The notes under the pieces: model-generated
The model's database searches: none
Told to the model about the DNA's origin: nothing
Seen by the model: only the letters and a program-made list of their open reading frames with translations
Program-made: the position numbers and the translations under genes
Assembly (NCBI GenBank): GCA_027492035.1
Contig: JAOZFT010000004.1
Coordinates: 320,001 to 384,000, forward strand
Direction: 5' to 3'
DNA from: Thermoproteota archaeon
GTDB lineage: Archaea; Korarchaeota; JAOZGF01; JAOZFZ01
Length of the DNA stretch: 64,000 bases
Shown here: in pieces, positions 1 through 64,000 of the stretch
Layout: the number at the start of each line of letters is the position of its first letter
Position numbering within the stretch: position 1 is the first letter of the stretch

Positions 1-762
1 CACCTGGTCCCTGACCAGTTGAAGCTGGCTGCGGACTCTCGGTTTCCCTTCGCTTTCGGAGTTTCGCTCCTTAAGCTCACCACACTCATGAACTCCCTGG
101 CCCATGCTTCGAGACGCACGGTATAACCCTGATCCTCTTCCCTCACTTGGGACGTCACCATCCCAAAATGGGGGAAGAATCATCTCTTCCAGGCCATACC
201 TCTTGTAGCCACCAGGTTTCAGGCTCTTTTCACCCCCCTTCCGAGGTACTTTTCAGCTTTCTTTCACAATACTTGTTCGCTATCGGTCTCAGGACGTATT
301 TAGCCTTGGAAGCTAATGTCTCCCATCTTCTCGCAGGATATCCAACCTACGATACTCTGGAGCCGCCCAAGCCCCTTCCCACTTACGCTTACGGGACTAT
401 CACCCTCTACGGTGAGGCCTTCCAACCTACTTCAGCTTCATGAGTTAGGGGCTTAGATGGACGGTCCAAAACATCACATCTCCCCACACTTATCGTGTAG
501 GGATTCAATTTGGGCTGTGCCGTTTTCCCTCGCCGGTACTCACGGCATCTCTTTTGATTTCTTTTCCTGCGCCTACTAAGATGCTTCAATTCGGCGCGTT
601 CCCGTTCACCGCTTCTAAACGGCGAACGCAGCTTTTAAAAGCTGCAGGAGGTCCCATTCGGCAATCCTCAGATCTAAGCCTGCATGCGGCTCCCTGAGGC
701 TTATCGCAGCTTGCCACGGCCTTCGTCGGCGCCTGAGCCAAGCCATCCACCTGATGGCGTCT
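1..762 (-). rRNA. rrl: 23S rRNA, 5' part (runs off window start)
   Basis: Reverse complement shows archaeal 23S 5' motifs (GGTGGATGGCTTGGCTC, GACGAAGGCCGTGGCAAGCTGCGATAAGC, GACCGATAGCGAACAAGTA); 5' end approximate. Confidence 0.97.
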
Positions 763-930
763 TCCCTAGCAGCATAAACCTATTAACGTGGAGCATTTGC
801 TCGGCATCACAGGTTACTTTCAACCTTCGCCCTTCGCCTTAAAGAAGAGACTCTTTAAGGCTGCATCAAGGAGTAATAACAAAGAATAAACTAAAACAAC
901 TTTAATACGTGTTGTATAAGGAGAGATAGA

Positions 931-2485
<1,555 letters not shown>

Positions 2486-2603
2486 CAGATTTAAACCGCA
2501 TGGTTTAAATCCTCCTTTTCTTGTGTCCATGCGTGGATTAAGTCTTTCATTAATCAGGTTTTCTCCTTCATTTTTCCGACTTTAACGCCACATGGACCGC
2601 CAA

Positions 2604-2655
2604 GCTTATATAAAGCCTTTTGTCATTTAAAAATTTTACTATAAAAGGGTTTTAT
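2604..2655 (-). promoter_or_regulatory. Probable tandem BRE/TATA promoters of the rRNA operon
   Basis: Minus strand AAAGGCTTTATATAAG and AAACCCTTTTATAG upstream of the 16S leader. Confidence 0.55.
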
Positions 2656-3039
2656 TAATTTATTGTGAGTTAAACGAAAAATAAAAAAGCGTTGCTTCTA
2701 TACCTTCGTTTCGTTGAAAACAAGCCCTGTCAGCTTAGTTTGACAATATATCCCTTCCTTTATCAAATCCCCCAGCCTTTTTCTATTTCCAAATTAATTC
2801 CATAGCGTAAGCAGAGATTCCACCTCTAAACTGAAGTGAGGTTTCAAGAAGTTATATAGTAAAACAAATCAACCGTTTTAACCAAATTTTAGCTTAAATA
2901 AATGAACTTTGCAATTTTCTTGTAAGTATGGAAACCAATACTGTAAAAAAGAGGAGAGAAATGGTGAAGGAGTCCAATAACCCAAAAATTCCTTTTATAA
3001 GTGTATACCCCAGGCTTCTCTGAACATTTTAATCGCTTA

Positions 3040-3250
3040 AAAGTAAATTAGCAAAATTTTTTGATATCTTTACTTGCAATCTGTATCCTTAAGTTGTTCT
3101 CAGCTTTTACATCCAAGCAACTACTAAATGCACCTTATACAGGCACTAGTTTCAAGTAAATGAGTTGCAAGGCTATGTTTTAACCATGAGGAGTAACCTC
3201 CTTATTTGCAGCTTTTTCAACTGTTTGTTAAATTCCTCCTTTACCGTATT
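3040..3250 (-). pseudogene. Decayed tyrosine recombinase (XerA/XerD-like) C-terminal domain
   Basis: Frameshifted translation VEKAANKEVTPH/LKHSLATHLLETSACIRCI**LLGCKS/RTT*GY/IASKDIKK follows the TPHxLRHSFATHLLExGxDIRxIQxLLGHxSLxTTxIY signature. Confidence 0.85.
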
Positions 3251-3619
3251 CTCAAAAATAAAACCAGTATCTGTGGATGAATGGAATGCTTACCTTCCCT
3301 CGGGTATGCAGTGATTTATTAAGGATTTAACAGCGTAGCAGTCGCCCTTACGAAACTGTTAAATTTGATAGATAAATATAATACTTGGTAAGTAAAGATG
3401 GAAAGAGAACATATTAAAGGAGGAAAATAATATGATGGCTTAGTTACTCTTCAGTTCTTCACACTTTGTTCTTCAGGTTACTTAAATGGTGGACATACAA
3501 CTTCTCTAAGTTTATAACTGTTCAGGTATTTAACGATCCAATGAACAAAAGTGCTTTAGATATCTCAACCATTACAAAGGCAATCTACACCTCGTTTCGA
3601 TTTTTTCTCGAGTTTTCAG

Positions 3620-3632
3620 GTTCCACTGGAAC
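3620..3632 (-). promoter_or_regulatory. ORB-like element (candidate Orc1/Cdc6 box)
   Basis: GTTCCAGTGGAAC on minus strand in AT-rich gap ~0.55 kb upstream of cdc6; only one clear copy. Confidence 0.4.
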
Positions 3633-3855
3633 TCGTCATAACCGCTATTTATTGTCTAGCAAGAAGGTAACAGAACCTACAAAGTATTTTTCAGGGAAGG
3701 TTAAAGAGTTTTAGTTTTAATTTCTGTCCTTTGTTTTCAAACGTGTCATGTGTTATTTTTTAGGTTTATCTTTTTCAAGTCCTCCTGTTTAAAGGAGAGA
3801 AGTAAAATTTTAAAAGGTATATACATTTGTTAGGTAGTAGTTCTTAAAAAAGGTT

Positions 3856-3954
3856 GCCGCCGTAGCTCAGCCGGTAGAGCGAGGGACTTGTAATCCCTTG
3901 GTCGAGGGTTCAAAAACCTGTGTGTTTCCCAGGTTGGGAATCCCTCCGGCGGCT
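3856..3954 (+). tRNA. tRNA-Thr(TGT), 26-nt intron at 59/60 (3915-3940)
   Basis: Cloverleaf; BHB TTCA-AAA-ACCTG...CAGGT-TGGG-AAT in T loop. Confidence 0.93.
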
Positions 3955-3969
3955 GTCCCTATCTCTCCA

Positions 3970-4060
3970 GGGGCCGTGGGGTAGCTAGGTCTAGCCTTCG
4001 AGACTTGGGCTCTCGAGAGTGTTCATCCGAGAAACCCCGGTTCAAATCCGGGCGGCCCCA
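3970..4060 (+). tRNA. tRNA-Pro(TGG), 16-nt intron at 45/46 (4018-4033)
   Basis: Cloverleaf; CTCG-AGA...CGAG-AAA relaxed BHB in variable region. Confidence 0.9.
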
Positions 4061-4188
4061 CCTATCTTCTTTTTGTAACTCCTTTGTACTTATTAATGTA
4101 TTACCGCGCTTTCCTATGGATTTTTAAACTCTACAACACCCTTTTTTATTGTCTCCTTGAACCTTGTAACTTTTTAAAGGGGTTTTTG

Positions 4189-5373
4189 ATGTCTCTGGAA
4201 GAAGGTGTAGAGAACGTTTTTGACAGGATTCCTTTGCAATCAAGCATTTTTAAAAGAAGAGAAGTAGTTAGGTTTGACTATGTTCCTTCACAGCTTCCTT
4301 ACAGGGATGCTGAGATAATGAAAATGGCACTTATCCTTTCATCTATTTTTAGAGAAGCTGTTCCCTCAAATATATTTATTTACGGAAAAACTGGGACAGG
4401 CAAAACCGCCGTTTCCATGTTTGTTAAAGATCAGTTGATAAAGAAAGCTAACCAACTTAAAAAACCTGTAATAGTGAATTACATAAATTGTAGGATAAGC
4501 GATACAAGCTATAGAATACTTACTCAGTTGACGCGTTTCTTGGACCCAAAAGTCCCCTTTATAGGTTTACCTTACGATGAAATTTATGAGAGGTTTATTT
4601 CAAAACTTGCTGAACATAACCTTTTCTTTGTTGTTTTTTTGGATGAAATTGATCAGCTGGCTGGGAAAGGGGACGATAAAATACTGTACTCCTTAATCAG
4701 GATAAACTCTGAGCTTTCAAATGGAGGCTTAAGCATAGTTGGAATAACTAATGATTTGAAATTTAAAGAAACTCTTGACCCAAGGATAGTAAGTGCTTTA
4801 AGTGATGAAGAAATCTTTTTTGAACCATATAATGCTGAGCAGCTCCTCCGCATCTTAAAAGACAGGGCTGAGGAAGCTTTCGTGGACGGGGCAATTGATG
4901 ATTCAATTTTACAGGTAATTGCTGCATATGCTGCTAGAGAAGGAGGTGATGCAAGAACTGCCATTGACTTGTTAAGGTTAGCTGGCGAATTAGCTGAAAG
5001 AGAAGGGGATGTTAAAGTCAAAATGAGACACGTTGAAAGGGCAAGAGTGAAAATGAAAGACGATCTGTTCTACAGAGCAATAACAACTCTTTCTCTGCAA
5101 AGTAAACTTGTTCTTTACTCTATAGCTCTGTTAACGAAAATAAATGAAGAAGTAATTACAACAGGGAAAGTTTACTCTACTTACTCCAGAATTTGTGAGA
5201 AAATCAATGTTGACAAGCTCTCCAAAAGAAGAGTTAGTGACATAATCAGGGAACTGGACATGATAGGATTAATTAGTTACAGAATCGGTCATGTGGCGCG
5301 TGGAAGAACAAAGAAAATTCATCTTGAATACAACCACAAAAAGATCTTAGAGCTGCTTAATGAGACAATTTAG
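4189..5373 (+). CDS. cdc6: Orc1/Cdc6 replication initiator
   Basis: YGKTGTGKT Walker A, LDEID Walker B, GDARTAIDLLR, C-terminal winged helix; ATG 4189 preferred. Confidence 0.95.
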   Translation: MSLEEGVENVFDRIPLQSSIFKRREVVRFDYVPSQLPYRDAEIMKMALILSSIFREAVPSNIFIYGKTGTGKTAVSMFVKDQLIKKANQLKKPVIVNYINCRISDTSYRILTQLTRFLDPKVPFIGLPYDEIYERFISKLAEHNLFFVVFLDEIDQLAGKGDDKILYSLIRINSELSNGGLSIVGITNDLKFKETLDPRIVSALSDEEIFFEPYNAEQLLRILKDRAEEAFVDGAIDDSILQVIAAYAAREGGDARTAIDLLRLAGELAEREGDVKVKMRHVERARVKMKDDLFYRAITTLSLQSKLVLYSIALLTKINEEVITTGKVYSTYSRICEKINVDKLSKRRVSDIIRELDMIGLISYRIGHVARGRTKKIHLEYNHKKILELLNETI

Positions 5374-5405
5374 TTTCTCCCTCCCATAAAGAAGTTTATT
5401 TGAAG

Positions 5406-6938
5406 CTACAGGAACCTCTTCCTAAAAATTTGTTGATTACCCATGTTAACTAGTTGCACTATTCCAGGGGTAGGGTTAATGTTCATTTCAGCTTGGTAAA
5501 TTGTTTTACGTTGCCATGTTCCGGAGGCTATACATGTTATCCCATTCACTCTCTTCTCTCCATTTATGTGTAGATGTCCCGTTTGCACAATGTCAGGAGG
5601 GTCCTCTATCAAATGAAAATCAAAACTTTCAGGAGCTAATGGTACATTAGAGCCGTAAAGAGGAGATAAGTGCCGGCTTATTAACATTTCATGAATAGCT
5701 TCCTCCGGCTTATTCCTTTTTCTTCTGGGTAAAACTGTGTTCCAATCCTCCAAACTCTTTCCGTGGTAAATAAGTACTTTATAACCGTCAATTACTACTC
5801 TTGAAGGGTTACCTAAAGAATATATTCGTCTCTCCTCCTTTAAAGGTTCGATGTAGTGGTGAATAATTGATGGTTGAGGTTCAGAAAGCCTAGTAGCGTC
5901 GTGGTTCCCAGGAACAAAAATTATATCCAAGTAATTAGGCACTTTCTTCATATATTTTATGAAAAGGTCATACTGCTTACCTATATCCCTCTCCATTAAT
6001 TCATTTTCTTGCCCAGGGTAAACACCCACTCCATCCACTAAATCCCCAGCAATTATTAAATATTTGATTTTAGAAACAATCCTTTTCTCTTTTTCGTTTC
6101 CCCTTTTCAGATTTAACCATTCTAAAAATTTTTGAAATTCTTTCTGAAGAAACGCTTTGCTTCCTATGTGTAGATCAGAAATAAAGGCCATATAAATTTC
6201 CCTCTCAAAAGTTTTCGGTTTGGTTCTAGGAGGCCCTGGAAAATAAATTACTTCAGCATTCAACACCCCCTTCTTCCATACCCTACCCTTAACCCCTATC
6301 ACTTGGTCAGGTATAATATGTGCTGCCTCAGCCATGTTCTTGTTTACTATGACTTTAATTGAACCAGTTAAATCTTCAAGTTCCAAGATATAGTTCCCTT
6401 TTAGGCTCTTCCTTTTTGAAAAAACCATTCCCACAATGGTTACTTGTTTTCTCTCCTGTGAGCTGTATTTCTGTATGTCTTCTATGTCTTCAACTTCTCT
6501 CCCTTCAATTTTAGACTCAATTATTTTTCTTAACCTAATGTATCTGTTAATAAATAACCGAATAAAATCTGTTATTTTCTCTCCTCGGTTTATGTACCTA
6601 CTTGGGTCAAGCTCAACCTCTATTTTCCCATCCCAATCCTTAGCAGTCTCTTCTTGCAAAAAACCTTCAGGTAAAAATGTTTCAATTTCCTCTCTACCCT
6701 TTTCTTTCCTTTCTTCTCTGTTTTCCTTCTTCAAAAGGTTTAGAATCTTTTCCACCAGTTCTATCTTAACCACTACACCCCTACTCTGCGACTCCTGCAG
6801 TTTTTCTATGAAGAAATCAATTATAGACTTTAGGTTCATTTCGGAAAAATTTTTTAGGAGAGGTAATGCTTCAGAAGGGAGTAAGTACCCTTTTTCAGCA
6901 GTTTTAGCAAGTAATTCCTTGATCTCTTTGTTTTGCAT
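5406..6938 (-). CDS. polB: DNA polymerase D small subunit DP1
   Basis: OB fold plus phosphoesterase motifs SDLHIGS, AGDLVDG, PGNHD, YHG, TGHLH; start moved out of tRNA-Leu. Confidence 0.95.
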   Translation of the reverse strand: MQNKEIKELLAKTAEKGYLLPSEALPLLKNFSEMNLKSIIDFFIEKLQESQSRGVVVKIELVEKILNLLKKENREERKEKGREEIETFLPEGFLQEETAKDWDGKIEVELDPSRYINRGEKITDFIRLFINRYIRLRKIIESKIEGREVEDIEDIQKYSSQERKQVTIVGMVFSKRKSLKGNYILELEDLTGSIKVIVNKNMAEAAHIIPDQVIGVKGRVWKKGVLNAEVIYFPGPPRTKPKTFEREIYMAFISDLHIGSKAFLQKEFQKFLEWLNLKRGNEKEKRIVSKIKYLIIAGDLVDGVGVYPGQENELMERDIGKQYDLFIKYMKKVPNYLDIIFVPGNHDATRLSEPQPSIIHHYIEPLKEERRIYSLGNPSRVVIDGYKVLIYHGKSLEDWNTVLPRRKRNKPEEAIHEMLISRHLSPLYGSNVPLAPESFDFHLIEDPPDIVQTGHLHINGEKRVNGITCIASGTWQRKTIYQAEMNINPTPGIVQLVNMGNQQIFRKRFL

Positions 6939-6973
6939 TTCTTTTTCCGCTTTCCTCTGTTTAAAAGAGCTTA

Positions 6974-7066
6974 TGCGGGGGGAGGGATTTGAACCCTCGC
7001 AGGACTGAACCACCAGATCTCTAATCCTTGAGTCTGGCGCCTTTAACCTGGCTCGGCAACCCCCGC
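6974..7066 (-). tRNA. tRNA-Leu(CAA), 8-nt insertion/intron at 37/38 (7019-7026)
   Basis: Type II cloverleaf; CCAGA CT CAA G[GATTAGAG]A TCTGG. Confidence 0.88.
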
Positions 7067-7068
7067 TT

Positions 7069-7551
7069 TCACTTCAAAATATCTAATAAAGCCACTTTTT
7101 CAATTAAAAATTTTAGGGTTTTATCCTTTAAAGTTTTACCCGAGAAGCCACTTCTTTCTAACTCCCCCTTCTTCACTTTAAACTCATTAAAGATTTCCTT
7201 TAAATCCCCTTTAAACTTTCTTTCAATTTTTGCTCCCTCATTTTCCAGAATCCTCTTGATTGTTTTGTTTTCCTTATTAGATAACGCCTCTTCCTTTGTC
7301 AGAAACACTATTCCAAGTGTTTCATTAAAGATTTTATTCTTCATTTTCGCTTCTTTTATTTGTCTCTCGCCGAATAAGTAACAAATAAACTCTATTTCCA
7401 TGTTTCTAGAAACGTTTGTTCCATCCTTAAAAGCTCTTAAGGTATGTAAAATTGAAGTTTCCACTTGTTTTTGGGACAAAACTATTTTAGGGTTTAAAAA
7501 AACTACTTTGCAATCAGTCCTCTTCTCTATTTCCTCTTTAACTTTAAACAT
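7069..7551 (-). CDS. cgi121: KEOPS subunit Cgi121 (start may be upstream, ATA 7623)
   Basis: LRAFKDGTNVSRNMEIEFICYLFGERQIKEA and C-terminal IEKVALL. Confidence 0.8.
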   Translation of the reverse strand: MFKVKEEIEKRTDCKVVFLNPKIVLSQKQVETSILHTLRAFKDGTNVSRNMEIEFICYLFGERQIKEAKMKNKIFNETLGIVFLTKEEALSNKENKTIKRILENEGAKIERKFKGDLKEIFNEFKVKKGELERSGFSGKTLKDKTLKFLIEKVALLDILK

Positions 7552-7653
7552 TCTTTTCTCTAATTCTTCTTGTTGTTTTTCTAAGCTGAAAACAATATAT
7601 TCAGGTGCATTAGAGAAGGGTATTCTTACCTCCTCCTTTCAAATATAATTAAA

Positions 7654-7747
7654 CGGGCCCGGCGGGATTTTCATCCATTATAGAATTTTGAACCCGCAAT
7701 CTTCGGCTCCGGAGGCCGAAATGTTGTCCTTTTTACACCACGGGCCC
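7654..7747 (-). tRNA. tRNA-Arg(CCG), 19-nt intron at 59/60 (7668-7686)
   Basis: Cloverleaf; BHB TTCA-AAA-TTC...GGA-TGAA-AAT. Confidence 0.92.
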
Positions 7748-7770
7748 ATAGGAAAAAGAGGAAATGGACG

Positions 7771-8448
7771 CTAAGTCACTTCAGTACCTACCTCCTTCTT
7801 CTCTAAAAGAATTTTTAAAATGTTTGTGGGGAAAGAACCGTTACAAATATGCAGCTTTATGGTTGATCTTTCCAGTACTTTTAAGGCTACCGGATCTAGA
7901 AGTTCATAACTTCCCGGTTGGAACTTTAGTTTTTCAAGAAGCAGTTTCAGGTCTTTATAAGTTATCTTACTTATTTTTTCAGCATTTTTCACTCTTCTAG
8001 GATCAGCTGTATAAACTCCATCGACGCTTGTACACTTTACAACGATATCAGCACCTAAAGCTTCCGCTAAAATAGCTGCTACAGCGTCTGTAGATTGTCC
8101 AGGGAACATTCCACCTGCAAAGCATATTTCGAAGCTTTTAAGTGCTAATTTCGCCTCCTCTATACTTTCAATATATTTCGGGTATACGTGATGCTTCAAG
8201 GCTGCTATGAAAACCATTGAATTCAATTTTGCTGCCTCCATACCTATTAAATCACAAAAAAAATTGTTTGCACCCAGTTTTTCAGCCATTTCTATTCTTT
8301 CACGTGCCAAACGTCCTCCACCCACTACAACAGCTATTTTCCATTTCTTTTTAATTAATTCATAAAATACCTCCACGTACCCTCTCAGAATTTCTGAGGC
8401 ATCTCTTTCTGAAAAAATGAAACCTCCAATCTTGACTACAGCTTTCAA
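7771..8448 (-). CDS. pyrH: UMP kinase
   Basis: VVKIGG, VVVGGGRLAR, PGQSTDAVAA, VDGVYTADP; TTG start after GGAGG. Confidence 0.95.
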   Translation of the reverse strand: MKAVVKIGGFIFSERDASEILRGYVEVFYELIKKKWKIAVVVGGGRLARERIEMAEKLGANNFFCDLIGMEAAKLNSMVFIAALKHHVYPKYIESIEEAKLALKSFEICFAGGMFPGQSTDAVAAILAEALGADIVVKCTSVDGVYTADPRRVKNAEKISKITYKDLKLLLEKLKFQPGSYELLDPVALKVLERSTIKLHICNGSFPTNILKILLEKKEVGTEVT

Positions 8449-8600
8449 ATAGGGCCTCCTCTTCAAAACCTTTTTATAAAGGAAGTACTTTTTAATTTCT
8501 TTTTTTCTTATTTCACTATATCTCATAAATTTTTTAAAAGGCACCCTTTAGGGGGAATGTAAAGATTTCCTCCCTGAGAAACTTTATAAGAGGTTTTGCA

Positions 8601-9848
8601 ATGAACAATTCCAAAGCAGAGAATGAGAGGTTGTTCAAGAAAAGAATAAAGGAGCTTTCAAAAATTAAGGGGTGGGGTACTGAATTAATTTCTCTCTATA
8701 TCCCTCCAGAAAAAAATTTAGCTGAAGTAACAAATTACTTAAAAAGGGAGTATAGTCAAGCTAGCAATATAAAGGACAAAATTACAAACAAAAACGTAAG
8801 AGCTTGCATAAAAACGATAATGCAAAGATTGAAAACCATCAATAAACCCCCTAAAAACGGTTTAGCTATATTTTGTGGAGCAATTCCAACTTCCAACTCC
8901 AGGGGAACGGAAAAAATAGAAATTTTTCTTATTGAACCCATAATGCCTATTAAAGCCTTCATTTATAGATGTGGAGGTTCATTTTTCCTTGAACCACTGG
9001 AAAAAATGGTTTTACCTAAAGAAATTTACGGCTTCATCGTCATAGACAGGGAAAAAGCTGTTATAGGATTAATTAAAGATGTTTATGTCCAGTTGCTTGG
9101 CAAATACACGTCAGGTGCTCCAGGGAAGCATAGTAAGGGAGGGCAATCCCAGCAAAGATTCAACAGGTTAAGGGAAAAAATAATTCTTGAATACTTTAGA
9201 AGAGTAGGGGAACATGCCACTTCCTTCTTTAGAGGAACCCCTAACTTGAAAGGGATCATAATAGGAGGACCTGGTTTTGCAAAACAGGACTTTCTTAGAG
9301 CAGATGCCTTACCTTCAGATTTAGAAAATAAAGTGGTTGGATTAATAGATATAGGTTACGGTGGTGAGGAAGGAGTTCGTGAACTGGTTTCAAAAGTTGG
9401 TGAAGTATTATCTGGCCTAGTAATTGTCAAGGAAAAGAAGTTAGTTCAAGATTTCTTCAAAAAAGTTGTTGAAGAACCAAATTTGGTAACTTACGGATTT
9501 AATAACGTGTTTGAGGCGTTGAGGAGAGAAGCAGTTGCCACTTTACTTCTTTCAGAAAATTTAAGCCTGCATAGAGTTAAGCTTACCTGTAGAACCTGTG
9601 GATACATAGATGAAAAAATATTAAATGGGAAAGAAATTAATGAAATCGTTACGAAGGGTGTACCCTGTCCAAAATGCAACAGTCCTCTCTATATAGAAGA
9701 AGAAAAGGACTTATTTGAAGAATTAATTGAAGAAGCTGGTAAACATAACGCTGAAGTGTTTATTGTATCTGCAGAAACAGAAGAAGGGAAACAATTTGCT
9801 TCAGCCTTCAATGGGGTTGGTGCTCTACTTAAATACCCCCTAACCTAA
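8601..9848 (+). CDS. prf1: Peptide chain release factor aRF1
   Basis: GTELISLYIP, ASNIKD, YRCG, GGQSQQRF. Confidence 0.97.
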   Translation: MNNSKAENERLFKKRIKELSKIKGWGTELISLYIPPEKNLAEVTNYLKREYSQASNIKDKITNKNVRACIKTIMQRLKTINKPPKNGLAIFCGAIPTSNSRGTEKIEIFLIEPIMPIKAFIYRCGGSFFLEPLEKMVLPKEIYGFIVIDREKAVIGLIKDVYVQLLGKYTSGAPGKHSKGGQSQQRFNRLREKIILEYFRRVGEHATSFFRGTPNLKGIIIGGPGFAKQDFLRADALPSDLENKVVGLIDIGYGGEEGVRELVSKVGEVLSGLVIVKEKKLVQDFFKKVVEEPNLVTYGFNNVFEALRREAVATLLLSENLSLHRVKLTCRTCGYIDEKILNGKEINEIVTKGVPCPKCNSPLYIEEEKDLFEELIEEAGKHNAEVFIVSAETEEGKQFASAFNGVGALLKYPLT

Positions 9849-9969
9849 AAACTCCTTATTGAGTTAAAGTAAGCCTACAAAATCTAGCTGGAAAAAGTAC
9901 AGGAACCGTAAAATTTAACTTTCCACAACAAAACCTCTCGCAACCGAAATACGGTTTTAAGACTCTATG

Positions 9970-10052
9970 TGGACCGGGCGGGATTCGAACCCGCGTTCAC
10001 TGCCTCTTTCTTCTATGCGAAGGCAGCGTGTTTCCACCTGCACCACCGGCCC
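9970..10052 (-). tRNA. tRNA-Ala(CGC), 10-nt intron at 37/38 (10006-10015)
   Basis: G3:U70 pair; CTGCC TT CGC A[TAGAAGAAAG]A GGCAG. Confidence 0.9.
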
Positions 10053-10205
10053 AACGAAAACATGCTAAAATAATGAATAACAAATTACGTTTTTAAACTT
10101 TGTCGCAAGGTTTTTAAAGCTAAAGCCTTTAATAAAAGAATGTATCTTCATCCTTATTAGGTACCTTTTACTTGCTACGTCAGTTCTAAAGATTCTTTTT
10201 TTCAT

Positions 10206-10299
<94 letters not shown>

Positions 10300-10462
10300 T
10301 TTTTCATTTTCATTTTTTTCAACGTTTTCAAACTTCTCCTTTACATCTCCATTTTTATATTTTTCTTTCTCTTTTAGAAAGTTCGGGGAAGGCAATAGTT
10401 TACCTTTCGTGATTTTCAGCCTTTCCTTTACAAAGGAGAGAACATGTAGGGAAAATGAAGCC

Positions 10463-11629
10463 ATGAACAGGGAAAACTTTACCGTTTGGTTTGATGTGGT
10501 GAATGCCCCTCATGCTTTACTTTTCTACCCCTTAATAAAGCTATTTTCTGAAACAGGGTTTAAAGTGCTTGTTACTACCAGGGAATATGGTTACTTAACG
10601 GGTTTACTTGATAACCTCGGTTTAGAGTATCACGTATTCTCCTGTCATGGTGGAAAGCAAAGGGGAAGGAAACTAGTTTTAAGTATGGAAAGAACGAGGG
10701 CATTGGGGAACTTCATAAAGAGTTACATGAGGGAAAGCGGTGAAATAAAGGTTTTGGTTTCAAAATCTTCACCGGAAGCAGTAGTCGCCGCTTCTGTTTT
10801 TAAAACCCCAATTGTGACAGCTTACGAGAACGAACATAACAGATACCAGTGTAAATTAACTTTCCCCCTTTCCAACTGTTTAGTTATTCCCTCCGTATTT
10901 CCTGTTGAAAAACTAATGGAGTTCGGGGCTGACGGCTACCAGGAAATCCATAAATTCTATGGAACATTTGAAGTTTCCCATGTGAAGTATTTCACTCCCT
11001 CTACTGAAGTTTTGCAGAGACTTAATCTTTCAGGGAAAGAAAAAATCGTGGTTGTGAGACCTGAACCGTACCAAAGCTCTTACTTCTCCATCGAAAAGAG
11101 GCCTCTCCTCGTTCCTCTTCTGAAAAAAATCCTTCCGATCCTGAAGGAATATGAAGCGGAGGTTTTTGTGTTTCCAAGGTCTCCCTCACAAGCTAAGCAA
11201 GTTAAAAACCTTTTTAAGGAAAGCGTTAAAGTGTTGAACAAACCTGTTGATTCATTAAGCTTAATGAATTATTCCAGTTTATTCTTGGGTGGAGGGGGAA
11301 CGATGACTCGTGAAGCTGCCTTATTAGGGGTCCCCACTCTCTCCTTTTACCCAGGCCCTCTCTTATCTGTGGACAAGTTGTTAATCAATGAAAAATTGGT
11401 ATTTCATTCAACTGAACCGAAGCAAATAATTTCCTTTACAAGAAGAGCTTTAGATGAAGGGAAGAAACGTAAACCTAACTTAGCTAAATTCACGGATCCT
11501 CTACAAATAATTAAAGATAAAATTTTGCAATATCTTTCACTTGGAGGAATTGAAGTAATGTTTGAAAAGAATTTACCTTCGTTTCCTTTTCTTCTCAAAA
11601 AACCTCTTCGTAACGTAATACCAAGTTGA
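10463..11629 (+). CDS. DUF354 family GT-B fold protein
   Basis: VWFDVVNAPH, VTTREY, VVVRPEP, GGGGTMTREAALLGVPT. Confidence 0.85.
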   Translation: MNRENFTVWFDVVNAPHALLFYPLIKLFSETGFKVLVTTREYGYLTGLLDNLGLEYHVFSCHGGKQRGRKLVLSMERTRALGNFIKSYMRESGEIKVLVSKSSPEAVVAASVFKTPIVTAYENEHNRYQCKLTFPLSNCLVIPSVFPVEKLMEFGADGYQEIHKFYGTFEVSHVKYFTPSTEVLQRLNLSGKEKIVVVRPEPYQSSYFSIEKRPLLVPLLKKILPILKEYEAEVFVFPRSPSQAKQVKNLFKESVKVLNKPVDSLSLMNYSSLFLGGGGTMTREAALLGVPTLSFYPGPLLSVDKLLINEKLVFHSTEPKQIISFTRRALDEGKKRKPNLAKFTDPLQIIKDKILQYLSLGGIEVMFEKNLPSFPFLLKKPLRNVIPS

Positions 11630-11812
11630 AAGCCAAAGAACAAACACTCCTCCCGCCATTAAAAGTTTAATTAAGCTATAAATTAAGAGAGGAAAGTAAC
11701 CCTTTGCATTACTCCCTAAGGGCACAATATACATATAAAGGAAGTAAACTCCCAAAAGCAAACTCAACCACACATACAACACAATAAAGAAAAGACTTAC
11801 CCAAGCCTTCAA
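11573..11812 (-). CDS. Small two-TM membrane protein
   Basis: Two hydrophobic helices, basic tail, directly downstream of GT4 gene. Confidence 0.65.
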   Translation of the reverse strand: MKAWVSLFFIVLYVWLSLLLGVYFLYMYIVPLGSNAKGYFPLLIYSLIKLLMAGGVFVLWLSTWYYVTKRFFEKKRKRR

Positions 11813-11826
11813 TTGTTTTCCCCTTT

Positions 11827-12810
11827 TTAAAGAAAAATAGATAGTACCCCTAAAGCAGAAGAGAACAAAATCAAGGAATCAATTCTTTTCACAATTTGTG
11901 GTTCAAATAAGGGAGTGTCGCTCACCACCAAACTAACAAGAGTCATAGGTATATCCCTATCTTTTGAAACAGAAATTTTGCCTTCATTAGTTAGAAAAGT
12001 AGGCCTTCTAACCTTGCTTTTCTCTTTAAAGCCTGAACTGCTTATTATATAGAAACCGTTCATTATAAAGGGAATGAATGCTATTAAGAACTGGAACTCA
12101 ACTTTATTTATTACGGCTAAACCGGTTAAGATTGCCCCTGTGGCCAATGAACCGGTGTCTCCGCCAAAAATCTTCGACGGAAACCAGTTGTACCTTAGGT
12201 ACACCAATAAAGCCACAATAATTGGTAGAAACAACAAAGAATCTGCAACCCCTCCCAAAATGAGTTTGGAAACCATTAAAGAAAAAAGGATTATTAGCGA
12301 GGCAGATGGCATTAAACCGTTTAAAACATCTAACTGATTAACGGCGTTTGCACCTACACTAAAAATTGGGAGAAGCAGTAGGGGGTAAACAATAAACAGT
12401 CGTGTGTAGCCAATAAAAGGTAATCTTACTCGAGGAACAAAAACAGGTGAGAAAAGTAAGGGTAAGGCGCATAATGTCGCAAGTAAAGGCTTCTCTCTTC
12501 CCCCTAAAACCGATAAATCATCTATTAAACCTATTACTGCAGCAGTGATCGCTACAGCTATTAACGTAAAAGATTTAGGTATTTCCGAAGGGTAAATGGC
12601 GCAAAGGAAAATTAAACCCAGGATGTAACTAATGATAAGTGGAACCCCCCCTACTTCAGCTACCTCAGGCTTACCTGTTTTATGCACATCTAAACCTACG
12701 ATTTTCCTTCTTTTAACTCTTTCAATATACCTTTGAAACAGTTTGTTAGAGAGAAAGAACTGTAAAATTAAGAGAAAACAGAAAAATAAAACATGTAGAA
12801 TTTCCAGCAT
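11827..12810 (-). CDS. MraY/GPT(AglH)-family phospho-sugar transferase, paralogue 1
   Basis: DVHK, GLIDD, NAVNQLDVLNGL, PSKIFGGDTGS; multi-TM. Confidence 0.88.
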   Translation of the reverse strand: MLEILHVLFFCFLLILQFFLSNKLFQRYIERVKRRKIVGLDVHKTGKPEVAEVGGVPLIISYILGLIFLCAIYPSEIPKSFTLIAVAITAAVIGLIDDLSVLGGREKPLLATLCALPLLFSPVFVPRVRLPFIGYTRLFIVYPLLLLPIFSVGANAVNQLDVLNGLMPSASLIILFSLMVSKLILGGVADSLLFLPIIVALLVYLRYNWFPSKIFGGDTGSLATGAILTGLAVINKVEFQFLIAFIPFIMNGFYIISSSGFKEKSKVRRPTFLTNEGKISVSKDRDIPMTLVSLVVSDTPLFEPQIVKRIDSLILFSSALGVLSIFL

Positions 12811-12966
12811 AAAAAGGAACCCCCACCATCTTCCTTTTTTAAAAAGCGATTAATCTTTAAAAATTTTAAAAACTTTGTATTCAAAGGAATCCCTTGCTGA
12901 AATTTTTCAGCTTCTTTGGTTCCTAAATAATTTAAATAAAGGTTTGAAAAGGAACAGCTGACACTT

Positions 12967-13974
12967 ATGTCTCTACTGAATTTGGTTTTGATTCCTGAAG
13001 AAGTCTTCTATGTTTTAATAAATGTCCTCCTTTTCCTTTGTTCCTTCATTGCCTCCTTTCTTTTATCTATTTATTTGTCACGGAAGATTAAGAAATTCGG
13101 CTTTTTAAAACCGGATCTACATAAAAAAGGAAAACCTTTGATTCCTACTTTAGGCGGCCTTTCCCCTCTCCTATCTTTCCTCTTAACAAGTATTCTTTAC
13201 ATTAATTTATTCAAGTTAAAGCCTTCTAAACTTATTGCTGCAGTGTTTCCTGCATTTTTTGGTTTAACAGGTCTCTATGACGACTTCACCTCACTGAACA
13301 AATACGAAAAAGTATTGCTTGGTTTTTTAGCCACTGCAATCTTGTTGACGTTTCAGATACTCAGAAACTCTAAAGTTCCTTTACAGAGCCTTATTCTCCC
13401 TTTCATTTTCACTTGTTTAAGCGGCAGCTTCATAGTCAATGCAACTAACACCTTAGCCGGTTTTAACGGTTTAGAAGCAGGTTTATCGCTGATAGTTTCC
13501 TTGTATCTACTCCTCCTTTCTCTCATGAACAACAAACCAATTTTTTTGGTAGTTATTTTCATGGGGTGTTTACTAGGTTTCTTTCTCCTTAACTTTTACC
13601 CAGCTAAAATTTTTCCCGGAAACGTAGGCACCTTCTTTTTCGGGGGCTTCATTGTAACCTATGCAGTAACCACTAACGAAGTAATTTACGTTTTACCTTT
13701 GTTTATCCCTCATTTAATGGATTTCTTCCTGAAACTAAAAGTTAAACTTGAAAGCAAAACAGGGTCTCCTGCAAAAATAAGTGAGAAAGGGAAGCTGCAG
13801 CCTCCAAGTTACCCTTCCTTACTAGGCTTCCTTATTTCTAAAACGCAACCCACTGAAAAGGAACTTGTGGCTTTCACCCTTTTCCTGGAAGCATTGATTG
13901 CTTCTGCGTTGTTACTAATTTTTAAAACAGTGCCTTTACCTTCCTTCCTGCAGCTTCTTTTCTTATCCCCTTAG
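12967..13974 (+). CDS. MraY/GPT(AglH)-family phospho-sugar transferase, paralogue 2
   Basis: DLHK, GLYDD, NATNTLAGFNGLEAG, YPAKIFPGNVGT; multi-TM. Confidence 0.88.
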   Translation: MSLLNLVLIPEEVFYVLINVLLFLCSFIASFLLSIYLSRKIKKFGFLKPDLHKKGKPLIPTLGGLSPLLSFLLTSILYINLFKLKPSKLIAAVFPAFFGLTGLYDDFTSLNKYEKVLLGFLATAILLTFQILRNSKVPLQSLILPFIFTCLSGSFIVNATNTLAGFNGLEAGLSLIVSLYLLLLSLMNNKPIFLVVIFMGCLLGFFLLNFYPAKIFPGNVGTFFFGGFIVTYAVTTNEVIYVLPLFIPHLMDFFLKLKVKLESKTGSPAKISEKGKLQPPSYPSLLGFLISKTQPTEKELVAFTLFLEALIASALLLIFKTVPLPSFLQLLFLSP

Positions 13975-14078
13975 AACGGTAACTATTTAAGAAAAGAGAA
14001 ACCTTTAAAAACCATTGACGAAACTTAATATCCTAACCTTTAAGACTTAAAAATGTGTTTTGTTATCTTTTCCTGTAT

Positions 14079-14211
14079 GCCGGGGTGGCTCAGGCGGTTA
14101 GTTTTTAAAAGAAACTAAAGCGCCAGACTCATAAACCTAGACGGAAAAAGTCGAGACATCTGGAGGTCGCGGGTTCGAACGGTCAGCTGCCTGAAAAACC
14201 CGCCCCCGGCA
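14079..14211 (+). tRNA. tRNA-Met(CAT), elongator type, introns at 22/23 (14102-14118), 37/38 (14134-14157), 59/60 (14180-14197)
   Basis: Removing three BHB-bounded inserts gives a standard cloverleaf with GCCGGGG acceptor. Confidence 0.92.
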
Positions 14212-14292
14212 CTTTTACTTCTTTACTTTCTGTTCGTTCCTTTTCTTTAAGCCTAAGCCTTAGCTTTTATCATAGGTTTTGGGAAGTTAATA

Positions 14293-14390
14293 AGCCCTGG
14301 GAGGGATTCGAACCCTCGGCCTGCTGCTTTCTAGTTCGTTACGAGGATCGGCTTCTTGAATCAGCCGCTCTACCGCTAAGCTACCAGGGC
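14293..14390 (-). tRNA. tRNA-Thr(CGT), introns at 30/31 (14347-14361) and 37/38 (14329-14339)
   Basis: Mature arm GCTGC CT CGT AA GCAGC; BHB CGGC-TGA-TTC..GAA-GCCG-ATC. Confidence 0.9.
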
Positions 14391-14391
14391 T

Positions 14392-14595
14392 TTATTTCCA
14401 AATTTTTTCGTTAAAAAGTTTTAATAAATCCTTTTCATCCTGTTTCTCAATGAATAAAAGAATTTTTCTTTTTTCCTTTTCAAAACTAACTTTTGGAGGA
14501 ATAGGGTTTATTGTCTCACTTTTACACTCTTTACATTCCTTTTCCTCTAAATAATACCTCCCACATCTTGGGCATTTTGTTAAAAAATTACGCAC
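14392..14595 (-). CDS. nop10: H/ACA RNP protein Nop10
   Basis: KCPRCGRYYL...CKEC...PIPPKVS, conserved position after aIF2-alpha. Confidence 0.85.
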   Translation of the reverse strand: MRNFLTKCPRCGRYYLEEKECKECKSETINPIPPKVSFEKEKRKILLFIEKQDEKDLLKLFNEKIWK

Positions 14596-15397
14596 CCTTC
14601 CTAGCCTCCTTCCTTTCTAAAACTTTAATTATCAACTTATTCTCTTTGCCGTATTTAATAATTGAATTTATAATTTTCTTCATTCTTTCTTCAGCTTTCT
14701 TGAAATCGCTTGTTGTTACAGAAATTCTGTACCTAGGTGACCCCACGTTAGTTATCTCTATCTTAGCTTCATCCACTGAATTCTCCTCTTTTGCAGCAAT
14801 TAACGTTTGTTTAATCCTTTCAACCCCATTCGGAGCTATACTAACAAGTTCAACGTAATTTGTTAGGTTAACCACGGGAGACTCAATATTTGCTTCAGCA
14901 ACCCGAATCAATTCTTCCTTTAAGTCTCTCTCCAGCTTCATTTTATCTAAGAAACTAGTTCCTTCAAAAACTATGTTTTCAAAACCTGCTAAAACGTCTC
15001 CGAATTCTCTTTCAAATGGGTTTCCAATTTTCCTATAAACCTCTTCCAAGGATTTGTTTGTTTTCCTAGCTACTAATTGAAGGAGATACTTCCCCTTCCT
15101 CCTTCTTTTCCATTCTTGCAGGGTTTTTTTTGTTTCTTCTTCTCTAACAGCTTTTAATGAGAGATCAATTAACCCTTTACTTGGATTTACTCTAATTACT
15201 CTTGCTACAACCCTCTGTTTCTCTTTTATAAAATGTTTTATGTCTTTGACCCATACACTTGAAACTTCGGTCCTAGGTATGAAGCCCTCCTTCTCATACT
15301 CTGAAATATCTATGTAGGCACCGTATTCATCGATTTTTTTTATTTCCCCAACAACCAGTTCTCCTCTTCTAGGGTACATTTTACTTTTGTCCAACAT
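14588..15397 (-). CDS. eif2a: Translation initiation factor aIF2 alpha
   Basis: S1 domain YPRRGELVVG...KGLIDLSLK; GSPRYRI. Confidence 0.95.
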   Translation of the reverse strand: MLDKSKMYPRRGELVVGEIKKIDEYGAYIDISEYEKEGFIPRTEVSSVWVKDIKHFIKEKQRVVARVIRVNPSKGLIDLSLKAVREEETKKTLQEWKRRRKGKYLLQLVARKTNKSLEEVYRKIGNPFEREFGDVLAGFENIVFEGTSFLDKMKLERDLKEELIRVAEANIESPVVNLTNYVELVSIAPNGVERIKQTLIAAKEENSVDEAKIEITNVGSPRYRISVTTSDFKKAEERMKKIINSIIKYGKENKLIIKVLERKEARKGA

Positions 15398-15413
15398 GAA
15401 TTTTCTCCTTTTT

Positions 15414-15602
15414 TCACCCCATCACTTGAAGGACTCTTCCATAAATTTTAGCTTTACCTCCTCCTGGCTTCACTAATAAAGTGTTACAGATTCTACACTC
15501 CACTTTCATTTTTGAGTGATTGTAAACTATTTGTTCAGCGCCGCATTTTGGACATTTTACAAGTAAAAATTTACTTCTGGGCTTAAGTATGATTTCCTTC
15601 AT
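15414..15602 (-). CDS. rps27e: Ribosomal protein S27e
   Basis: PRSKFLLVKCPKCGAEQIVY...PGGGKAKI. Confidence 0.95.
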   Translation of the reverse strand: MKEIILKPRSKFLLVKCPKCGAEQIVYNHSKMKVECRICNTLLVKPGGGKAKIYGRVLQVMG

Positions 15603-15874
15603 TTCTCCACCTCTATCTTTTTCAGCCTAACCCCTTTCCTAACCATCGTGTATCCACAATCTTTACATGTTAACATTAACACTTGTTTCTTTGTGGTTTT
15701 TACAGTTCTTTGTTTTCCTCTAGGGCTTCCACCATATCCTTTTAATAGTTTTTCGTGTTGTCTCTGTCCCCAAGATAATGCTCTACTTTTCCCCTTCTTA
15801 TAGATCTTTATAGTGTGTTCTGTATGTGTTTTACATTTAGGGCAATAAACACGTAGAGTTTTAGGCACCTTCAT
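15599..15874 (-). CDS. rpl44e: Ribosomal protein L44e
   Basis: MKVPKT..YCPKCKTHTEH, GYGG, KTTKK. Confidence 0.96.
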   Translation of the reverse strand: MKVPKTLRVYCPKCKTHTEHTIKIYKKGKSRALSWGQRQHEKLLKGYGGSPRGKQRTVKTTKKQVLMLTCKDCGYTMVRKGVRLKKIEVEK

Positions 15875-15887
15875 TTCTCTATCCCCT

Positions 15888-16394
15888 TTAAATGTTTACT
15901 ATTTCAGCTTTTCTTTTGGAAACTAAAGGTTTTATGTTTCCGTATTTTGTGTAAACTAAATCTCCCCCTTTAAACGGACCATAAATTTTTAAATCTACAG
16001 GACCTATAAAGGAAGCAGTTTCTTCAAGTATTTTCACGGTAACTTTATCTTCTCCTTTAAATTTTTCTTTTTCTATCCTTCCTTTGAAAATTCTTTCTTC
16101 AATACTTTGCAAAATTTCTTTCTCTTCCTTAACTAAAGAACTCCATTCCTCATTTAACCCCTTTTTAAGTCTTGTGATAAGTAAAGCCAGAACTAAATCA
16201 TGACATATTCCTTTTATTTCTTCAAACATTTTTTTTTCCAGTACCTCTTCAGTTTTCTCAATTTCTTCATTCAACTTCTTAATTTTATTCCTTACTAATT
16301 CATAAAATTCTTCTTTTAAGGGTTGTAAATCAACGCTACTTAACTCTTTTTTCAGCTGTTCATAAATTTCCTCTAAACTAATTTCTTGGCTCAC
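15888..16394 (-). CDS. GINS subunit (Gins15/51 type)
   Basis: Helical A domain, then FIGPVDLKIYGPFKGGDLV B domain; conserved position after priS. Confidence 0.85.
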   Translation of the reverse strand: MSQEISLEEIYEQLKKELSSVDLQPLKEEFYELVRNKIKKLNEEIEKTEEVLEKKMFEEIKGICHDLVLALLITRLKKGLNEEWSSLVKEEKEILQSIEERIFKGRIEKEKFKGEDKVTVKILEETASFIGPVDLKIYGPFKGGDLVYTKYGNIKPLVSKRKAEIVNI

Positions 16395-17613
16395 TAAGCT
16401 TAGCCTCCCCTTTCAAAATAAACAACACAGCTGTTGAAAGAGGAACCTCTACTTCTTCAAACTTGTAAGGGCCTATTTTTTCCCCTTTCAAATCAATTTC
16501 AGGTATAATTCCAGTTTTAATTTTTACTGATTCATCTGTTTCCAGAACCGCTTCTTTCAGGGGGTTAAACATGTCTAGATCCTCAATTTGGACAGTTTTT
16601 ACTTGGAAACCTGTCTTTCCATGTAAAGTGTTGGGTATTCTTATCAGTTTTTTCAAGTCAAGTGCCACTGTTTCGTCTATGCTGCATCTGTTTTTCCTTA
16701 ACAAGCTTTCCACTATCTTCCCTATTTCTTTCTTGGTTAATTTAAATGATTCATTTGACCAGATGGCAGGTTTCTCTTGCAAATTGTTTTTAATCAGTGA
16801 CGATTTTTCCCTCATTTCCTCAATTTTCCTCTTACTTATTTCCAATTCAGTTAATTTTTCTTTCCTTGAAAGTAGTTCGGAGTAACTTCTTGCTATAATC
16901 CCTTTCCAGCCTGGGTCAAACACGCCGGGTCCATATACTACCTCTCCTCTCTTTCTAAACCATAAATCATATTTCCAACCTACCCCTTTCAAGTAATCAA
17001 GTATTTCTCTTCTTTCTTTCTGCTTAAGTTTGTAGAAGCTTTTCTTCTTCAAATGAATGTGGTATCCTCTCTGACCTGAAAAATTAACCAGTAAATCCTT
17101 TTCATTTAAGCCAAAATCTTCCATTAAGAAATTAAATAACACTTTCTCAGCTTCTTTCTTTGCTTCCCTTAAGTTTTTTGTGTTGGGCCAAAAAACAAGG
17201 GAAGTTGAATATGATCCGCAGGAGCTGCATTTCTCCTTTCTGCCGAATCCACTCTCTCCACATTTGTTGCATTTCCAGGTGAAAGAGAAGGCATCTTTAG
17301 GGATACTTAAATGGTCTGCATCAATGTCAAAGACTATCTCTGCACCAATCCACCCCTTTTTCTCCATTTCTCTTTCAGCTGGATTTTTAAAGAAAGCAGA
17401 AGAGTAATGTGAATTTATCGGTGTATTCCATTCAAGAAATTCAGTTAGTTCCTTCAAGGAATTAAAGGATATGTGCCTGTACATTCCCGGCTTTTGATAA
17501 AAAGTGAAACCGAACTCTCTCCTCTCAATTTCATCCGGATACTTTATTAATTTCTTATTCTTCTTGAAGTATTCATGAAAAAATTTCTTAATTAATTTTT
17601 TCTCTCCATTCAT
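16378..17613 (-). CDS. priS: DNA primase catalytic subunit with Zn-ribbon insert
   Basis: RREFGF, EIVFDIDADH, FSGQRGYHIH, IDETVALDLKKLIRIP. Confidence 0.95.
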   Translation of the reverse strand: MNGEKKLIKKFFHEYFKKNKKLIKYPDEIERREFGFTFYQKPGMYRHISFNSLKELTEFLEWNTPINSHYSSAFFKNPAEREMEKKGWIGAEIVFDIDADHLSIPKDAFSFTWKCNKCGESGFGRKEKCSSCGSYSTSLVFWPNTKNLREAKKEAEKVLFNFLMEDFGLNEKDLLVNFSGQRGYHIHLKKKSFYKLKQKERREILDYLKGVGWKYDLWFRKRGEVVYGPGVFDPGWKGIIARSYSELLSRKEKLTELEISKRKIEEMREKSSLIKNNLQEKPAIWSNESFKLTKKEIGKIVESLLRKNRCSIDETVALDLKKLIRIPNTLHGKTGFQVKTVQIEDLDMFNPLKEAVLETDESVKIKTGIIPEIDLKGEKIGPYKFEEVEVPLSTAVLFILKGEAKLSEPRN

Positions 17614-17688
17614 TCCTGTTCTTTTTCTCTTTTACTTTCCATTACCTTCCCATATCCCCGCATACCTACTTCTCTTTAGTTTGTAGTT

Positions 17689-18699
17689 TTACTTATACTG
17701 CAAAGGGTGTTTTACGTTCTTGCAGGATTCATCTTTTCTACAGATTCCGTAAGCCTTTAGTGTTTCACAGCTCGGAGGTGAATACTTCGTTTTTGACCCC
17801 TTTAATCCACTCAAATGTTCAACTTGGTACCTAGTTTTTTCTTCGCTGAAGTCTGGTAATTCAGAGAAAACTTTAACTGTTTCCTCTATGTCGTATCCTC
17901 TGTTCAAGAGGAAAGTAGCTATGACAAGCCTTTCTACATGGGACAGATCAAACCCTTTCTTTGCTTTTTCTAGCAACTCCTGTATACAAGGCGGTAGAGA
18001 CTTATCTCTCTTAATGAAATGCTTCGCTCCTTTCAAAAACTTTTCACGAGCGATTTTTTCTTTCAGTTCCGAGACCAGGGTTTCAAGTTCCTTTGGAACT
18101 TCAACGTTTCTCTCCCCTTCAATTATTTTAACTTTGTAGGCTTCACTTATCAACCTTATAAGCTCCCTTTTATTTAATTCAACAAACCCTTTCATTAAGT
18201 TCCTGTTAATAAGTTTCCAAGAGGTATCCCTGAATTTTTTGCTATATGCCAAATATTTTTCCATTGGCACATAATACTTCTTGGCAATGAATTTTTCTCC
18301 CCAATTTGTTTCTTGATCCCTTAAAACAGGTAAATTAAAAGTTTCGTTCGCCATTTTAAGAACTATTTCCTCTCTTTCATTCATCAATTTCAAAAAAAGC
18401 CTTTTCGATTCCGCCACAGCAAACTTTAGAAGGAGGTTTTCGTCATTAACTTTGTAAATCACAGCTAAAACTAAGGGATAACTCAAAAAATCAAGGTAAT
18501 TCTTTTCTTCTTCCCGGAAGTAAGCTCTTCCTCCATGAAGTACACTAAATATTTTCTCCCTTACCTTCCCAATTATTTCGGGGTAGTTAAGCAAAACTTC
18601 TTTTAAGGTTTTATTTTCATTTCTTAAAATTGCTTTTGCTTCTTTTGTGAAGGGATATTTCAACAAAAGCTCTGAAGTAACCTCCAATTTTGAAGTCAC
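17689..18699 (-). CDS. priL: DNA primase large subunit
   Basis: KYPFT, LPPCI, TRYQVEHL, YSPPSC, HPLQY. Confidence 0.95.
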   Translation of the reverse strand: MTSKLEVTSELLLKYPFTKEAKAILRNENKTLKEVLLNYPEIIGKVREKIFSVLHGGRAYFREEEKNYLDFLSYPLVLAVIYKVNDENLLLKFAVAESKRLFLKLMNEREEIVLKMANETFNLPVLRDQETNWGEKFIAKKYYVPMEKYLAYSKKFRDTSWKLINRNLMKGFVELNKRELIRLISEAYKVKIIEGERNVEVPKELETLVSELKEKIAREKFLKGAKHFIKRDKSLPPCIQELLEKAKKGFDLSHVERLVIATFLLNRGYDIEETVKVFSELPDFSEEKTRYQVEHLSGLKGSKTKYSPPSCETLKAYGICRKDESCKNVKHPLQYK

Positions 18700-18713
18700 T
18701 TTTCCTGTTTCCT

Positions 18714-19463
18714 TTACCCAATAAACGGGGCTAGATAGTATGTTAATTTTCCTCCTCCAGGGATTGTGAAATCAAGTTTTAAAGGCACATTGTTTCCAAG
18801 GTACATGTCTACAGTATCTGAAATTTTTGATGTTTTAGCTGCTATATCCTTCAATTTATCAAGTTTGTATTTAGAAGAAGCTTCGTTTTGGACATCAATA
18901 TCTAGCAGCCCCCCTTGTTCGCTATCAATTTTAGTTATTACTTCACCTGATTCACTTGCCCCCTTGGCTATAACCGTATTATCTTTTAAAGTAAAAATTA
19001 TCTCTGAAGAAACTATTTCTGCATCCAGAATCGTGTTGAGAAAAACTTTTGACAAAATTTTTGCTTTAGCTTCATATGGTGCAGTCGGGATTTTTTCAAA
19101 GTAGAATTCTTCCTCTAAAGGCCTAAACCTAAAAATTCTTTCTGAAACACCTTGGATAATAACTTCAACCATAGATAACTCTGTGTTATATCTGAGCGTT
19201 ACGGTATCGCTTGAACTTGTCCTTTTTAACCTTGTCCGTAACTCATTTAAATCTACTGTTACAAGGTACTCCTTTTCACATTCAAATTTAGCGAAGAAGT
19301 CTCTCGGAAGCATCAAATCAACAAGAGCAACTTTAGCTAAATCTACAGCTCTTGTTGAAATTCCTTCTTGGTTAACCTTCAGACTAACTTCTTCCACAAC
19401 AGCTTCTATACTTTCCAAAATACCTTTGAAAAGACCTATATCCTCTATCATAAAACTAAACAT
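18714..19463 (-). CDS. pcn: PCNA sliding clamp
   Basis: AVDLAKVALVDL, C-terminal GKLTYYLAP; 249 aa. Confidence 0.95.
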   Translation of the reverse strand: MFSFMIEDIGLFKGILESIEAVVEEVSLKVNQEGISTRAVDLAKVALVDLMLPRDFFAKFECEKEYLVTVDLNELRTRLKRTSSSDTVTLRYNTELSMVEVIIQGVSERIFRFRPLEEEFYFEKIPTAPYEAKAKILSKVFLNTILDAEIVSSEIIFTLKDNTVIAKGASESGEVITKIDSEQGGLLDIDVQNEASSKYKLDKLKDIAAKTSKISDTVDMYLGNNVPLKLDFTIPGGGKLTYYLAPFIG

Positions 19464-19815
19464 TTACTTCTCTCTCCATTCTTCTCCAAAAAGTTTTTTC
19501 ATACTTTAAAACAGTTTCATATATTTCTAACATGAAACCATTTAAATTTTTCACCAATTCAGCCTCTATTTCAAACTTTTCTTCCCCCACTTTTTTCAAA
19601 AACCCTATAACTAAAACCACTCTCCCCTCCCCTATTTCACCACCCTCTTTTCTTTCCCTCTCTTTACACTCAACTTTGACACAAGCTCCGTTGCTGTAAA
19701 CAAGTAAATAGCCATGTTCCACTTCCTTAATTCTCCCGATCAACAAAATCCTCTCCTTTTTCTTGACCTCTTCCCGGTTTAAAATAAACTCTGTTGCTCC
19801 TTTTGGAAAGCACAT
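19456..19815 (-). CDS. Single OB-fold protein, RPA14/RPA3-like
   Basis: RILLIGRI...GRVVLVIG...IEAELVKNL plus C-terminal helix. Confidence 0.65.
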   Translation of the reverse strand: MCFPKGATEFILNREEVKKKERILLIGRIKEVEHGYLLVYSNGACVKVECKERERKEGGEIGEGRVVLVIGFLKKVGEEKFEIEAELVKNLNGFMLEIYETVLKYEKTFWRRMEREVNV

Positions 19816-20036
19816 TTGCTAAACCCTTCAAACAAATTCTAAACTAAGGTATTTTTATTTCTATTTTTGAAAATCAGAGGTTTAACCTCCTGATTTTACA
19901 GAATGAAAAGTAAAGGAAAAATTCAAGGAGGTAATTGGAAAAGTAAATTTTTTAAATAAATATCTTCAAAGGTAAGAAGTAGAGTTAAAGGGAAATTAAA
20001 AAAATTCTGTGGAGAAACAGAAAAACGTTGTAAAAT

Positions 20037-20169
20037 GGTGGGGTTAACGGCCATAGAAGCTAAGGAAACACCTGATCCCATTCCGAACTCAGAAGTTAAG
20101 CTTAGCTTCGTTTACTTCGGTACTGCGCTCCGAGAGGGCGTGGGAAAAAGTAAAGCTGTTAACCCCACC
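20037..20169 (+). rRNA. rrf: 5S rRNA (not linked to 16S-23S)
   Basis: CGGCCATAG...ACACCTGATCCCATTCCGAACTCAGAAGTTAAGC; terminal stem GGTGGGGTTAAC/GTTAACCCCACC; ends approximate. Confidence 0.95.
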
Positions 20170-20210
20170 TTTTCCCCTCCTGCTTCCTTCCAAGAAAGGC
20201 TGGTGGCTCA

Positions 20211-21308
20211 ATGTTTCAATTAAATATGGATCAAAACTTCATTTATACAATGATATTCATAATTTTCATGATAATCATGACATTTTATGGCCAGAAAATT
20301 CAGTTACTTATCTGGATAGGTGAGATAGAGAAACAGCTTAGGAAACTTCAGAAACTATCTGAAGAAAGCAAGGAAAAACTTGCTGAGGCGCTTTCTAAAT
20401 ACGGAAGAACAAAAAAGGATTTACTGAAAGACATAGAAAAGTTCACAAAATTTTTCATAATCTCCCCCGTGGACTTAGACCCTGCAGGGGTGCTTAAAAG
20501 ACTTGAACATTTACTGGATGTAAGTAAAACTAAAATGGAGGAATATGTCCATATATTAGCCCCGAAAGCAGATGAAGTCCACAGTGACAATTATGAGAAC
20601 ATGTTCGAAGCATGTGCTGCATTGGATTACATCTACAGAATTGTTAGGCATTACCTAATTCTTGGCAAAAAAACCCAAAGCACAATAGTTATAATGCAAA
20701 TCCATATGCAACTTCCACAAATAATGGAAATAGCTAACTCCTACTTTAAAGCTTTAGATTCATTCTCTAAAGGGTTGCCTATAGGGGATGGGATAGGTCC
20801 CTTAGTGGCTTTCCACTTGGCACGTGGATACCCCTACAGAGAAATAGTTGAGGATACAGTAGTTTATGACGCTGCATTTAAGGATAGAAAGCTGTTTGTA
20901 ATTAAGGCTAAAGGTCCAGGGGGGAATGTTGGTAAGCCTGGAGAAGCAGTGAAAAAATTAATTAATGAATTTAAGAAAAAGATAAGTAGAGTTGTTATAA
21001 TTGATGCTGCAGCTAAACTGGAAGGCGAAACAACAGGAGAAATAGCTGAAGGGGTAGGAGCAGCTATAGGGGACCCAGGCCCTGAAAAATACAAAATAGA
21101 GGAATCAATTCGTAAATACAATATACCAATCGACGCTTTAATAATTAAACAGTCTCTCCCTGACGCCATCACAACCATGAAGAAAGAAATAGCTGAAACA
21201 GCTAAAAAGGTCGTTGACAAAGTGAAAGACATAATTCTCTCCAGAACAAAGGAAGGAAATATAGTACTTGTGATAGGGGTAGGTAACACAATCGGAATTG
21301 GGCAATGA
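20211..21308 (+). CDS. DUF1512 family protein
   Basis: PIGDGIGPL, AKGPGGNVGKPG, IDAAAKLEGE, GVGNTIGIGQ. Confidence 0.85.
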   Translation: MFQLNMDQNFIYTMIFIIFMIIMTFYGQKIQLLIWIGEIEKQLRKLQKLSEESKEKLAEALSKYGRTKKDLLKDIEKFTKFFIISPVDLDPAGVLKRLEHLLDVSKTKMEEYVHILAPKADEVHSDNYENMFEACAALDYIYRIVRHYLILGKKTQSTIVIMQIHMQLPQIMEIANSYFKALDSFSKGLPIGDGIGPLVAFHLARGYPYREIVEDTVVYDAAFKDRKLFVIKAKGPGGNVGKPGEAVKKLINEFKKKISRVVIIDAAAKLEGETTGEIAEGVGAAIGDPGPEKYKIEESIRKYNIPIDALIIKQSLPDAITTMKKEIAETAKKVVDKVKDIILSRTKEGNIVLVIGVGNTIGIGQ

Positions 21309-21330
21309 ACCCTTTTTAAAGCGCAAATAG

Positions 21331-21711
21331 GTGGTTGAAATTTCTAAACAAAAACAAAAAATTATGAATTCATTGTTTATAATGTTAATTCTAATCTTTA
21401 TTTTACTTCTCCTCATTCCCTTCCCTAAATTAGGGAATTTAGAGACCGGTCAGTTACAGTCCTTCCTTCTCCTATCAATTATGCTTCTTTTTTCATTTCT
21501 CTTTGTTTACCAAACCATGAATCCATTCAGGAGGAATAAAGAGAAAGAAAAAACAGTTTCCACCTTAAAATGCGTAAATTGCAAATACACTGAACAAACA
21601 GAGTTTGTTGAGGGGCAATACATAGGTGAAATCGTTAAAAAGTGCCCTAAATGCGGAGGCGACGTCATGGTTCAACTGATTTATGTCGAAACAGGAGAGA
21701 AAAAAAGGTAA
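21331..21711 (+). CDS. Membrane protein with C-terminal Zn ribbon
   Basis: Two TM helices, then CVNC...FVEGQYI...CPKCGG. Confidence 0.75.
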   Translation: MVEISKQKQKIMNSLFIMLILIFILLLLIPFPKLGNLETGQLQSFLLLSIMLLFSFLFVYQTMNPFRRNKEKEKTVSTLKCVNCKYTEQTEFVEGQYIGEIVKKCPKCGGDVMVQLIYVETGEKKR

Positions 21712-21721
21712 CATAATTTCT

Positions 21722-22609
21722 TTAAATAAATCTTACACAGCCTTGTTTAGTAACCATTATTGTTGTTTCCCTTTGAGCCACCACCCCCTTCCCGGCTTCA
21801 ACTAACACACCATATCTCTCAACAGCCCCCCTTTTAACAAGGTCCTTCAACACTAAATCAAGGAGCTGAGGCTCAAACTCTTTCTCTAACCAACGGAGAG
21901 CAAAAGGTAAAAAATTGTAACTTGAACGTATATAGTTCAAAACTTTTTCCTCCAATTTACTCCTTGGTTCCATCTTCTTCACCAATCTAAAAATTAAATA
22001 TTTACGAGTTTCTTTCACATATCCTTTACCCACAGTGGCGAAGGGCTCAATCGCATAAACCTCGTTTTCCTTTAATCGGTGAGAAAAAAAGGTTTTAACA
22101 TTAGGTATACTTTTTCCGCCATGAAGAGAGTATCTTTTCAGTAAATGGCCGCTCAAGTTCTGAACAGGCTTAAACCCTTTACTCTTAATTGTTTCTTCAA
22201 TCACCTCCCCAATTTTTCCACTCCGAACTTTAGCCTTAACCGTATCAACAGCTTTTTCAAGAGCTAAAGATGCAGCTTCGACAAGTTCCTTTAAATTGGA
22301 GTTAAAATTAAAGGTCCATGCTGAATCAATTATGTATCCATTAACGTGGGCTCCAATGTCTACTTTCACCACATCCCTTGGTTTAATAACGGTTTCGTCA
22401 TTTAGTGAGGGGGAATAATGGGCAGCGACTTCGTTTATTGAAATATTTACTGGAAAAGCAGGTTTCCCCCCTTCCTCAATGATCTTCTGTTCAATTCTTT
22501 CTGCAATGTCCAAAATCCTTGTGTTAGGCTTAATGTTTCTTTTTTCTTCTTCCAGAGAAACCTTAATTATCCTCGCAGCTTCTTTGTAATACCTTATCTT
22601 TTCAAGCAT
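21722..22609 (-). CDS. map: Type II methionine aminopeptidase
   Basis: PAFPVNISINEVAAHYSP, KVDIGAHVNGYIID, NLSGH, AIEPF. Confidence 0.97.
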   Translation of the reverse strand: MLEKIRYYKEAARIIKVSLEEEKRNIKPNTRILDIAERIEQKIIEEGGKPAFPVNISINEVAAHYSPSLNDETVIKPRDVVKVDIGAHVNGYIIDSAWTFNFNSNLKELVEAASLALEKAVDTVKAKVRSGKIGEVIEETIKSKGFKPVQNLSGHLLKRYSLHGGKSIPNVKTFFSHRLKENEVYAIEPFATVGKGYVKETRKYLIFRLVKKMEPRSKLEEKVLNYIRSSYNFLPFALRWLEKEFEPQLLDLVLKDLVKRGAVERYGVLVEAGKGVVAQRETTIMVTKQGCVRFI

Positions 22610-22850
22610 CACTTCCTCACCGGCTCCAAGGAATACTAAAAAAAGTTTTTTAAGGAGGAGAAACTAAAAATTTATTAAATAGAATTCATTTTCTCCCTAA
22701 TAAAAGGAGTTTTTAAAAAGTTTGGAATCATGTAAAAACGTTTGGAAATTCTTTAAAATGTTTTGGAAGGAGCAGAAATTTCTCTCCTTTACTAACTTTT
22801 CCAACTTTCCGTTTAAGTTGTTTTTACAGTGAACAGGATAGTGGCGTGCG

Positions 22851-23342
22851 TTGAAAAAAACTAAAAACGAAGAAATTGAGGAGTTGCTTGAGTTCCTTCA
22901 GGAACTAAGGGAAGAAATAGTTGGGAAACAAGTTGTAATGGTAGTGGAAGGTAAAAAGGATAAGTTGTCTTTTGAAGAGATAGGGTTTAAAGGAACCTAT
23001 CTATTAACAAACGGCTCCTTCCACCGAACCAATTACCTCATGGAAAAGTACATAGAGAAGGGGTTCTCTTTCCTCATCCTTTCAGACTTTGATGAAGAGG
23101 GGGAGAAAATAAAAGAGGAAGTGATCAATTACATTGATTCCAGAGCTGAAGTAAGATTAGACCTGAGAAGAAAACTTAAGAAAGTAATTTTAAACGCAAA
23201 GGCTCCCTGTACAATAGAGTCCCTCTCCAACTGGTTAATTAAAAGAAGGGTTGGTGGAAGAAGCGAAGGAGGTAAAGGAACAAATAAAGGTGATGTTTAT
23301 GAACGAGTCATTTTCTACGGTGAAGTATGTAGCCAAATTTAA
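22851..23342 (+). CDS. Small TOPRIM-domain protein
   Basis: VVEGKKD and ILSDFDEEGE motifs; overlaps dnaG start. Confidence 0.85.
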   Translation: MKKTKNEEIEELLEFLQELREEIVGKQVVMVVEGKKDKLSFEEIGFKGTYLLTNGSFHRTNYLMEKYIEKGFSFLILSDFDEEGEKIKEEVINYIDSRAEVRLDLRRKLKKVILNAKAPCTIESLSNWLIKRRVGGRSEGGKGTNKGDVYERVIFYGEVCSQI

Positions 23343-24489
23343 CCTTAACGTTAACGGTGTAGTTGAAAAACCAGACGTTGTAGGAGCTATTTTTGGACAG
23401 CTTGAAGGGTTCCTAGGTAGGGAATTAGACTTAAGAGAGCTTCAAAGAACAGGAAGAATAGGCAGAATCGATGTTTTCCTACAGTCGAAAGGAGGAAAAA
23501 CGAAAGGAACAATAGTTATACCCTCAAGTCTGGGAAAAACAGAAACAGCTATAATTGCAGCTGCAGTTGAAATGGTGGACAAAATAGGTCCATGTCTGGC
23601 TCAAATAAAACTTGAAGAAATAGTGGATGTGAGGCAAGAAAAGAAGAACCTAATCAAAAAAAGAGCAATAGAAATTCTTGAACAATGGGAGAAAAAGGAA
23701 AAGGTGAAAATTGAAAATTTACTTCAAGAAATAGAGGACTCAATAAGGACACGTGAAATAATTTCTTATGGACCTGAAAAACTCCCTGCAGGACCAGACA
23801 TAGAAAACTCGAACGAAATAATAGTGGTTGAAGGAAGAGCAGACGTAATAAACCTTCTTAAACACGGGATAAGGAACACTGTAGCAGTGGAAGGAACAAG
23901 TATACCGAAAACGGTTCAAGAAATCACTAAGAGGAAGAGAACAACTGCTTTTCTCGATGGAGATAGAGGAGGAGAACTTATACTGAAAGAACTTCTTCAA
24001 GTGGCAAGTGTAGACTACGTAGCTTTCGCTCCTCCAGGAAAAATGGTTGAAGAATTATCAGAGAAAGAAATAATTTCATGTTTGAAAAACAGGATCCCAA
24101 TTGACCAGTACCTAAAACAAAAGGGGAAGACTCAGCTTAAAGCCTTAACAGAGAAACGTTTTAAAGGAGGCAAACCTACACATTTAAATAAATTAATAGA
24201 GAAGACAGTGGGAACCTTTAAACTCTTCTGTTTAAATAAAAACTTCCACATTTTAAAAGAAATCCCTATAGAACCTGATGAAATAGAGAAAGCTGTAAAT
24301 GAAACAAAACCAGCAGCAATATTTATCGACGGAATAATTACCCAAAGATTAGTTAATTTAGCGGCGCAAAACAGTGTAAAACTTGTTGCAGGGGTCAAGA
24401 AAGGGGACTTAACAAAAATCCCCTACCCCCTAAAAATATACACCTTTGATGAAATAGTGTCAAGAAATTTAGACCTAAAACTTGAGTGA
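23293..24489 (+). CDS. dnaG: Archaeal DnaG (exosome-associated)
   Basis: GVVEKPDVVGAIFGQ, VEGRADV, FLDGDRGG; start 23293 or 23299. Confidence 0.95.
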   Translation: MFMNESFSTVKYVAKFNLNVNGVVEKPDVVGAIFGQLEGFLGRELDLRELQRTGRIGRIDVFLQSKGGKTKGTIVIPSSLGKTETAIIAAAVEMVDKIGPCLAQIKLEEIVDVRQEKKNLIKKRAIEILEQWEKKEKVKIENLLQEIEDSIRTREIISYGPEKLPAGPDIENSNEIIVVEGRADVINLLKHGIRNTVAVEGTSIPKTVQEITKRKRTTAFLDGDRGGELILKELLQVASVDYVAFAPPGKMVEELSEKEIISCLKNRIPIDQYLKQKGKTQLKALTEKRFKGGKPTHLNKLIEKTVGTFKLFCLNKNFHILKEIPIEPDEIEKAVNETKPAAIFIDGIITQRLVNLAAQNSVKLVAGVKKGDLTKIPYPLKIYTFDEIVSRNLDLKLE

Positions 24490-24513
24490 CAACCAAAAAA
24501 ATGAAGTAAGCCA

Positions 24514-25596
24514 GTGTCCCACTTGAAAATAATCAGCTTCGACGAAAAAGGGGGAGAAGTCACACTTAAACCTGAAACTTTAGAAGATTTTTTTCACTTG
24601 TATTTCATAATAGAGAAAGAGGACTTAGTAAGAGCTGAAACAAAAAGGAAAATTTCCCTAAACAAGGAAATTCAAAGGAAACCACAAACAAAAATAGTAT
24701 CCACAACTTTGTCGGTGAAAGTAGAAACAGTGGAATACCACGAATACATGAAAAGTTTAAGAATTAAAGGAAGGGTTGTTGAGGACCCGCAAAACCTGGG
24801 AATCAAGGGAGCCTACCACACTTTAAACCTTAAACTACATAAACCCTTAACGCTGAAAAAGAAGAAATGGTTCAATTACCAAATTGAAAGACTTAGGAAA
24901 GCTGAAAAAGAAACATTGGAGCAACCAATAATTATTTCAGTTGCTGACATGGACCAGTGCAACATAGGAATCCTAACAGGGAAAGGAATAAACCGGGTTT
25001 CAACAATTTATTCCCATCTTTCTCACAACAAAATGAACAAAGAAAGAGTAAGTGAAAAAAGGAAATACTTTTCAGAAATAAAGAAGGAAATAATGAAATT
25101 AATAAGTTCACATGACACTGAAAAAGTAGTAGTAGCTGGCCCCGGATTCGTTAAAGAGGAGTTAGCCTTCTACCTCAAAAAAGAAATCAAGGAAGTAAAG
25201 GTTTGGGTTTACTCAACAACCTCAGCAACCACTGCAGCCTTCCAAGAAATCCTTAAATCAAACTATTTACAAAAAATATTTAAAGAAATGAAAGTTTTTG
25301 AAGAAAACAAAGAAGTTCAGGAATTCCTGAAAGAACTGGTTAAAAGGGAAAAGAAAGTAACTTACGGGTTAAAACAAGTTAAAGAGGCAGCAAACCTGGG
25401 GGCAGTCAAGAAAATCCTTGTTTCAGAAACAATGTTTAGGAAGGGGGGGTTTGACTTCAGAGAAGAAATCGAAACATTAATTGAAAAAGTTGAGAAGAAA
25501 GGAGGTAAAGTTGTGATTATTAGTGAGGGACATGAAGCCTCAAACTACCTTAAAAGCCTGGGAGGAATAGCTGCTTTTCTCAGGTTTCCCGTCTAA
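24514..25596 (+). CDS. pelA: Pelota/Dom34
   Basis: PETLEDFFHLY, GAYHTLNL, AGPGFVKE, LGGIAAFLRF. Confidence 0.95.
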   Translation: MSHLKIISFDEKGGEVTLKPETLEDFFHLYFIIEKEDLVRAETKRKISLNKEIQRKPQTKIVSTTLSVKVETVEYHEYMKSLRIKGRVVEDPQNLGIKGAYHTLNLKLHKPLTLKKKKWFNYQIERLRKAEKETLEQPIIISVADMDQCNIGILTGKGINRVSTIYSHLSHNKMNKERVSEKRKYFSEIKKEIMKLISSHDTEKVVVAGPGFVKEELAFYLKKEIKEVKVWVYSTTSATTAAFQEILKSNYLQKIFKEMKVFEENKEVQEFLKELVKREKKVTYGLKQVKEAANLGAVKKILVSETMFRKGGFDFREEIETLIEKVEKKGGKVVIISEGHEASNYLKSLGGIAAFLRFPV

Positions 25597-25602
25597 AATT
25601 CC

Positions 25603-26616
25603 CTAGAGAGGCTCAGCTAAGTAAATTCCATCCTTATTAGTTAAAACCCTAACCCTTATTTTCTCCCCTACCTCTGCTTCACAATTAACCACACTTACAA
25701 CCCTACCTTTCCCGACAGCTATTACTTCCCCTCTAACCCAGCCAGGCCCTACAACTTCCACACTAACTTTTTCAAACCTTTTGAAAACAATAGGGACCCT
25801 CCATTTAGTTTTATGTATCCCAAAATCCTCTCTTCTCAAAACAAGTTTAGCCCCATATTTTTTTTCAAGAGTTCTTAAAACACGATAAAACTTAAACCAG
25901 CTCCAGGGTTTAACACCTTTAACTTTCCTCCCTAACTTATAAACCTCATACTTCTGAATACCTAACCCTGGCCACTTCTTTCCAGCCCCAACCTTTAAAG
26001 CATACTCTATTACCCTTTCTATTTCTGGATCATTTAATCCAGGAACCCAAACTGGTGCAATCAATAAATCAATTCCACTTTTAACTACTTCTTCAGCTAA
26101 ATCAAGAACTTTTCTTAAGTTGTAAACCTTGCTCCCCACCATCTTCTTGGCTAAATCCTCATTTAAGGAATCAATTGAAAGGTTCAGCCTGGACAAGCCA
26201 CTTTTATCTAGTTCCTCTACCTCGTCAACTTTAATTAATGTTCCACGGGTCTGGGCTGAAATAACCTTTACACCATCTATTCTGCTTATGTCCTTGATAA
26301 GTTTCTTTATTTCAGAGTAAAGAAATGGTTCTCCTGCACCGTCAATATGAACCTCTACATCCTCAACTCCTTTACACTTAACTACTTCCTCCACACCCTG
26401 AACCAAATACTCCCTATCAACCTCATAAATAGTTTGTCTAGTTTTTGAGAAGGGGCCTTCATCCACTGAACAAAATACACAGTTAAAAACACATCCAGAT
26501 CTAGGCCTCACTTGAATAAGGTTAGTTCCCCTATCTATTACACCAAAAGCTATTGCCCCATACAGAGGCACTCCATCTTCTTCCCTCACTCTGAAAAAGA
26601 ACCTTTTCTCCTTCAT
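25603..26616 (-). CDS. Conserved archaeal radical SAM protein with C-terminal TRAM-like domain
   Basis: FGVIDRGTNLIQVRP, CVFNCVFCSVD (CxxxCxxC), HIDGAGEP. Confidence 0.9.
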   Translation of the reverse strand: MKEKRFFFRVREEDGVPLYGAIAFGVIDRGTNLIQVRPRSGCVFNCVFCSVDEGPFSKTRQTIYEVDREYLVQGVEEVVKCKGVEDVEVHIDGAGEPFLYSEIKKLIKDISRIDGVKVISAQTRGTLIKVDEVEELDKSGLSRLNLSIDSLNEDLAKKMVGSKVYNLRKVLDLAEEVVKSGIDLLIAPVWVPGLNDPEIERVIEYALKVGAGKKWPGLGIQKYEVYKLGRKVKGVKPWSWFKFYRVLRTLEKKYGAKLVLRREDFGIHKTKWRVPIVFKRFEKVSVEVVGPGWVRGEVIAVGKGRVVSVVNCEAEVGEKIRVRVLTNKDGIYLAEPL

Positions 26617-26812
26617 CCCTCACCTTACCAACAAAACTTTCTACAAAGAAGGAAAAAAATGAAACAATTCCTTTCTGCAACACTAAACTTCCTTAAAAAT
26701 TAAAAATAAACATAAAATTGAAAAATCATTTTTTTCTAAAATGTTAAAGAACTTCAAAAACTCTTTTTACGAACAGGTATTTTAACCTTTTCAAACGGTT
26801 GGCTGCAGAGAA

Positions 26813-27625
26813 ATGATGTGTTCAATCTGCAAAAGAAGAAAAGCTGAAACAAAAATAAAATATTCAAACCTTCACTTATGTCCAGTTTGTTTCCGAAAAC
26901 TTATCGAGAAAAGAGCTAGGGAAACAATCAATAAATCAGAAAAACTGGAAAGAACAGACAAAATAAAACTGCTTCTACACCCAACAAAAAAGGCGCAAGC
27001 CCTACTCCGCTTAATCACTCCAATAGAGAAAAGATACTATAGGCAGTTTCCTCAACAAAAAATAGGGCAGAAAATAAAAGTGGATTTCATTTTCTTCACC
27101 AACCTAAGAAAAACAGATGGTCTTACCCAGAAAAAGATTTTTAATGAAGTGAAAAATTTTTGTTTAAGTGAAGGGTTAGAAATAAATTTACATTACAAAA
27201 AGAAACCAGTAAACCGGAAGAGTTTAAGGAAAAAGGTTATGGAGGTAAGTGAAGAAATAACTAGGGGCCCTAAAGAAAAACTGATGCTTCCCATAAACTT
27301 AGACGATGTAATTACAGACTTCCTATACTCTGCCTTTACCAACTCGGAAGAACCCTTTAAAACAACACTTGAAACATTAAAAATGGAAAAAATCATTCAT
27401 CCCATGTTGAAGATACCGGATGAAGAAATAGAGCAATACCTAAAAACACTCAACATAGAAACAGGGAAAGAATTAGAAACAGACAAGTTAACACAGAAAA
27501 TAAAGGACATAATAAATTATTTAGAGAAAGAAAAACCCGGAACAAAATTTTTAACCCTGAAAACACTGCAAGAAACATTTCTAAACCAGGAAAAGGGAAG
27601 AAACAAGGGAAGTAACAAAGATTAA
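26813..27625 (+). CDS. Degenerate TtuA/Ncs6 (PP-loop) family protein
   Basis: N-terminal CSIC...LCPVCF, NLDD, IHPMLKIPDEEIEQY, LEKEKPGTKF retained; SGGKDS and central CxxC absent. Confidence 0.75.
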   Translation: MMCSICKRRKAETKIKYSNLHLCPVCFRKLIEKRARETINKSEKLERTDKIKLLLHPTKKAQALLRLITPIEKRYYRQFPQQKIGQKIKVDFIFFTNLRKTDGLTQKKIFNEVKNFCLSEGLEINLHYKKKPVNRKSLRKKVMEVSEEITRGPKEKLMLPINLDDVITDFLYSAFTNSEEPFKTTLETLKMEKIIHPMLKIPDEEIEQYLKTLNIETGKELETDKLTQKIKDIINYLEKEKPGTKFLTLKTLQETFLNQEKGRNKGSNKD

Positions 27626-27677
27626 ATGGAAAAAATTTATAAAAAGGGGAAGGAATGAATAGAAAAGGGTGGAGAGA

Positions 27678-27989
27678 CAGGGGATAGGTAGGGGGCTCGG
27701 GGTCCCCTGAACCGTAAACCCTCGAAACGACGGGCCGAATGCTGCTGCGGTGAATCCTTCGCCTGTACAAAGCATCAGCTTAGGAGAAATGAAAACAGTC
27801 ACCCTTGGGGGCAGCGGAGCTAACCCAGTTTCCGGAGGGAAACAAAAGGGTTAGTTGAGCTGAGGGGAAAAAGCCAGGCCTGGAAAGGAGCAACTTAAAC
27901 CCTCTAACGCTGCCGCTCAAGGGAGAGGCTGCAGATCTCCAAGTTGATGCCGAGTGCAGCTGAAGGTTTTGCTGCAGTAGAATCCCCTG
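27678..27989 (+). ncRNA. ffs: SRP (7S) RNA
   Basis: Alu-like 5' GGGGGCTCGGGGTCCCCTGAACC, helix 8 GCCAGGCCTGGAAAGGAGCAAC, terminal CAGGGGAT/ATCCCCTG; ~310 nt. Confidence 0.92.
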
Positions 27990-27997
27990 CTCCAAAA

Positions 27998-28082
27998 GCC
28001 GGGGTACTCCAGCCAGGTAGGAGGCGGGCCTGCTAAGCCCGTGGCTCTTGGAGCCTCGTGGGTTCAAATCCCACCCCCGGCG
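27998..28082 (+). tRNA. tRNA-Ser(GCT), no intron
   Basis: Type II cloverleaf, G73. Confidence 0.95.
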
Positions 28083-28129
28083 TAAACTGCTTCTTAAAAC
28101 CTAAACAATATGCATGTTCTATGAGACTT

Positions 28130-28440
28130 AACATTTCCTATTCTCTCCCCCTTTCTTTCTTCTGGTTTCGTTAGAATGTTTTCGGGAACATAACTTGGCT
28201 TTTGAAGTTCATTTATGGAAGCCCCATCTGTAAAGTCTTCCATTCATCCTTTTCAAGTATCTAATTTCCCTTCTAATTTTTTTTGAGATTTTCCAACATT
28301 ATTATAGAACCTAGTTTCAAAGCTTCTTTAACACAAAAGCCACAACCTTACGGTAAATATACAAAATCCTATTTGTTTCCCTTCCACCATGCCTTAGACA
28401 GCAAATTTTTCCTCTTCTTTCCAACTTTAATTTCCCATTC
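28130..28440 (-). pseudogene. tnpB: Decayed TnpB (IS200/IS605/IS607 OrfB) fragment
   Basis: Frameshifted KVGKKRKNLLSK/HGGRETNRILYIYRKVV/VKEALKLGSIIMLENLK/IRREIRYLKRMNGRLYRWGFHK*TSKAKL resembles the bridge-helix/RuvC-II region; ends approximate. Confidence 0.8.
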
Positions 28441-29013
28441 CTTAATCCACTTCCAAAGTGTTCTATCAATTGTTTCTCAAAATCAGACATAATACACATA
28501 AAGAGATAAACAATCTTATAAACTTAGTTATTTCAACATTCCAAAACTGCTGACTTACCCTGAAAAGACTGTTCTTAAAGGCAAAACCTTTCCTCCCCTA
28601 AAAAATGAAAAATTAACCTCTTTAAAGTTCCCTTTTTTCCTTTTGCTTTTCCTTTCGCAATTCATTAACTGACTTACCATGTTTCGTCAAAAAACTAATA
28701 ATGAGCCTTTAAAACACAAAACCCCAGAAAGCCTCCACTTACTAAAAAAACATTTATTTTTCGCCGATTTAAACAATCCAAGTTTCTAAGGAACCAATCC
28801 ACTTTAATCAGTAATTCTTTCTCCTTAAAAAACATTAAGAAACATTAACAAACGACAAACTACTCCTTACCAAAAATATTACACAAAAAGAAATAATCGT
28901 TAAAAACAAAAAACAACAGCATAATTTAAAAAAGGAAAAGGGAAAAACTACAGTCAACTTTCCAAGGCCATAAATTTGGCTTTGGAAAGCCACTAAACAA
29001 AAAAGGTGGAAAC

Positions 29014-31662
29014 ATGAACAAAAAATTATTAGTTTTGATAAGTGCAGTAGTGTTGATGGTTTCAATTGCACCAGCAGCATTTGCACAGCCACCAATAAGT
29101 GAATTCCCGGCACCCTTCATCAAAAACGGTTCAATAGACTGGAACAACGACGGAGTACCTGACATCTCCATAATAATTGGGGAAGGAGGAGACGCAGCAG
29201 ACGTGATAGGAGCTTCAATGATAGCTGCAAAAATAGGAACCAACATGTATTGGTCAGCAGCAGACATAACACTCCATAAAGAAGCATTCGGAACAGCTGA
29301 ACCATTTAAAATAATAAATGGAACAGCAAACTTAACAGTTTACACTTGGGTAACCAACTCACCAATTGCTGACAAAACAGCAGACCGTGACTGGTTAGTT
29401 GCAGTAACGGGAGTAACAGGAGTACCTACCTCCGCTTGGTACAGCTACGCAGAGTTTGAGAAAGCAAGTTTTGGAGACCAGATTCAGTCACATACCTACC
29501 CTGACACAGACGCTGCAGATTGGGATGGCTCAGCAACCTTAACCAAACACATAATAGTGGATCAATACTACAGCCCAGGCGCCCAGGGCAGGCCAGCATT
29601 TATAGAGGTTAAGTGGTGCTACACTGAATACTCAACTGACAGCGTAGGATTACCTGACTACGCAATTTGGTGGTACCCTCCACGTAACCTTACAGTTACA
29701 AGTGAAATGACAGGGCAAAGCTACAAAGTACCAGGTGTCAATAGTACAAACAAGTCAGGAAGGTTCATGCTAAGAATATGGGGTGGTTACAAGTTAAATG
29801 AACCCATAAGTATACCTTTCCTCGGTTCAGGCTACACTTTAACCTTTACAAGCATAGACAATTTCGGGAACACAACACTAAATAGGACAGAGTGGCCTGA
29901 CCCATTCCTAGCAACAGAAATGAATAGATGGTTTGAACTGCCCCAAACAGGCGTAGGCAGAGTAACTTTCTGGTTAGAGAAAAACAGCGTAATTCTTGCA
30001 GCCTCCTCAATAGACCTCTTCAACTTCACCGTAATGCCCGTAATAGGCGGATTATACTCTGGCACAAGTATACATAACTTCTGGATACCTGTTAACAACA
30101 CTGAAAACATGTCGTGGATAGACCCTGACACAGGATTAAGGATGAGTCTAATAGTTGAAATAAAGGGTGTATTCCCAGATTATATGGGGGTGTGGGCTAA
30201 CATAACTTCGTGGCCACTGGAGAAACATTTCATCACTTACGACGTTGCAGGCACAGAAATGATAGTGGTTAACAGATCCTTCACCTCAAGTGACCTCCGT
30301 GTTCCAGTAAATTCATTCCTCGATGTACCTTACACAGCCCCCACTGCTGCAGATTTACCTAGCGGGTTTGACACATACGGTGAAAACCTTTCATGGGTAA
30401 GTTCAGCTAACTTCTCATGGTACGTTGTTCCTCAAGATGTATTCTATGGTGCAAAAGAGGTGCAAGTGTTTGTAAGTTACCCTGACAATGCAACAGTGGA
30501 GAGAACATTTATAACTGAACCTTTCACCACAACCACTAGTGTAACTGCAACCTATGGAGGAGTTTCTCTCCAAACCTATTGGGGTGCAATAGTGCCCATT
30601 ACTGCTAATGTACCTTACTATTATGTGTGGCAACTAGATACTTACTGGAGTAACCACGAAGGCACTACGTACTTCTTCGGTGACCTCCACGACCTAGGTT
30701 TACCAAACCCTGAAATAGAGGATGTTGCTACTTTCTGGCTTGTACGCAACATTTCACTCTACAAACATGGCTGGGCTAAATATGTTGACATAGAAACTAC
30801 AATGTGGAAGATTTTCCTGAATGACAGCAGCCTCAAGACTGAAAACCACTACTATGCAGATGCTGCTCAAACAGTTGAAGACGTTGTTGGTTCAGGTAAA
30901 AGAGTGGTTGACTTTGCAGCCTACCTAATAGACCTTGAAGGAATAAATGTTTCAGGTGTCTATGCAGGGTACTTCGACAGGTTCACACCCGGCCCAGCTG
31001 GTGAATACACAGGAACAGTGGACTTAAGACCCAACGGAACAGATGTTACACCCCCAAGTGAACAAGACTCAACCTTTAACGGAGAAGACGTGTTCAGCAT
31101 ATTCCACAGGTTCATATACCTAGCAACTGAAGACGCAGCAGCCGACGCAGTTGAATCAACCTACCTGATACTTGTAGGTGGGCCACTAGTTAACAAATAT
31201 GTTAAACAGTTAAATGACTCAGGACTACTGCCAATTTCATTCCTAGGAAATGACAGATTAGTTGACTGGACAAACAAAGTCTGGACACTTGAAGATGCAT
31301 TAGCAACATTCCCTGCAGCTGAAGGATACCCTGTTGAATACGTGCCACACATAACAAGCGGCCTAGGAGTAGTTGAATACGCAACAAGCAACCCGTGGAA
31401 CTCAGACTCAACAGTTCCAGTGCTGGTGGTTGCTGGAACAGACAGGTACGGAACAATGTCTGCATCACTGGCGTTAAGTGACCCAACAAAAATAATAAGA
31501 TTAACAGCAGCCAACTGGTACAATGCAGGACGCAGCGGAAACCCCAACGCAGTGATAGTGGTAGGTATAATACCACAGGTAGGAGTAGCTGCAGCTGCAC
31601 CAGCAAACATAGTCTTCGTTAAAGTTGCAGGAGCTGGAGGAAGCCTTACACTAGGGCCATAA
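29014..31662 (+). CDS. S-layer glycoprotein (Methanococcales/Thermococcales-type N and C domains)
   Basis: Signal peptide, IIIGEGGDAADVIGASMIAAKIG, LILVGGPLVNK, VLVVAGTDRYGT, many NxS/T sequons. Confidence 0.88.
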   Translation: MNKKLLVLISAVVLMVSIAPAAFAQPPISEFPAPFIKNGSIDWNNDGVPDISIIIGEGGDAADVIGASMIAAKIGTNMYWSAADITLHKEAFGTAEPFKIINGTANLTVYTWVTNSPIADKTADRDWLVAVTGVTGVPTSAWYSYAEFEKASFGDQIQSHTYPDTDAADWDGSATLTKHIIVDQYYSPGAQGRPAFIEVKWCYTEYSTDSVGLPDYAIWWYPPRNLTVTSEMTGQSYKVPGVNSTNKSGRFMLRIWGGYKLNEPISIPFLGSGYTLTFTSIDNFGNTTLNRTEWPDPFLATEMNRWFELPQTGVGRVTFWLEKNSVILAASSIDLFNFTVMPVIGGLYSGTSIHNFWIPVNNTENMSWIDPDTGLRMSLIVEIKGVFPDYMGVWANITSWPLEKHFITYDVAGTEMIVVNRSFTSSDLRVPVNSFLDVPYTAPTAADLPSGFDTYGENLSWVSSANFSWYVVPQDVFYGAKEVQVFVSYPDNATVERTFITEPFTTTTSVTATYGGVSLQTYWGAIVPITANVPYYYVWQLDTYWSNHEGTTYFFGDLHDLGLPNPEIEDVATFWLVRNISLYKHGWAKYVDIETTMWKIFLNDSSLKTENHYYADAAQTVEDVVGSGKRVVDFAAYLIDLEGINVSGVYAGYFDRFTPGPAGEYTGTVDLRPNGTDVTPPSEQDSTFNGEDVFSIFHRFIYLATEDAAADAVESTYLILVGGPLVNKYVKQLNDSGLLPISFLGNDRLVDWTNKVWTLEDALATFPAAEGYPVEYVPHITSGLGVVEYATSNPWNSDSTVPVLVVAGTDRYGTMSASLALSDPTKIIRLTAANWYNAGRSGNPNAVIVVGIIPQVGVAAAAPANIVFVKVAGAGGSLTLGP

Positions 31663-31670
31663 AACCCCCC

Positions 31671-31690
31671 TTTTTTCTTTTTTTCTTTTC
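31671..31690 (+). terminator. Oligo-T terminator of S-layer gene
   Basis: TTTTTTCTTTTTTTCTTTTC just after the stop codon. Confidence 0.7.
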
Positions 31691-32033
31691 CCAATCTCGT
31701 CTAATTCTAACTTAGGAAAGATTCCCTTACATATTCGTTACATCTATGTTTCCGTAAAGAATTTCCCTGTTTAAACAATTTACAGATCAACCTTTATGTC
31801 TCCCTCTGTTAGTTTTATGCCTCCTATTTCTTTTCGTTTTCTGACGAAAACATTTTATTTTTTTAAACACCTAACTTTTAAAAAGGTTCCTTTTAAGGGG
31901 GAGAAGGGAAAGGTTTTAAATTAGCCTTTCTCCAAATTTTTTTTAAAGGGTTTCTTTAAAAGTTTCTTTGAACCTCTAAAACCCTTACATAGAGGTTTCT
32001 TTAAGAGAATTTTTTAAGGAGGAGTGTTTAGGG

Positions 32034-34433
32034 TTGAATAAAGAAGAATTACTCTTTTTGATGTTGACATGTTTAATTTTTTCAAGTTTGTCACCTCTGA
32101 ACGTTTACGGTCAACAATTTGGGGAATTGGTAAAGGTACCTAAAGAATCACTTGATGTTTATTTAGCTGCTGTTAAGGGGAACACTTACTGGAGAAATAA
32201 CTGGTACTATGACCCCTCTAATAAGGTTATGCAAATTCCTACAATGCTTGGTAAAATGCCAAGTCCTCAAGCTACAGGTTTAGCTGGTCACCTTTATGCG
32301 TTATCTATTATTCACGCAACTGAACTCTCCCTCTCAGGTTCAAATTTGCAGGAAGTAAAAAATAGACTTAGACAAATAAGCAGTTACTTCTTAACAAATT
32401 CAAGGGGTGGTTTATGGGCTAGTGAAATAACTCAAACCTATGTTGACGTTGCTTTCTCGTCTATGGTTGTGTGGTTTGAAAGTGAAGCTTACATGGTTAA
32501 CGTAATTAACAAATCTGATGTTCAAATGCATGTTCAGTCACTTTCAGCTTTACAGACAAGTTCTGGCGGATGGTTTGCCTCTACAGCACCCTACAGCCAA
32601 TGGAAACAACCACTGGTTACTTACACGTCACTGGCTTTAACAGCTTTGTTGAAAGCTGAAACAGCTGGGTTGTCTGTGGATAAATCCGTAATAAACAAAG
32701 CAATCAATTATTTACAATCAAAAGCTGTGAAAGGTGTTGGAACAGCTCACTGGGCTAGAGAAAACATGCCTGTCCCAACTGTTTTTGCGGATTCAACTTC
32801 CCCAAGTGAAGTAATAACTTCACTTGCACTCTATGCTTTATCGACAGCTAAAATGCAAGGTTACAACGTTGACACACAACTTCTTCAAAACGCTGCACAC
32901 TATCTCCTAGACAAGTTCCCTGCCCAAACCAATAAAGACGATAAACTTTTGTCATCTATGGCTTTAGCCGCAGCTGCCGGTGCAGGTGCAGTAGATATTT
33001 CAACCCTGGTGGGGAAAACATTCTCCTTCCTTTATGGTGTAGCTGAAAATTTTGACGTTGCTAAACCCCCCTTCCCATGGGAAGCGATCCCAACTTACTG
33101 CATTTACTTCTGGGAATACATTGAAACAGTTACTGTTGAAAACTCAATAACTACAGCCGTGGCACCGGCCAAAGCTGTTTTAACAGAGAAGGAAGTAACT
33201 AAAGTCGTTAGAGGAGCAACTGTTGAAGTTAATTTCCAAATAAGTAACATGGGTGCAAGTCAATTGAAGCTTTTCCTTGAACCCTACACTTCAGCATCTT
33301 TCAAAATAAATTCATCCTCAAGCAACCAAGTAACTCTTGAATCAGGTTCTCAAACAAGTTACAAGTTCAGTTTCAAAATACCTGAAGCAGCTACTCCTGG
33401 AGAATTAAAAATAGGGGTAAAAGTTTATAAGTTAGTGGAGGGAAAGAAAATACCTTCCAGGTGGTCGAAGGAAACGTCAATAGTAATAATAAAGAATGCT
33501 CAATTAACCCTCACAAGAAAAGTTACAGCTAAAAGTTTAAACTTAGGGGATAACTTAACAATCACTTTACAAATAAAGAACACAGGAGATGTTGAAGCTT
33601 CAAATATAGTAATCAGGGAGGATTTAAATGAAGGGTTTGAAATTTCAAGTTACCTATCATCAGATCAAGCAATGTTCACATCCACAGGCTTAAACCTTGT
33701 TTCAATAAAGCCTCAGGAGGAAAAGGTTTATACATACAGTGTAGTGGCAGAAAAAGCAAATGCAGGTAACCAAACCCTTTCAACAACCACCCTAACCTAC
33801 CTTGACGTCTTCAATAAACCACATACGATAACTCAAAAAACAGATGTAATAGTCCATAGGCCAAAAATCACATTGAAGGGATCCTTAAAAGTGGGGGAGG
33901 AAGAAAGCCAGAAAGAAATAGAAGCTCCATGGGGGAGCAAAGTTAAATTAACAATAACACTTAAAAACGAAGGAAATTTAGAGGCTAAAAACATAGAGTT
34001 AAATGCAGTAATACCTAAACAGCTTCAAATAATCAGCGATGAAACAGAGGGGGCAATTTCAAAAGACACAGTCGTAATAGAGCTGGAAAATCTTAAACCG
34101 AATGAACAGAAATCATTTAAAATAACCACTAAAACAGCGAACTTTTACATGTCCCTTAAACAAAAGGCACCTATTTTCCTAGATTTAAAATACACAGATT
34201 TAAACGGCAGATTCGTAGAAGGTGCATACAAGAGCTCAACAGATTTCCAAGTAAACATAACAGTACCTATGTGGCTGGAAATCTCAGTGGCAGCATCCAT
34301 TATTGCATTAATACTCCTTGTTTCAGCTTTATTAATAAGAAAAGCTAGGAAGGAAAAGAGAAGGAAAGTTTACTCTCCAAAACACTTAATAATGAAGGAG
34401 AGAAGAAAGAAGAGGAGTGAAAGACTTGGTTAA
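32034..34433 (+). CDS. Membrane-anchored surface protein: alpha/alpha-barrel-like domain plus Ig-like (DUF11/CARDB) repeats
   Basis: Signal peptide; LQTSSGGW, TSLALTALL..INKAINYL helical repeats; ITLQIKNTG/LTITLKNEG motifs; C-terminal TM and basic tail. Confidence 0.75.
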   Translation: MNKEELLFLMLTCLIFSSLSPLNVYGQQFGELVKVPKESLDVYLAAVKGNTYWRNNWYYDPSNKVMQIPTMLGKMPSPQATGLAGHLYALSIIHATELSLSGSNLQEVKNRLRQISSYFLTNSRGGLWASEITQTYVDVAFSSMVVWFESEAYMVNVINKSDVQMHVQSLSALQTSSGGWFASTAPYSQWKQPLVTYTSLALTALLKAETAGLSVDKSVINKAINYLQSKAVKGVGTAHWARENMPVPTVFADSTSPSEVITSLALYALSTAKMQGYNVDTQLLQNAAHYLLDKFPAQTNKDDKLLSSMALAAAAGAGAVDISTLVGKTFSFLYGVAENFDVAKPPFPWEAIPTYCIYFWEYIETVTVENSITTAVAPAKAVLTEKEVTKVVRGATVEVNFQISNMGASQLKLFLEPYTSASFKINSSSSNQVTLESGSQTSYKFSFKIPEAATPGELKIGVKVYKLVEGKKIPSRWSKETSIVIIKNAQLTLTRKVTAKSLNLGDNLTITLQIKNTGDVEASNIVIREDLNEGFEISSYLSSDQAMFTSTGLNLVSIKPQEEKVYTYSVVAEKANAGNQTLSTTTLTYLDVFNKPHTITQKTDVIVHRPKITLKGSLKVGEEESQKEIEAPWGSKVKLTITLKNEGNLEAKNIELNAVIPKQLQIISDETEGAISKDTVVIELENLKPNEQKSFKITTKTANFYMSLKQKAPIFLDLKYTDLNGRFVEGAYKSSTDFQVNITVPMWLEISVAASIIALILLVSALLIRKARKEKRRKVYSPKHLIMKERRKKRSERLG

Positions 34434-35094
34434 AAAAAGGGGGAAAGTAATTCTTACCTTGGCTGCAATTTTTTTAGTTGCAGCTTCAACCTACTACCTC
34501 ACTTACAAACACAACATGAACCCTCTAAACAATCCTCCATCAAAAATAGAGAAAATAATTATTTTAATAAACGAAAAAGATGCCACTGAATCAATGGGGA
34601 AAGAAAAACTAAACTACACATTAGCTGTTTCAAGCATAAGTTACATACTGCCTTTTGCCTCCAATCTAAAATACACTGTGGAGGAAGGAACCCTACTCAT
34701 AAACAGTTCAAAAGATATAAACATAAGCAAGGCAAATGAAACAACTCCCATAATTTACTTAATAGGGCCGATAGGAGGAGCGAAACAGACAGGCATAATA
34801 TTAAGGGAACATTCAGTAGTAGTTGAAGGGGAAACCTACACAAAACTCTTCTCAGCTACAGACCTGCTAAACTACTTCCTTCTGAAAAACCTAAAGCCAA
34901 AAATTGTCTACAGCACAAAACATCAATCATACGCCCTATATTTCCAACATCCACTCTCAGGGAAAATAATACCTGCTCCCTGGTACTCTAACAAACCACT
35001 ACAAGAACTAATGAACACTGTTTCCCTGGAACACGAAAACGGAACACCTGCTTCAGCAAATGAGGTAAGAGCACTAATTTTAGGTGAAAAATAA
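34417..35094 (+). CDS. N-terminally anchored hypothetical surface protein
   Basis: N-terminal TM, NxS/T sequons, overlaps upstream gene. Confidence 0.75.
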   Translation: MKDLVKKRGKVILTLAAIFLVAASTYYLTYKHNMNPLNNPPSKIEKIIILINEKDATESMGKEKLNYTLAVSSISYILPFASNLKYTVEEGTLLINSSKDINISKANETTPIIYLIGPIGGAKQTGIILREHSVVVEGETYTKLFSATDLLNYFLLKNLKPKIVYSTKHQSYALYFQHPLSGKIIPAPWYSNKPLQELMNTVSLEHENGTPASANEVRALILGEK

Positions 35095-35135
35095 ACTTTT
35101 AAAAAACATTAACAAAGATATAGAAATGTAGCGGT

Positions 35136-35224
35136 GCAGCCGTGGTCTAGCCAGGTAGGACGGGAGATTCATTGAACCCAAGCCCCCCAAGCTCCCAACG
35201 CGGGTTCAAATCCCGCCGGCTGCA
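35136..35224 (+). tRNA. tRNA-Gly(CCC), 16-nt intron at 30/31 (35167-35182), C33
   Basis: Mature arm GGAGC CC CCC AA GCTCC; BHB CGGG-AGA-TTC..GAA-CCCA-AGC. Confidence 0.87.
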
Positions 35225-35430
35225 TTTTTTCATACACATGAAAAAGGTTTTTTAGGTGGAAAAGCCTTAAATTGCTGCTTCAGCCCTTGGAACCTAGTTT
35301 TTTTCAGAATTGATTCCTTAAGGAAAACGTAAAGCTTTAAAAATTCAAGGCTATTCTTTATTGTTGAGAAAGGGTGGAGAGCTTAAAAATCTTTACAGAA
35401 AAGGCCTTTTCAGTTTGAGTTTTTAAAAAA

Positions 35431-35549
35431 GCGCCCGTCGTCTAGTCATGGCTTAAAATGTTTTTAAGCCGCTAAGGGACTAGGACACAGGCCCTCCAAG
35501 CCTGTAACGCGGGTTCAAATGAAGTAATCTGAAAATCCCGCCGGGCGCA
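35431..35549 (+). tRNA. tRNA-Gly(TCC), introns at 17a/18 (35449-35476) and 59/60 (35520-35535), C33
   Basis: Full BHB GTC-TAGT-CAT-GGCTTAAAA...TTTTAAGCC-GCTA-AGG-GAC; arm CAGGC CC TCC AA GCCTG. Confidence 0.9.
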
Positions 35550-35578
35550 TCTACTCCTTTCGAAAAGGGTGCAATGTT

Positions 35579-36256
35579 TTGCTGCATCTTGTTTTGGCTG
35601 AAGCCTCCCTTGAAAAGGTACCTCTCTCCCTTTTCAACCATCCTCAAGTTGTTAGTTATTGTAGGAAAAGGAAAATCAAGCCTAAAGAAGCTATTTTAGA
35701 TACAAGCTATCATTTCGAAGCTGTTAAAAAACTCCCTTTTAAACATAAAAGAGGCAGACCTGACATTGTCCATTTCTTCCTCCTTTTAACACAAGATAGT
35801 TTAGTGAATAAAGTGGGAAAATTAAGAACTTACATACATACCTTAAACAACGAAGTAATATATGTAAACCCGGGAACTAGGCCACCTAAACATTACGACA
35901 GATTTTTGGGGTTGATGCAGCAGCTTTTCAAAGAAGGACAAGTCCCCCCAAAAAAAGAAGCTTTATTTTTAATCAAGAAAAAGAATTTGGCAGATTTAAA
36001 AAAGGAGATCAACCCAGACATAACTATCGGTCTATCCCGGAAAGGAAAAGTTATTAATCCCTTCAAATACTTTGGAAAGATAAATAAGGAAAAAAGCGTA
36101 GCTGTAATTGTTGGGGGATTTCCTCACGGCAACTTCTGCAGCGAAACCTTGGAAGTAATAGATCAATTATTTAGTTTAGGCAATTACCCCCTGCAAACCT
36201 GGACAGTAACTTCTTTAGTGCTTTGCTCCTACTGCCAATCCTTACTCCACTACTAA
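35579..36256 (+). CDS. nep1: 16S rRNA pseudouridine methyltransferase Nep1
   Basis: LAEASLE, KRGRPDIVH, RPPKHYDRFLGLM, VGGFPHG. Confidence 0.95.
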   Translation: MLHLVLAEASLEKVPLSLFNHPQVVSYCRKRKIKPKEAILDTSYHFEAVKKLPFKHKRGRPDIVHFFLLLTQDSLVNKVGKLRTYIHTLNNEVIYVNPGTRPPKHYDRFLGLMQQLFKEGQVPPKKEALFLIKKKNLADLKKEINPDITIGLSRKGKVINPFKYFGKINKEKSVAVIVGGFPHGNFCSETLEVIDQLFSLGNYPLQTWTVTSLVLCSYCQSLLHY

Positions 36257-36336
36257 CAATTTATCCACTTTTTAGAAAAGGATTAATTAAAAGAGGAAAA
36301 CCCGAAAATCTTTTAGAAAGGGGGAAGTGGATAAGA

Positions 36337-36654
36337 TTGAGTTTACGAACAAGAAAGATAGCGAAGGAAAGAATAAATATTTTAATGAAATTAGCAGAGG
36401 AAATACATAAAACAAAGCCTCACCTTGCTCAAAAATACTACAAGGCAGCTTGGAAAATCTCTTTAAAGGCACGAGTACCCTTCCCCAAGAAGTGGAAAAA
36501 AAGAATTTGTAAACATTGCAAAAAATTCCTTTTTCTAGGTTTCAACGCAACCGTGAGACTGAACCAGAACAGGTTTCCACATGTTACAATTAAATGCCTA
36601 GAATGTGGTGGCTACACACGATACCCTTACAAGAAAAAAGGTAGTAAAAAGTGA
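36337..36654 (+). CDS. rnp4: RNase P protein Rpp21
   Basis: IAKERINIL, KKRICKHC, CLECG..RYPY; TTG start inferred. Confidence 0.9.
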   Translation: MSLRTRKIAKERINILMKLAEEIHKTKPHLAQKYYKAAWKISLKARVPFPKKWKKRICKHCKKFLFLGFNATVRLNQNRFPHVTIKCLECGGYTRYPYKKKGSKK

Positions 36655-36755
36655 AGGAAGAAAAGCATAAGGCTCTAAACCCTCTATGCCTTTAACACAT
36701 TTTTGAAAAATTTTTAAAAAGAAAAAGAGTTTTAAATGGAAAAGGGGATTAGAAA

Positions 36756-37220
36756 ATGGTGAAAATTACAGATGTACCTGCAGACCTACTGATCAAGAAA
36801 TTAGCTGAGAAATTGAAGGAAATCCCAGAAATAAAGCAGCCTGAATGGAGTCTCTTTGTCAAGACAGGCGTTTCTAAGGAAAGGAGGCCTTCAAACCCGG
36901 ATTGGTGGTACATACGCGCAGCTTCAATTCTGCGGAAACTCTACTTAAAGGGGCCTATGGGAGTTTCAAGGCTGAGATCTTTGTATGGAGGAAGGAAAAA
37001 CAGAGGCTCTAAACCTGAACACTTCTACAAAGGAAGTGGAAAAATTATAAGGACGATTCTTCAACAATTAGAGGCTGCAGGGTTCTTAAAACTCAAAGAA
37101 GTAAATGGGAGAAAACTAGGGAGAACAATAAGTGACAAGGGAAAATCTTTCGTTGACTCAAGTTCTTACCTGGTAATGAAAGAACTCACCAGCAGAAAAA
37201 AGATGGAATACACTATCTAA
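36756..37220 (+). CDS. rps19e: Ribosomal protein S19e
   Basis: PEWSLFVKTG, DWWYIRAASILRK. Confidence 0.97.
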   Translation: MVKITDVPADLLIKKLAEKLKEIPEIKQPEWSLFVKTGVSKERRPSNPDWWYIRAASILRKLYLKGPMGVSRLRSLYGGRKNRGSKPEHFYKGSGKIIRTILQQLEAAGFLKLKEVNGRKLGRTISDKGKSFVDSSSYLVMKELTSRKKMEYTI

Positions 37221-37293
37221 ATTTCAACGCAAAAAATGTTTTGGAAATAAAGATTTAAAGTGTTTAAGAAGCGCTTAGGAGGGTGTGTTGAGA

Positions 37294-37620
37294 ATGAGCG
37301 ACGAACTTGAGGAGCTTAAGAAGAGGAAACTAATTGAACTTCAACAAAAACTGATTGAAGAAGAAAGAAAAAAGGAGTTGCAGAAACAAATCGAGCAGCA
37401 GAAAAGGATGATCTTGAAAATAATTTTGACACCTGAAGCTAGGCAAAGATTGGCTAACGTGAAAATGGTTAAGCCTGAAATAGCTGAAACAATAGAATCC
37501 CAACTAATTCAGCTCTACTCAATTGGTAAATTAAGAAATAGGGTTTCAGATGAACAATTAAAAAGAATCCTTCACTCTATCCAAAAACAGAGGAAAGAAG
37601 TTAAGATCAAATACAAATAA
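37294..37620 (+). CDS. PDCD5-like DNA-binding protein
   Basis: [19 protein letters not shown]. Confidence 0.92.
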
Positions 37621-37670
37621 AAAGGGTCCTAAATTACCCTTTCTTATTCAAAAATGTGGAGGTGTTACTT

Positions 37671-37826
37671 TTGTCCAGAAATAAACCTTTAGGGAAGAAG
37701 CTGAGGCTACTGAAAAAGGAGAGACAAAACAGCAGAGTCCCTATTTGGGTAATCCTTAAAACAAATAGGAGAGTAACAACAAATTATAAAAGGAGACAGT
37801 GGAGAAGGTCAAGGTTAAAAGTTTGA
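37671..37826 (+). CDS. rpl39e: Ribosomal protein L39e (below ORF-track cutoff)
   Basis: TTG after GGAGGTG; [51 protein letters not shown]. Confidence 0.95.
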
Positions 37827-37849
37827 ACAAAGGGAAAAGGTTGAAAAAA

Positions 37850-38164
37850 ATGAGTAAAGGAGAGGAGAAAGAAATAATTATTTCCTTAAAAATACCTCGA
37901 AACCCGAGAAGTAACAGGGCTGAAAGGGCAGTTTCATACCTTAAAAAATCACTTGAGCGACATTTAAGGAAACATTTAAAGGAAAAGAGTGAAGAAGAGG
38001 AAGAAGAGGAAAAAATAAAAATAGATCCTGCCCTTAACGAATATCTTTGGAAAAGGGGAATAAGGAACATTCCAAGAAAAGTAAAGGTTTCAGTTAAACT
38101 CAGTAAAGGAAAAAAAGAGAAAGAAGAAGAGGAAGGGGTAACAGTTAAACTTGCTGAAAAATAA
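37850..38164 (+). CDS. rpl31e: Ribosomal protein L31e
   Basis: RAERAV, KIDPALNEYLWKRGIRNIPRKVKV; position after L39e. Confidence 0.92.
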   Translation: MSKGEEKEIIISLKIPRNPRSNRAERAVSYLKKSLERHLRKHLKEKSEEEEEEEKIKIDPALNEYLWKRGIRNIPRKVKVSVKLSKGKKEKEEEEGVTVKLAEK

Positions 38165-38185
38165 TTCAAAGGTAGCTTACTCGCC

Positions 38186-38851
38186 ATGATCAGCCAAACG
38201 CATTTCCACGGTGAACCTTACGTGGGGGTTTTCTTCTCCACAAATGAAGATTATACACTCATCCCCCCCACCACAAGTGAGAAAACAAAGAAATTAATTG
38301 AAAAAACCTTGAAAACACAGGTGGTTGAAGCAACAATCATGGAAACTTACTTATTAGGTATATTAACTGTTTCAAACTCTTACGGATTCATTCTACCCCA
38401 CCTTGTAACTGAACATGAAGTTGAAAACATAAAGAAAGAAACCGACAGCAAAATACTTGTTTTAAACACTAAATACACTGTTCTCCGTAACCTCATAATC
38501 TTGAACAATTCCCATCTAATTATTTCCAATGTACTGAAAAGGAAAGTAAATGAAATATTGAATTTCTTAGGAATGGAGACTTTCTTAATCTGGGAAGAAA
38601 GAGATCAGCCACTAATAGGGTCCATGGTTGTTGTAACCGACAAAGGAGGAGTGGTTTCTCCCTTAATTACTTTAGACAACGAAAAAAAATTAGAATCTTT
38701 CCTAGGTTTCGCTTTACCTAAATGCACAGTTAATTCAGGAGGAAATTTCCCTTCTTTAGGGTTAGTGGCTAACTCTAAAGGTGGATTAACCAGTTTCAAA
38801 ACAACTGGTTACGAACTCTCCCTTCTGGAGAAGGGTTTATCATTTCTATAG
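38186..38851 (+). CDS. eif6: Translation initiation factor aIF6
   Basis: YVGVF, TVNSG, LVANSKG, TTGYEL; conserved position. Confidence 0.9.
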   Translation: MISQTHFHGEPYVGVFFSTNEDYTLIPPTTSEKTKKLIEKTLKTQVVEATIMETYLLGILTVSNSYGFILPHLVTEHEVENIKKETDSKILVLNTKYTVLRNLIILNNSHLIISNVLKRKVNEILNFLGMETFLIWEERDQPLIGSMVVVTDKGGVVSPLITLDNEKKLESFLGFALPKCTVNSGGNFPSLGLVANSKGGLTSFKTTGYELSLLEKGLSFL

Positions 38852-38877
38852 TTTTTAAAAGTGAAGAGGGGATCTCA

Positions 38878-39117
38878 ATGAAGGAAGTAAAGTTTTATCG
38901 AATAGAAGGGTATTTTGAAAAAAATAAAGAGAAGGTTTTTTTCAGAAAAGAGGTAAGTGCTGTTTCAGAAGAAAAAGCAGTAGAGAAACTGTGTTTCAAT
39001 ATCGGAAGTAAACACAGGGTTAAAAAGCCAGTGATTAAAATCAAAAAGGTTGCTGTTATAAGTGGAGAGGAGTTAACTGACCCTGTTCTTAAAGAGTTGC
39101 TTCTGAGAAGGGAATAG
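38878..39117 (+). CDS. rpl18a: Ribosomal protein L18Ae/LX
   Basis: VKFYRIEG, FRKEV, IGSKHRVK. Confidence 0.9.
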   Translation: MKEVKFYRIEGYFEKNKEKVFFRKEVSAVSEEKAVEKLCFNIGSKHRVKKPVIKIKKVAVISGEELTDPVLKELLLRRE

Positions 39118-39142
39118 AAAAAAGAGGGTTGAGGAAGCTTTT

Positions 39143-39550
39143 ATGGCCGAAAAATTAGCAGAAAGGGAAATAATCCCACAAATCCAATATATACAAGCTT
39201 TGGTGGATTCCTTACAAGAAGAAATCCGAAGAATGAATATTCTAAGGAATCAGTTAAGCTTAACTTTGTTAGGTTTAAAAGAAGTGAAAATAAATAGAGA
39301 GACTCTGTCTTCAATAGGTTCAGGTGTTTACGCTTTCACTAAACCCCTCCATGAAGACAAGTTCCTAATAAATGTTGGAGCTAATGTTTATGTTACTAAG
39401 TCGAAAGAAAAAGCTTTGGAGTATCTTTCGAAACAATTAAATGAGGTAAATAAACTTATTCAAAAGTATCAAAGCCAACTTCTCAATTACATGAGCCTAC
39501 TGGATCAGTTGAACGCTAAACTTAGTCGATTGAGCCAGAAACAGACATAA
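39143..39550 (+). CDS. pfdA: Prefoldin alpha
   Basis: Coiled coils around IGSGVY / LINVGANVYV. Confidence 0.9.
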   Translation: MAEKLAEREIIPQIQYIQALVDSLQEEIRRMNILRNQLSLTLLGLKEVKINRETLSSIGSGVYAFTKPLHEDKFLINVGANVYVTKSKEKALEYLSKQLNEVNKLIQKYQSQLLNYMSLLDQLNAKLSRLSQKQT

Positions 39551-39561
39551 AGTGTTTCCTT

Positions 39562-40464
39562 TCAAATAATCTCTTCAATTATTTTTTCAGGTTCATAACG
39601 GATAAAGTCCATATATCCCTGTCCACACCCTAAAAACAAAATAGGTTTCTTTAGCGTATTTGCAACTGTGAGAATAACTCCTCCCTTGTCAGTGGCATCT
39701 ATTTTGGTAATTACTGCACAGTCTACTTGGATAGCTTCATCGAAAAATTTGCACTGTACCTCTGCATCGTTTCCCGCTAACCCGTCAATAACCAAAACTT
39801 TTAAATCTGGATTGTTAACTCTGACAACCTTTTTCAGTTCTTCAAGTAAGTTCTCGTTTGAATGAGCTCTACCCGCTGTATCAGCACATACAACATCAAA
39901 TCTTTTAGTCCTGGCTCTTTCTATAGCGTCATATATAACAGCTGCACTGTCCGACCCTCTTCTTTGTTTAACAACTTGTACTTTGACGGCTTCTGCATAT
40001 TTACACATCTGTTCTATCCCTGCAGCACGGAATGTGTCAGCTGCTGCAATTAACACCCTGAACCCCTTCTCTTTCAGGTATTTTGCTGTTTTCGCTACAG
40101 ATAATGATTTCCCTACTCCATTGAAGCCTACAAAAATAATTACGTAAGGTTTTCCCCCCTTTTTACCCACTTCACTAGGTAAATCTATCTCTGGTGTTTG
40201 TAGAATCCTTAACAGCTCCTCCCTCATAATATTAAAAACAGCTTTTTCTCTTTTACCCCTGGGAACCTTCAAATCCACAATCTTTCTTTTTAAACACTCT
40301 CTTAATTCTTTACATGTACCATAGGAGACCCCTGCTGAATAAAGTTTTATTTCCACTTCATCAAATATTTCCTCAAATTTCTTTTCAGTAATTTTCTCTT
40401 CTAGTAAAACCTTAATCAGTTTCTCTTTGAATGAAATTAAGGGATTCTTTAACTCTTTCCACAA
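39562..40464 (-). CDS. ftsY: SRP receptor FtsY
   Basis: GFNGVGKS, DTFRAAG, DTAGR, TKID, GQGY. Confidence 0.96.
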   Translation of the reverse strand: MWKELKNPLISFKEKLIKVLLEEKITEKKFEEIFDEVEIKLYSAGVSYGTCKELRECLKRKIVDLKVPRGKREKAVFNIMREELLRILQTPEIDLPSEVGKKGGKPYVIIFVGFNGVGKSLSVAKTAKYLKEKGFRVLIAAADTFRAAGIEQMCKYAEAVKVQVVKQRRGSDSAAVIYDAIERARTKRFDVVCADTAGRAHSNENLLEELKKVVRVNNPDLKVLVIDGLAGNDAEVQCKFFDEAIQVDCAVITKIDATDKGGVILTVANTLKKPILFLGCGQGYMDFIRYEPEKIIEEII

Positions 40465-40575
40465 TTTTCAGTCCTCTTTTCCTTTTTCTTTAAATTTTTA
40501 GAAAGGTATACTGAGAGGAGGAAAAATTTAAAAATTTTGTAACATTACCTCTCCATTTAAAGGGTGTTTCAATCT

Positions 40576-41505
40576 ATGTTGAAAGGAAAAGATTTTCTTT
40601 CTTTAAAAGATTTTTCAATAGAAGAAATCACTAAGCTATTGAGGTTATCAATCTCTTTTAAGCAAGAATTCCTAACCGGTAAAAGAGTAAGTAACATCTT
40701 AAAAAATAAATCTTTAGCTTTAGTTTTTGAAAAACCCTCTACCCGGACAAGGGTTTCCTTTCAAGTTGCAATAAATCAGCTTTCTGGTTACTCAATTTAT
40801 TTAGATAAGTCTTCCACCCAGTTGAGCAGGGGTGAAACGGTCAGCGACACAGGGAAGGTTTTAAGTAGGTACGTAGACGGCATAATAGCTAGGGTCTATA
40901 GTCACCAAACACTACTTGAATTGGCTAATTCTTCCACTGTGCCTGTGATAAATGCTTTATCAGATCTTTACCACCCCTGTCAAGCTTTAGCCGACTTGTT
41001 AACAATTATTGAAAAAAAGGGGAGGACGAAAGGAATAAAAATGGCTTATGTGGGGGACGGTAACAACGTTTGCAACTCTTTAATGATAGCTTCCTCTAAA
41101 ACAGGTATAAACTTAATGGTAGCCACTCCCCCCGGCTATGAACCTAAACAAGAAGTTATTGAGTTAGCAAATAAATTCTCAAGCGAGACAGGATCTAAAA
41201 TTAAGGTATCAAATTCTCCAGAGGAGGCAGTTACTGATGCAGAAGTGATTTACACAGATGTATGGGTAAGCATGGGTCAAGAAGAAGAAAAAGATAAAAG
41301 ATTGAGGGATTTTCAAGGGTTTCAGGTAAATAATGATTTGCTGAAATTTGCGAAAAAGGATTTTATTTTTATGCACTGCCTTCCAGCCCATAGAGGGTTA
41401 GAAGTGTCTTCAGACGTTTTAGACGACCCCTTACACTCTGTTGTTTTTGACCAAGCCGAGAACCGTCTACATACAGAAAAGGCAATTTTAAGTCTCTTGG
41501 TCTAG
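40576..41505 (+). CDS. argF: Ornithine carbamoyltransferase
   Basis: STRTR, HPCQ, DVWVSMG, HCLP. Confidence 0.96.
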   Translation: MLKGKDFLSLKDFSIEEITKLLRLSISFKQEFLTGKRVSNILKNKSLALVFEKPSTRTRVSFQVAINQLSGYSIYLDKSSTQLSRGETVSDTGKVLSRYVDGIIARVYSHQTLLELANSSTVPVINALSDLYHPCQALADLLTIIEKKGRTKGIKMAYVGDGNNVCNSLMIASSKTGINLMVATPPGYEPKQEVIELANKFSSETGSKIKVSNSPEEAVTDAEVIYTDVWVSMGQEEEKDKRLRDFQGFQVNNDLLKFAKKDFIFMHCLPAHRGLEVSSDVLDDPLHSVVFDQAENRLHTEKAILSLLV

Positions 41506-41684
41506 AACTTTCTTTATGTCGAAAGAAACATAAACAATTGTCAACCTATAATCTGTTTGATACTTGTTAAAAATTTAAAAAGAAGCCAACCCTTAAAAGT
41601 TTGAAACGTTTCACTTTTTAAAAAGAAGTTTCAAGAACTGAAACTACAATTCGGAAACCGATGAATTTTTGATGGTGGAAAATA

Positions 41685-42746
41685 TTGAGAGAAAATCAGA
41701 AGAAATATGGTGTCACAAATAAAGAATTAGAGGAAATACTGAGTGAAAGCCGGGCGAAGCTGGTGGTTGTAGGTGTAGGAGGAGCAGGTGGAAACGTAGT
41801 TGACTTAATCAAAAAAAATAAACTGGAAGGGGTTGAAACAATCAGCATAAACACTGACGCACAAGACCTTCTTAAAATAAATGCTGACACTAAAATTTTG
41901 ATAGGGAAAAGAATAACTGGAGGTTTAGGAGCTGGCAGTGACCCAATTATTGGTGAAGCTGCGGTAAAGGAGGATGAAGAAGAAATAAGGGAGGCATTGG
42001 GAGGAGCAGACCTCACTTTCATAGTAGCTGGTTTAGGGGGTGGAACAGGCACAGGTGCAAGCCCTACAATTGCATCTTTAGCTAGGGAATCCGGTTCAGT
42101 TGTGATGACCATAGTTTTCTTCCCTTTCTCTGTAGAGGGAGCTAAAAGGCAGGAAATAGCTTTGAACAGTTTAAAAAACTTTTTAACAAATTCTGACACT
42201 TTCGTATTGATTCCCAACGACAAAATTCTTGAACTTAAACCAGGTATCTCCTTGAAAGAAGGCATCTACTACGCCAATAAAGCAGTGACAGACTTAATAA
42301 AAAACTTGGTTGAAATAATTGAAGCCCCCACCACCATAAATGTTGACTTCGCTGATTTAAGGACGGTGCTTGAAGAAGGGGGAATATCCACTTTTACTTC
42401 ACTTGAAATTAATGACTTTAATAAGTTAGAAGAAATAACTAAGCAAGTACTGATTAACCCCCTCATAGAAGTTGAAACCTCCGGAGGAAAAAAGGCGCTT
42501 TTATTTATTAAAACTTCGTCAAGTGTTGAAATAGAAAAAATCAGCAGTTTACTTGAAAGCGTAGTTTCCCAGCTTGATCCAAACGCCCAAGTAATATGGG
42601 GAGCAAACATCGTGGAAGATGACAGCTCCAAAACAAAAGTGTTCAGCATAATCACAGGCGTTAAACTTTTAAACATAAAGATTGAGGAGGTAGTTGCTAA
42701 ACCTAAACCTAGCATAGATTTAGGGATCGACCTTGAATCTCTTTAA
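41685..42746 (+). CDS. ftsZ: Cell division GTPase FtsZ
   Basis: GVGGAGGN, NTDAQDL, GLGGGTGTG, INVDFAD. Confidence 0.96.
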   Translation: MRENQKKYGVTNKELEEILSESRAKLVVVGVGGAGGNVVDLIKKNKLEGVETISINTDAQDLLKINADTKILIGKRITGGLGAGSDPIIGEAAVKEDEEEIREALGGADLTFIVAGLGGGTGTGASPTIASLARESGSVVMTIVFFPFSVEGAKRQEIALNSLKNFLTNSDTFVLIPNDKILELKPGISLKEGIYYANKAVTDLIKNLVEIIEAPTTINVDFADLRTVLEEGGISTFTSLEINDFNKLEEITKQVLINPLIEVETSGGKKALLFIKTSSSVEIEKISSLLESVVSQLDPNAQVIWGANIVEDDSSKTKVFSIITGVKLLNIKIEEVVAKPKPSIDLGIDLESL

Positions 42747-42767
42747 AAATTTAAGAGGGTTTTAAAG

Positions 42768-42956
42768 ATGTCTCTACCTAACAAAATTAAAGATTTCATT
42801 GTTCAATGTGAAAGAGCTCTGAAAAAAGCTTCTAAACCTGCAAGGAATGAATTTCTTAAAATTTCTGGGATTTGCCTTTTAGGATTAACTTTGCTTGGAG
42901 TGATAGGGTTAACTATTAGGTTAATAGCTAATTTACTTAGCGGTTCACCTGTGTGA
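42768..42956 (+). CDS. secE: SecE/Sec61 gamma
   Basis: RALKKASKPARNEF plus TM helix. Confidence 0.92.
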   Translation: MSLPNKIKDFIVQCERALKKASKPARNEFLKISGICLLGLTLLGVIGLTIRLIANLLSGSPV

Positions 42957-42963
42957 ATGTTCT

Positions 42964-43425
42964 ATGCCTAAAAAGAATAATTTTTATTTGGTAAGGGTAA
43001 CTAAGTCACAAGAAAACACAACTTCTTTAATACTTGCAAAAAGAGCTGAAAGAATGCGTGGAAAAATAAAATCCATAATTTCATTAGATGAGCTGCCGGG
43101 GTATGTCATAGTTGAAGCCAACTCCATAAACGAAGTTGATAAATTAATAACTAACGTTCCACACGTAAAAGGGAGAGTAGCCACCTTTCTTCAAGAGGAA
43201 GAAGTTGCTAAGTTATTAAAAAGAAAATCATACATTGAGGAACTGGAAATAGGGGATGTTGTTAAGTTAACAACTGGTCCATTTGAAGGTGAGAAGGCAA
43301 GAGTAGTGTCTATAAGTAAAAGTAGGGATGAGGTTACTGTGGAACTGTTTGAATCATTGGTTCCAGTCGCAATTACTGTGCCAGGTGACGCGGTCAAGAA
43401 GGAAAAACCTAAGGAGCAGGAATAA
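42964..43425 (+). CDS. spt5: Transcription elongation factor Spt5
   Basis: LPGYVIVEA NGN domain; GDVVKLTTGPFEG KOW. Confidence 0.95.
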   Translation: MPKKNNFYLVRVTKSQENTTSLILAKRAERMRGKIKSIISLDELPGYVIVEANSINEVDKLITNVPHVKGRVATFLQEEEVAKLLKRKSYIEELEIGDVVKLTTGPFEGEKARVVSISKSRDEVTVELFESLVPVAITVPGDAVKKEKPKEQE

Positions 43426-43586
43426 TCCTTGTTTAAAATGTGAAGAAAATTTTTCTTCTCCTTTAAAAGGGGAATGCTTTTTTGAAAGGAGAAGATTCAT
43501 TTTTTCCGGGATTTGGAAAATAAAAGGGTTCGTCAATAAATGGGAGTGTTTCGCAGGAGAGGAATTTTTAAGAAAGTGACTTGGGA

Positions 43587-44051
43587 ATGGAGAACATAAA
43601 AACAGTTAAATTGTTGGTGGAAGCAGGCAAAGCTTCAGCAGGTCCACCTTTAGGCCCTGCATTGGGCCAAATGAAACTAAACGTTAGTAAAGTAGTTGAA
43701 GAAATAAACAATAAAACAAAGAGTTTTCTGGGGATGAAGATCCCTGTCACTCTTTACGTAAATATGAAAACGCGTGAATATGAAATAGAAGTGGGTTTGC
43801 CTACCACTTCAGCTCTTCTCAAAAAAGAAATAAGTGAATCTGGTAAAGAAAAAAACGTTGAATTAAAGAAAGTAATTAAAATAGCTAAGGAAAAAATGGG
43901 GGACATGTTCGTTTCAGACTTAAAAGCGGCTGTTAAAACCGTGTTAGGTGTAGCTGTTTCAATGGGGGTTAAAGTTGACGGTAAATCCCCAAAGAAAGTT
44001 ATTAAAGAAATTAATGAAGGGTTACATGATTCTCTTCTAGAACTAGTTTAA
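43587..44051 (+). CDS. rpl11: Ribosomal protein L11
   Basis: GKASAGPPLGPALG. Confidence 0.96.
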   Translation: MENIKTVKLLVEAGKASAGPPLGPALGQMKLNVSKVVEEINNKTKSFLGMKIPVTLYVNMKTREYEIEVGLPTTSALLKKEISESGKEKNVELKKVIKIAKEKMGDMFVSDLKAAVKTVLGVAVSMGVKVDGKSPKKVIKEINEGLHDSLLELV

Positions 44052-44084
44052 ATCTAGGTGAGAAAAAAAATTGAGGTGTTAATT

Positions 44085-44729
44085 TTGAGCCTTGGCGAGG
44101 AAGCACTGAAAAATGCAGTGGAGGAGGCTAAGAAAAATTCAAAGGAAAGGAACTTCACCGAAAGCATCGACTTAACAGTGGTGCTTAAAGGGGTAGATAT
44201 GAGAAAGACCACCAATAGGTTAAGTCAAATCTTGGAACTTCCATACAAACTTAATAAGAAAGTTGAAATTTGTGTAGTGGCTAAAGGAGACTTGGCTTTA
44301 AGAGCAAAGAAAGCAGGAGTTTTTACTCTTGACCCTGACGAAATCTCTTCCCTAGCCTCTAACCCTAGAAAAGCCAAGGAATTTGTGAAAAAATTCAACT
44401 TCTTTATTGTTCAATCCAATTTTATGCCTACTATAGGGAAATACTTAGGTAGGTTCTTAGGCCCAAGAGGAAAAACACCCATACCTTTCCCACCCACAGG
44501 AGACATAGAAAAAAGAATAGAGTCTCTTAGAAAATCAGTCAATTTATCCCTTAAGAAACAACCAGTTCTTCATGTTCCAGTCGGAACAAAAAACATGAAA
44601 ACAGAGGAAATAGTCAAAAACATTAAAGCAGTGCTTTCTCTTCTATCCACTAAGTTCGATCTGAAACATAACTTAAGAACCGTTCTAGTTAAAACAACAA
44701 TGGGAAAACCTGTTAAAATCTACCCGTAA
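44085..44729 (+). CDS. rpl1: Ribosomal protein L1
   Basis: RNFTESIDL, LGPRGK, KTTMGKP; TTG after GAGGTG. Confidence 0.96.
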   Translation: MSLGEEALKNAVEEAKKNSKERNFTESIDLTVVLKGVDMRKTTNRLSQILELPYKLNKKVEICVVAKGDLALRAKKAGVFTLDPDEISSLASNPRKAKEFVKKFNFFIVQSNFMPTIGKYLGRFLGPRGKTPIPFPPTGDIEKRIESLRKSVNLSLKKQPVLHVPVGTKNMKTEEIVKNIKAVLSLLSTKFDLKHNLRTVLVKTTMGKPVKIYP

Positions 44730-44740
44730 GGTGAAAATTT

Positions 44741-45619
44741 TTGGAAAAAATCAAAAGAGAAATACTTAACAGAAAACACTCCCCACTTAAGGAAATGAAG
44801 GTAAAAGAACTTGAAAAATTAATCAACGAATATGATTCATTACTGATAGCAACTTATACAGGGTTCACTTCCAACTACTTTAAAGAAACAAGGAGAAGGT
44901 TAAAAGGTAAAGCTAGAATTAAGGTTTCAAAGAATACCCTGCTTCAAGTTGCGCTGTCCAAAGTTAAGCCTAATTATAAAGAAAAATTAAGTGAGTACAT
45001 GCATGGGCAGAATGTTTTTTTCTTCACAAATCTGCACCCCACTAAACTCTACTCTTACTTGAAAGAAAAACCAATGTCAATGCCTGTCAAAGCTGGGGAA
45101 ATAGCAACTGAAGACATCTCCGTGCCAGAAGGAATAACCGACCTTACACCCGGACCAATAATGACTAAACTAAGTGACCTAGGTGTAAAAACAAAAATTC
45201 AAGGGGGGAAAATATATGTTTTAGAGGAAAAAGTGATCGTGAGAAAGGGAGAAAAAGTTTCTAAGAATGCTGCAGATGTACTAGCTGCCCTGGGCATAAA
45301 GCCGGTGAAAGCTGTTTTTAAAGTTAAAGCAGCTATAGATAGAGAAGGAGTAATATATCCTCCTGAAGCAGTTGAAATAACCCCTGACTTGTTGAAGAAA
45401 AAAATACTGGAAGTTTTCAAAGAAAACTTAACTTTAGCTGTCTCTCAGGGAATACCCACCAAGTATTCAGCCCCTATACTAGTCTTCCAGGCATACCTTA
45501 AAAGCCTGAATCTTTCTGTCCAGCTTTCGATCCCTACAAAAAACAATGCTCCCTTCATAATAATGAAGGCGTTTGCCATAGCCAAAGAATTGGCTAGAAA
45601 CATACCCAGAAAGGAGTGA
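44741..45619 (+). CDS. rpl10: Ribosomal protein L10/P0
   Basis: VSKNTL, GEIATEDI, PGPI, LGIKP. Confidence 0.95.
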   Translation: MEKIKREILNRKHSPLKEMKVKELEKLINEYDSLLIATYTGFTSNYFKETRRRLKGKARIKVSKNTLLQVALSKVKPNYKEKLSEYMHGQNVFFFTNLHPTKLYSYLKEKPMSMPVKAGEIATEDISVPEGITDLTPGPIMTKLSDLGVKTKIQGGKIYVLEEKVIVRKGEKVSKNAADVLAALGIKPVKAVFKVKAAIDREGVIYPPEAVEITPDLLKKKILEVFKENLTLAVSQGIPTKYSAPILVFQAYLKSLNLSVQLSIPTKNNAPFIIMKAFAIAKELARNIPRKE

Positions 45620-45747
45620 ATCACGTGTTTTCCTCTTTTACTAAAAATTTCTCCTTTTAAAATTTCTTCAAAGTGCCTTCTATAAAGAAAAGTTTTTAAA
45701 TTCCTCTCCTGTGAAAGAAAAACAAGTAAGGAAATGGAGGTGAAAAA

Positions 45748-46059
45748 ATGAAGCAAAGTTATATTTACGCAGCTCTGCTACTTCACGAAGAAAAAAAGGA
45801 AATAACTCCAGACTCTATAATGGCTGTTTTGAAAGCTGCAGGAGCTGACCCGGAGGAAGCACTAGCAAAATCTGTAGCTGAATCCTTAAAAGACGTAGAT
45901 ATAGACAAAATAATAACTGAAGCTGCAACATTCACCCCTGTACAAGCCACTATGGCGACAACACCACAAGCCAAACCTGAAAAAACCGAGGAAAAAGAGA
46001 AAAAAGAGGAAAAGAAGGCTGAAGAATCAGTAGAGGGGTTAGCTGCCCTATTCGGGTAA
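45748..46059 (+). CDS. rpl12: Ribosomal stalk protein P1/L12
   Basis: YIYAALLLH...EGLAALFG. Confidence 0.96.
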   Translation: MKQSYIYAALLLHEEKKEITPDSIMAVLKAAGADPEEALAKSVAESLKDVDIDKIITEAATFTPVQATMATTPQAKPEKTEEKEKKEEKKAEESVEGLAALFG

Positions 46060-46147
46060 AAAAAGTAAATCCTGTTAATGGATTTCCAGCAAGGCTTGCC
46101 TTTCCAAAAATTATTTAGTTCTTCATCTTTGCTGCGCCTATGAAAAA

Positions 46148-46234
46148 TGGGCCCGGCGGGATTTGAACCCGCGACCACCGGCTTTCCCCATTATTTAGAA
46201 GGCCGGTGCGCTATCCTGACTGCGCTACGAGCCC
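46148..46234 (-). tRNA. tRNA-Arg(TCT), 12-nt intron at 37/38 (46184-46195)
   Basis: CCGGC CT TCT A[AATAATGGGGAA]A GCCGG. Confidence 0.92.
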
Positions 46235-46539
46235 TTTGGTTCCTTTGCTTTTTACATTTCTCGAAAATACTCCCCTCCAGTAATAACTAAAAACCCTCTT
46301 TAAAATTTGTTTTGTTTTTAGGAGGAACTTTGTATTTTAAAATTTTTATGCAGGCGGTTTCGGGGGTTACATATTTCGTTGTCTATCGAAAATGAATTTT
46401 TCAATTCATTAAATAACCTTTAAAAAGAGAAAGCGATTGTAAAGGTAACAACTTCTCACAAAGTTTAGAAGTTAAGAGAATAGTTTTAAGGTGTTGTTGG
46501 GGAAGATGTACCTTTTTAAAAAAATGACGGTGTTTAGTA

Positions 46540-48615
46540 ATGGTGTGCAATAAAAAACTATTTCTTTTCGTGATTGTCTTTATTTCCTTTTTTGCTTTTA
46601 TGCCCTACGAAGTTAAACCCTTAAGGGTTGAAAAAAGGGTTAATTATTTGAATGGAAACTACCCTTTAGCTTTTAAAATAGAACCCAATAGTTCAGTCTC
46701 ATTTTTCGGTTATCGTTTCACCTATGAAGCATACACCTCTCTTCCCAAATATTACTTGAAATATGGAGAAGAAGGAACAAGTTCTTTTCTCCAAATTGAA
46801 TGGCCTTCAATGCAGTACAGTTTCCCTTGGCTAGAGGATAAATGGGTCCCCAGTCAAACAGCAACTTGTAGATTTCATTTCCAAATAGCGAAGAACATAA
46901 CCCAAGTAGGTCCTGTCTACTCTATTTACATTTACAACATTTCATTTGTGGGCTGTGAGCCCCCTGTCTATGACGTAACCTTAACCGTGGATAAACCCTC
47001 TATAAATCTGAAAAACCCGGGTGACACAGAAACTGTGAAGTTTACAGTTACCAACACAGGTAACTTAAAAATTGAAAATGTAAAGTTTAATTTAGACTAC
47101 ACCCCACTAGGTTACATATTGGTTGAAGGGGAAAGTGACGCAACTAACGGCGTTATTTCTTCTCTTGATGCAGGAGCATCTAAAACCTTTAAATATACTT
47201 TTAAATGTATGGTGGAGACTCAGCAATTTGCTTCAGTTACTTTTAAAGTGACATATTCTGCTTATACAGAAACAGTCTCTGTTTTAAACCAAATGCTTGG
47301 GAAAGCTACTGTTTGTAAAATGCTGGGATCCACTTCTAAATCCAAAGACGTTTATATAGCTTTAGGTAAGGCTCCTCAGCCTTATGAAAGACCGAACATG
47401 CAAATAACAATTACTCCTGTACCTAACCTTAAACCTGGAGGTTCAGCCCAAGTCACTGCCACTTTTGAAAACGTAGGTAACGGTTCAGCTTACAATGCCA
47501 GCGTCTACGTTGACGCCGCCCCCTCTGAATTAACTTTTGAATGGCAGGGTGAAAAATCAAATGCTTTAGGTTACTCAACACCTATCAGAGTTCAAGGAAA
47601 CACCCCAATACCTACCGCTTACACTCTCACTTTACCTTTCACTGTTTACGTCCCCGAATTCTTTGAAGGCAACTCTAAAACCTACACCATAAACGTGAAG
47701 ATCCGTTACTACAATAATAGAGGAGACTTTTTTGAAAGCCAAAAAAACACAACAGTCACCGTTATAAAACCTGGAAAACCAATGATTACGGTTCAGAAAT
47801 ATTTGTCGGCTTCCCAAATAAGTCTAGGTTCAACTGTAACCGTCACAATAGAAGTAGATAATATCGGGGAGGGGCCGGCATTAAATGTTGAAGTTCTCGA
47901 CTCGATTCCTGGCCAGTTCCAATTAACTTCAGGTAAATATCAGCAATCTTTCAGCAACATCCCTGCTGGAGGCAAGGAATCGTTCAGTTATGTTATTAAG
48001 GCTGTTGATGAGTTTGCAGGCCAAATCCCTTCTGCTGTAGTGAATTATAAAGATTCAGAGGGACATTCCGCTACAGCTAAATCTAACATTGCAACCATAA
48101 AAGTTGTTAAAGCATCCGTAACTGTAACTAAGCAATCTGCACCTAAAGAAATGGAAGTAGATGAAATATTTACTTTAGAATATGACATAACGAACAAAGG
48201 GTCTGGAGACGCCCGGGATGTAGTTCTACAAATAAATTACTCAAGAGGACTTGAGTTAATAAATATTGAGGGGCCGGGGGAAGAGGAATTAGGTAGAACC
48301 GTTAATTTAAGCCTTAAAAGACTTGAACCAAACCAGATAGTGACTCTTAAACTAAGGTTTAGAGGCATGTTACCTGGAAATCAAACAATATCTGTGGTTA
48401 AGAAAACATATAAAAGCCCTGACGGGTCTGTTCAGTTTTCAATGGTGGGTGAGAACCTAAACCACTATATCATAATAAAAACACCGTTCATGGTGCGAAG
48501 TATGCTGGTTTTGATGCTTGGATTCATGGTTATGGTTATCGAATATGCTGTGCTTTCAGCAACGTTCAAAATTACACAAGCAAAAGGGAAAAAGAAAAGG
48601 TTTAAATTAGGGTAA
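46540..48615 (+). CDS. Multi-Ig (CARDB/DUF11-like) membrane-anchored surface protein
   Basis: Signal peptide; repeated VTNTGN / FENVGNG / VDNIGEG / ITNKGSG; C-terminal TM. Confidence 0.8.
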   Translation: MVCNKKLFLFVIVFISFFAFMPYEVKPLRVEKRVNYLNGNYPLAFKIEPNSSVSFFGYRFTYEAYTSLPKYYLKYGEEGTSSFLQIEWPSMQYSFPWLEDKWVPSQTATCRFHFQIAKNITQVGPVYSIYIYNISFVGCEPPVYDVTLTVDKPSINLKNPGDTETVKFTVTNTGNLKIENVKFNLDYTPLGYILVEGESDATNGVISSLDAGASKTFKYTFKCMVETQQFASVTFKVTYSAYTETVSVLNQMLGKATVCKMLGSTSKSKDVYIALGKAPQPYERPNMQITITPVPNLKPGGSAQVTATFENVGNGSAYNASVYVDAAPSELTFEWQGEKSNALGYSTPIRVQGNTPIPTAYTLTLPFTVYVPEFFEGNSKTYTINVKIRYYNNRGDFFESQKNTTVTVIKPGKPMITVQKYLSASQISLGSTVTVTIEVDNIGEGPALNVEVLDSIPGQFQLTSGKYQQSFSNIPAGGKESFSYVIKAVDEFAGQIPSAVVNYKDSEGHSATAKSNIATIKVVKASVTVTKQSAPKEMEVDEIFTLEYDITNKGSGDARDVVLQINYSRGLELINIEGPGEEELGRTVNLSLKRLEPNQIVTLKLRFRGMLPGNQTISVVKKTYKSPDGSVQFSMVGENLNHYIIIKTPFMVRSMLVLMLGFMVMVIEYAVLSATFKITQAKGKKKRFKLG

Positions 48616-48669
48616 ACCATTTCTATAAAAAAATTTTAAAAGGAATTAAGACGTTCCTTAGGTTAACTT

Positions 48670-50052
48670 TTGCCTTTGAATAAAGGTGATCTTTTGATAA
48701 AGAAACTCAAGCTTTTACATGTTTCCTTTTTCTTTTTAATGCCTCTCTGTCTAGTTCTTTTTATGGCTTCATCAATGGAACCTATCTATTCCCAAGCATC
48801 TCCGCAAAACATTGTACTGATTAAATTCACTTCTGGAAATAGTTATAAAGGAACACTTTACTATTATACAGAGAAACCTGAATCTCTCACTAAGCCTTTT
48901 TGGGAGCGGGTTTTAGAGTATCATTACTTGCATGCAAATGAAACATTAAATGGGGTGTTTCTGAAACTGGTAAACGTAACAGAAATAACAATTGTTTATT
49001 CACCTACCCCTCACGTAATAGTTTCATGGATTGCTTCAAACGGTTTAAATGTAACCCCTTCTGTTATTAAATGGAAACTAGGAACAAAAATACCTAGCTT
49101 AATGTCACTGCTCTCTTTAACTGAAGTATATCTTCCCCAAGAATACATACCTCTTAAACTGAATTTTTCCGCTGAAACCCAACCTGTGTTGTCTGAAAAC
49201 AATACTTACCTTGTTAAGCTAAGTTGGGAAAAGGGGGTGCCGTTCACTCCTACAGCAAAGGCTTGTTTCGAGTTTATCAAAAGCTTAATTCTTCCTTCAT
49301 TAAATGTCACAGCTTCCCAGAAAGAATTTCTCCTTCACTTCTCTTTCTTCAAATTATTTAAATGCGAAAAACAGGTCCTTCTACATTTAACATTAACCAG
49401 TTTCGCACCCTCCTACAAAGTATATTCCACAACTCTTTATTTGCCATGTGATACAGGTCAACCTTCTAAATGGGTTGTGAAAACATTTCCTGTAAAGGAA
49501 CTTAACTTAAGCTTAGAACTTAACTACACCTGGGGTGGTGAAAAATACCACATAACTAAGAAATTTTTTCAAAGGGTTAAAGTAAACCTTCCACCTTACC
49601 TCACAGCTACTTTGACACCTAGCGTGATAAATGCTGAATCCCATTCGACAGTCTCTCTTATACTTAAAATTAAAAATGAAGGTTTAAGCGAAGCCAAATC
49701 AATTGATTTACAGCCTGTTCTACCTTCAGAAATAACTATTACCTACGGTACATCCCCTAAAACTAATTTGGGAGTTAATGAATCATCAACAGTTCCAATT
49801 AACTTACATCTTCCAGGTGAAGGAGTGTACAGTTTCTCAGTGAACGTAACTTACTTGGATAATATGAACAATCAATACTCTGTTGAATCTAACCAAGTAG
49901 TTTTGAATGTAACGTCTAGGTCTTTCATAAAATCCTTGCTAAACATGTTTTCAACCCTAAAAACTCTATTAGTTTTGCTTCTTTTGTTAATTGCAGCTAT
50001 AATAGGTATTTACTTTTACAAAAAAGTGAAGGGGAAGCCTAAGCTGGGTTGA
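48670..50052 (+). CDS. Membrane-anchored surface protein with C-terminal Ig-like domain
   Basis: Signal/TM, LKIKNEGLSEA, C-terminal TM and basic tail. Confidence 0.75.
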   Translation: MPLNKGDLLIKKLKLLHVSFFFLMPLCLVLFMASSMEPIYSQASPQNIVLIKFTSGNSYKGTLYYYTEKPESLTKPFWERVLEYHYLHANETLNGVFLKLVNVTEITIVYSPTPHVIVSWIASNGLNVTPSVIKWKLGTKIPSLMSLLSLTEVYLPQEYIPLKLNFSAETQPVLSENNTYLVKLSWEKGVPFTPTAKACFEFIKSLILPSLNVTASQKEFLLHFSFFKLFKCEKQVLLHLTLTSFAPSYKVYSTTLYLPCDTGQPSKWVVKTFPVKELNLSLELNYTWGGEKYHITKKFFQRVKVNLPPYLTATLTPSVINAESHSTVSLILKIKNEGLSEAKSIDLQPVLPSEITITYGTSPKTNLGVNESSTVPINLHLPGEGVYSFSVNVTYLDNMNNQYSVESNQVVLNVTSRSFIKSLLNMFSTLKTLLVLLLLLIAAIIGIYFYKKVKGKPKLG

Positions 50053-50070
50053 AAACAGAGGAGTCCCTAA

Positions 50071-51837
50071 TTGATCAGAGTTGCTGTCCTTCACAGAGAA
50101 CTTTGCAAACCTGAGAAATGTGGTAGAGAGTGCATAAAATATTGTCCAGATGTAAGAATAGGCAAGAAAACCATTGAATTCACAGACAAATATCCAGTAA
50201 TCTCTGAAATTTTATGTTCAGGATGCGGTATATGTGTAAAAAAATGTCCATTCTCAGCTATTTCAATAGTTAACTTACCTGATGAACTAGAAACTCAATG
50301 TGTTCACTGCTTCGGTGAAAACATGTTTAAGCTTTACCGTTTACCAGTAATAAAGAAAGGTGCAGTTACTGGGTTAGTGGGTCAAAACGCTACAGGTAAA
50401 ACTACAGCCTTAAAAATTCTTTCAGGCAAAATTAAACCTAATCTATGTGATTTAGAAAAGGGGGCAAGTAATGAAGACATAATCAACTTTTTCAGAGGAA
50501 GTGAACTGCAAAGTTATTTCCAAAAACTTTACAGAGAAGGCAAAGTTTCCCTTAAGCCACAATATATTTCGGATATCCCGAAAACGTTCAAAGGAACTGT
50601 TTTGGAACTGCTTAAAAAATTCAATGAAAGAAAATGCTTAGATAAAGTGGTGGAAGAATTTGAACTAGGAGAAGTCTTGGATAGGAAAATAAGTGTTTTA
50701 AGCGGTGGAGAGCTTCAGAAAGTAGCTATAGCAGTCTCTTTTTTGAGGAACGTTGATATTTACTTGTTTGATGAACCAAGTAGTTACCTAGATGTGAAAG
50801 AAAGGTTTAATGCAGCTAAAAAAATAAAGAAACTGGCGGGTGAAAACAAAAGCGTAGTTGTTGTGGAACACGACCTTTCAATCCTCGATTACCTAAGCGA
50901 TTACATTTGTATATTTTACGGTAAACCAAACGTTTACGGAATAGTTTCTAATGTACATTCATCACGCACTGGTTTAAACATTTACTTGCACGGTTTTATT
51001 CCTGACGAAAACATAAGATTTAGAAGAGAGAAAGTAATCTTCTCTAAGAAAAGCTGGAAAGTTGAAGAAACTGGAAAGAAAGTGCTTGTTGAATACACGA
51101 ACTTAAAGAAAAAACTAGGTTCTTTTGGACTTAAAGTGAACAATGGAAGTTTTTTTGAGGGGGAAGTAATAGGGGTTATGGGTAGAAACGCTACTGGTAA
51201 AACAACTTTCTTGAAAATACTTGCAGGCTTAATTAAGCAAGATGAGGGGGAAGTAAAAGGGAACATAAAGGTAAGCTATAAACCTCAATACTTAAAGGCT
51301 GAAAGTGAAGATACTGTTCAAGTCTTCCTTAAGGAAACGTTAGGGAGGGAATTTAGATCTAAAACTTTCCATGACCAAGCAATTATCCCTTTAAACCTGG
51401 AGAAACTGTTTGACTTTAAATTATCTGAGTTAAGCGGTGGAGAGCTTCAGAAAGTAGCTGTTGTCGCGGCTTTATTTAGAGAAGTAGATGTTGTGCTTTT
51501 AGATGAGCCAAGTGCTTACCTTGATTCAGAAATCCGTTTAAAGTTAGCGAAAACAGTTAGAAAAATTATTGAAAACAGCCGTAAAGCAGCAGTGGTGATT
51601 GACCATGACATCCTGTTCCTTGACTCAATTAGCGACCGATTAATTGTCTTTTCAGGTATACCTGCCAGGCGAGGAGTTGCTTCTTCGCCTCTGCCTTTAG
51701 AAGAAGGAATGAATAAATTTCTTGCCTCCCTTGAAATAACTTTTCGGAGAGATTTGGATACTAACAGGCCTAGAATAAACAAACCAGGGAGTAAACTGGA
51801 CAGGTTGCAAAAGAAGCAAGGTAGGTATTACTACTAA
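50071..51837 (+). CDS. rli: Ribosome recycling ATPase ABCE1/RLI
   Basis: N-terminal Fe-S cysteines, two NBDs with LSGGELQ, RPRINK. Confidence 0.97.
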   Translation: MIRVAVLHRELCKPEKCGRECIKYCPDVRIGKKTIEFTDKYPVISEILCSGCGICVKKCPFSAISIVNLPDELETQCVHCFGENMFKLYRLPVIKKGAVTGLVGQNATGKTTALKILSGKIKPNLCDLEKGASNEDIINFFRGSELQSYFQKLYREGKVSLKPQYISDIPKTFKGTVLELLKKFNERKCLDKVVEEFELGEVLDRKISVLSGGELQKVAIAVSFLRNVDIYLFDEPSSYLDVKERFNAAKKIKKLAGENKSVVVVEHDLSILDYLSDYICIFYGKPNVYGIVSNVHSSRTGLNIYLHGFIPDENIRFRREKVIFSKKSWKVEETGKKVLVEYTNLKKKLGSFGLKVNNGSFFEGEVIGVMGRNATGKTTFLKILAGLIKQDEGEVKGNIKVSYKPQYLKAESEDTVQVFLKETLGREFRSKTFHDQAIIPLNLEKLFDFKLSELSGGELQKVAVVAALFREVDVVLLDEPSAYLDSEIRLKLAKTVRKIIENSRKAAVVIDHDILFLDSISDRLIVFSGIPARRGVASSPLPLEEGMNKFLASLEITFRRDLDTNRPRINKPGSKLDRLQKKQGRYYY

Positions 51838-51978
51838 ACCGGAAAATTTTTTAAGGAAAAAGGGGGGACTCTCAAAAAAGGGGAACCTTTTAAGGAAAAA
51901 AGAAACCTTATTTCCAGCTAAAATTTTGGAAAGAGAGAAAAGATTTTATTGTTTTCATAAAGCCAATAAAAACGAAGG

Positions 51979-52170
51979 TTGAAAAAGATGAGTAAATGGA
52001 TCCTTTTAATGATTGGGTTAATAATCTTAGGGTCTGCATTTACCTCCTACTTTTTACTCTTATTCACTGAAGACATAGCTAAACAAATATTCTATTTCGG
52101 GTTGTTTATAATAGGTTTAGTGGTGGGGTTAGGTTTTTCGATATATGCTTTACACAAGGAAGAGTACTGA
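51979..52170 (+). CDS. Small two-TM protein
   Basis: Two hydrophobic helices, fills the intergenic gap. Confidence 0.6.
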   Translation: MKKMSKWILLMIGLIILGSAFTSYFLLLFTEDIAKQIFYFGLFIIGLVVGLGFSIYALHKEEY

Positions 52171-52196
52171 AGGTTTCTTCTTGAAGCCACTGCCCT

Positions 52197-52967
52197 TTAA
52201 AAAACCTTAATCAAACTATGTAAAGTAACTATTTCCTCTATTTTTAAGAAAGCAGCGGAATAAATCATTACCGCCAACGCTATACCCATCCCTATGGAGA
52301 ATAAGTAATCCAATTTGCTAAATTTTAATTTCTTTGAATATGTTCTTTTGTTACTGGCGCCGAAAGCTCTTGATTCAAGGGATTCTGCCAACTCTAAACT
52401 TCTTTGAACAGCGTTTACAATTAAAGGTATAAGGATAGGGATGTAGTTTTTTATTCTTTTAAGAAAACCCCCTTTATCAAGTTCAAGTCCCCTTGACCTC
52501 TGTGCATCAATTATTTCTTGAGCTTCTAAAGCAATTGTTGGAATAAATCTGGAGGCGGTTTCTAAAGCGAATGATAAACTGTACGGTAACTTGAAATAGT
52601 TAAAAATTAGCCCTAAATCTTCAGGAGGTGTTGAAGCAAAGAAAATAGAGGAAGAAACCATAAGAACCAAAAAACGTAAACCCATACCCAGTGACACATC
52701 AACGTCGCTGTAATAAAAATAATTTATTACAACAATTAAGGATGTGAAAATTAAGCTTCCTTTAACCATATCCTTAATTTTCTCTTTAAATCCAGAAATT
52801 AAACCTATCAAAACTAGGGAAGTGAAAAGGATAATTTGAATGATCATTCGGTTAAAGAGAAGCGTGGAAACCCAAAAGAAAGTAAGAAAAATAATTTTTG
52901 TGCGTGGGTCAAGTTTTGAAAATGTTTTAGTTTCTGGTTCGAAAAGGAAGGCTTTAACAAATGACAT
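52197..52967 (-). CDS. ecfT: ECF transporter T component
   Basis: LDPRTK, RFIPT, AQRSRG, LESRAF. Confidence 0.93.
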   Translation of the reverse strand: MSFVKAFLFEPETKTFSKLDPRTKIIFLTFFWVSTLLFNRMIIQIILFTSLVLIGLISGFKEKIKDMVKGSLIFTSLIVVINYFYYSDVDVSLGMGLRFLVLMVSSSIFFASTPPEDLGLIFNYFKLPYSLSFALETASRFIPTIALEAQEIIDAQRSRGLELDKGGFLKRIKNYIPILIPLIVNAVQRSLELAESLESRAFGASNKRTYSKKLKFSKLDYLFSIGMGIALAVMIYSAAFLKIEEIVTLHSLIKVF

Positions 52968-52976
52968 CTCCCCTCC

Positions 52977-53798
52977 TTACCCCCTGACTCCATTTATGAA
53001 TTTGCGGCCCAAATCTTCCACATTATTTACCCAAACAGGCCTCCCAAATACTTTAGTGGATATTTCAATTAGTTGAGGGAAAAGTAAAGATGCCTTGTTA
53101 AGTATTTCCTCTTGACAAAGAATATCTTCTCTGTTCCCTTCAGCTATTTTTATTCCGTTATGTAGCACCACTACTCTGCATGGGATATCCATTAAAAAAT
53201 CTAAATCGTGAGTAACTATCAAAACAGTTTTTCCCTCATTTTTCAGCCTCTTAATTAAATCAACTAATTTAAGGCGTTGTAAGTAATCTTGCCCTATTGT
53301 TGGTTCATCAAGAACCAAAATTTTTGGGTCCATAGCAACTACAGAGGCTATAGTTAACTTTTTCTTCTCTCCCCCACTTAAACTGTGAGGCGAAGTTGTT
53401 CTATAAACTTCTAGTTCGAATTCTTTCAAGATTCTGTCTACTACCTCATTTCTAGCTCTTTCATCTAGTCCCAAGTTTTCTAATCCGAAATTTATCTCTT
53501 TTTCGACTGTTTCAGCAAAAATTTGATGATCAGGGTTTTGGAAAACTAGTCCGACGATTTTGGAGAGTTCAGCTACAGAATGTTTCTCCGTATCTTTTCC
53601 ATATATGAACACTTTCCCTTTTGTCGGCTTTAAAAGCCCATTTAAATGTTTAATAAGCGTGGTTTTTCCAGCCCCATTAGAACCTATTATTGCTAATATT
53701 TCCCCCTCTTCAACCTCTAAATTTAACCCTTTAATTACTTCCCCTCCAAAAGAATATTTAAAATGTAAATTTATGACTTGGATAACTTTTCCCGGCAT
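52977..53798 (-). CDS. ecfA2: ECF transporter ATPase
   Basis: GSNGAGKTT, VFQNPDHQ, LSGGEKK, LDEPT. Confidence 0.92.
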   Translation of the reverse strand: MPGKVIQVINLHFKYSFGGEVIKGLNLEVEEGEILAIIGSNGAGKTTLIKHLNGLLKPTKGKVFIYGKDTEKHSVAELSKIVGLVFQNPDHQIFAETVEKEINFGLENLGLDERARNEVVDRILKEFELEVYRTTSPHSLSGGEKKKLTIASVVAMDPKILVLDEPTIGQDYLQRLKLVDLIKRLKNEGKTVLIVTHDLDFLMDIPCRVVVLHNGIKIAEGNREDILCQEEILNKASLLFPQLIEISTKVFGRPVWVNNVEDLGRKFINGVRG

Positions 53799-54636
53799 CG
53801 TTGCTTCCTCTTAACAACTTAAAAGTTTCTTCTGCAGTAAGGGGTACAGTTGAGATGGGTTTCCAATTTAACGTTAGAAACTTATAAAGTTTCACGGGGA
53901 AGGGAACGAAAACACCAACCTCCTCTATTATTTCCTTCAGAAAAACTTCCCTCGGTGAGCCTTCAGAAATTTTTTCTCCCTTACTCATTACAACAACCCT
54001 GTTTGCATACCTTGCAGCGTAATATGTCCTATGCTCCACTAAAATAATTGTTTTTCCCTTCTCTTTATTGATAATATGAAGCAAATCAATTATTTTTCTT
54101 GCGTTGAATGGGTCTAGATTTGCTGTTGGTTCATCTAAAACTAGAATGTCCGGGTTCATTGCTAAAATAGCTGCTATTATAACTTTCTGTTTTTCTCCTC
54201 CTGAAAGTGCGTAGGGGGGTTTATCTTTGATCTTTTCAAGGTTGAACTCTTTTATGGTTTCCCTAACAATTCCCCTTATTTCTTCCTCGGCAAGTCCTAG
54301 GTTTTCAAGTCCAAAAGATATTTCCCTTTCCACATTGAGTGTTATGAATTGATTGTCAGGATTTTGGAAAACTAAACCCACTTTTTGAGCTAGTTCAGAT
54401 GTTTTTACGTCTTTTGTGTTTACCCCTTCCACGTAAACGTCTCCTGTCATGTCTCCTTCGTAAAAATGGGGGATTAATCCATTCATCGTCCTTAGCAACG
54501 TTGTTTTCCCGCATCCAGTTGGTCCAATTATTAAAACAAAATCTCCTCTTTTTACTTTCAAATCTATGTTTTTTAAACTGGGCTTCTTGCTGCCTTTATA
54601 TTTGAAAGTAACATTTCTTACTTCAATTTGTTCCAT
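53758..54636 (-). CDS. ecfA1: ECF transporter ATPase
   Basis: GPTGCGKTT, VFQNPDNQ, LSGGEKQ, LDEPTANLD. Confidence 0.92.
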   Translation of the reverse strand: MEQIEVRNVTFKYKGSKKPSLKNIDLKVKRGDFVLIIGPTGCGKTTLLRTMNGLIPHFYEGDMTGDVYVEGVNTKDVKTSELAQKVGLVFQNPDNQFITLNVEREISFGLENLGLAEEEIRGIVRETIKEFNLEKIKDKPPYALSGGEKQKVIIAAILAMNPDILVLDEPTANLDPFNARKIIDLLHIINKEKGKTIILVEHRTYYAARYANRVVVMSKGEKISEGSPREVFLKEIIEEVGVFVPFPVKLYKFLTLNWKPISTVPLTAEETFKLLRGSNDAGKSYPSHKFTF

Positions 54637-54667
54637 TTCCTTCCACAGACTTGTCTTTTTTCAGTTC

Positions 54668-55054
54668 TTAAACAGGTTGAGGAGTTCTCATTCTCCTTTG
54701 CTCAGCCATTATTCTTTCTTCTAACTGTTTTATTCGTGTCTGTAATTTTTTTATTACTGACTCGTTTTCTTTGTGTCGGATTTTTAAGGCATGTATGCGG
54801 TCTTTTAACTCGTTTATAGTTTCCTCCTTCCCTTTCTTAACCATTATGTTTCCCACCACCTTATACACTGAACCTCCCTCTTCTAAGTTTTCGGTTTCCT
54901 CTATTGCGTTTTCAGTTTCCTTTATTTCCCTTTCAAGTTGAATCTTTGAAATTAACGCGTTTTCAAGTAGGTTCCTATTTTTCTCCAATTCGATAATTAA
55001 CTCCCTTAAAACCTGTGAAGCACTACCTTTATTTACTTGGTTAGGAATTGGCAT
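54668..55054 (-). CDS. pfdB: Prefoldin beta
   Basis: VYKVVGNIMV between coiled coils. Confidence 0.92.
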   Translation of the reverse strand: MPIPNQVNKGSASQVLRELIIELEKNRNLLENALISKIQLEREIKETENAIEETENLEEGGSVYKVVGNIMVKKGKEETINELKDRIHALKIRHKENESVIKKLQTRIKQLEERIMAEQRRMRTPQPV

Positions 55055-55325
55055 TTAATTCATCCTCTATAACTTCCAAACAACTGTAAACAGTGTATAT
55101 GTACCTTAAAAAGGATAATGTGAAAGTTTGAAGCGAAACTAAATCCTTGGCTTCTACTCTCAAGAAAAATTTATTTTTCCTCTTCATTAATTTCACTTGA
55201 GCTCTTTTTGACCTATCAATATCTCCCTCTACGTTTAAAACTTCAAAAATGAGGGATATAATTTCCTCTTTATCAACGACTTCTATTTCACTGAAAAAAT
55301 TAGGTTTCATTTTTTCTTTTTCCAT
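55041..55325 (-). CDS. pcc1: KEOPS subunit Pcc1
   Basis: LRVEAKDLVSLQ...SFLRYI; conserved position. Confidence 0.8.
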   Translation of the reverse strand: MEKEKMKPNFFSEIEVVDKEEIISLIFEVLNVEGDIDRSKRAQVKLMKRKNKFFLRVEAKDLVSLQTFTLSFLRYIYTVYSCLEVIEDELNANS

Positions 55326-55885
55326 TGAAGAATACCTTTAATTTTTATCCTAGGCCCTATCTCCTTTAAGGTTTCACTATCGTGAAAACTAATTCTAACC
55401 TCTGCATCCTTTTTCACTAATAAACATGACGTTCTAAAATCTAAATTTTTCAGTTCAGTTAATGACTCAATTACTTTGTAGGGTATATTAAAAGCTGTTG
55501 AAATAAGATTTAACTCCTCAAATAAACCCTGTTTTTTAAAGGAAAAAAGTAAAAAAGATTCAATCTCTTCTTTATCAATTTGAATTCTTCTACTAACAGG
55601 GATTTCCCTGTAAAGCTGAACTCCCTTCACTAAAATGGTGAAGGGTAAATAAGACAATTCTCCATTGCATAGTTTTAAGAAGTTTATTTTGCCAGGGTTC
55701 CCTTTGTACTTGCTTATAACCATTACACGCGATAAACCATATTTATAACTTAATTCAGTTAAGTCCTTAATTCCCTTTTTTCCTCTTGAAACCCTCACTG
55801 AAAAAGGGATTGCTTTGTTCAGGTCTTTGGTGAAGGAGCGAATTCTTCTAGTGGGGTAACGGGAAGTAGTAATTATGCAAACCAT
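55307..55885 (-). CDS. Brix/Imp4-domain ribosome biogenesis protein
   Basis: ITTSRYPTRRIRSFTKDL, RGKK, GNPGKI, IGPRI. Confidence 0.9.
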   Translation of the reverse strand: MVCIITTSRYPTRRIRSFTKDLNKAIPFSVRVSRGKKGIKDLTELSYKYGLSRVMVISKYKGNPGKINFLKLCNGELSYLPFTILVKGVQLYREIPVSRRIQIDKEEIESFLLFSFKKQGLFEELNLISTAFNIPYKVIESLTELKNLDFRTSCLLVKKDAEVRISFHDSETLKEIGPRIKIKGILQWKKKK

Positions 55886-55934
55886 GATCAGCTTTCTCTC
55901 GACAACACTTCCCTAAAGGAGAAAGAAAAATTCT

Positions 55935-56159
55935 CTATACTTCAGGGTTATAAGCTTCACCTGCAAAGGTGAAGTTGCATTTAGGGCATTTCCATATTCC
56001 TAAGGAGACTTTCTTCATTTTTGTTTTTTTTCCACAATTTGGGCACTCATATTTCTTTGTTTTGTACCTTAAAACCACTTCTCCATATTTTCTCCTCAGT
56101 TTAAACCCGTATCTTGGTCCAAAAGATTTTGTTATCCTTGAGCTTGATTTCTTTTTCAC
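55935..56159 (-). CDS. rpl37ae: Ribosomal protein L37Ae
   Basis: FGPRYG, CPNCG, GIWKCPKC, FAGEAY. Confidence 0.95.
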   Translation of the reverse strand: MKKKSSSRITKSFGPRYGFKLRRKYGEVVLRYKTKKYECPNCGKKTKMKKVSLGIWKCPKCNFTFAGEAYNPEV

Positions 56160-56968
56160 TATTCATCCCCTCCCTTGGTAATTTCCAGTATTTCCTCCCT
56201 AATTTTTTTAGATTTCTTTTCAGCTAATGAAATTGCTTCCTCTATTTCTCGTTCCGTGAATAAGCCCATTACTTTCTGGATAGCGCAGATGTTGCCTTCC
56301 TCCTCAAAGGTTATGCAAATCTTTGCGTCTAATACGTTTTCTTCCTCTAAATTCGGGTCGATCAGCAGTTTATCTCCTATTTTACCTACTGTAACAGGGA
56401 TAGGGACTCTTTCAATGGGTAGGGGAGCCCATTCGTCAATTACTTCTATTTTCTCTTCATTAATTACTGCTTTAGGCATCTTCGCAGTTAAAAGAGCAGT
56501 GATTGCACCATAAGCTGATGCATCGATTAGGTTTCCGTCATGATCCAAAACATGGATATCTATAAAAACTATCCACACCGTTTCCCCTTCTTTCACCACT
56601 AACTTGCTTAGATTGATCGCTTCTGATTCCCTTATTCCCCTATCAACGAATCTAGCTAATTCTACTGAGTTTTCATCCGGTGGCCCTGGCTCAAATTCGG
56701 GAGAAGCTAAAGGAACAAGTTCAGCATTGGTTATTAAAACCCCTTTGTCCGGAGTATCTTTGAAAGGTTCCCCTAAATCTAGTTTCACACCTACAAGTAC
56801 TTTCGTTTTTCCAAGCTGAACCATTGCTGACCCTTCGGCCTTTGAAATAAAATTAGGGGTTATTTCGAGGTTTCTGTACTGATTCAATTTTCTCCCATCT
56901 ATTCTTTTGTTTTTCTCTGCTAAATTTCTAATATATACCTTTTGCAAGGTGGCAGCTATTCCTGACAT
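56159..56968 (-). CDS. rrp42: Exosome subunit Rrp42
   Basis: RIDGR, AEGSA, FEPGPPDE, DGNLIDA. Confidence 0.96.
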   Translation of the reverse strand: MSGIAATLQKVYIRNLAEKNKRIDGRKLNQYRNLEITPNFISKAEGSAMVQLGKTKVLVGVKLDLGEPFKDTPDKGVLITNAELVPLASPEFEPGPPDENSVELARFVDRGIRESEAINLSKLVVKEGETVWIVFIDIHVLDHDGNLIDASAYGAITALLTAKMPKAVINEEKIEVIDEWAPLPIERVPIPVTVGKIGDKLLIDPNLEEENVLDAKICITFEEEGNICAIQKVMGLFTEREIEEAISLAEKKSKKIREEILEITKGGDE

Positions 56969-56998
56969 TTTCTTTTAACACCTTTCTTTTCCTTTAAA

Positions 56999-57739
56999 TT
57001 AAATTTTATATCTTTCCAGCAGCGCCCTTTTCTGCATTTCGTAAATCTGTTGACAAGCTTCTATTGCCTTGCCTAAAGCTAGTCTCAGCTCTTGGGGAGT
57101 CATTTTTCCATCCATTTGGATAAGTGTTATTTCTTTTCTTCTAGGCATTATTGCTATAGGCAAATCAGCTTCTCCGTACATGTCTTCAGCTGAGTCCAGG
57201 TCTAAAACAATTTTGCCGTCTATTTTGCCAGCTGCTACAGCTGTTACCAGATCTTTCATAGGTAACCCTGAATCTGCTAATGCTAACGAGGCAGCAGTTA
57301 TTGACGCTACCCTAGTTCCACCCTCTGACTCCAAAACCTCTATAAATACATCTATTACTGTTTTCGGGAATTTCTCAAGCAGTAAAGCAGGTACTAAAGC
57401 TTCTCTTATAACCTTTGAAAGCTCTATTGACCTTCTATCTGGGCCTGGCTTCTTCCTTTCAGATGTTGAGAAGGCAGCCATGTTGTATCTGCATCTTAAC
57501 CTAGCTTGGGTTGGAATAGCCATGTGTTTAGGATGTATCTCCCTAGGCCCGTAAACAGCTACTATTATTTTATTTTTTCCCCATTCAATAAATGCTGATC
57601 CATCCGCGTTTTCTAATATCCCTACTTTCATTTTTATTGGCCGTAATTCAAATAAATCTCGGCCGCTTAGTCTTTTACCATCGTCTCTAAATAATTTTTC
57701 AGGTTTCTTCTCCAGCATATAGCTCATTTCTTCATTCAC
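56999..57739 (-). CDS. rrp41: Exosome subunit Rrp41
   Basis: [25 protein letters not shown]. Confidence 0.96.
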
Positions 57740-58443
57740 TTCATTTTCTCTTCTAAAAATGTATTTATTCTGTCAGTTAATCCTTTAATGTGGCTCTCCC
57801 TTTCAATCTTTTTCAAAGCCTCATAAACAATTAATTCTTTATTTGCGTCATTACAATTAACTAGAATAAATCCGTTCTTTCCAACAGTTACTTCACAATT
57901 GGTTTTCTTCATTATTAAACTTATCATTGACCCTTTTCTCCCAATCACTCTGGGAATTTTGGTTGGGTTTATAACTACAAGTCTGCCCCCTCTTTTCTTT
58001 CCTAAACCTGCACCTAAGGTTGTTAAGATAGGGTTTATTCCGTACTTAAAAATTTCAACTTTAGCAGCTATCAAATCTCCCACTTTGAACATTTTCTCTG
58101 TAATTATTTTTTCTGACTCGTTTCTTGTGGAGGTGGTTTTTGAAAATGGTAGAAGTGCTGTGTAGGGAGAATTAATGTCAACTACCCACGTCATAGGCAT
58201 TATATCCTTTATCACCCCTAAAACAACATCTCCTTCTTTAGGAAGATATTTCCCTTTTAAAGGTACAATCTCTACCTTATTATTTTCCACGTTTAAAAGC
58301 CCTATTCTTTCTGCGTAAATCTCCCCGTTTTCAATAAATAAGTTTTCATCTATTCTCCTTGCTTTCTGATTAATCTTCTGTCCAGGTATTACTATAACTC
58401 TGCTCTCTAACTCTATATTTTCTTTTAAAGTTTTTCTACTCAT
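57736..58443 (-). CDS. rrp4: Exosome subunit Rrp4
   Basis: [12 protein letters not shown]1; [13 protein letters not shown]. Confidence 0.95.
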
Positions 58444-59150
58444 TTCTCACTCACTTTAACAGATCCTAACGTTCTTTTACTTATTTCAGCTATGAACTCC
58501 CCTTTCAAGGCTGTGTTAATCTGTATCTCAACCAGTAATGAACCGTCATTTAACCATTTTTCTGAAATTATTTCTGTTGAATTTTTCAGGTAGCCGTAAC
58601 TTTTCCCTACATACTTTGCAGGGATTGACAATACCAAATTCTTTTTTTCAGTTTTTAAAGGAATAACCCTTTTTAATTGTGAAACAATTTGTTTAACTTG
58701 CTCCTCAGGTTGTTTAAACGGGTCTATTCTAACCTTCGCTTCCTTTAAAGCTAATTCCACCCTTAAAGGTGGGTGGGGTCTACCAGTGCGTGGATCAACA
58801 TAGCTCCGAGAAATTATGTCAATTATTCGTCTTCTTTTACCTTCAATCATTTCCTTTCTTTGTTTTTCAGTTAACTGTATGTTTCCTTCCTTTAGTATCT
58901 TGTCAGCTATTTCTTCAAAGTTCGATGTTCCAAAAAATTCTTTTAAGTCCGATTCGGGTGGCTTTTCCCCTTTTCTGGCATCTGAAAAAACTTCCCTATA
59001 CCTCACAACTGATGTAATATCTTTTATTTTCCCATTTTTGTAGGCGTAAGCCTTAACTGGATCAATTATTATCTCGAATTTTTTCCCTTCCCTTTGCAAT
59101 CTAGCTAAAGATATTTCGCTTCTTTTCATTTTTAATAAACATCTCTTCAT
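58440..59150 (-). CDS. SBDS ribosome maturation factor (start may be 59129)
   Basis: [24 protein letters not shown]. Confidence 0.95.
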
Positions 59151-59158
59151 GAACCTTT

Positions 59159-59932
59159 CTAATGTTTTGTTTCTCTTTCTTCTATTCTTTTCAGTAACGA
59201 AGCTAATTCTTTTATTTTTTTCTTTTCAGCATAGGTTAATATTTCTTCCACTTCACTCAAGGATAACTTAACAAATCTTTTACTTCTTTTGCTCACAATT
59301 CCCATTTCAATAGCTTCAGGTTGCAGCTCTTCTTTTTTATCAGTTTTTAGACATCGGACCCCAAGCTCTACTGCTTCAGGTAGAGACATGTTCCCTTTAT
59401 ATGTTTTCTCCAAGTAATCACGTATCGAATCACTTCTTTCACCAACTGCTACAGCTTTATAACCATAAAAGGCGCCGCTTGGGTGGGTAATATAAAGCTC
59501 TAACTTATTATCTATTCCTCCTATTATTAACATTACACCGAAAGGCCTAACTCCTCCTGTTTGAGTGTATAACTGAATATAGTCACATAATCTTTTAGTG
59601 AGTAATAAGGTACTAATCGGTTCACCAAAAGTTAACTTGTTGGATTGTGCTTCTTCCCTGGCTCTAGTAATTAGTGCTCTTGCATCACCATAAAGTCCGC
59701 ACATCACTGCACCGATATGGTCATCTATCACAAATATTTTTTCTATGCTTTCAGGCTCCATTAACTTATCTATTTGCTTTTCAGCCAATAACACGATCCC
59801 TTCTGGAGTTTTTATCCCAATTGCAGAGGGAGCTCTTTTAACAGCTTTTTCTGCATAATCAACTTGGTACAGTTTTCCCTCCGGACTGAAAATGGTTATT
59901 GCTCTATCATAACCTGTTTGAGCTGGGAACAT
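59159..59932 (-). CDS. psmA: Proteasome alpha subunit
   Basis: [28 protein letters not shown]. Confidence 0.97.
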
Positions 59933-59952
59933 GGTACATTACCTCCTTTCCT

Positions 59953-60300
59953 TTATTTTTTTAACTTTTCCCTCAAGGACTTTATTGTCCCACTTAGTAG
60001 AAGAGGTATTAAGTTTATTCTTTTTCCTTTATAGGAGAAAATTAAGGATAGTACTCCCATTATTTGATATTTATATTTTGCGTTAAATTGAATTACTCCC
60101 AAGTTTTCCAGGTTATTCCATTCAATCAGCCACAAACCGGAGTCAGCTACTTTAATTTCTCCTAATAAATTGATGGCAGCTTCCCAAATTATTTTTTCAA
60201 CTTCTTTTTTAGTAAACTTAACAGGTTCTTGAGTTGCCAACTTGAATGCTAAATACCTCCTTCTTTCTCGGTACTTAATTGGGATTTTTATTTTAGGCAG
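59953..60300 (-). CDS. rnp2: RNase P protein Pop5 (inferred CTG start)
   Basis: In-frame upstream RERRRYLAF, C-terminal SGTIKSL; between rpp30 and psmA. Confidence 0.85.
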   Translation of the reverse strand: MPKIKIPIKYRERRRYLAFKLATQEPVKFTKKEVEKIIWEAAINLLGEIKVADSGLWLIEWNNLENLGVIQFNAKYKYQIMGVLSLIFSYKGKRINLIPLLLSGTIKSLREKLKK

Positions 60301-60310
60301 AAAGAAACAC

Positions 60311-61027
60311 CTAACCGGATTTTTTCTTCGAGTTTTTGCTGATTATTTCAGCTGGGAAGAGGGAAACTGTTTTTTTTGCGTAGTTGTAATCTAAACCTAG
60401 TAAAACAGCCGTGGACATAAATTGCAAGGGTGTTTTCATTTCAATTAAATTTTTTGCATCGGAGGAGAAGATTATCTTGTTACCGTAATGTTTAACTATT
60501 TTCATTTCAAGCATCAGCCTCCTAAGCACAGTAGCTTTTCTCCTAGCCCTTAAGTAACCTAAGAAACTGGTTTTTACTTCGTAGGAGGTATCTCCTTCTA
60601 ACATGAACCTAGAAGTGATTTTGTCAACCATTACCTCTCTTTTCGTTGAAGTAATTGCTAATCCATCAATCAAAGGGGATTTAGCCGCCCATCTGGCAAC
60701 TGTTAAATTTTCTGTGGAAAGTGAAATATAATCGACGTGTCTTCTAACCCTCACCACCTCTCTTTTTGCCTCTTTTAAACTGTTTTCAAATAAGTCTGCT
60801 GCTAAATGGATTCGGTAATTTAAAACCTTTCTTTTGATCTTTATTTCCTTTTGAAGCTCTCCAGCCTTTTTTATGTTATCTTTAGTGACATCTGCTAGGG
60901 CTATGTTTGAAAAACCTAATTTTTTCGCGTTTTCAACAATTTCCTCCACGGTGTTTTCACCTACTGAAAGGTTTGAATGGATGTGTAGATCAATCCATGT
61001 AGATTTAATTGGTAGAGGTGTTTTCAT
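60311..61027 (-). CDS. rnp3: RNase P protein Rpp30
   Basis: PHP-like DLHIHS, AKKLGF, SSDA; conserved position. Confidence 0.88.
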   Translation of the reverse strand: MKTPLPIKSTWIDLHIHSNLSVGENTVEEIVENAKKLGFSNIALADVTKDNIKKAGELQKEIKIKRKVLNYRIHLAADLFENSLKEAKREVVRVRRHVDYISLSTENLTVARWAAKSPLIDGLAITSTKREVMVDKITSRFMLEGDTSYEVKTSFLGYLRARRKATVLRRLMLEMKIVKHYGNKIIFSSDAKNLIEMKTPLQFMSTAVLLGLDYNYAKKTVSLFPAEIISKNSKKKSG

Positions 61028-61455
61028 TTTCTGTTTAACCTCTCTTCAAGTTCTTTCCTGTTCAACTTATCATAGTGTATTTCAATTTTAACAGTATCCC
61101 CCTCCTCTCTTATAACGAATTCTTTTCTAAATGCTTTTTGCTTATCTAAACGTAAAAACAATGTATTATGGCTTACTCTTCTCGAAAGAGTATTTTTTAA
61201 TGTCTTAATACCACTGCTTCCTAATCTCCTGAACAAATTCTCCTCAATAGAAGCTAATTGTTCCTGTTGATCTCTATCCTTTATTTCCACTGTTAGAACT
61301 GTTATTGGGTTATGGTATAACCCGTAAACTCTTTCCTTTTTTGCTGGGAGAGACTGTTGAAAAGGTTGCAAAATATTCTTTAACGCCTGCAAAACTTTGT
61401 TCTCATCCTCTGTTGCATGGACGTGTGCTCTCACTCTAATTTTAACAGGTTTCAA
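61024..61455 (-). CDS. DUF54/COG1325 RNA-binding protein
   Basis: VHATEDENKV, GLYHNPI, LRLDKQKA. Confidence 0.9.
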   Translation of the reverse strand: MKPVKIRVRAHVHATEDENKVLQALKNILQPFQQSLPAKKERVYGLYHNPITVLTVEIKDRDQQEQLASIEENLFRRLGSSGIKTLKNTLSRRVSHNTLFLRLDKQKAFRKEFVIREEGDTVKIEIHYDKLNRKELEERLNRK

Positions 61456-61463
61456 TTTAGCTC

Positions 61464-62048
61464 TTACTTCCCTTTATGGCTGTGGCTTCTTGTGCTAGGT
61501 CTTATTTTCTCGCTTCCTTTCCCCTTCCTCCTTAACCCCCTCATTTTCTTGCCTGCGCTAGTCAATCCTCTGTACACTCTCCCCTTGTGGCAAGGTCTAT
61601 TTATCCAATTAAAGCCTTTCTTACTTTTTATTACTGGATGATGAGGGTCTATGAGTATAACTTCATAGTACTTGTATTGGCCATCCTCACCAACCCAGTA
61701 GCTGTTTAACACTTCCAGATTGGGGTACTTTCTATTGGCTTTTTCTTCCGCTATCATTGCTAAGTTTTTCTTCGGCTTTATTTGTTTTATACCCATTCTT
61801 TTATTTTTTCTCCCCATTCTTGGCCTTGCTTTGCGCAGGTTGCCACGTCTAACCCGGACTCTCACTACCACTATTCCTTGAATGCTTTTGTATCCAAGTC
61901 TTCTCGCCCTGTCTATTCTTGTAGGCTTATCTAGCCGAGTAACTACAGGCTCTTTTCTCCATGCCCTAACTCTCTCTTTATAAAGATTTATCATAGGTTC
62001 TTCTTTGAAATTTTTCCATGCTTCATTTAAGTAACTATAGAAACCCAC
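61464..62048 (-). CDS. rpl15e: Ribosomal protein L15e
   Basis: [33 protein letters not shown]. Confidence 0.97.
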
Positions 62049-62204
62049 TTTTCCTCTCCTCTTTTCTTTTAGTGAAACTTTTATTGCTCTGAATTTTTCC
62101 TTTCTTCTCCTCCATCACTTTAAAGGAGAAACTTTTTCAATAATGTTGCCTCCTCTTCTAAATATAAATTTTTTTGTTAAGGAAATGAAAAGGGGAGGTA
62201 ATTA

Positions 62205-63410
62205 ATGTTAGTGGGTTTATGTGGCAAAACAAACGTGGGAAAAACCACTTTTTTTAATGCTTTAACACTCGCAAATGCAAAGGTGGCTCCCCATCCATTC
62301 ACCACCATTAACGCAAATGAGGGGGTGGGGTATGTAAAAATAAAGTGCGTATGTAAAGAGTATGGTGTGAAATGTAACCCAAAAACAGGTTTCTGCTTAA
62401 ATAATTACAGGTTTATCCCTGTTAAAATCCTCGACGTGGCAGGGTTAGTAAGGGATGCTCATAAGGGCAGGGGATTGGGAAACAAGTTTCTTGATGACCT
62501 TCGAAAAGCTGACGTGAACATTTTAGTGGTGGATGCATCTGGCCGAACCGATGAAGAAGGAAAACCTTGTAAAAAAGGAACTTATGATCCTATTGAAGAT
62601 GTAAACTTAGTAATGAATGAGTTCACCTTCTGGATTAGGGATTTACTGATTAAAAACTGGAGGAAAATACTTGGGAAACTGCTTAAAGACCCAACTAAAT
62701 TTGAAGAAATCCTGTTACAGGAACTTTCAGGTTTAGGGTTGAAACGCGCCTCGCTTAAATCTAGTTTAGATGAAACAGGTTTAAGAAATAAGAAACCTAG
62801 GGACTGGACCTCCCAAGATCTAATGAATTTTGCACGGAAACTACTTGAACACGGGAAGCCTTTCATCGTAGCAGCTAACAAAATCGATGTGGAAAACTCC
62901 AGTGTGAACGTGGAAAAAATAATGGATAAAGGGTACACTGTCATCCCCACCTCAGCCGAAGCTGAGTTAGCTTTGAGAAAAGCCTCGGAGAAAGGGATAA
63001 TTTCCTATGTTCCAGGTGAGGAAAAGTTTAAGTTAATTAAACAAGAAGTTCCTACTGAAATAAAGAAAGCGTTAGAGTTGATAGATAAGAGGGTGCTGAG
63101 GAAATGGGGCAGTACAGGTGTTCAACAATGTTTAAACAAGGCAGTGTTTGAAACAGCCCACTACATAGCAATTTTTCCTGTAGAAAACGAAAAAACTTTA
63201 ACAGATCATCAAGGTAATGTTTTACCTGATGTATACTTGGTTCCAAAAGGTACAACAGTGAAACAGTTCGCAGGGTTAATCCATACTGACTTAGAAAAAA
63301 CGTTCCTTTTCGCTTTGCTGGTCAATGAGAATAACAAAAGAGTAGGAGCTGACTACGCTTTAAAGCACCGGGATATAGTAAAAATTGTCTCAGCTAAAGG
63401 GAGAAAATAG
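62205..63410 (+). CDS. ychF: YchF/Ola1 ATPase
   Basis: [32 protein letters not shown] domain. Confidence 0.95.
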
Positions 63411-63572
63411 ACTAAAAACTTTTCAGTTTTTCACAACTCTCTCTTTCCCTCGTAAATGAAGAACAAAGTTTAAAAGTGGAGAAGCTCTCTTTTTTAATCG
63501 TTCCCCCCATTTCCAAAAAGTTTGTTTAATTTATAAAGATTGCCTTCAAAACCTGAAACTTTCCTTGTGTGA

Positions 63573-64000
63573 ATGGGAATGACATCGGAGAAGAAATATT
63601 CCTTCTGGCTAGATAAAATAGCTGATGACATAATAACTAAAAGACATGACATTACTAGACTTAAAGTTTTACGGGTTGAATGTGGAATAGGAGCTTCAGG
63701 AATCCCTCACATAGGAAGTGTAAGCGATGCTTTGAGATCTTATGGTGTAAAACTGGCTTTGGAGGATAAAGGATACAAGTCTGAGTTGATAGTTTATGCT
63801 GATGATAGAGATGGGTTAAGGAAGGTTCCTTCTGGTTTGCCTTCCTCCCTAAACAAATATTTAGGTTTTCCAGTTACAGACATTCCTGACCCTTTCCATT
63901 GCCACGATTCCTTCGGGGAACATATAGAGAGTTTATTCTTGGATGCACTGGACAAGTTAGGTATAGAATATATCTTCAAGTCTGGGACAGCTGTTTACAA
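63573..64000 (+). CDS. lysS: Class I lysyl-tRNA synthetase, 5' part (runs off window end)
   Basis: FWLDKIA...VECGIGASGIPHIGS...DDRDGLRKVP...IPDPFHCH. Confidence 0.93.
   Translation, partial: MGMTSEKKYSFWLDKIADDIITKRHDITRLKVLRVECGIGASGIPHIGSVSDALRSYGVKLALEDKGYKSELIVYADDRDGLRKVPSGLPSSLNKYLGFPVTDIPDPFHCHDSFGEHIESLFLDALDKLGIEYIFKSGTAVY

Follow-up and report, generated by a model that had tools for sequence, protein, structure and literature searches.

Heavily interrupted tRNA genes and a fused, loop-bearing splicing endonuclease predicted in a Thermoproteota archaeon

INTRODUCTION

How does an archaeon that encodes the PolD small subunit and FtsZ come to have tRNA genes interrupted as heavily as those of the Thermoproteales, and which endonuclease would splice them? 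The question is raised by a 64,000-nt stretch of DNA from a Thermoproteota archaeon (GCA_027492035.1 JAOZFT010000004.1:320001-384000), referred to here as the window, in which both of these proteins are encoded. The host is a hot-vent archaeon. As a rule in the field, heavy disruption of tRNA genes goes with (alpha-beta)2 or epsilon2 endonucleases, and in excerpts from PMC5829648 only these two types are classed as broad-specificity enzymes. For the Thermoproteales, the excerpted text of PMC8450103 gives a mean of 0.84 introns per gene, and 71 introns in 46 genes for Pyrobaculum calidifontis. Intron hot spots lie at 22/23, 30/31, 45/46, and 59/60, and Thermoproteales introns transpose (PMC4090602).

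Here, the tRNA genes, introns, and splicing enzymes of the genome under study (G000) were analyzed, and two sister genomes (G001 and G002) were used for orthologue comparison.

RESULTS AND DISCUSSION

tRNA genes and introns in the window

A cloverleaf-threading script was used, in which the sequence is fitted to a cloverleaf and removable inserts are allowed. An earlier note, made by manual folding, had described 12 tRNA genes with 15 introns in 11 of them between 3856 and 46234. All coordinates, genes, and intron positions were reproduced by the script, with five introns at 37/38, four at 59/60, two each at 22/23 and 30/31, and one each at 45/46 and 17a/18. They are listed with threading scores, pairs formed in the 4-bp central helix, and lengths of the other helices in base pairs.

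3856..3954, + strand: tRNA-Thr(TGT), one intron; score 24.8; partial Rfam match 3863-3921
3915..3940, + strand: Thr(TGT) intron 59/60, 26 nt, strict hBHBh'; central helix 4/4, outer helix 5, inner helix 5
3970..4060, + strand: tRNA-Pro(TGG), one intron; score 23.2; matched by ARAGORN and Rfam
4018..4033, + strand: Pro(TGG) intron 45/46 in the variable loop, 16 nt; central helix 4/4, no outer helix
6974..7066, - strand: tRNA-Leu(CAA), one intron; score 23.3
7019..7026, - strand: Leu(CAA) intron 37/38, 8 nt, bulge-helix-loop type; central helix 3/4, outer helix 6
7654..7747, - strand: tRNA-Arg(CCG), one intron; score 24.4; Rfam 26.6 bits, under the gathering score
7668..7686, - strand: Arg(CCG) intron 59/60, 19 nt; central helix 4/4, helices 5 and 3
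9970..10052, - strand: tRNA-Ala(CGC), one intron; score 23.3; G3:U70 (G3:T70 as read from the sequence)
10006..10015, - strand: Ala(CGC) intron 37/38, 10 nt; central helix 3/4, outer helix 6
10206..10299, + strand: tRNA-Ile(GAT), one intron; score 23.8; partial Rfam match
10230..10248, + strand: Ile(GAT) intron 22/23, 19 nt, curated placement; central helix 4/4, inner helix 3
14079..14211, + strand: elongator tRNA-Met(CAT), three introns; score 23.6; missed by ARAGORN and by Rfam at the gathering score
14102..14118, + strand: Met(CAT) intron 22/23, 17 nt; central helix 4/4, helices 2 and 3
14134..14157, + strand: Met(CAT) intron 37/38, 24 nt; central helix 3/4, helices 5 and 2
14180..14197, + strand: Met(CAT) intron 59/60, 18 nt; central helix 4/4, helices 5 and 3
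14293..14390, - strand: tRNA-Thr(CGT), two introns; score 23.2
14347..14361, - strand: Thr(CGT) intron 30/31, 15 nt, strict hBHBh'; central helix 4/4, helices 3 and 2
14329..14339, - strand: Thr(CGT) intron 37/38, 11 nt; central helix 3/4
27998..28082, + strand: tRNA-Ser(GCT), intron-free; score 25.0; matched by ARAGORN and Rfam
35136..35224, + strand: tRNA-Gly(CCC), one intron, C at position 33; score 22.6; ARAGORN '???' by default, SeC with -i
35167..35182, + strand: Gly(CCC) intron 30/31, 16 nt; central helix 3/4, inner helix 3
35431..35549, + strand: tRNA-Gly(TCC), two introns, C at position 33; score 23.2; missed by ARAGORN and Rfam
35449..35476, + strand: Gly(TCC) intron 17a/18 in the D-loop, 28 nt, strict; central helix 4/4, helices 3 and 6
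35520..35535, + strand: Gly(TCC) intron 59/60, 16 nt; central helix 4/4, helices 5 and 2
46148..46234, - strand: tRNA-Arg(TCT), one intron; score 24.4; Rfam 61.5 bits
46184..46195, - strand: Arg(TCT) intron 37/38, 12 nt; central helix 4/4, outer helix 6

The 12 loci scored 22.6 to 25.0. By comparison, the best other match reached 18.3 on the real window and 18.2 on the reversed/complemented window, and the top score on the reversed/complemented 920-kb contig C9 was 20.3. The view that removal of the inserts restores standard cloverleaves was thus borne out, with 12 of 12 window loci above all controls (at most 20.3).

For three genes (Leu-TAA, Ile-GAT, and Ser-GGA), the placement was set by hand. 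In Ile(GAT), the script itself favored an insert of 17 nt together with a D-loop of 12 nt. The earlier 22/23 placement (19 nt) was adopted because its central helix is complete and the spliced D-arm then equals in length that of the uninterrupted G002 orthologue.

Genome-wide tRNA set and intron load

Across the whole assembly (93.3% complete; 1.87 Mb screened), the script placed 47 tRNA genes, which cover all 46 standard archaeal anticodons once each except Gly-GCC (twice). Their scores ranged from 21.8 to 25.0, and without the inserts they form standard cloverleaves, each with a sensible anticodon. Loci scoring 18.5 to 20.3 were discarded as noise because the controls reach 20.3. In total, 52 introns were found in 37 of the 47 genes (about four fifths), or 1.1 per gene, of which 24 are non-canonical and 28 lie in the anticodon loop. 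This density exceeds the Thermoproteales mean of 0.84 quoted from PMC8450103, in agreement with the earlier note, which had called such a density typical of that order. Many introns are only 8 to 13 nt long. In the literature searched, no confirmation was found that EndA can process an intron of 8 nt.

Bulge-helix-bulge geometry of the introns

In the precursor, each exon-intron junction would fold into two 3-nt bulges around a 4-bp helix (bulge-helix-bulge, BHB) or into a relaxed form, with one flanking helix missing or a loop instead of one bulge. At the called sites, the 4-bp central helix was perfect in 31 of 52 cases and had at least three pairs in 49 of 52; among the non-canonical introns, it was perfect in 20 of 24. 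When the introns were shuffled 500 times, perfect helices occurred at a mean of 1.3 called sites (maximum, 6), and at a mean of 5.9 sites (maximum, 14) when the best of seven slides was taken. When the 3' register was moved by 1 to 4 nt, only 0 to 4 of the 52 sites kept a perfect helix. Every in-silico test thus supports the prediction that the inserts are archaeal protein-spliced BHB introns.

The anticodon-loop introns were weaker, with 14 of 28 forming three central pairs and 3 of 28 only two, at cut sites picked partly by the BHB score itself; 22 of 28 had no inner helix of at least 2 bp. The cloverleaf by itself yields tied solutions in this loop, so that the exact cut sites rest on the BHB rule, and in Leu-TAA a tied top solution has a different anticodon. 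Some of the shortest inserts (8 to 12 nt, with a weak helix) may therefore be cut elsewhere or lie in impaired genes, in which case the intron count and the anticodons would differ. This is very unlikely, since the called anticodons form the exact standard set with no gap and only Gly-GCC in duplicate, and since the identity features read from the sequences are as expected (Ala has G3:U70, Tyr has C1:G72, and the initiator has A1:U72). In addition, orthologues were compared in a table of 38 pairs between G000, as the reference, and G001 and G002; four loci that the script had mis-solved (L020:1607, L025:350, L026:784, and L043:824) were left out. At 20 of the 21 canonical G000 sites compared, the relative has an intron of a different length at the same site.

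For genes with two nearby introns, the order of removal probably matters. In Thr(CGT), the outer helix of the 37/38 intron grows from 1 to 5 bp after the 30/31 intron is taken out. For Thr-CGT and Leu-TAA, excision of the stem intron probably has to precede the second cut, allowing the anticodon stem needed there to form.

The 16S rRNA gene was also inspected. Its flanks form an 18-bp helix, in which no BHB could be placed by eye, and no large insert was seen in the gene against Rfam.

Splicing endonuclease and ligase

The earlier note had expected an (alpha-beta)2 or epsilon2 enzyme and had proposed a search for endA genes and their specificity loop. The search returned one fused EndA with the lysine of the Crenarchaea-specific loop (CSL), and the expectation itself failed on both counts. 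All four domains lie in one open frame and no separate subunit genes were found elsewhere in the assembly, which speaks against an (alpha-beta)2 enzyme. The chain comprises just two full units, and 4fz2 aligns by sequence over residues 208-364 only (fold TM 0.60, rmsd 9 Å), which speaks against an epsilon2 enzyme.

EndA is a single 378-aa protein (G000:C9:442896-444029, a 379-codon open frame) with two N-domain and two C-domain Pfam matches in the order N-C-N-C. The C-terminal unit keeps Tyr, His, and Lys in 11 of 11 aligned relatives; the N-terminal unit carries Leu in place of Tyr and Ser in place of His. Judged from these residues, the N-terminal unit is a putatively dead, beta-like unit and the C-terminal unit the predicted catalytic alpha unit. 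The C-terminal half matched crenarchaeal alpha chains at E values of 4e-35 to 6e-27, compared with 2e-15 for Archaeoglobus fulgidus; by this measure, the putative catalytic unit would be most like the alpha subunits of (alpha-beta)2 enzymes. K232 in the motif RKPKS (number counted from the alignment) is aligned with A. pernix alpha-subunit residue K44, and the loop residues KP are conserved in 11 of 11 relatives. The loop lysine is tied to cleavage of relaxed motifs in excerpts from PMC5829648.

The AlphaFold model of EndA (pLDDT 90.4) was matched over its full length by two-unit structures. The best fold match was 5x89 (TM 0.82), an engineered beta-alpha fusion of M. kandleri (fMKA), followed by 3p1y (TM 0.74), a CSL-bearing A. 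fulgidus chimera. Both are laboratory constructs, and fMKA, which lacks the loop, is described in excerpts from PMC5829648 as poor at cutting relaxed motifs. The modeled EndA resembles a natural combination of the two, a fused chain with the loop. A homodimer prediction scored 0.74, against 0.00 for the best control, with at least 90% of contacts shared between runs and a partner pLDDT of at least 85. Among 30 solved pairs, 20 reached the mark of 0.74, as did 1 of 23 single chains, and the pass may reflect likeness only because similar complexes have already been solved. EndA most likely acts as a homodimer according to this modeling.

Like the modeled G000 enzyme, the epsilon2 EndA of ARMAN-2 (Micrarchaeota) is a homodimer encoded by one gene and has a specificity loop; ARMAN-2 tRNA genes also carry many 59/60 and other non-canonical introns. 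However, that enzyme consists of three units (alphaN-alpha-betaC), its loop is of another type (ASL), and it is a poor fold match to the G000 model (TM 0.60, rmsd 9 Å).

An RtcB ligase is encoded on the same contig (C9:453481-454788, 578 bits). We consider it highly probable that the loci are functional tRNA genes with BHB introns that are cut by the fused loop-bearing EndA and whose exons are joined by RtcB. The EndA homodimer would cut each bulge behind its second nucleotide, and ligation of the exons by RtcB would follow; with the loop, introns beyond the anticodon loop would be allowed, as expected of an enzyme with putatively broad specificity.

Alternatively, the non-canonical cuts could be made by another endonuclease, instead of or alongside the fused EndA, which would then be limited to canonical introns and rRNA. 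Such an enzyme, built from separate alpha and beta subunits or of epsilon type, would be encoded in the unassembled 7%. Although the incomplete assembly and the published classing of broad-specificity enzymes leave room for it, such an enzyme is highly improbable. Pfam searches of the whole assembly for both EndA domains found no second ORF. Furthermore, of 41 genomes from the phylum, 40 have a match to this EndA, always one per genome, and these include two nearly closed genomes, and the fused EndA already has the loop lysine that confers broad specificity. In the present genome, the same disruption as under the field rule accompanies a naturally fused enzyme, the activity of which is only predicted. 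It therefore offers a test case of whether the loop lysine or the subunit make-up sets the substrate range.

Intron turnover in sister genomes

At 11 of the 12 non-canonical G000 sites compared, the relative is uninterrupted. For example, the T-arms of Arg(CCG) and Gly(TCC) (at 59/60) and the D-arm of Ile(GAT) are uninterrupted in G002, as is the anticodon stem of Thr(CGT) in G001. The 17a/18 site of Gly(TCC) is occupied in G002 by a 12-nt intron. At the 37/38 sites, orthologous introns differ in length: 12 nt in G001 for Leu(CAA), 16 nt (G001) and 11 nt (G002) for Ala(CGC), and 10 nt in G002 for Arg(TCT). Conversely, 24 introns of G001 and G002 occupy sites that are uninterrupted in G000, and one sister genome (G001) appears to have a four-intron tRNA-Pro, whereas the maximum quoted for archaea is three per gene. 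Non-canonical introns would be quickly gained and lost in this lineage and its sister genera, leading to about 1.1 introns per gene. Because the three sister genomes agree at hardly any non-canonical site, they are good material for studying intron gain and loss.

That the interrupted genes are decaying pseudogenes or assembly or binning artefacts, with intron-free functional copies elsewhere, is extremely improbable: an intron-free second Gly-GCC does lie on a 2.4-kb contig and 45 of the 47 genes lie on one contig, but the 1.87 Mb hold no further duplicate anticodon, the same gene structure recurs in the independent assemblies G001 and G002, and exons are 78 to 96% identical to the orthologues there while the introns differ and the stems remain paired.

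In Thermoproteales, introns transpose, whereas all intron pairs in G000 gave no similarity between tRNAs of different identity beyond chance. The only shared intron was the 45/46 intron of Pro(TGG), an identical copy of which (16/16) is present in Pro-CGG elsewhere on the contig; G002 has a similar intron at this site. All other pairs scored at most 12, which is the shuffle range (up to 12). The earlier note had also suggested that the introns might shield tRNA genes from integration. As a search for integration footprints, 20-mers of all tRNA genes were compared with the rest of the assembly, and none recurs there, a result equally compatible with shielding and with its absence.

Lineage and comparison with known systems

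G000 shares with Thermoproteales such as P. calidifontis the same BHB hot spots, up to three introns per gene, a mean above one per gene, and rapid turnover among relatives. Unlike them, G000 has PolD, FtsZ, and tRNA-Ile(UAU), no TiaS_FLD match was found in the genome, its introns are often no longer than 13 nt, and its EndA is one fused chain rather than separate alpha and beta subunits.

A two-unit EndA of the alpha2 type with the Crenarchaea/Thaumarchaea-specific loop was predicted for Korarchaeum cryptofilum (Fujishima et al. 2011; PMC3239211), and within the excerpts of that paper the fused loop-bearing type is so far noted only in Korarchaeum. Like the G000 enzyme, it has tandem units in one polypeptide and the specific loop, and its catalytic unit, as would that of G000 by E value, most resembles (alpha-beta)2 alpha subunits. 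According to the same excerpts, K. cryptofilum tRNA has non-canonical and multiple introns, and excerpts from PMC6000648 and PMC8450103 indicate that tRNA-Ile(UAU) replaces Ile2(CAU), as in G000. However, the G000 EndA is only 35 to 40% identical to Korarchaeum-family enzymes.

For ABCE1, a protein search gave best relatives with 53 to 57% identity, labelled Bathyarchaeota, Bathyarchaeia, Asgard, or Nanoarchaeia, and a contig search gave only 51%-identical MAGs labelled Bathyarchaeota. A contig-level search of genomes found no EndA relatives. From the EndA type, tRNA-Ile(UAU), the lack of a TiaS_FLD match, and the make-up of the phylum sample, we infer that the lineage lies in or near the Korarchaeota.

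Because the lineage is far from the Thermoproteales, its intron expansion would be independent of that order. The earlier proposal of an independent expansion in a PolD/FtsZ lineage therefore holds in part: the PolD small subunit and FtsZ are indeed encoded in the window, but intron load is high in several families of the phylum; by Rfam match lengths, its other families range from 4 of 45 long tRNA matches to mostly long or broken ones. The likely Korarchaeum counterpart (G005) is at the poor end, with 4 of 45 long tRNA matches compared with 37 of 47 interrupted genes in G000. Since it has the same loop-bearing EndA, the fused enzyme permits the intron load without explaining it.

On balance, we lean toward a joint reading in which a deep-branching, Korarchaeota-like hot-vent lineage has independently reached a Thermoproteales-level load of more than one intron per gene by means of a single-chain beta-alpha EndA with the CSL. 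On this account, non-canonical introns turn over between sister genera, up to the apparent four-intron tRNA-Pro, and introns down to 8 nt are processed as bulge-helix-loop substrates.

Performance of standard tRNA callers

As had been anticipated, standard callers missed or mis-called many of these genes, which holds for both ARAGORN and Rfam. In the window, ARAGORN with default settings recovered 5 of the 12 genes, and Rfam at the gathering score recovered 9 of 12, two of them as partial matches only. Genome-wide, default ARAGORN made 18 calls, 4 with an anticodon that differed from that of the threading script; with -i, it made 23 calls, 9 of which differed, including 'Pyl' and 'SeC'. If these genomes were annotated solely by ARAGORN or Rfam, over half of their tRNA genes would be lost or mislabelled, and such errors would distort estimates of completeness and decoding capacity.

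Detection of tRNA genes and introns in the window

The archaeal contig carrying the window has a GC content of approximately 37%. The window encodes 16S rRNA, the 5' end of 23S rRNA, a separate 5S rRNA and SRP RNA (Rfam), and its protein genes include those for Cdc6, the PolD small subunit, primase, aRF1 and an FtsZ homologue. ARAGORN with default settings reported 5 tRNA genes, and the Rfam tRNA model gave 9 matches at the gathering score (two partial) and one further match below threshold. When G+C-rich islands and T-arm-like motifs were read by eye, 12 tRNA loci were obtained, of which elongator tRNA-Met, tRNA-Gly(TCC), and tRNA-Arg(CCG) had been missed by both tools.

A threading script was used to place the introns. 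All 7-bp acceptor pairings served as seeds, and the T arm, D arm, and anticodon arm were threaded onto the cloverleaf. Inserts of 7 to 130 nt could be removed at a cost, which was lowered when their ends matched the archaeal splice motif (a 4-bp helix between two 3-nt bulges, cut after the second bulge nucleotide). Scoring that ignored the motif recovered all 12 loci and left intron placement within the anticodon loop unresolved; a version over-weighting the motif called spurious introns. With the final weighting, the 12 loci scored 22.6 to 25.0 and the top non-tRNA match in the window 18.3. The maximum was 18.2 for the reversed or complemented window and 20.3 for 920 kb of contig treated in the same way. 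The same 12 loci, with 15 introns in 11 of them at six positions, had been claimed in the earlier note, and the script made the same calls, confirming them in full. For tRNA-Ile(GAT), the script placement was overridden by hand in favor of 22/23, because this site gave a better motif and a D arm equal in length to that of the uninterrupted orthologue in G002, a genome of the same order.

Introns called in the window tRNA genes (by script; Ile-GAT by hand)
59/60: Thr-TGT, Arg-CCG, Met, Gly-TCC
22/23: Ile-GAT, Met
30/31: Thr-CGT, Gly-CCC
45/46: Pro-TGG
17a/18: Gly-TCC
37/38: Leu-CAA, Ala-CGC, Met, Thr-CGT, Arg-TCT
Intron-free: Ser-GCT

Other features of the window
775-960 and 2450-2500, minus strand: 16S 5' flank and 16S-23S spacer
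5406-7013, minus strand: longest ORF of the PolD small subunit
6974-7066, minus strand: tRNA-Leu(CAA)
35136-35224: tRNA-Gly(CCC)
35431-35549: tRNA-Gly(TCC)

Both glycine tRNAs carry C33 in place of the near-universal U33. In tRNA-Gly(TCC), the anticodon loop reads CCTCCAA with no intron nearby, and the G002 orthologue has T33. The PolD ORF shares 40 nt with tRNA-Leu(CAA), and its true start codon probably lies further downstream. The 16S flank and spacer form a perfect 18-bp helix, likely a processing stem, in which no bulge-helix-bulge motif could be placed.

Genome-wide tRNA set and intron load

A scan of all contigs followed by refinement gave 47 tRNA genes in the genome under study (G000; 1.87 Mb, 42 contigs, 93% complete), in which the window occupies positions 320001-384000 of contig C9. 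Each of the 46 anticodons standard in archaea was present once, except Gly-GCC, which had two copies. So exact a match to the expected set tests the intron calls strongly across the whole genome, since a mis-splice in an anticodon loop would produce a gap or a duplicate. The second tRNA-Gly(GCC) (C40:515-589) is intron-free, has a rather different body, and lies on a 2.4-kb contig, either as a possible contamination or as a genuine second gene.

After hand curation of three placements (Leu-TAA, Ile-GAT, and Ser-GGA), 52 introns were counted in 37 of the 47 genes, or 1.1 per gene, with lengths of 8 to 54 nt (median, 17). Twenty-eight lie in the anticodon loop. The other 24 are noncanonical, with positions assigned by our own Sprinzl conversion: 11 in the D arm (16/17 to 22/23), 3 at 30/31, 2 at 45/46, and 8 at 59/60. 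As far as the consulted portions of the literature go, these positions are included in a published list of noncanonical sites (PMC4090602), and the load exceeds the Thermoproteales mean of 0.84 per gene but falls short of the highest on record, 71 introns in 46 genes (tRNAscan-SE 2.0 paper, PMC8450103). No description of this load was found in a literature search in which the main texts of Korarchaeota genomics papers contained neither "tRNA" nor "intron"; within that main-text scope, the load of this lineage is treated as undocumented.

AUA is decoded by tRNA-Ile(TAT), and only two CAT genes are present. The tRNA-Ile(TAT) gene, outside the window at C9:315948-316068, has a 46-nt intron at 37/38, and the intron of its G002 counterpart is 50 nt. 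A search for the TiaS_FLD domain was negative in the 93%-complete assembly and positive in four archaeal control genomes. The same decoding, with tRNA-Ile(UAU) and no Ile2(CAU), is reported for Korarchaeum cryptofilum and Nanoarchaeum equitans in the sections available of PMC6000648 and PMC8450103, and also for ARMAN (PMC3239211).

Splice motifs at the called sites

The central helix was fully paired (4/4) at 31 of the 52 sites and had at least 3 pairs at 49. In 500 shuffles of the intron letters, 4/4 pairing at the called site occurred at a mean of 1.3 sites (maximum, 6); taking the best of seven slides per site, to allow for our choice among tied placements, raised this to a mean of 5.9 (maximum, 14). 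Shifting the 3' register alone by 1 to 4 nt left 0 to 4 helices fully paired. Noncanonical introns, whose position is almost completely fixed by the cloverleaf, were the cleanest (20/24 with 4/4). The 28 anticodon-loop introns were more relaxed, with 4/4 in 11, 3/4 in 14, and 2/4 in 3, and most had no inner helix, as expected of very short bulge-helix-loop substrates. Removal of the 30/31 intron lengthened the outer helix at 37/38 from 1 to 5 bp in tRNA-Thr(CGT) and from 3 to 6 bp in tRNA-Leu(TAA), which suggests that in these two tRNAs the 30/31 cut would precede that at 37/38.

Comparison with sister genomes

In the genome collection, G001 belongs to the same family and G002 to the same order; the remaining genomes are classed only as the same phylum. 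From G001 and G002, 26 stretches around Rfam tRNA matches were run through the same script, yielding 22 tRNA genes (3 intron-free) and 20 (4 intron-free), respectively. After exclusion of four mis-solved loci, 38 orthologue pairs were compared, and the spliced sequences were 78 to 96% identical. Among canonical introns of G000, 20 of the 21 compared had a counterpart, differing in length and sequence. Of the 12 noncanonical sites compared, 11 were uninterrupted in the relative, the sequence running continuously over the predicted junction; from the window, these include Thr-CGT 30/31, Ile-GAT 22/23, Arg-CCG 59/60, and Gly-TCC 59/60. The D-loop intron of tRNA-Gly(TCC) is common to G000 and G002. 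The relatives had 24 introns at sites that are intron-free in G000. At the sequence level, this comparison gives the strongest support for reading the inserts as introns with the called boundaries, and it shows fast intron turnover between these genomes. Cloverleaf, motif, and orthologue tests agree with reading the inserts as archaeal tRNA introns, as the earlier note did, and the pattern of predicted introns extends from the window to the whole genome and its sisters.

By manual reading, tRNA-Pro(TGG) of G001 (L020:1607-1756, minus strand) appears to carry four introns, at 18/19 (29 nt), 32/33 (11 nt, helix 4/4), 37/38 (14 nt), and 59/60 (21 nt); archaeal tRNA genes are credited with up to three in the relevant passages of PMC8450103. 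A G002 gene (L043:824-913, minus strand) combines the body of a tRNA-Pro and a 45/46 intron resembling that of G000 with the Leu anticodon CAG; a copy that has mutated, an error in the assembly, and a tRNA with a new identity are all conceivable. The tRNA-Trp introns of G000 (54 nt, in locus C9:222772-222899) and G001 (58 nt, in locus L022:1200-1388) have in common a 13-nt block with a box-C-like GATGA, the only intron sequence conservation noticed between genomes. A parallel is the tRNA-Trp intron of Haloferax, which contains a box C/D guide, as outlined in part of PMC4090602.

A single-chain, loop-bearing splicing endonuclease

The main interest of this lineage is that its tRNA genes are disrupted to an extreme degree while its endonuclease is a naturally occurring single chain bearing the Crenarchaea-specific loop (CSL). 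A whole-genome search with the two Pfam endonuclease domains found a single 379-codon frame (C9:442896-444029), 59 kb past the window, with domain order N-C-N-C. In a comparison with solved structures, its C-terminal half gave E values of 4e-35 to 6e-27 with the catalytic alpha subunits from Sulfolobus tokodaii, Aeropyrum pernix, and Pyrobaculum aerophilum and a much weaker 2e-15 with the two-unit enzyme of Archaeoglobus. For the N-terminal half, weak matches were to structural beta subunits, those from P. aerophilum and N. equitans. K232, in RKPKS, aligns with K44 of the A. pernix alpha subunit, the CSL lysine held responsible for relaxed-motif cleavage in the part of PMC5829648 concerned. 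All 11 aligned phylum members retain the Tyr-His-Lys triad in the C unit; in the N unit, Leu and Ser take the places of Tyr and His. The genome also encodes RtcB.

The AlphaFold model (pLDDT, 90.4) best matched a laboratory-made M. kandleri beta-alpha fusion (TM, 0.82), followed by an A. fulgidus chimera with a grafted loop (TM, 0.74); the three-unit ARMAN-2 enzyme matched poorly. A two-copy fold scored 0.74 (top control, 0.00), passing a mark that 20 of 30 solved pairs attained, as did 1 of 23 single chains. At least 90% of contacts agreed between runs, with a partner pLDDT of at least 85. This would fit a homodimer, although the pass may only reflect likeness, as similar dimers have already been solved. 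An (alpha-beta)2 or epsilon2 enzyme had been expected; this form was not found, a single fused two-unit protein standing in its place, whose catalytic unit carries the specificity loop that the expected function calls for.

According to the sections available of Fujishima et al. (2011; PMC3239211), a two-unit enzyme occurs outside the euryarchaea in K. cryptofilum alone; the catalytic unit of that enzyme clusters with (alpha-beta)2 enzymes, the specific loop is present, and a possible new class, homodimeric with broad specificity, was proposed. The corresponding sections of a 2025 structural paper (PMC12397907) still give four EndA types, with the K. cryptofilum type unmentioned.

Distribution and origin of the intron load

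Rfam match lengths served as a rough proxy for other phylum members, since a match of at least 90 nt cannot be intron-free.

Long tRNA matches (at least 90 nt; Rfam proxy) in other phylum members
G005: 4/45
G009: 10/43
G012: 11/44
G026: 9/37, plus 84- to 89-nt matches in greater number than its nine type II tRNAs would account for
G020: mostly long, weak, or partial matches

As judged by this proxy, high load is found beyond the order of the window. The fused, loop-bearing EndA is present in all five genomes while the load varies, so the enzyme permits the load and does not determine it. In the phylum, the high load may be ancestral, with loss in one family, or may have been gained several times. 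The 45/46 intron is identical in Pro-TGG and Pro-CGG; apart from this pair, introns of different tRNAs in G000 were no more similar than by chance, and the transposition signature of Thermoproteales was thus not seen. Searched across the G000 assembly, tRNA-gene 20-mers did not recur elsewhere, a result that is neutral toward the suggestion that introns may shield tRNA genes from integration. An independent expansion in this lineage had been proposed; its independence from Thermoproteales stands, and its confinement to the lineage proved too narrow. We infer a placement in or near Korarchaeota, which fits with the description, in the portion available of PMC10667645, of Korarchaeia from vents that branch deeply and have the Wood-Ljungdahl pathway.

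Of the 47 tRNA genes in G000, 45 lie within approximately 430 kb of C9 (30 to 459 kb) in the 1.87-Mb assembly. In G005, a relative assembled as one contig, the stretch between 1.0 and 1.59 Mb has 40 of the 45 tRNA matches.

Follow-up and report, generated by a model that had tools for sequence, protein, structure and literature searches.

An 8-nt insert at position 37/38 of the sole tRNA-Leu(CAA) gene in a korarchaeal assembly as a candidate minimal bulge-helix-loop intron

The window analysed is a stretch of 64 000 nt corresponding to positions 320001–384000 of contig C9 of the source assembly (G000). This assembly comprises 1.87 Mb in 42 contigs, with a G+C content of 36.6 % and a completeness of 93 %, and was archaeal by its rRNA and signal recognition particle (SRP) RNA matches. 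On the minus strand of the window, positions 6974–7066 were identified as tRNA-Leu(caa) by ARAGORN, which reported the insert as i(39,8) when introns were allowed. The same positions matched the Rfam tRNA family RF00005 with 47.4 bits, compared with a gathering score of 29 (E value 5e-07 for the window and 3.5e-9 for the genome). The acceptor, D and T arms were regular, the variable region was 14 nt long and the discriminator base was A, in agreement with an earlier note on this DNA that had described the gene as intact apart from its anticodon loop. The 5-bp anticodon stem (7033–7037 paired with 7013–7017) encloses 15 nt instead of seven. These are nt 32–37 of the tRNA (7027–7032), eight extra nucleotides (7019–7026) and nt 38 (7018). 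Removal of the eight nucleotides in silico gave an 85-nt sequence that was again called tRNA-Leu(caa) by ARAGORN and that carried the anticodon CAA in a 7-nt loop. When the gene is read on the minus strand, the insert is thus 8 nt long, lies at 37/38 and possesses neither an intronic helix nor a 5′ bulge, as had been claimed. The tRNA-Leu(CAA) gene with its 8-nt insert is real. In the 3′ exon, six of the eight differences from the orthologue in a second species of the class (G001) were located in the variable arm, and the other two formed a single compensatory pair in the T stem. The features of the gene and of related loci are listed in Table 1.

Table 1. Coordinates of the tRNA-Leu(CAA) gene, its parts and related loci (window positions unless a contig is given; nt, nucleotide of the tRNA)
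Feature	Position	Strand	Basis or remark
tRNA-Leu(CAA) gene, 93 nt with intron	6974–7066	−	ARAGORN; Rfam RF00005; A73, long variable arm
5′ exon, tRNA nt 1–37, 40 nt	7027–7066	−	40/40 identical to G001 orthologue
Anticodon CAA, nt 34–36	7028–7030	−	
8-nt putative intron at 37/38	7019–7026	−	15 nt between stem halves; removal gives 85-nt tRNA-Leu(caa)
3′ exon, nt 38–73, 45 nt	6974–7018	−	37/45 identical to G001 orthologue
Central helix H, 5′ strand, nt 32–35	7029–7032	−	Pairs with 7021–7024
Central helix H, 3′ strand, intron nt 3–6	7021–7024	−	Register common to 137/164 positions in 41 introns
3-nt bulge with 3′ splice site: intron nt 7 and 8 plus nt 38, AG|A	7018–7020	−	
4-nt loop: nt 36, nt 37, intron nt 1 and 2; putative 5′ splice site 7027/7026	7025–7028	−	Bulge-helix-bulge geometry
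tRNA-Ala(CGC), 10-nt canonical intron (gene 9970–10052)	10006–10015	−	Same bulge-helix-loop type
tRNA-Thr(CGU), two introns: 14347–14361 at 30/31, 14329–14339 at 37/38	14293–14390	−	
tRNA-Arg(UCU), 12-nt canonical intron (gene 46148–46234)	46184–46195	−	Same bulge-helix-loop type
EndA, 378 aa, two-unit chain	G000:C9:442896–444029	+	Outside window; PF01974 ×2, PF02778 ×2

A pattern combining the class-II D arm with the CAA anticodon arm had a single match in G000, and five Leu genes, one for each of the anticodons UAA, CAA, UAG, CAG and GAG, were recovered when the ends of the gene itself served as a fuzzy query. The gene is therefore the only Leu(CAA) gene in the assembly, a point that the earlier note had put up for verification. 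UUG is in use as a codon in G000, where it accounted for 2564 of the 17 578 Leu codons (14.6 %) in 477 ORFs of at least 150 aa on contig C9. A second Leu(caa) gene, reported by ARAGORN as i(36,26) at window positions 14293–14390, was rejected: its variable region is short and it has U73, and the orthologue (G001:C172:14783–14869) reads as Thr(CGU) with U73 and a 15-nt intron. Read as tRNA-Thr(CGU), the G000 gene has introns of 15 nt at 30/31 and 11 nt at 37/38, which leave between them a 7-nt micro-exon bearing the anticodon.

The genes for Leu(UAG) (C9:261513–261646, minus strand), Leu(GAG) (C9:398443–398558, minus strand) and Leu(UAA) (C9:224512–224619, plus strand) each contained two introns, one in the D arm or at 30/31 and one at 37/38, and Leu(CAG) was the only intronless Leu gene in G000. 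Of the 39 Rfam tRNA matches in the assembly, 38 fell in the part of contig C9 from 30 kb to 448 kb. A single match, Gly(GCC) on contig C40, came from the remaining 41 contigs, which total 1.2 Mb and have the same G+C content and similar ORF cover. The tRNA genes of G000 thus seem to be restricted to a single region of approximately 420 kb. Comparison of 34 tRNA upstream regions for a promoter signal was uninformative, since A+T-rich boxes occurred throughout.

In the archaeal bulge-helix-bulge (BHB) motif the exon–intron borders lie between residues 2 and 3 of both bulges flanking the central helix (PMC4307357). Applied here to an intron of n nucleotides at 37/38, this rule has nt 32–35 of the tRNA paired with intron nucleotides n−2 to n−5; in this register intron nucleotides n−1 and n together with nt 38 make up the 3′ bulge, and nt 36, nt 37 and intron nucleotide 1 make up the 5′ bulge. 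Applied to tRNA-Leu(CAA), the rule places nt 32–35 opposite intron nt 6–3, giving C:G, U:A, C×U and A:U, the only pairing in the BHB register. This is exactly the mismatched 4-bp helix closed by a 4-nt loop that had been noticed before. The site is not, however, structureless, since both the 3′ bulge and the central helix are kept in the register shared by 41 introns of the class; the earlier description had included neither the placement on the minus strand nor the regular 3-nt 3′ bulge. Cuts after nt 35 or nt 36 were also considered. They would yield an identical mature sequence because AG is repeated at both intron borders, but no helix was found in the corresponding registers and only 37/38 fits the BHB geometry.

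The site departs from the strict BHB motif (hBHBh′), which has two opposite 3-nt bulges, a central helix of 4 bp and flanking helices of at least 2 bp. In tRNA-Leu(CAA) only the 3′ bulge is present, three of the four positions of the central helix pair (C34 and its partner U being unpaired), and, whilst the anticodon stem provides helix h, a helix h′ is impossible with 8 nt. The insert does possess the elements of the relaxed motif (hBH/BHL), namely a helix of four positions with a 3-nt bulge at one end and a loop at the other, at 37/38. With its putative 5′ cut site in the 4-nt loop, which is closed by a single A:U pair, the insert has the form of a minimal hBH/BHL intron.

In order to place the site among those of related genomes, canonical introns were parsed with a stem-and-anchor script from the Rfam tRNA matches of the class, which comprises three species (G000, G001 and G002, with 39, 21 and 20 matches, respectively) within a phylum of 43 comparison genomes. 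This gave 41 introns, 18 from G000, 12 from G001 and 11 from G002. The set does not include the G000 genes for Trp and Lys(CUU), the gene at window positions 35136–35224, a gene on G001:C174, both G000 Pro genes (in which the intron comes after the anticodon stem) and matches for which no locus was returned. The G000 introns of Leu(UAG) (20 nt) and Ser(UGA) (12 nt), which were found later, are likewise outside the set.

Pairing in the BHB register was present at nt 32, 33, 34 and 35 in 39, 39, 34 and 25 of the 41 introns, respectively, a total of 137 of 164 positions. The five other registers, with 0, 1, 2, 4 or 5 unpaired 3′ nucleotides, gave 67, 79, 79, 61 and 66 of 164. Reassigning the introns to other tRNAs by shuffling lowered the total to a mean of 106.5 (SD 4.2), and 137 was not attained in any of 5000 shuffles. 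Restricted to nt 34 and 35, the count was 59 in the real set and 33.9 on average (SD 4.1) in the shuffled sets, and 59 was likewise attained in none of the 5000. The sequences are related and the shuffles therefore overstate independence, but the contrast between registers is unaffected by this. Nucleotide 32 covaried with its partner, C:G being found 31 times and U:A seven times among the 41 introns. The bulge was AA|A in 22 of the 41 and AG|A in seven, and the central helix had four pairs in 16 introns and three pairs in 19. The Leu(CAA) intron, with three of four pairs and an AG|A bulge, belongs to the shared register.

Short introns are the rule in this class, in which canonical introns are generally miniaturised. 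The 41 introns included one of 8 nt, five of 10 nt, seven of 11 nt, seven of 12 nt, one each of 13 and 14 nt, two of 15 nt, four each of 16 and 17 nt and three of 19 nt; the longest measured 20, 21, 26, 45, 46 and 50 nt (one each). Twenty of the 41 (among them the five of 10 nt) were thus no longer than 12 nt, a length that leaves no room for an intronic helix, so that all of these are of the hBH/BHL type. The 10-nt introns were those of Ala(CGC) in G000, Ser(UGA) and Leu(UAG) in G001, and Asn(GUU) and Val(UAC) in G002. Lengths also differed between orthologues, with 10, 16 and 11 nt for Ala(CGC) and 16 and 10 nt for Val(UAC). The Leu(CAA) intron itself measured 8 nt in G000 and 12 nt in G001, at the same site and with the same bulge.

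Elsewhere in the phylum, Leu(CAA) was intronless in the 34 genomes of family f3 that matched the pattern, and two complete f3 genomes had 45 tRNA matches each, of which only three to four were longer than 90 nt. Two other families of the phylum were intron-rich. In two further genomes (G020 and G026) the parser returned 22 plausible canonical introns of 10–56 nt from 42 long tRNA matches, including one 10-nt intron in each, in Glu(CUC) of G020 and in Ser(UGA) of G026. Seven 10-nt introns, below the published minimum of 11 nt, were therefore present in five genomes of the phylum. No 9-nt intron was found in the five genomes parsed, and the single 8-nt intron stands below the seven of 10 nt. A search of genome contigs with the arm pattern, allowing 0–30 inserted nucleotides, gave eight stretches, seven of them intronless and one with a 12-nt insert, and no second 8-nt copy among these records, from which near-identical ones were perhaps omitted. 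The same pattern in metagenome contigs gave eight stretches, all intronless and none of the 8-nt form, with the same possible omission of near-identical records.

The splicing endonuclease (EndA) of G000 was identified as two PF01974 (tRNA_int_endo) domains in one frame of 379 codons, with no other match in the genome. Separate subunit genes, as expected for an (αβ)2 enzyme, were absent. The predicted protein instead has the organization of an α′2 enzyme, with a degenerate N-terminal unit and a catalytic C-terminal unit in one chain: Tyr, His and Lys at the positions aligned to 2cv8 were found only in the C-terminal unit. The C-terminal half was closest to the α subunits 2cv8, 3p1z_B and 2zyz_B of Sulfolobus tokodaii, Aeropyrum pernix and Pyrobaculum aerophilum, respectively (E values from 4e-35 to 6e-27), and the N-terminal half resembled the structural β subunits 2zyz_A and 3iey_B. 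The loop around Lys44 of 3p1z_B (A. pernix) could be aligned without gaps with the G000 enzyme, including a K-P motif. This loop is an insert of approximately 10 residues relative to the two-unit EndA of Methanoperedens, and it contained the lysine in all seven members of the phylum that were aligned.

The loop confers broad specificity on EndA, and cleavage within the loop of BHL substrates depends on its lysine (Hirata 2011, PMC3241643); relaxed introns are described as efficiently removed only by loop-bearing EndAs (Kaneta 2018, PMC5829648). The EndA of G000 possesses the Crenarchaea-specific loop (CSL/L1) with its lysine, as expected for a host of BHL introns. Removal of the 37/38 BHL intron of a full-length pre-tRNA has been reported even for the α′2 enzyme of A. 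fulgidus (Hirata 2019, PMC6379350). The possibility that a two-unit, loop-bearing EndA is special to the class with mini-introns was ruled out: a full-length EndA match was found in 41 of the 43 genomes, which makes the enzyme a trait of the phylum and not of the class. The occurrence of the two-unit form across the phylum fits a remark in PMC5829648 that the Korarchaeota are an exception within the TACK archaea to the (αβ)2 type. The ligase RtcB was also found in G000 (578 bits).

The folding of the 25-nt anticodon arm was predicted with ViennaRNA. The BHL register had an energy of −1.1 kcal/mol, the stem alone −3.1 kcal/mol and the minimum-energy fold −8.8 kcal/mol. In the last of these, nt 32–34 pair with intron nt 8–6 (3 bp), nt 38 forms a 1-nt bulge and the loop comprises 8 nt. 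In most of the other mini-introns the BHL register was within about 1.5 kcal/mol of the minimum. By this prediction the free anticodon arm of tRNA-Leu(CAA) disfavours the BHL register, and EndA would need to trap the productive fold or bring it about. Further points that weigh against easy splicing are the mismatch in the central helix and the single A:U pair that closes the loop. Presumably, too, one nucleotide is no substitute for the helix that flanks a true bulge, and a 4-nt loop could hardly reproduce canonical bulge geometry at the 5′ site. The G001 orthologue had the same competing fold (−8.2 compared with −5.7 kcal/mol), which indicates that the competitor predates the shortening of the intron and is an old feature of its GAGAG-like 3′ end.

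The account that we hold with moderate confidence is of a genuine, functional tRNA-Leu(CAA) gene, present in one copy, that carries a miniaturised 8-nt hBH/BHL intron, and on the sequence features described above the intron is probably spliced. In the proposed pathway, nt 32–35 of the pre-tRNA would pair with intron nt 6–3, so that intron nt 7 and 8 and nt 38 would form a 3-nt bulge adjoining the anticodon stem, with the 5′ junction (nt 37|intron nt 1) in the 4-nt loop. The 378-aa EndA, presumed to act as a dimer of chains with a structural N-terminal and a catalytic C-terminal unit, would then cleave at the two junctions, leaving RtcB to join the exons into the 85-nt tRNA with a normal 7-nt anticodon loop. 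Transcription, cleavage within the 4-nt loop and ligation are all steps that we infer for this gene.

More tentatively, it is possible that the EndA of this lineage needs only the 3′ bulge and a short helix, the geometry of the dimer placing the 5′ cut irrespective of the RNA structure there. Should dimer geometry suffice, canonical introns would be free to shrink to a floor, with a minimum of 7 nt, and Leu(CAA) is at 8 nt. The Leu(CAA) insert would then be a natural minimal substrate of the archaeal splicing endonuclease and an archaeal counterpart of eukaryotic cutting at a structureless 5′ site.

It is also conceivable, but we think unlikely, that the gene is disabled, the intron having shrunk below the limit that EndA can process; the loss would be recent and UUG would be read by tRNA-Leu(UAA), which is encoded at C9:224512–224619 and might do so by wobble. 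The poor energy of the BHL register relative to the competing fold is what such a gene would be expected to show, and so is the isolated position of the 8-nt insert below the 10-nt introns, but the presence of the same competing fold in G001 means that it is older than the shortening. Intact exons are compatible with a recent loss of function. They are, however, free of decay and include a compensatory pair in the T stem, and the insert has kept the 3′ bulge and three of the four helix pairs. The gene is moreover the only one with a CAA anticodon, and UUG makes up 14.6 % of the Leu codons counted.

An indel in assembly or sequencing, by which two to four bases of a true intron of 10–12 nt were lost from the consensus, was judged distinctly improbable. 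The 8-nt form was seen in one metagenome-assembled genome (MAG), and the other canonical introns parsed in five genomes were all at least 10 nt long, as this explanation would predict. Against it, the eight nucleotides contain no run of more than two identical bases, the gene lies inside a 666-kb contig, and 72 % of this contig is occupied by ORFs of at least 150 aa, a cover that speaks against indel errors being widespread. The free variation in the lengths of the orthologous Ala(CGC) and Val(UAC) introns indicates, in addition, that changes of length are natural in this class.

Decoding by tRNAs requires a 7-nt loop with U33 and a purine at position 37. The alternative raised in the earlier note, an unspliced tRNA that functions with an anticodon loop of 15 nt, is barely credible and found no support, since a 7-nt loop is restored only by taking the insert out, and the insert carries the bulge and helix signature of 40 other introns of the class, which makes sense only as a cleavage signal and is hard to reconcile with unspliced function.

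The miniaturised intron that we favour resembles the hBH/BHL introns of Crenarchaeota and Thaumarchaeota in its position at 37/38, in the 3-nt bulge next to the anticodon stem, in the helix of four positions, in the 5′ junction placed in a loop and in a host EndA with the specific loop and lysine. It differs from them in that the helix is mismatched and the EndA is a single two-unit chain instead of separate α and β subunits; with only 8 nt, moreover, the loop is limited to 4 nt and intronic structure is impossible. Helix h, the 3-nt bulge, the central helix and the putative cut between residues 2 and 3 are shared with the strict hBHBh′ motif as described in PMC3978253 and PMC4307357, whereas the second bulge and h′ are absent because 8 nt leaves no room for them. 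As in introns processed by the eukaryotic tRNA splicing endonuclease (TSEN), described in PMC4090602, a very short BHL element lies at 37/38 with the 5′ site in an unstructured loop. TSEN, however, has four subunits and measures from the mature domain, whereas the G000 enzyme is of archaeal type, with no sign of a ruler. The earlier suggestion of a ruler-like mechanism as in TSEN is thus possible, but it is not required, given that the known relaxed hBH/BHL motif is cut by loop-bearing EndAs (PMC3241643, PMC5829648).

In the compilation of Yoshihisa (2014, PMC4090602) tRNA introns range from 11 to 129 nt in archaea and from 6 to 133 nt in eukaryotes, and the limit of around 11 nt for archaea given in the earlier note agrees with this. 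The shortest intron given for Cyanidioschyzon in PMC3728597 is 11 bp. BHL introns described as ‘very short (5-7 nt)’ are mentioned for pre-tRNAs of A. pernix in section 17 of PMC3241643, there without a list, gene or reference. The Leu(CAA) insert agrees with this remark in being a BHL intron of at most 8 nt in a genome with a loop-bearing EndA. The remark is in conflict with the compiled range of 11–129 nt, and introns of 5–6 nt cannot have the BHL geometry of Leu(CAA), in which a 4-bp helix plus bulge requires at least 7 intron nucleotides. It was the only mention of an archaeal tRNA intron below 11 nt found by text searches of the literature, and further short introns may be listed in the supplements to the tRNAscan-SE 2.0 and Asgard papers. 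The claim that 8 nt falls below the known minimum therefore stands with respect to the compiled 11 nt, but the A. pernix remark and the 10-nt introns in five genomes make the gap to what is known smaller than was first assumed. The Leu(CAA) insert looks like the shortest hBH/BHL intron found, that is, the smallest of a known relaxed type and not a new element.

If the intron is spliced, the size limit for archaeal tRNA introns, 11 nt in the compilation, falls to within a single base of what the geometry permits, and the pre-tRNA provides a natural substrate that forces the 5′ cut inside a 4-nt loop. It would thereby bear on the question of whether EndA needs a structured 5′ site or whether the 3′ bulge-helix half together with dimer geometry is enough. 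If it is not spliced, Leu(CAA) is a tRNA gene in the course of dying.

Gene finders and compilations may under-report tRNA introns of 10 nt or less. In G000 the intron placements of ARAGORN were often wrong; the gene at C9:146368–146454 (plus strand), for example, was called Cys(gca) with an intron at 39 but reads as Arg(GCG), the intron being a canonical one of 12 nt and the discriminator G. Another tRNA, on the plus strand at window positions 35136–35224 (48.4 bits), was reported by ARAGORN as ‘???’ (tcat) or SeC. The anticodon resembles CAU, positions 31:39 clash as A×G, and an insert without placeable borders is present; the gene may be that for elongator Met or Ile2. Two partial Rfam tRNA matches covering model positions 8–63 were also present on the plus strand of the window, at 3863–3921 and 10229–10291, and look like tRNA genes with introns close to their ends that set the acceptor strands apart.

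Follow-up and report, generated by a model that had tools for sequence, protein, structure and literature searches.

Cytidine 33 in the intron-containing tRNA-Gly(CCC) and tRNA-Gly(UCC) genes of a korarchaeal genome and in related tRNA genes of other lineages

Introduction

Two neighbouring tRNA-Gly genes of a Korarchaeota genome, with anticodons CCC and UCC, carry C at position 33 of the anticodon loop, where U33 makes the classical U-turn. The reading that we prefer, with a probability of about 0.7, is that this C33 is genomically encoded and heritable, and that it works as such in tRNAs that decode the GGR codons of glycine. As far as tRNA genes reveal, C33 in archaea is restricted to the GGR-decoding glycine isoacceptors; it prevails in this phylum and recurs as a minority state elsewhere. 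Glycine-specific loss of U33 appears to be a broader pattern that has been little described. A search of the main text of published articles returned no description of C33 in tRNA-Gly, and the passages of Grosjean and Westhof that treat departures from U33 list only eukaryotic initiator tRNA and Candida tRNA-Ser (PMC5041475).

The two genes lie in a window of 64,000 nucleotides (the whole stretch of DNA that was analysed, contig C9:320001-384000) within a genome of 1.87 Mb in 42 contigs that is 93% complete. The initial annotation of this window had singled out both genes and proposed C-to-U editing or altered decoding. Its view of C33 as real, free of sequencing error and specific to glycine tRNAs has stood up to the analysis below, whereas editing and altered decoding did not gain support.

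Results and Discussion

Two intact tRNA-Gly genes encode C33

The pre-tRNA gene for tRNA-Gly(CCC) (35136-35224, + strand) contains one intron, ends with discriminator A35224 and scores 48.4 bits against the Rfam tRNA family RF00005. In-silico splicing yields a 73-nt RNA with a full cloverleaf that ARAGORN calls tRNA-Gly(ccc), built from the acceptor stem GCAGCCG/CGGCTGC followed by A73, the D stem GTCT/GGAC and the T arm GCGGG-TTCAAAT-CCCGC. RNAfold returns a cloverleaf of -37.3 kcal/mol for this spliced tRNA, and likewise for the spliced tRNA-Gly(UCC). The anticodon loop, CCCCCAA, spans 35184-35190 (+) and comprises C32 (35184), C33 (35185), the anticodon CCC (35186-35188), A37 (35189) and A38 (35190). 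A run of six T (35225-35230, +) immediately 3′ of the discriminator is likely to serve as the transcription stop.

The bulge-helix-bulge motif of archaeal tRNA introns comprises two 3-nt bulges on either side of a 4-bp helix, with helices on the flanks. In the tRNA-Gly(CCC) gene a 16-nt intron (35167-35182, +), inserted between positions 30 and 31, splits the anticodon stem GGAG|C/GCTCC and forms a relaxed version of this motif. Its central helix has three of four possible pairs (G35162-64 with C35177-79), its inner helix has 3 bp, and its bulges are AG|A and AG|C. The central helix lacks a directly adjoining outer pair, and is followed by one mismatch and then by two G:C pairs. When bulge-helix-bulge geometry was checked by script, 35167-35182 was the sole candidate splice that yields a cloverleaf, and moving the junction by one base leaves the mature sequence identical. 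Moreover, the reading of C33 is independent of the exact intron boundary, because the anticodon loop sits entirely within the 3′ exon.

The second pre-tRNA gene, for tRNA-Gly(UCC) (35431-35549, + strand; discriminator A35549), follows the first in tandem on the same strand at a spacing of about 200 bp and contains two introns. Its spliced form, of 75 nt, also folds into a full cloverleaf, which ARAGORN calls tRNA-Gly(tcc). The anticodon loop CCTCCAA (35493-35499, +) comprises C32 (35493), C33 (35494), the anticodon TCC (35495-35497), A37 (35498) and A38 (35499), and is closed by the intron-free stem CAGGC/GCCTG. Both introns conform to strict bulge-helix-bulge motifs. In the 28-nt D-loop intron (35449-35476, +), a central helix with four of four pairs (TAGT/GCTA) lies between a 3-bp outer and a 9-bp inner helix, and the bulges are CA|T and AG|G. 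In the 16-nt T-loop intron between positions 59 and 60 (35520-35535, +), the 5-bp T stem is itself the outer helix, the central helix TTCA/TGAA again has four of four pairs, and both bulges are AA|T. Direct reading of positions 35000-35700 places the two cytidines at 35185 and 35494, in loops CC-CCC-AA and CC-TCC-AA, exactly where the initial annotation had put them.

The identity rules of archaeal tRNA-Gly include discriminator A73 and the pair C2:G71. Both genes possess A73 and C2:G71 together with G1:C72, and they share the 7-bp acceptor stem, the 7-nt anticodon loop and the NCC anticodon of archaeal elongator tRNA-Gly, lacking only its U33. Neither gene has signs of a pseudogene or silent copy: the cloverleaves are intact and the assembly holds no second CCC or UCC anticodon arm. 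Judged by these features, the two are functional, intron-containing elongator tRNA genes.

Standard tools handle these genes poorly. The tRNA-Gly(UCC) gene gives no match from ARAGORN on raw DNA or from Rfam, even with E values up to 1, while tRNA-Gly(CCC) is detected by Rfam without its anticodon loop being aligned or placed. ARAGORN on raw DNA miscalls the latter gene as tRNA-???(tcat), with a four-base anticodon, or as tRNA-SeC(tca), with an 18-nt intron. We rejected these readings: they require T as the discriminator and T:A as the first pair, the splice that they imply is backed by no bulge-helix-bulge candidate, and the orthologue in another genome of the same order (G002) has the same CCCCCAA loop. 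With its intron option, ARAGORN labels Gly-CCC (C9:355135-355225) as tRNA-SeC(tca), Gln-CTG (C9:228151-228235) as tRNA-Pyl(cta), and both Val-CAC and Ser-GGA (C9:150501-150593 and C9:310858-310964) as Phe(aaa). Automatic annotation of the intron-containing tRNA genes in this genome would be misleading.

Intron sites and the splicing endonuclease

The genome encodes its splicing endonuclease as one 378-aa protein (C9:442896-444032; L132:649-1785) with two matches each to Pfam PF02778 and PF01974, and no gene for a second subunit was seen in the genome. This single tandem-repeat enzyme coexists with many introns at non-canonical positions, including the relaxed motif of tRNA-Gly(CCC).

A T-loop intron site, located after TTCAAA, is shared by at least five tRNA genes: Thr-TGT (about 3863-3960, +), Arg-CCG (about 7654-7747, -), Met-CAT (about 14079-14211, +), Gly-UCC (intron 35520-35535, +) and Lys-TTT (C9:419964-420054, -). 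Most of these introns end in ...TGAAAA(T), and tRNA-Gly(UCC) of the only other genome from the same family (G001) has an intron at the same site. The pairing needed by the TTCA strand within the bulge-helix-bulge motif may be enough to account for the common ending. By eye, Thr-CGT (14293-14390, -) also appears to carry two introns, one of them at 30/31 like the tRNA-Gly(CCC) intron at 35167-35182 (+). Both 30/31 introns begin with ATTCA, and an intron could have spread between these two genes.

The only CCC and UCC isoacceptors of the genome lack U33

The window contains twelve tRNA genes, a count that agrees with the initial annotation. The ten non-glycine genes (Thr-TGT, Pro-TGG, Leu-CAA, Arg-CCG, Ala-CGC, Ile-GAT, Met-CAT, Thr-CGT, Ser-GCT and Arg-TCT) all have T33 when their loops are read by eye; Met-CAT and Arg-CCG were found solely through a search for interrupted T arms. 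Among 36 Rfam tRNA hits across the genome, C33 occurs only in Gly(CCC) (35 loops were read, and Thr-CGT, with its two introns, was parsed separately), and the genome's own initiator-like tRNA-Met has T33.

A search of the assembly for NCC anticodon arms recovered three genes, namely Gly(CCC), Gly(UCC) and a Gly(GCC) gene on the 2.4-kb contig C40, whose loop CTGCCAC contains T33. A fourth match, on contig C12, is an A+U-rich hairpin without a T arm or other cloverleaf context and was not accepted as a tRNA. The initial annotation had allowed that U33 versions of the two isoacceptors might exist alongside silent C33 genes; none is present among the 42 contigs of this 93%-complete assembly. GGA and GGG account for 35.5% and 22.7%, together 58%, of the 21,768 glycine codons in 707 long ORFs. 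Because the two C33 genes are the sole CCC and UCC genes and GGA and GGG are the majority, both tRNAs must serve translation and carry most glycine decoding.

C33 lengthens the C run of tRNA-Gly(CCC) to six residues (C31 to C36), which might permit four-base pairing with GGGG and hence altered or frameshift-prone decoding, and glycine frameshift-suppressor tRNAs with a CCCC anticodon provide a precedent. We consider such decoding very improbable here, since the loop has the normal 7 nt and C33 also occurs in the UCC isoacceptor, where there is no C run. Furthermore, G is not depleted after in-frame GGG in this genome, where it follows 35.7% of these codons compared to 32.4% of codons overall, 36.9% for AGG and 36.8% for GAG.

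Other RNA genes of the window encode 16S rRNA, the start of 23S rRNA, 5S rRNA and SRP RNA. The SRP RNA gene (27676-27991, +) ends 6 nt upstream of tRNA-Ser(GCT) (27998-28082, +), and the two may be co-transcribed. All tRNA genes that we found (36 Rfam hits and 23 ARAGORN calls) map to about 30-448 kb of the 666-kb contig C9, except Gly(GCC) at C40:515-589. The rRNA operon, 5S rRNA and SRP RNA occupy the same part of C9, and no tRNA gene was found on the remaining 40 contigs, about 1.2 Mb, in a search in which Rfam scored 150 of 190 candidates. This concentration may be real clustering of RNA genes or an effect of binning. The Gly(GCC) gene (C40:515-592) has an encoded CCA end, which C9 tRNAs mostly lack, and a CCGGG T stem as opposed to GCGGG in both C9 glycine genes. 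Between position 31 and the T loop, a single base separates it from genes of G085 and G101, two genomes that belong to another phylum, and the short contig might be foreign to this organism.

C33 is the majority state within the phylum

We surveyed 43 genomes of the phylum, including the window's own, with a pattern that runs from position 31 to the T loop and detects genes that have the T arm GGTTCRAWT, a variable region of 4 nt and an intron-free stretch from position 31 to position 60. Of these genomes, 33 yielded a readable Gly(CCC/UCC) gene, and 26 of the 33 carry C33, in a total of 42 genes. Many of these 42 are not independent observations, because tRNA sequences are near-identical within the largest genus. 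T33 was found in ten Gly(YCC) genes, one in each of ten genomes, seven of which have T33 only. Gly(GCC) genes carry T33 in 26 of 26 cases.

Close relatives reveal both conservation and change. In G001, the Gly(UCC) gene retains C33 even though its anticodon stem has diverged (TAGCC/GGCTA versus CAGGC/GCCTG); this gene escaped the survey pattern because of its T-loop intron. In G002 the CCC and UCC genes are likewise arranged in tandem, the former with C33 and the latter with T33. A further genome (G007) has two copies of Gly(UCC) separated by about 2 kb, one with C33 and one with T33. A phylum-wide search for C33 in any tRNA returned true examples from Gly(YCC) only, in agreement with the glycine specificity noted in the initial annotation. 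The other rows proved to be intron ends or Pro-CGG and Thr-CGT genes, with variable loops of 5 nt, that had been read out of register. The same search found no C33 in Pro, Ala or Arg tRNAs, which also have strong anticodons.

The occurrence of C33 in the orthologues of the nearest relatives (G001 and G002) and across the phylum confirms that the base is not a sequencing error. Apart from the rarity of C33, nothing favours a sequencing or assembly artefact or a pair of pseudogenes, and we give this possibility almost no credence, given the same base in independent assemblies, the intact cloverleaves and the status of the two genes as sole copies for the majority glycine codons. On the evidence of these genes, C33 is a genomic character that descends from an ancestor within the phylum.

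These comparisons also make it unlikely that C33 is an identity element for glycyl-tRNA synthetase (GlyRS), as had been suggested. U33 versions of the YCC isoacceptors exist in relatives (UCC in G002, both states in G007), and an identity role is further disfavoured because the same enzyme charges the Gly(GCC) tRNA, which bears U33 throughout the phylum survey.

C33 recurs in other archaea and in bacteria

To estimate archaeal frequencies, samples from three other phyla were searched with a pattern in which position 33 could be either C or T, and seed genomes that had been chosen for C33 were excluded. To be detected in these samples, a gene had to have a GGGTTCRAWT T arm, a variable region of 4 nt and an intron-free stretch from position 31 to position 60; the survey counts were made by hand. 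Genomes with C33 numbered two of the 24 that have a readable YCC gene in the first phylum (91 genomes searched), six of 48 in the second (61 searched) and four of 38 in the third (51 searched, with one genome flagged as unpublished left out), a share of about 8-13%. Every archaeal Gly(GCC) row in the three samples has T33. Frequencies of this order, together with the predominance of C33 in the phylum of the window, make the trait largely common among archaeal tRNA-Gly genes and weigh against the special local mechanism envisaged by the initial annotation.

A broad scan of one genome per species, covering 185,579 prokaryote species, for C33 combined with an NCC anticodon and a T arm gave at least 121 matches in at least 120 stretches; it tells where C33 occurs, not how frequently. 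Among the 121 matches listed, 67 have in-register 5-bp anticodon and T stems, and 43 of these carry archaeal labels (25 UCC, 18 CCC and no GCC). The archaeal labels among the matches listed include Micrarchaeota, Iainarchaeota, Woesearchaeota, Nanoarchaeota, Thermoplasmata, Theionarchaea, Syntrophoarchaeum, Hadarchaeota, Bathyarchaeia, Nitrososphaeria, Asgard, Methanobacteriota and Thermococci. Nitrososphaerales and Methanobacteriaceae are also among the groups that encode C33 in Gly(UCC/CCC).

The other 24 in-register examples among the matches listed have bacterial labels (11 GCC, 10 UCC, 2 CCC and 1 ACC). Within this list bacteria differ from archaea, in that C33 extends to the GCC isoacceptor, as in Pyrinomonadaceae (L002, L074 and L113) and Planctomycetes (L037, L071, L090, L098 and L116), while UCC genes with C33 occur in Clostridia/Erysipelotrichaceae (L003, L017, L039, L066 and L107). 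The two CCC matches with bacterial labels (L012, 'bacterium', and L058, 'Spirochaetes bacterium') are archaeal-type tRNA-Gly(CCC) genes that are identical, over the compared stretch, to genes from an 'archaeon' MAG (L077) and an Asgard MAG (L030). Their contigs are probably mislabelled or contaminant.

Editing to U33 is improbable

C33 might be converted to U33 post-transcriptionally by an editing enzyme, or be otherwise modified to restore the U-turn, in which case C at the gene level would be neutral. A precedent for editing exists in Methanopyrus kandleri, where CDAT8, a deaminase domain fused to a THUMP domain, performs C8-to-U8 editing of tRNAs. U33 is described as close to invariant in elongator tRNAs (PMC5041475), and T33 and C33 interchange freely between close relatives and even coexist in one genome (G007; G002), as would be expected of neutrality under editing.

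However, this 93%-complete genome yields no match to PF00383 or PF14437, the cytidine/dCMP deaminase families, whereas 12 of 14 control genomes do. This genome encodes two THUMP proteins, ThiI and one of 182 aa that consists of THUMP only, neither of which is a CDAT8-like fusion, so the glycine-specific deaminase suggested at the outset finds no counterpart here. Moreover, the scatter of the trait is wide: many archaeal phyla and several bacterial groups have it, and each would need the enzyme. Restoration of U33 is consequently improbable in our estimation.

How C33 might function

We favour instead the reading that C33 works as such, and these gene-level data suggest that it most likely stays C in the mature tRNA. 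The pre-tRNAs would be cut at their bulge-helix-bulge motifs by the tandem-repeat splicing endonuclease and then ligated, and the products would be charged by GlyRS and decode GGA and GGG. With C33, the anticodon loop would forgo the U33 imino hydrogen bond of the classical U-turn. Anticodons that end in C35-C36 give the strongest first- and second-position codon pairs. C33 may be tolerated, or be mildly useful for weakening the loop, because with such pairs the U33 contact would be dispensable. This rationale of tolerance or tuning extrapolates from what is established about the U-turn and about strong codon pairing through G:C. The strength of G:C pairing alone is insufficient to explain an effect confined to glycine, because Pro, Ala and Arg tRNAs lack C33 throughout the phylum.

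A more far-reaching reading, which we put forward only tentatively and regard as rather doubtful, is that C33 in GGR-decoding glycine tRNAs is a selected, isoacceptor-specific alternative to the U33 U-turn that has arisen many times in Archaea and Bacteria, and that it might tune the decoding of the strongest codons or block an anticodon-loop enzyme. If so, the rule that U33 is invariant in elongator tRNAs would have a systematic, glycine-specific exception. In a bolder and still conceivable version, an enzyme from beyond the deaminase families known so far would convert C33 to U.

C33 could also have been selected as a recognition signal, which blocks an anticodon-loop enzyme responsible for modification at position 32 or 34, or protects the GGR decoders from an anticodon nuclease. 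Such an effect is reported for TrmJ of Sulfolobus acidocaldarius, which 2′-O-methylates position 32 and whose activity is abolished by a change of U33 to C33 (PMC4105751). The limitation of the trait to particular isoacceptors and its retention despite a changed anticodon stem fit this proposal, but no enzyme, toxin or co-varying gene was identified, and the same isoacceptors work with U33 in sister lineages. An anti-determinant role is a live alternative, albeit an unlikely one.

For this window, C33 is an ordinary inherited trait of the phylum and probably not the mark of a local editing system. The wider correction to a textbook rule is modest but real. U33 is missing from the sole tRNAs for GGA and GGG in the majority of genomes of one archaeal phylum and in roughly a tenth of those sampled from three other phyla, and the GCC isoacceptor retains U33 in archaea. 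These genes constitute a natural test set for the contribution of U33 to A-site decoding. Any census of such exceptions will be biased by standard tRNA finders, which miss or miscall multi-intron genes.

Comparison with known systems

Archaeal tRNA genes with several introns at non-canonical positions are familiar from the Thermoproteales. The genes described here resemble them in having bulge-helix-bulge introns in the D loop, anticodon stem and T loop, and in being missed or miscalled by standard finders. They differ with respect to the splicing endonuclease, which in this genome is a single 378-aa protein with two repeats of N-domain plus C-domain; no two separate subunit genes were seen.

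As in the CDAT8 case of Methanopyrus kandleri, an archaeal tRNA gene encodes C where U is structurally expected. Unlike that system, which relies on a dedicated deaminase-THUMP fusion, this genome yielded no deaminase domain, and C33 is known here from DNA.

Two natural examples of C33 are closer in kind. Eukaryotic cytosolic initiator tRNA-Met likewise has a natural, conserved C33 in a functional tRNA, according to the parts of two accounts that concern this position (PMC5041475, PMC9023262). Whereas the initiator binds the P site, the glycine tRNAs considered here are elongators that must enter the A site. Wolff et al. (2020) note C33 in tRNA-Cys(GCA) of Sulfolobales (PMC7668247), and this parallel, as that account presents it, is also an archaeal elongator tRNA with a genomically encoded, clade-wide C33, both cases being established at the level of genes. 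The Sulfolobales example involves another amino acid and anticodon and is described there for one order, whereas the C33 reported here is specific to Gly(CCC/UCC) in archaea and recurs in many phyla.
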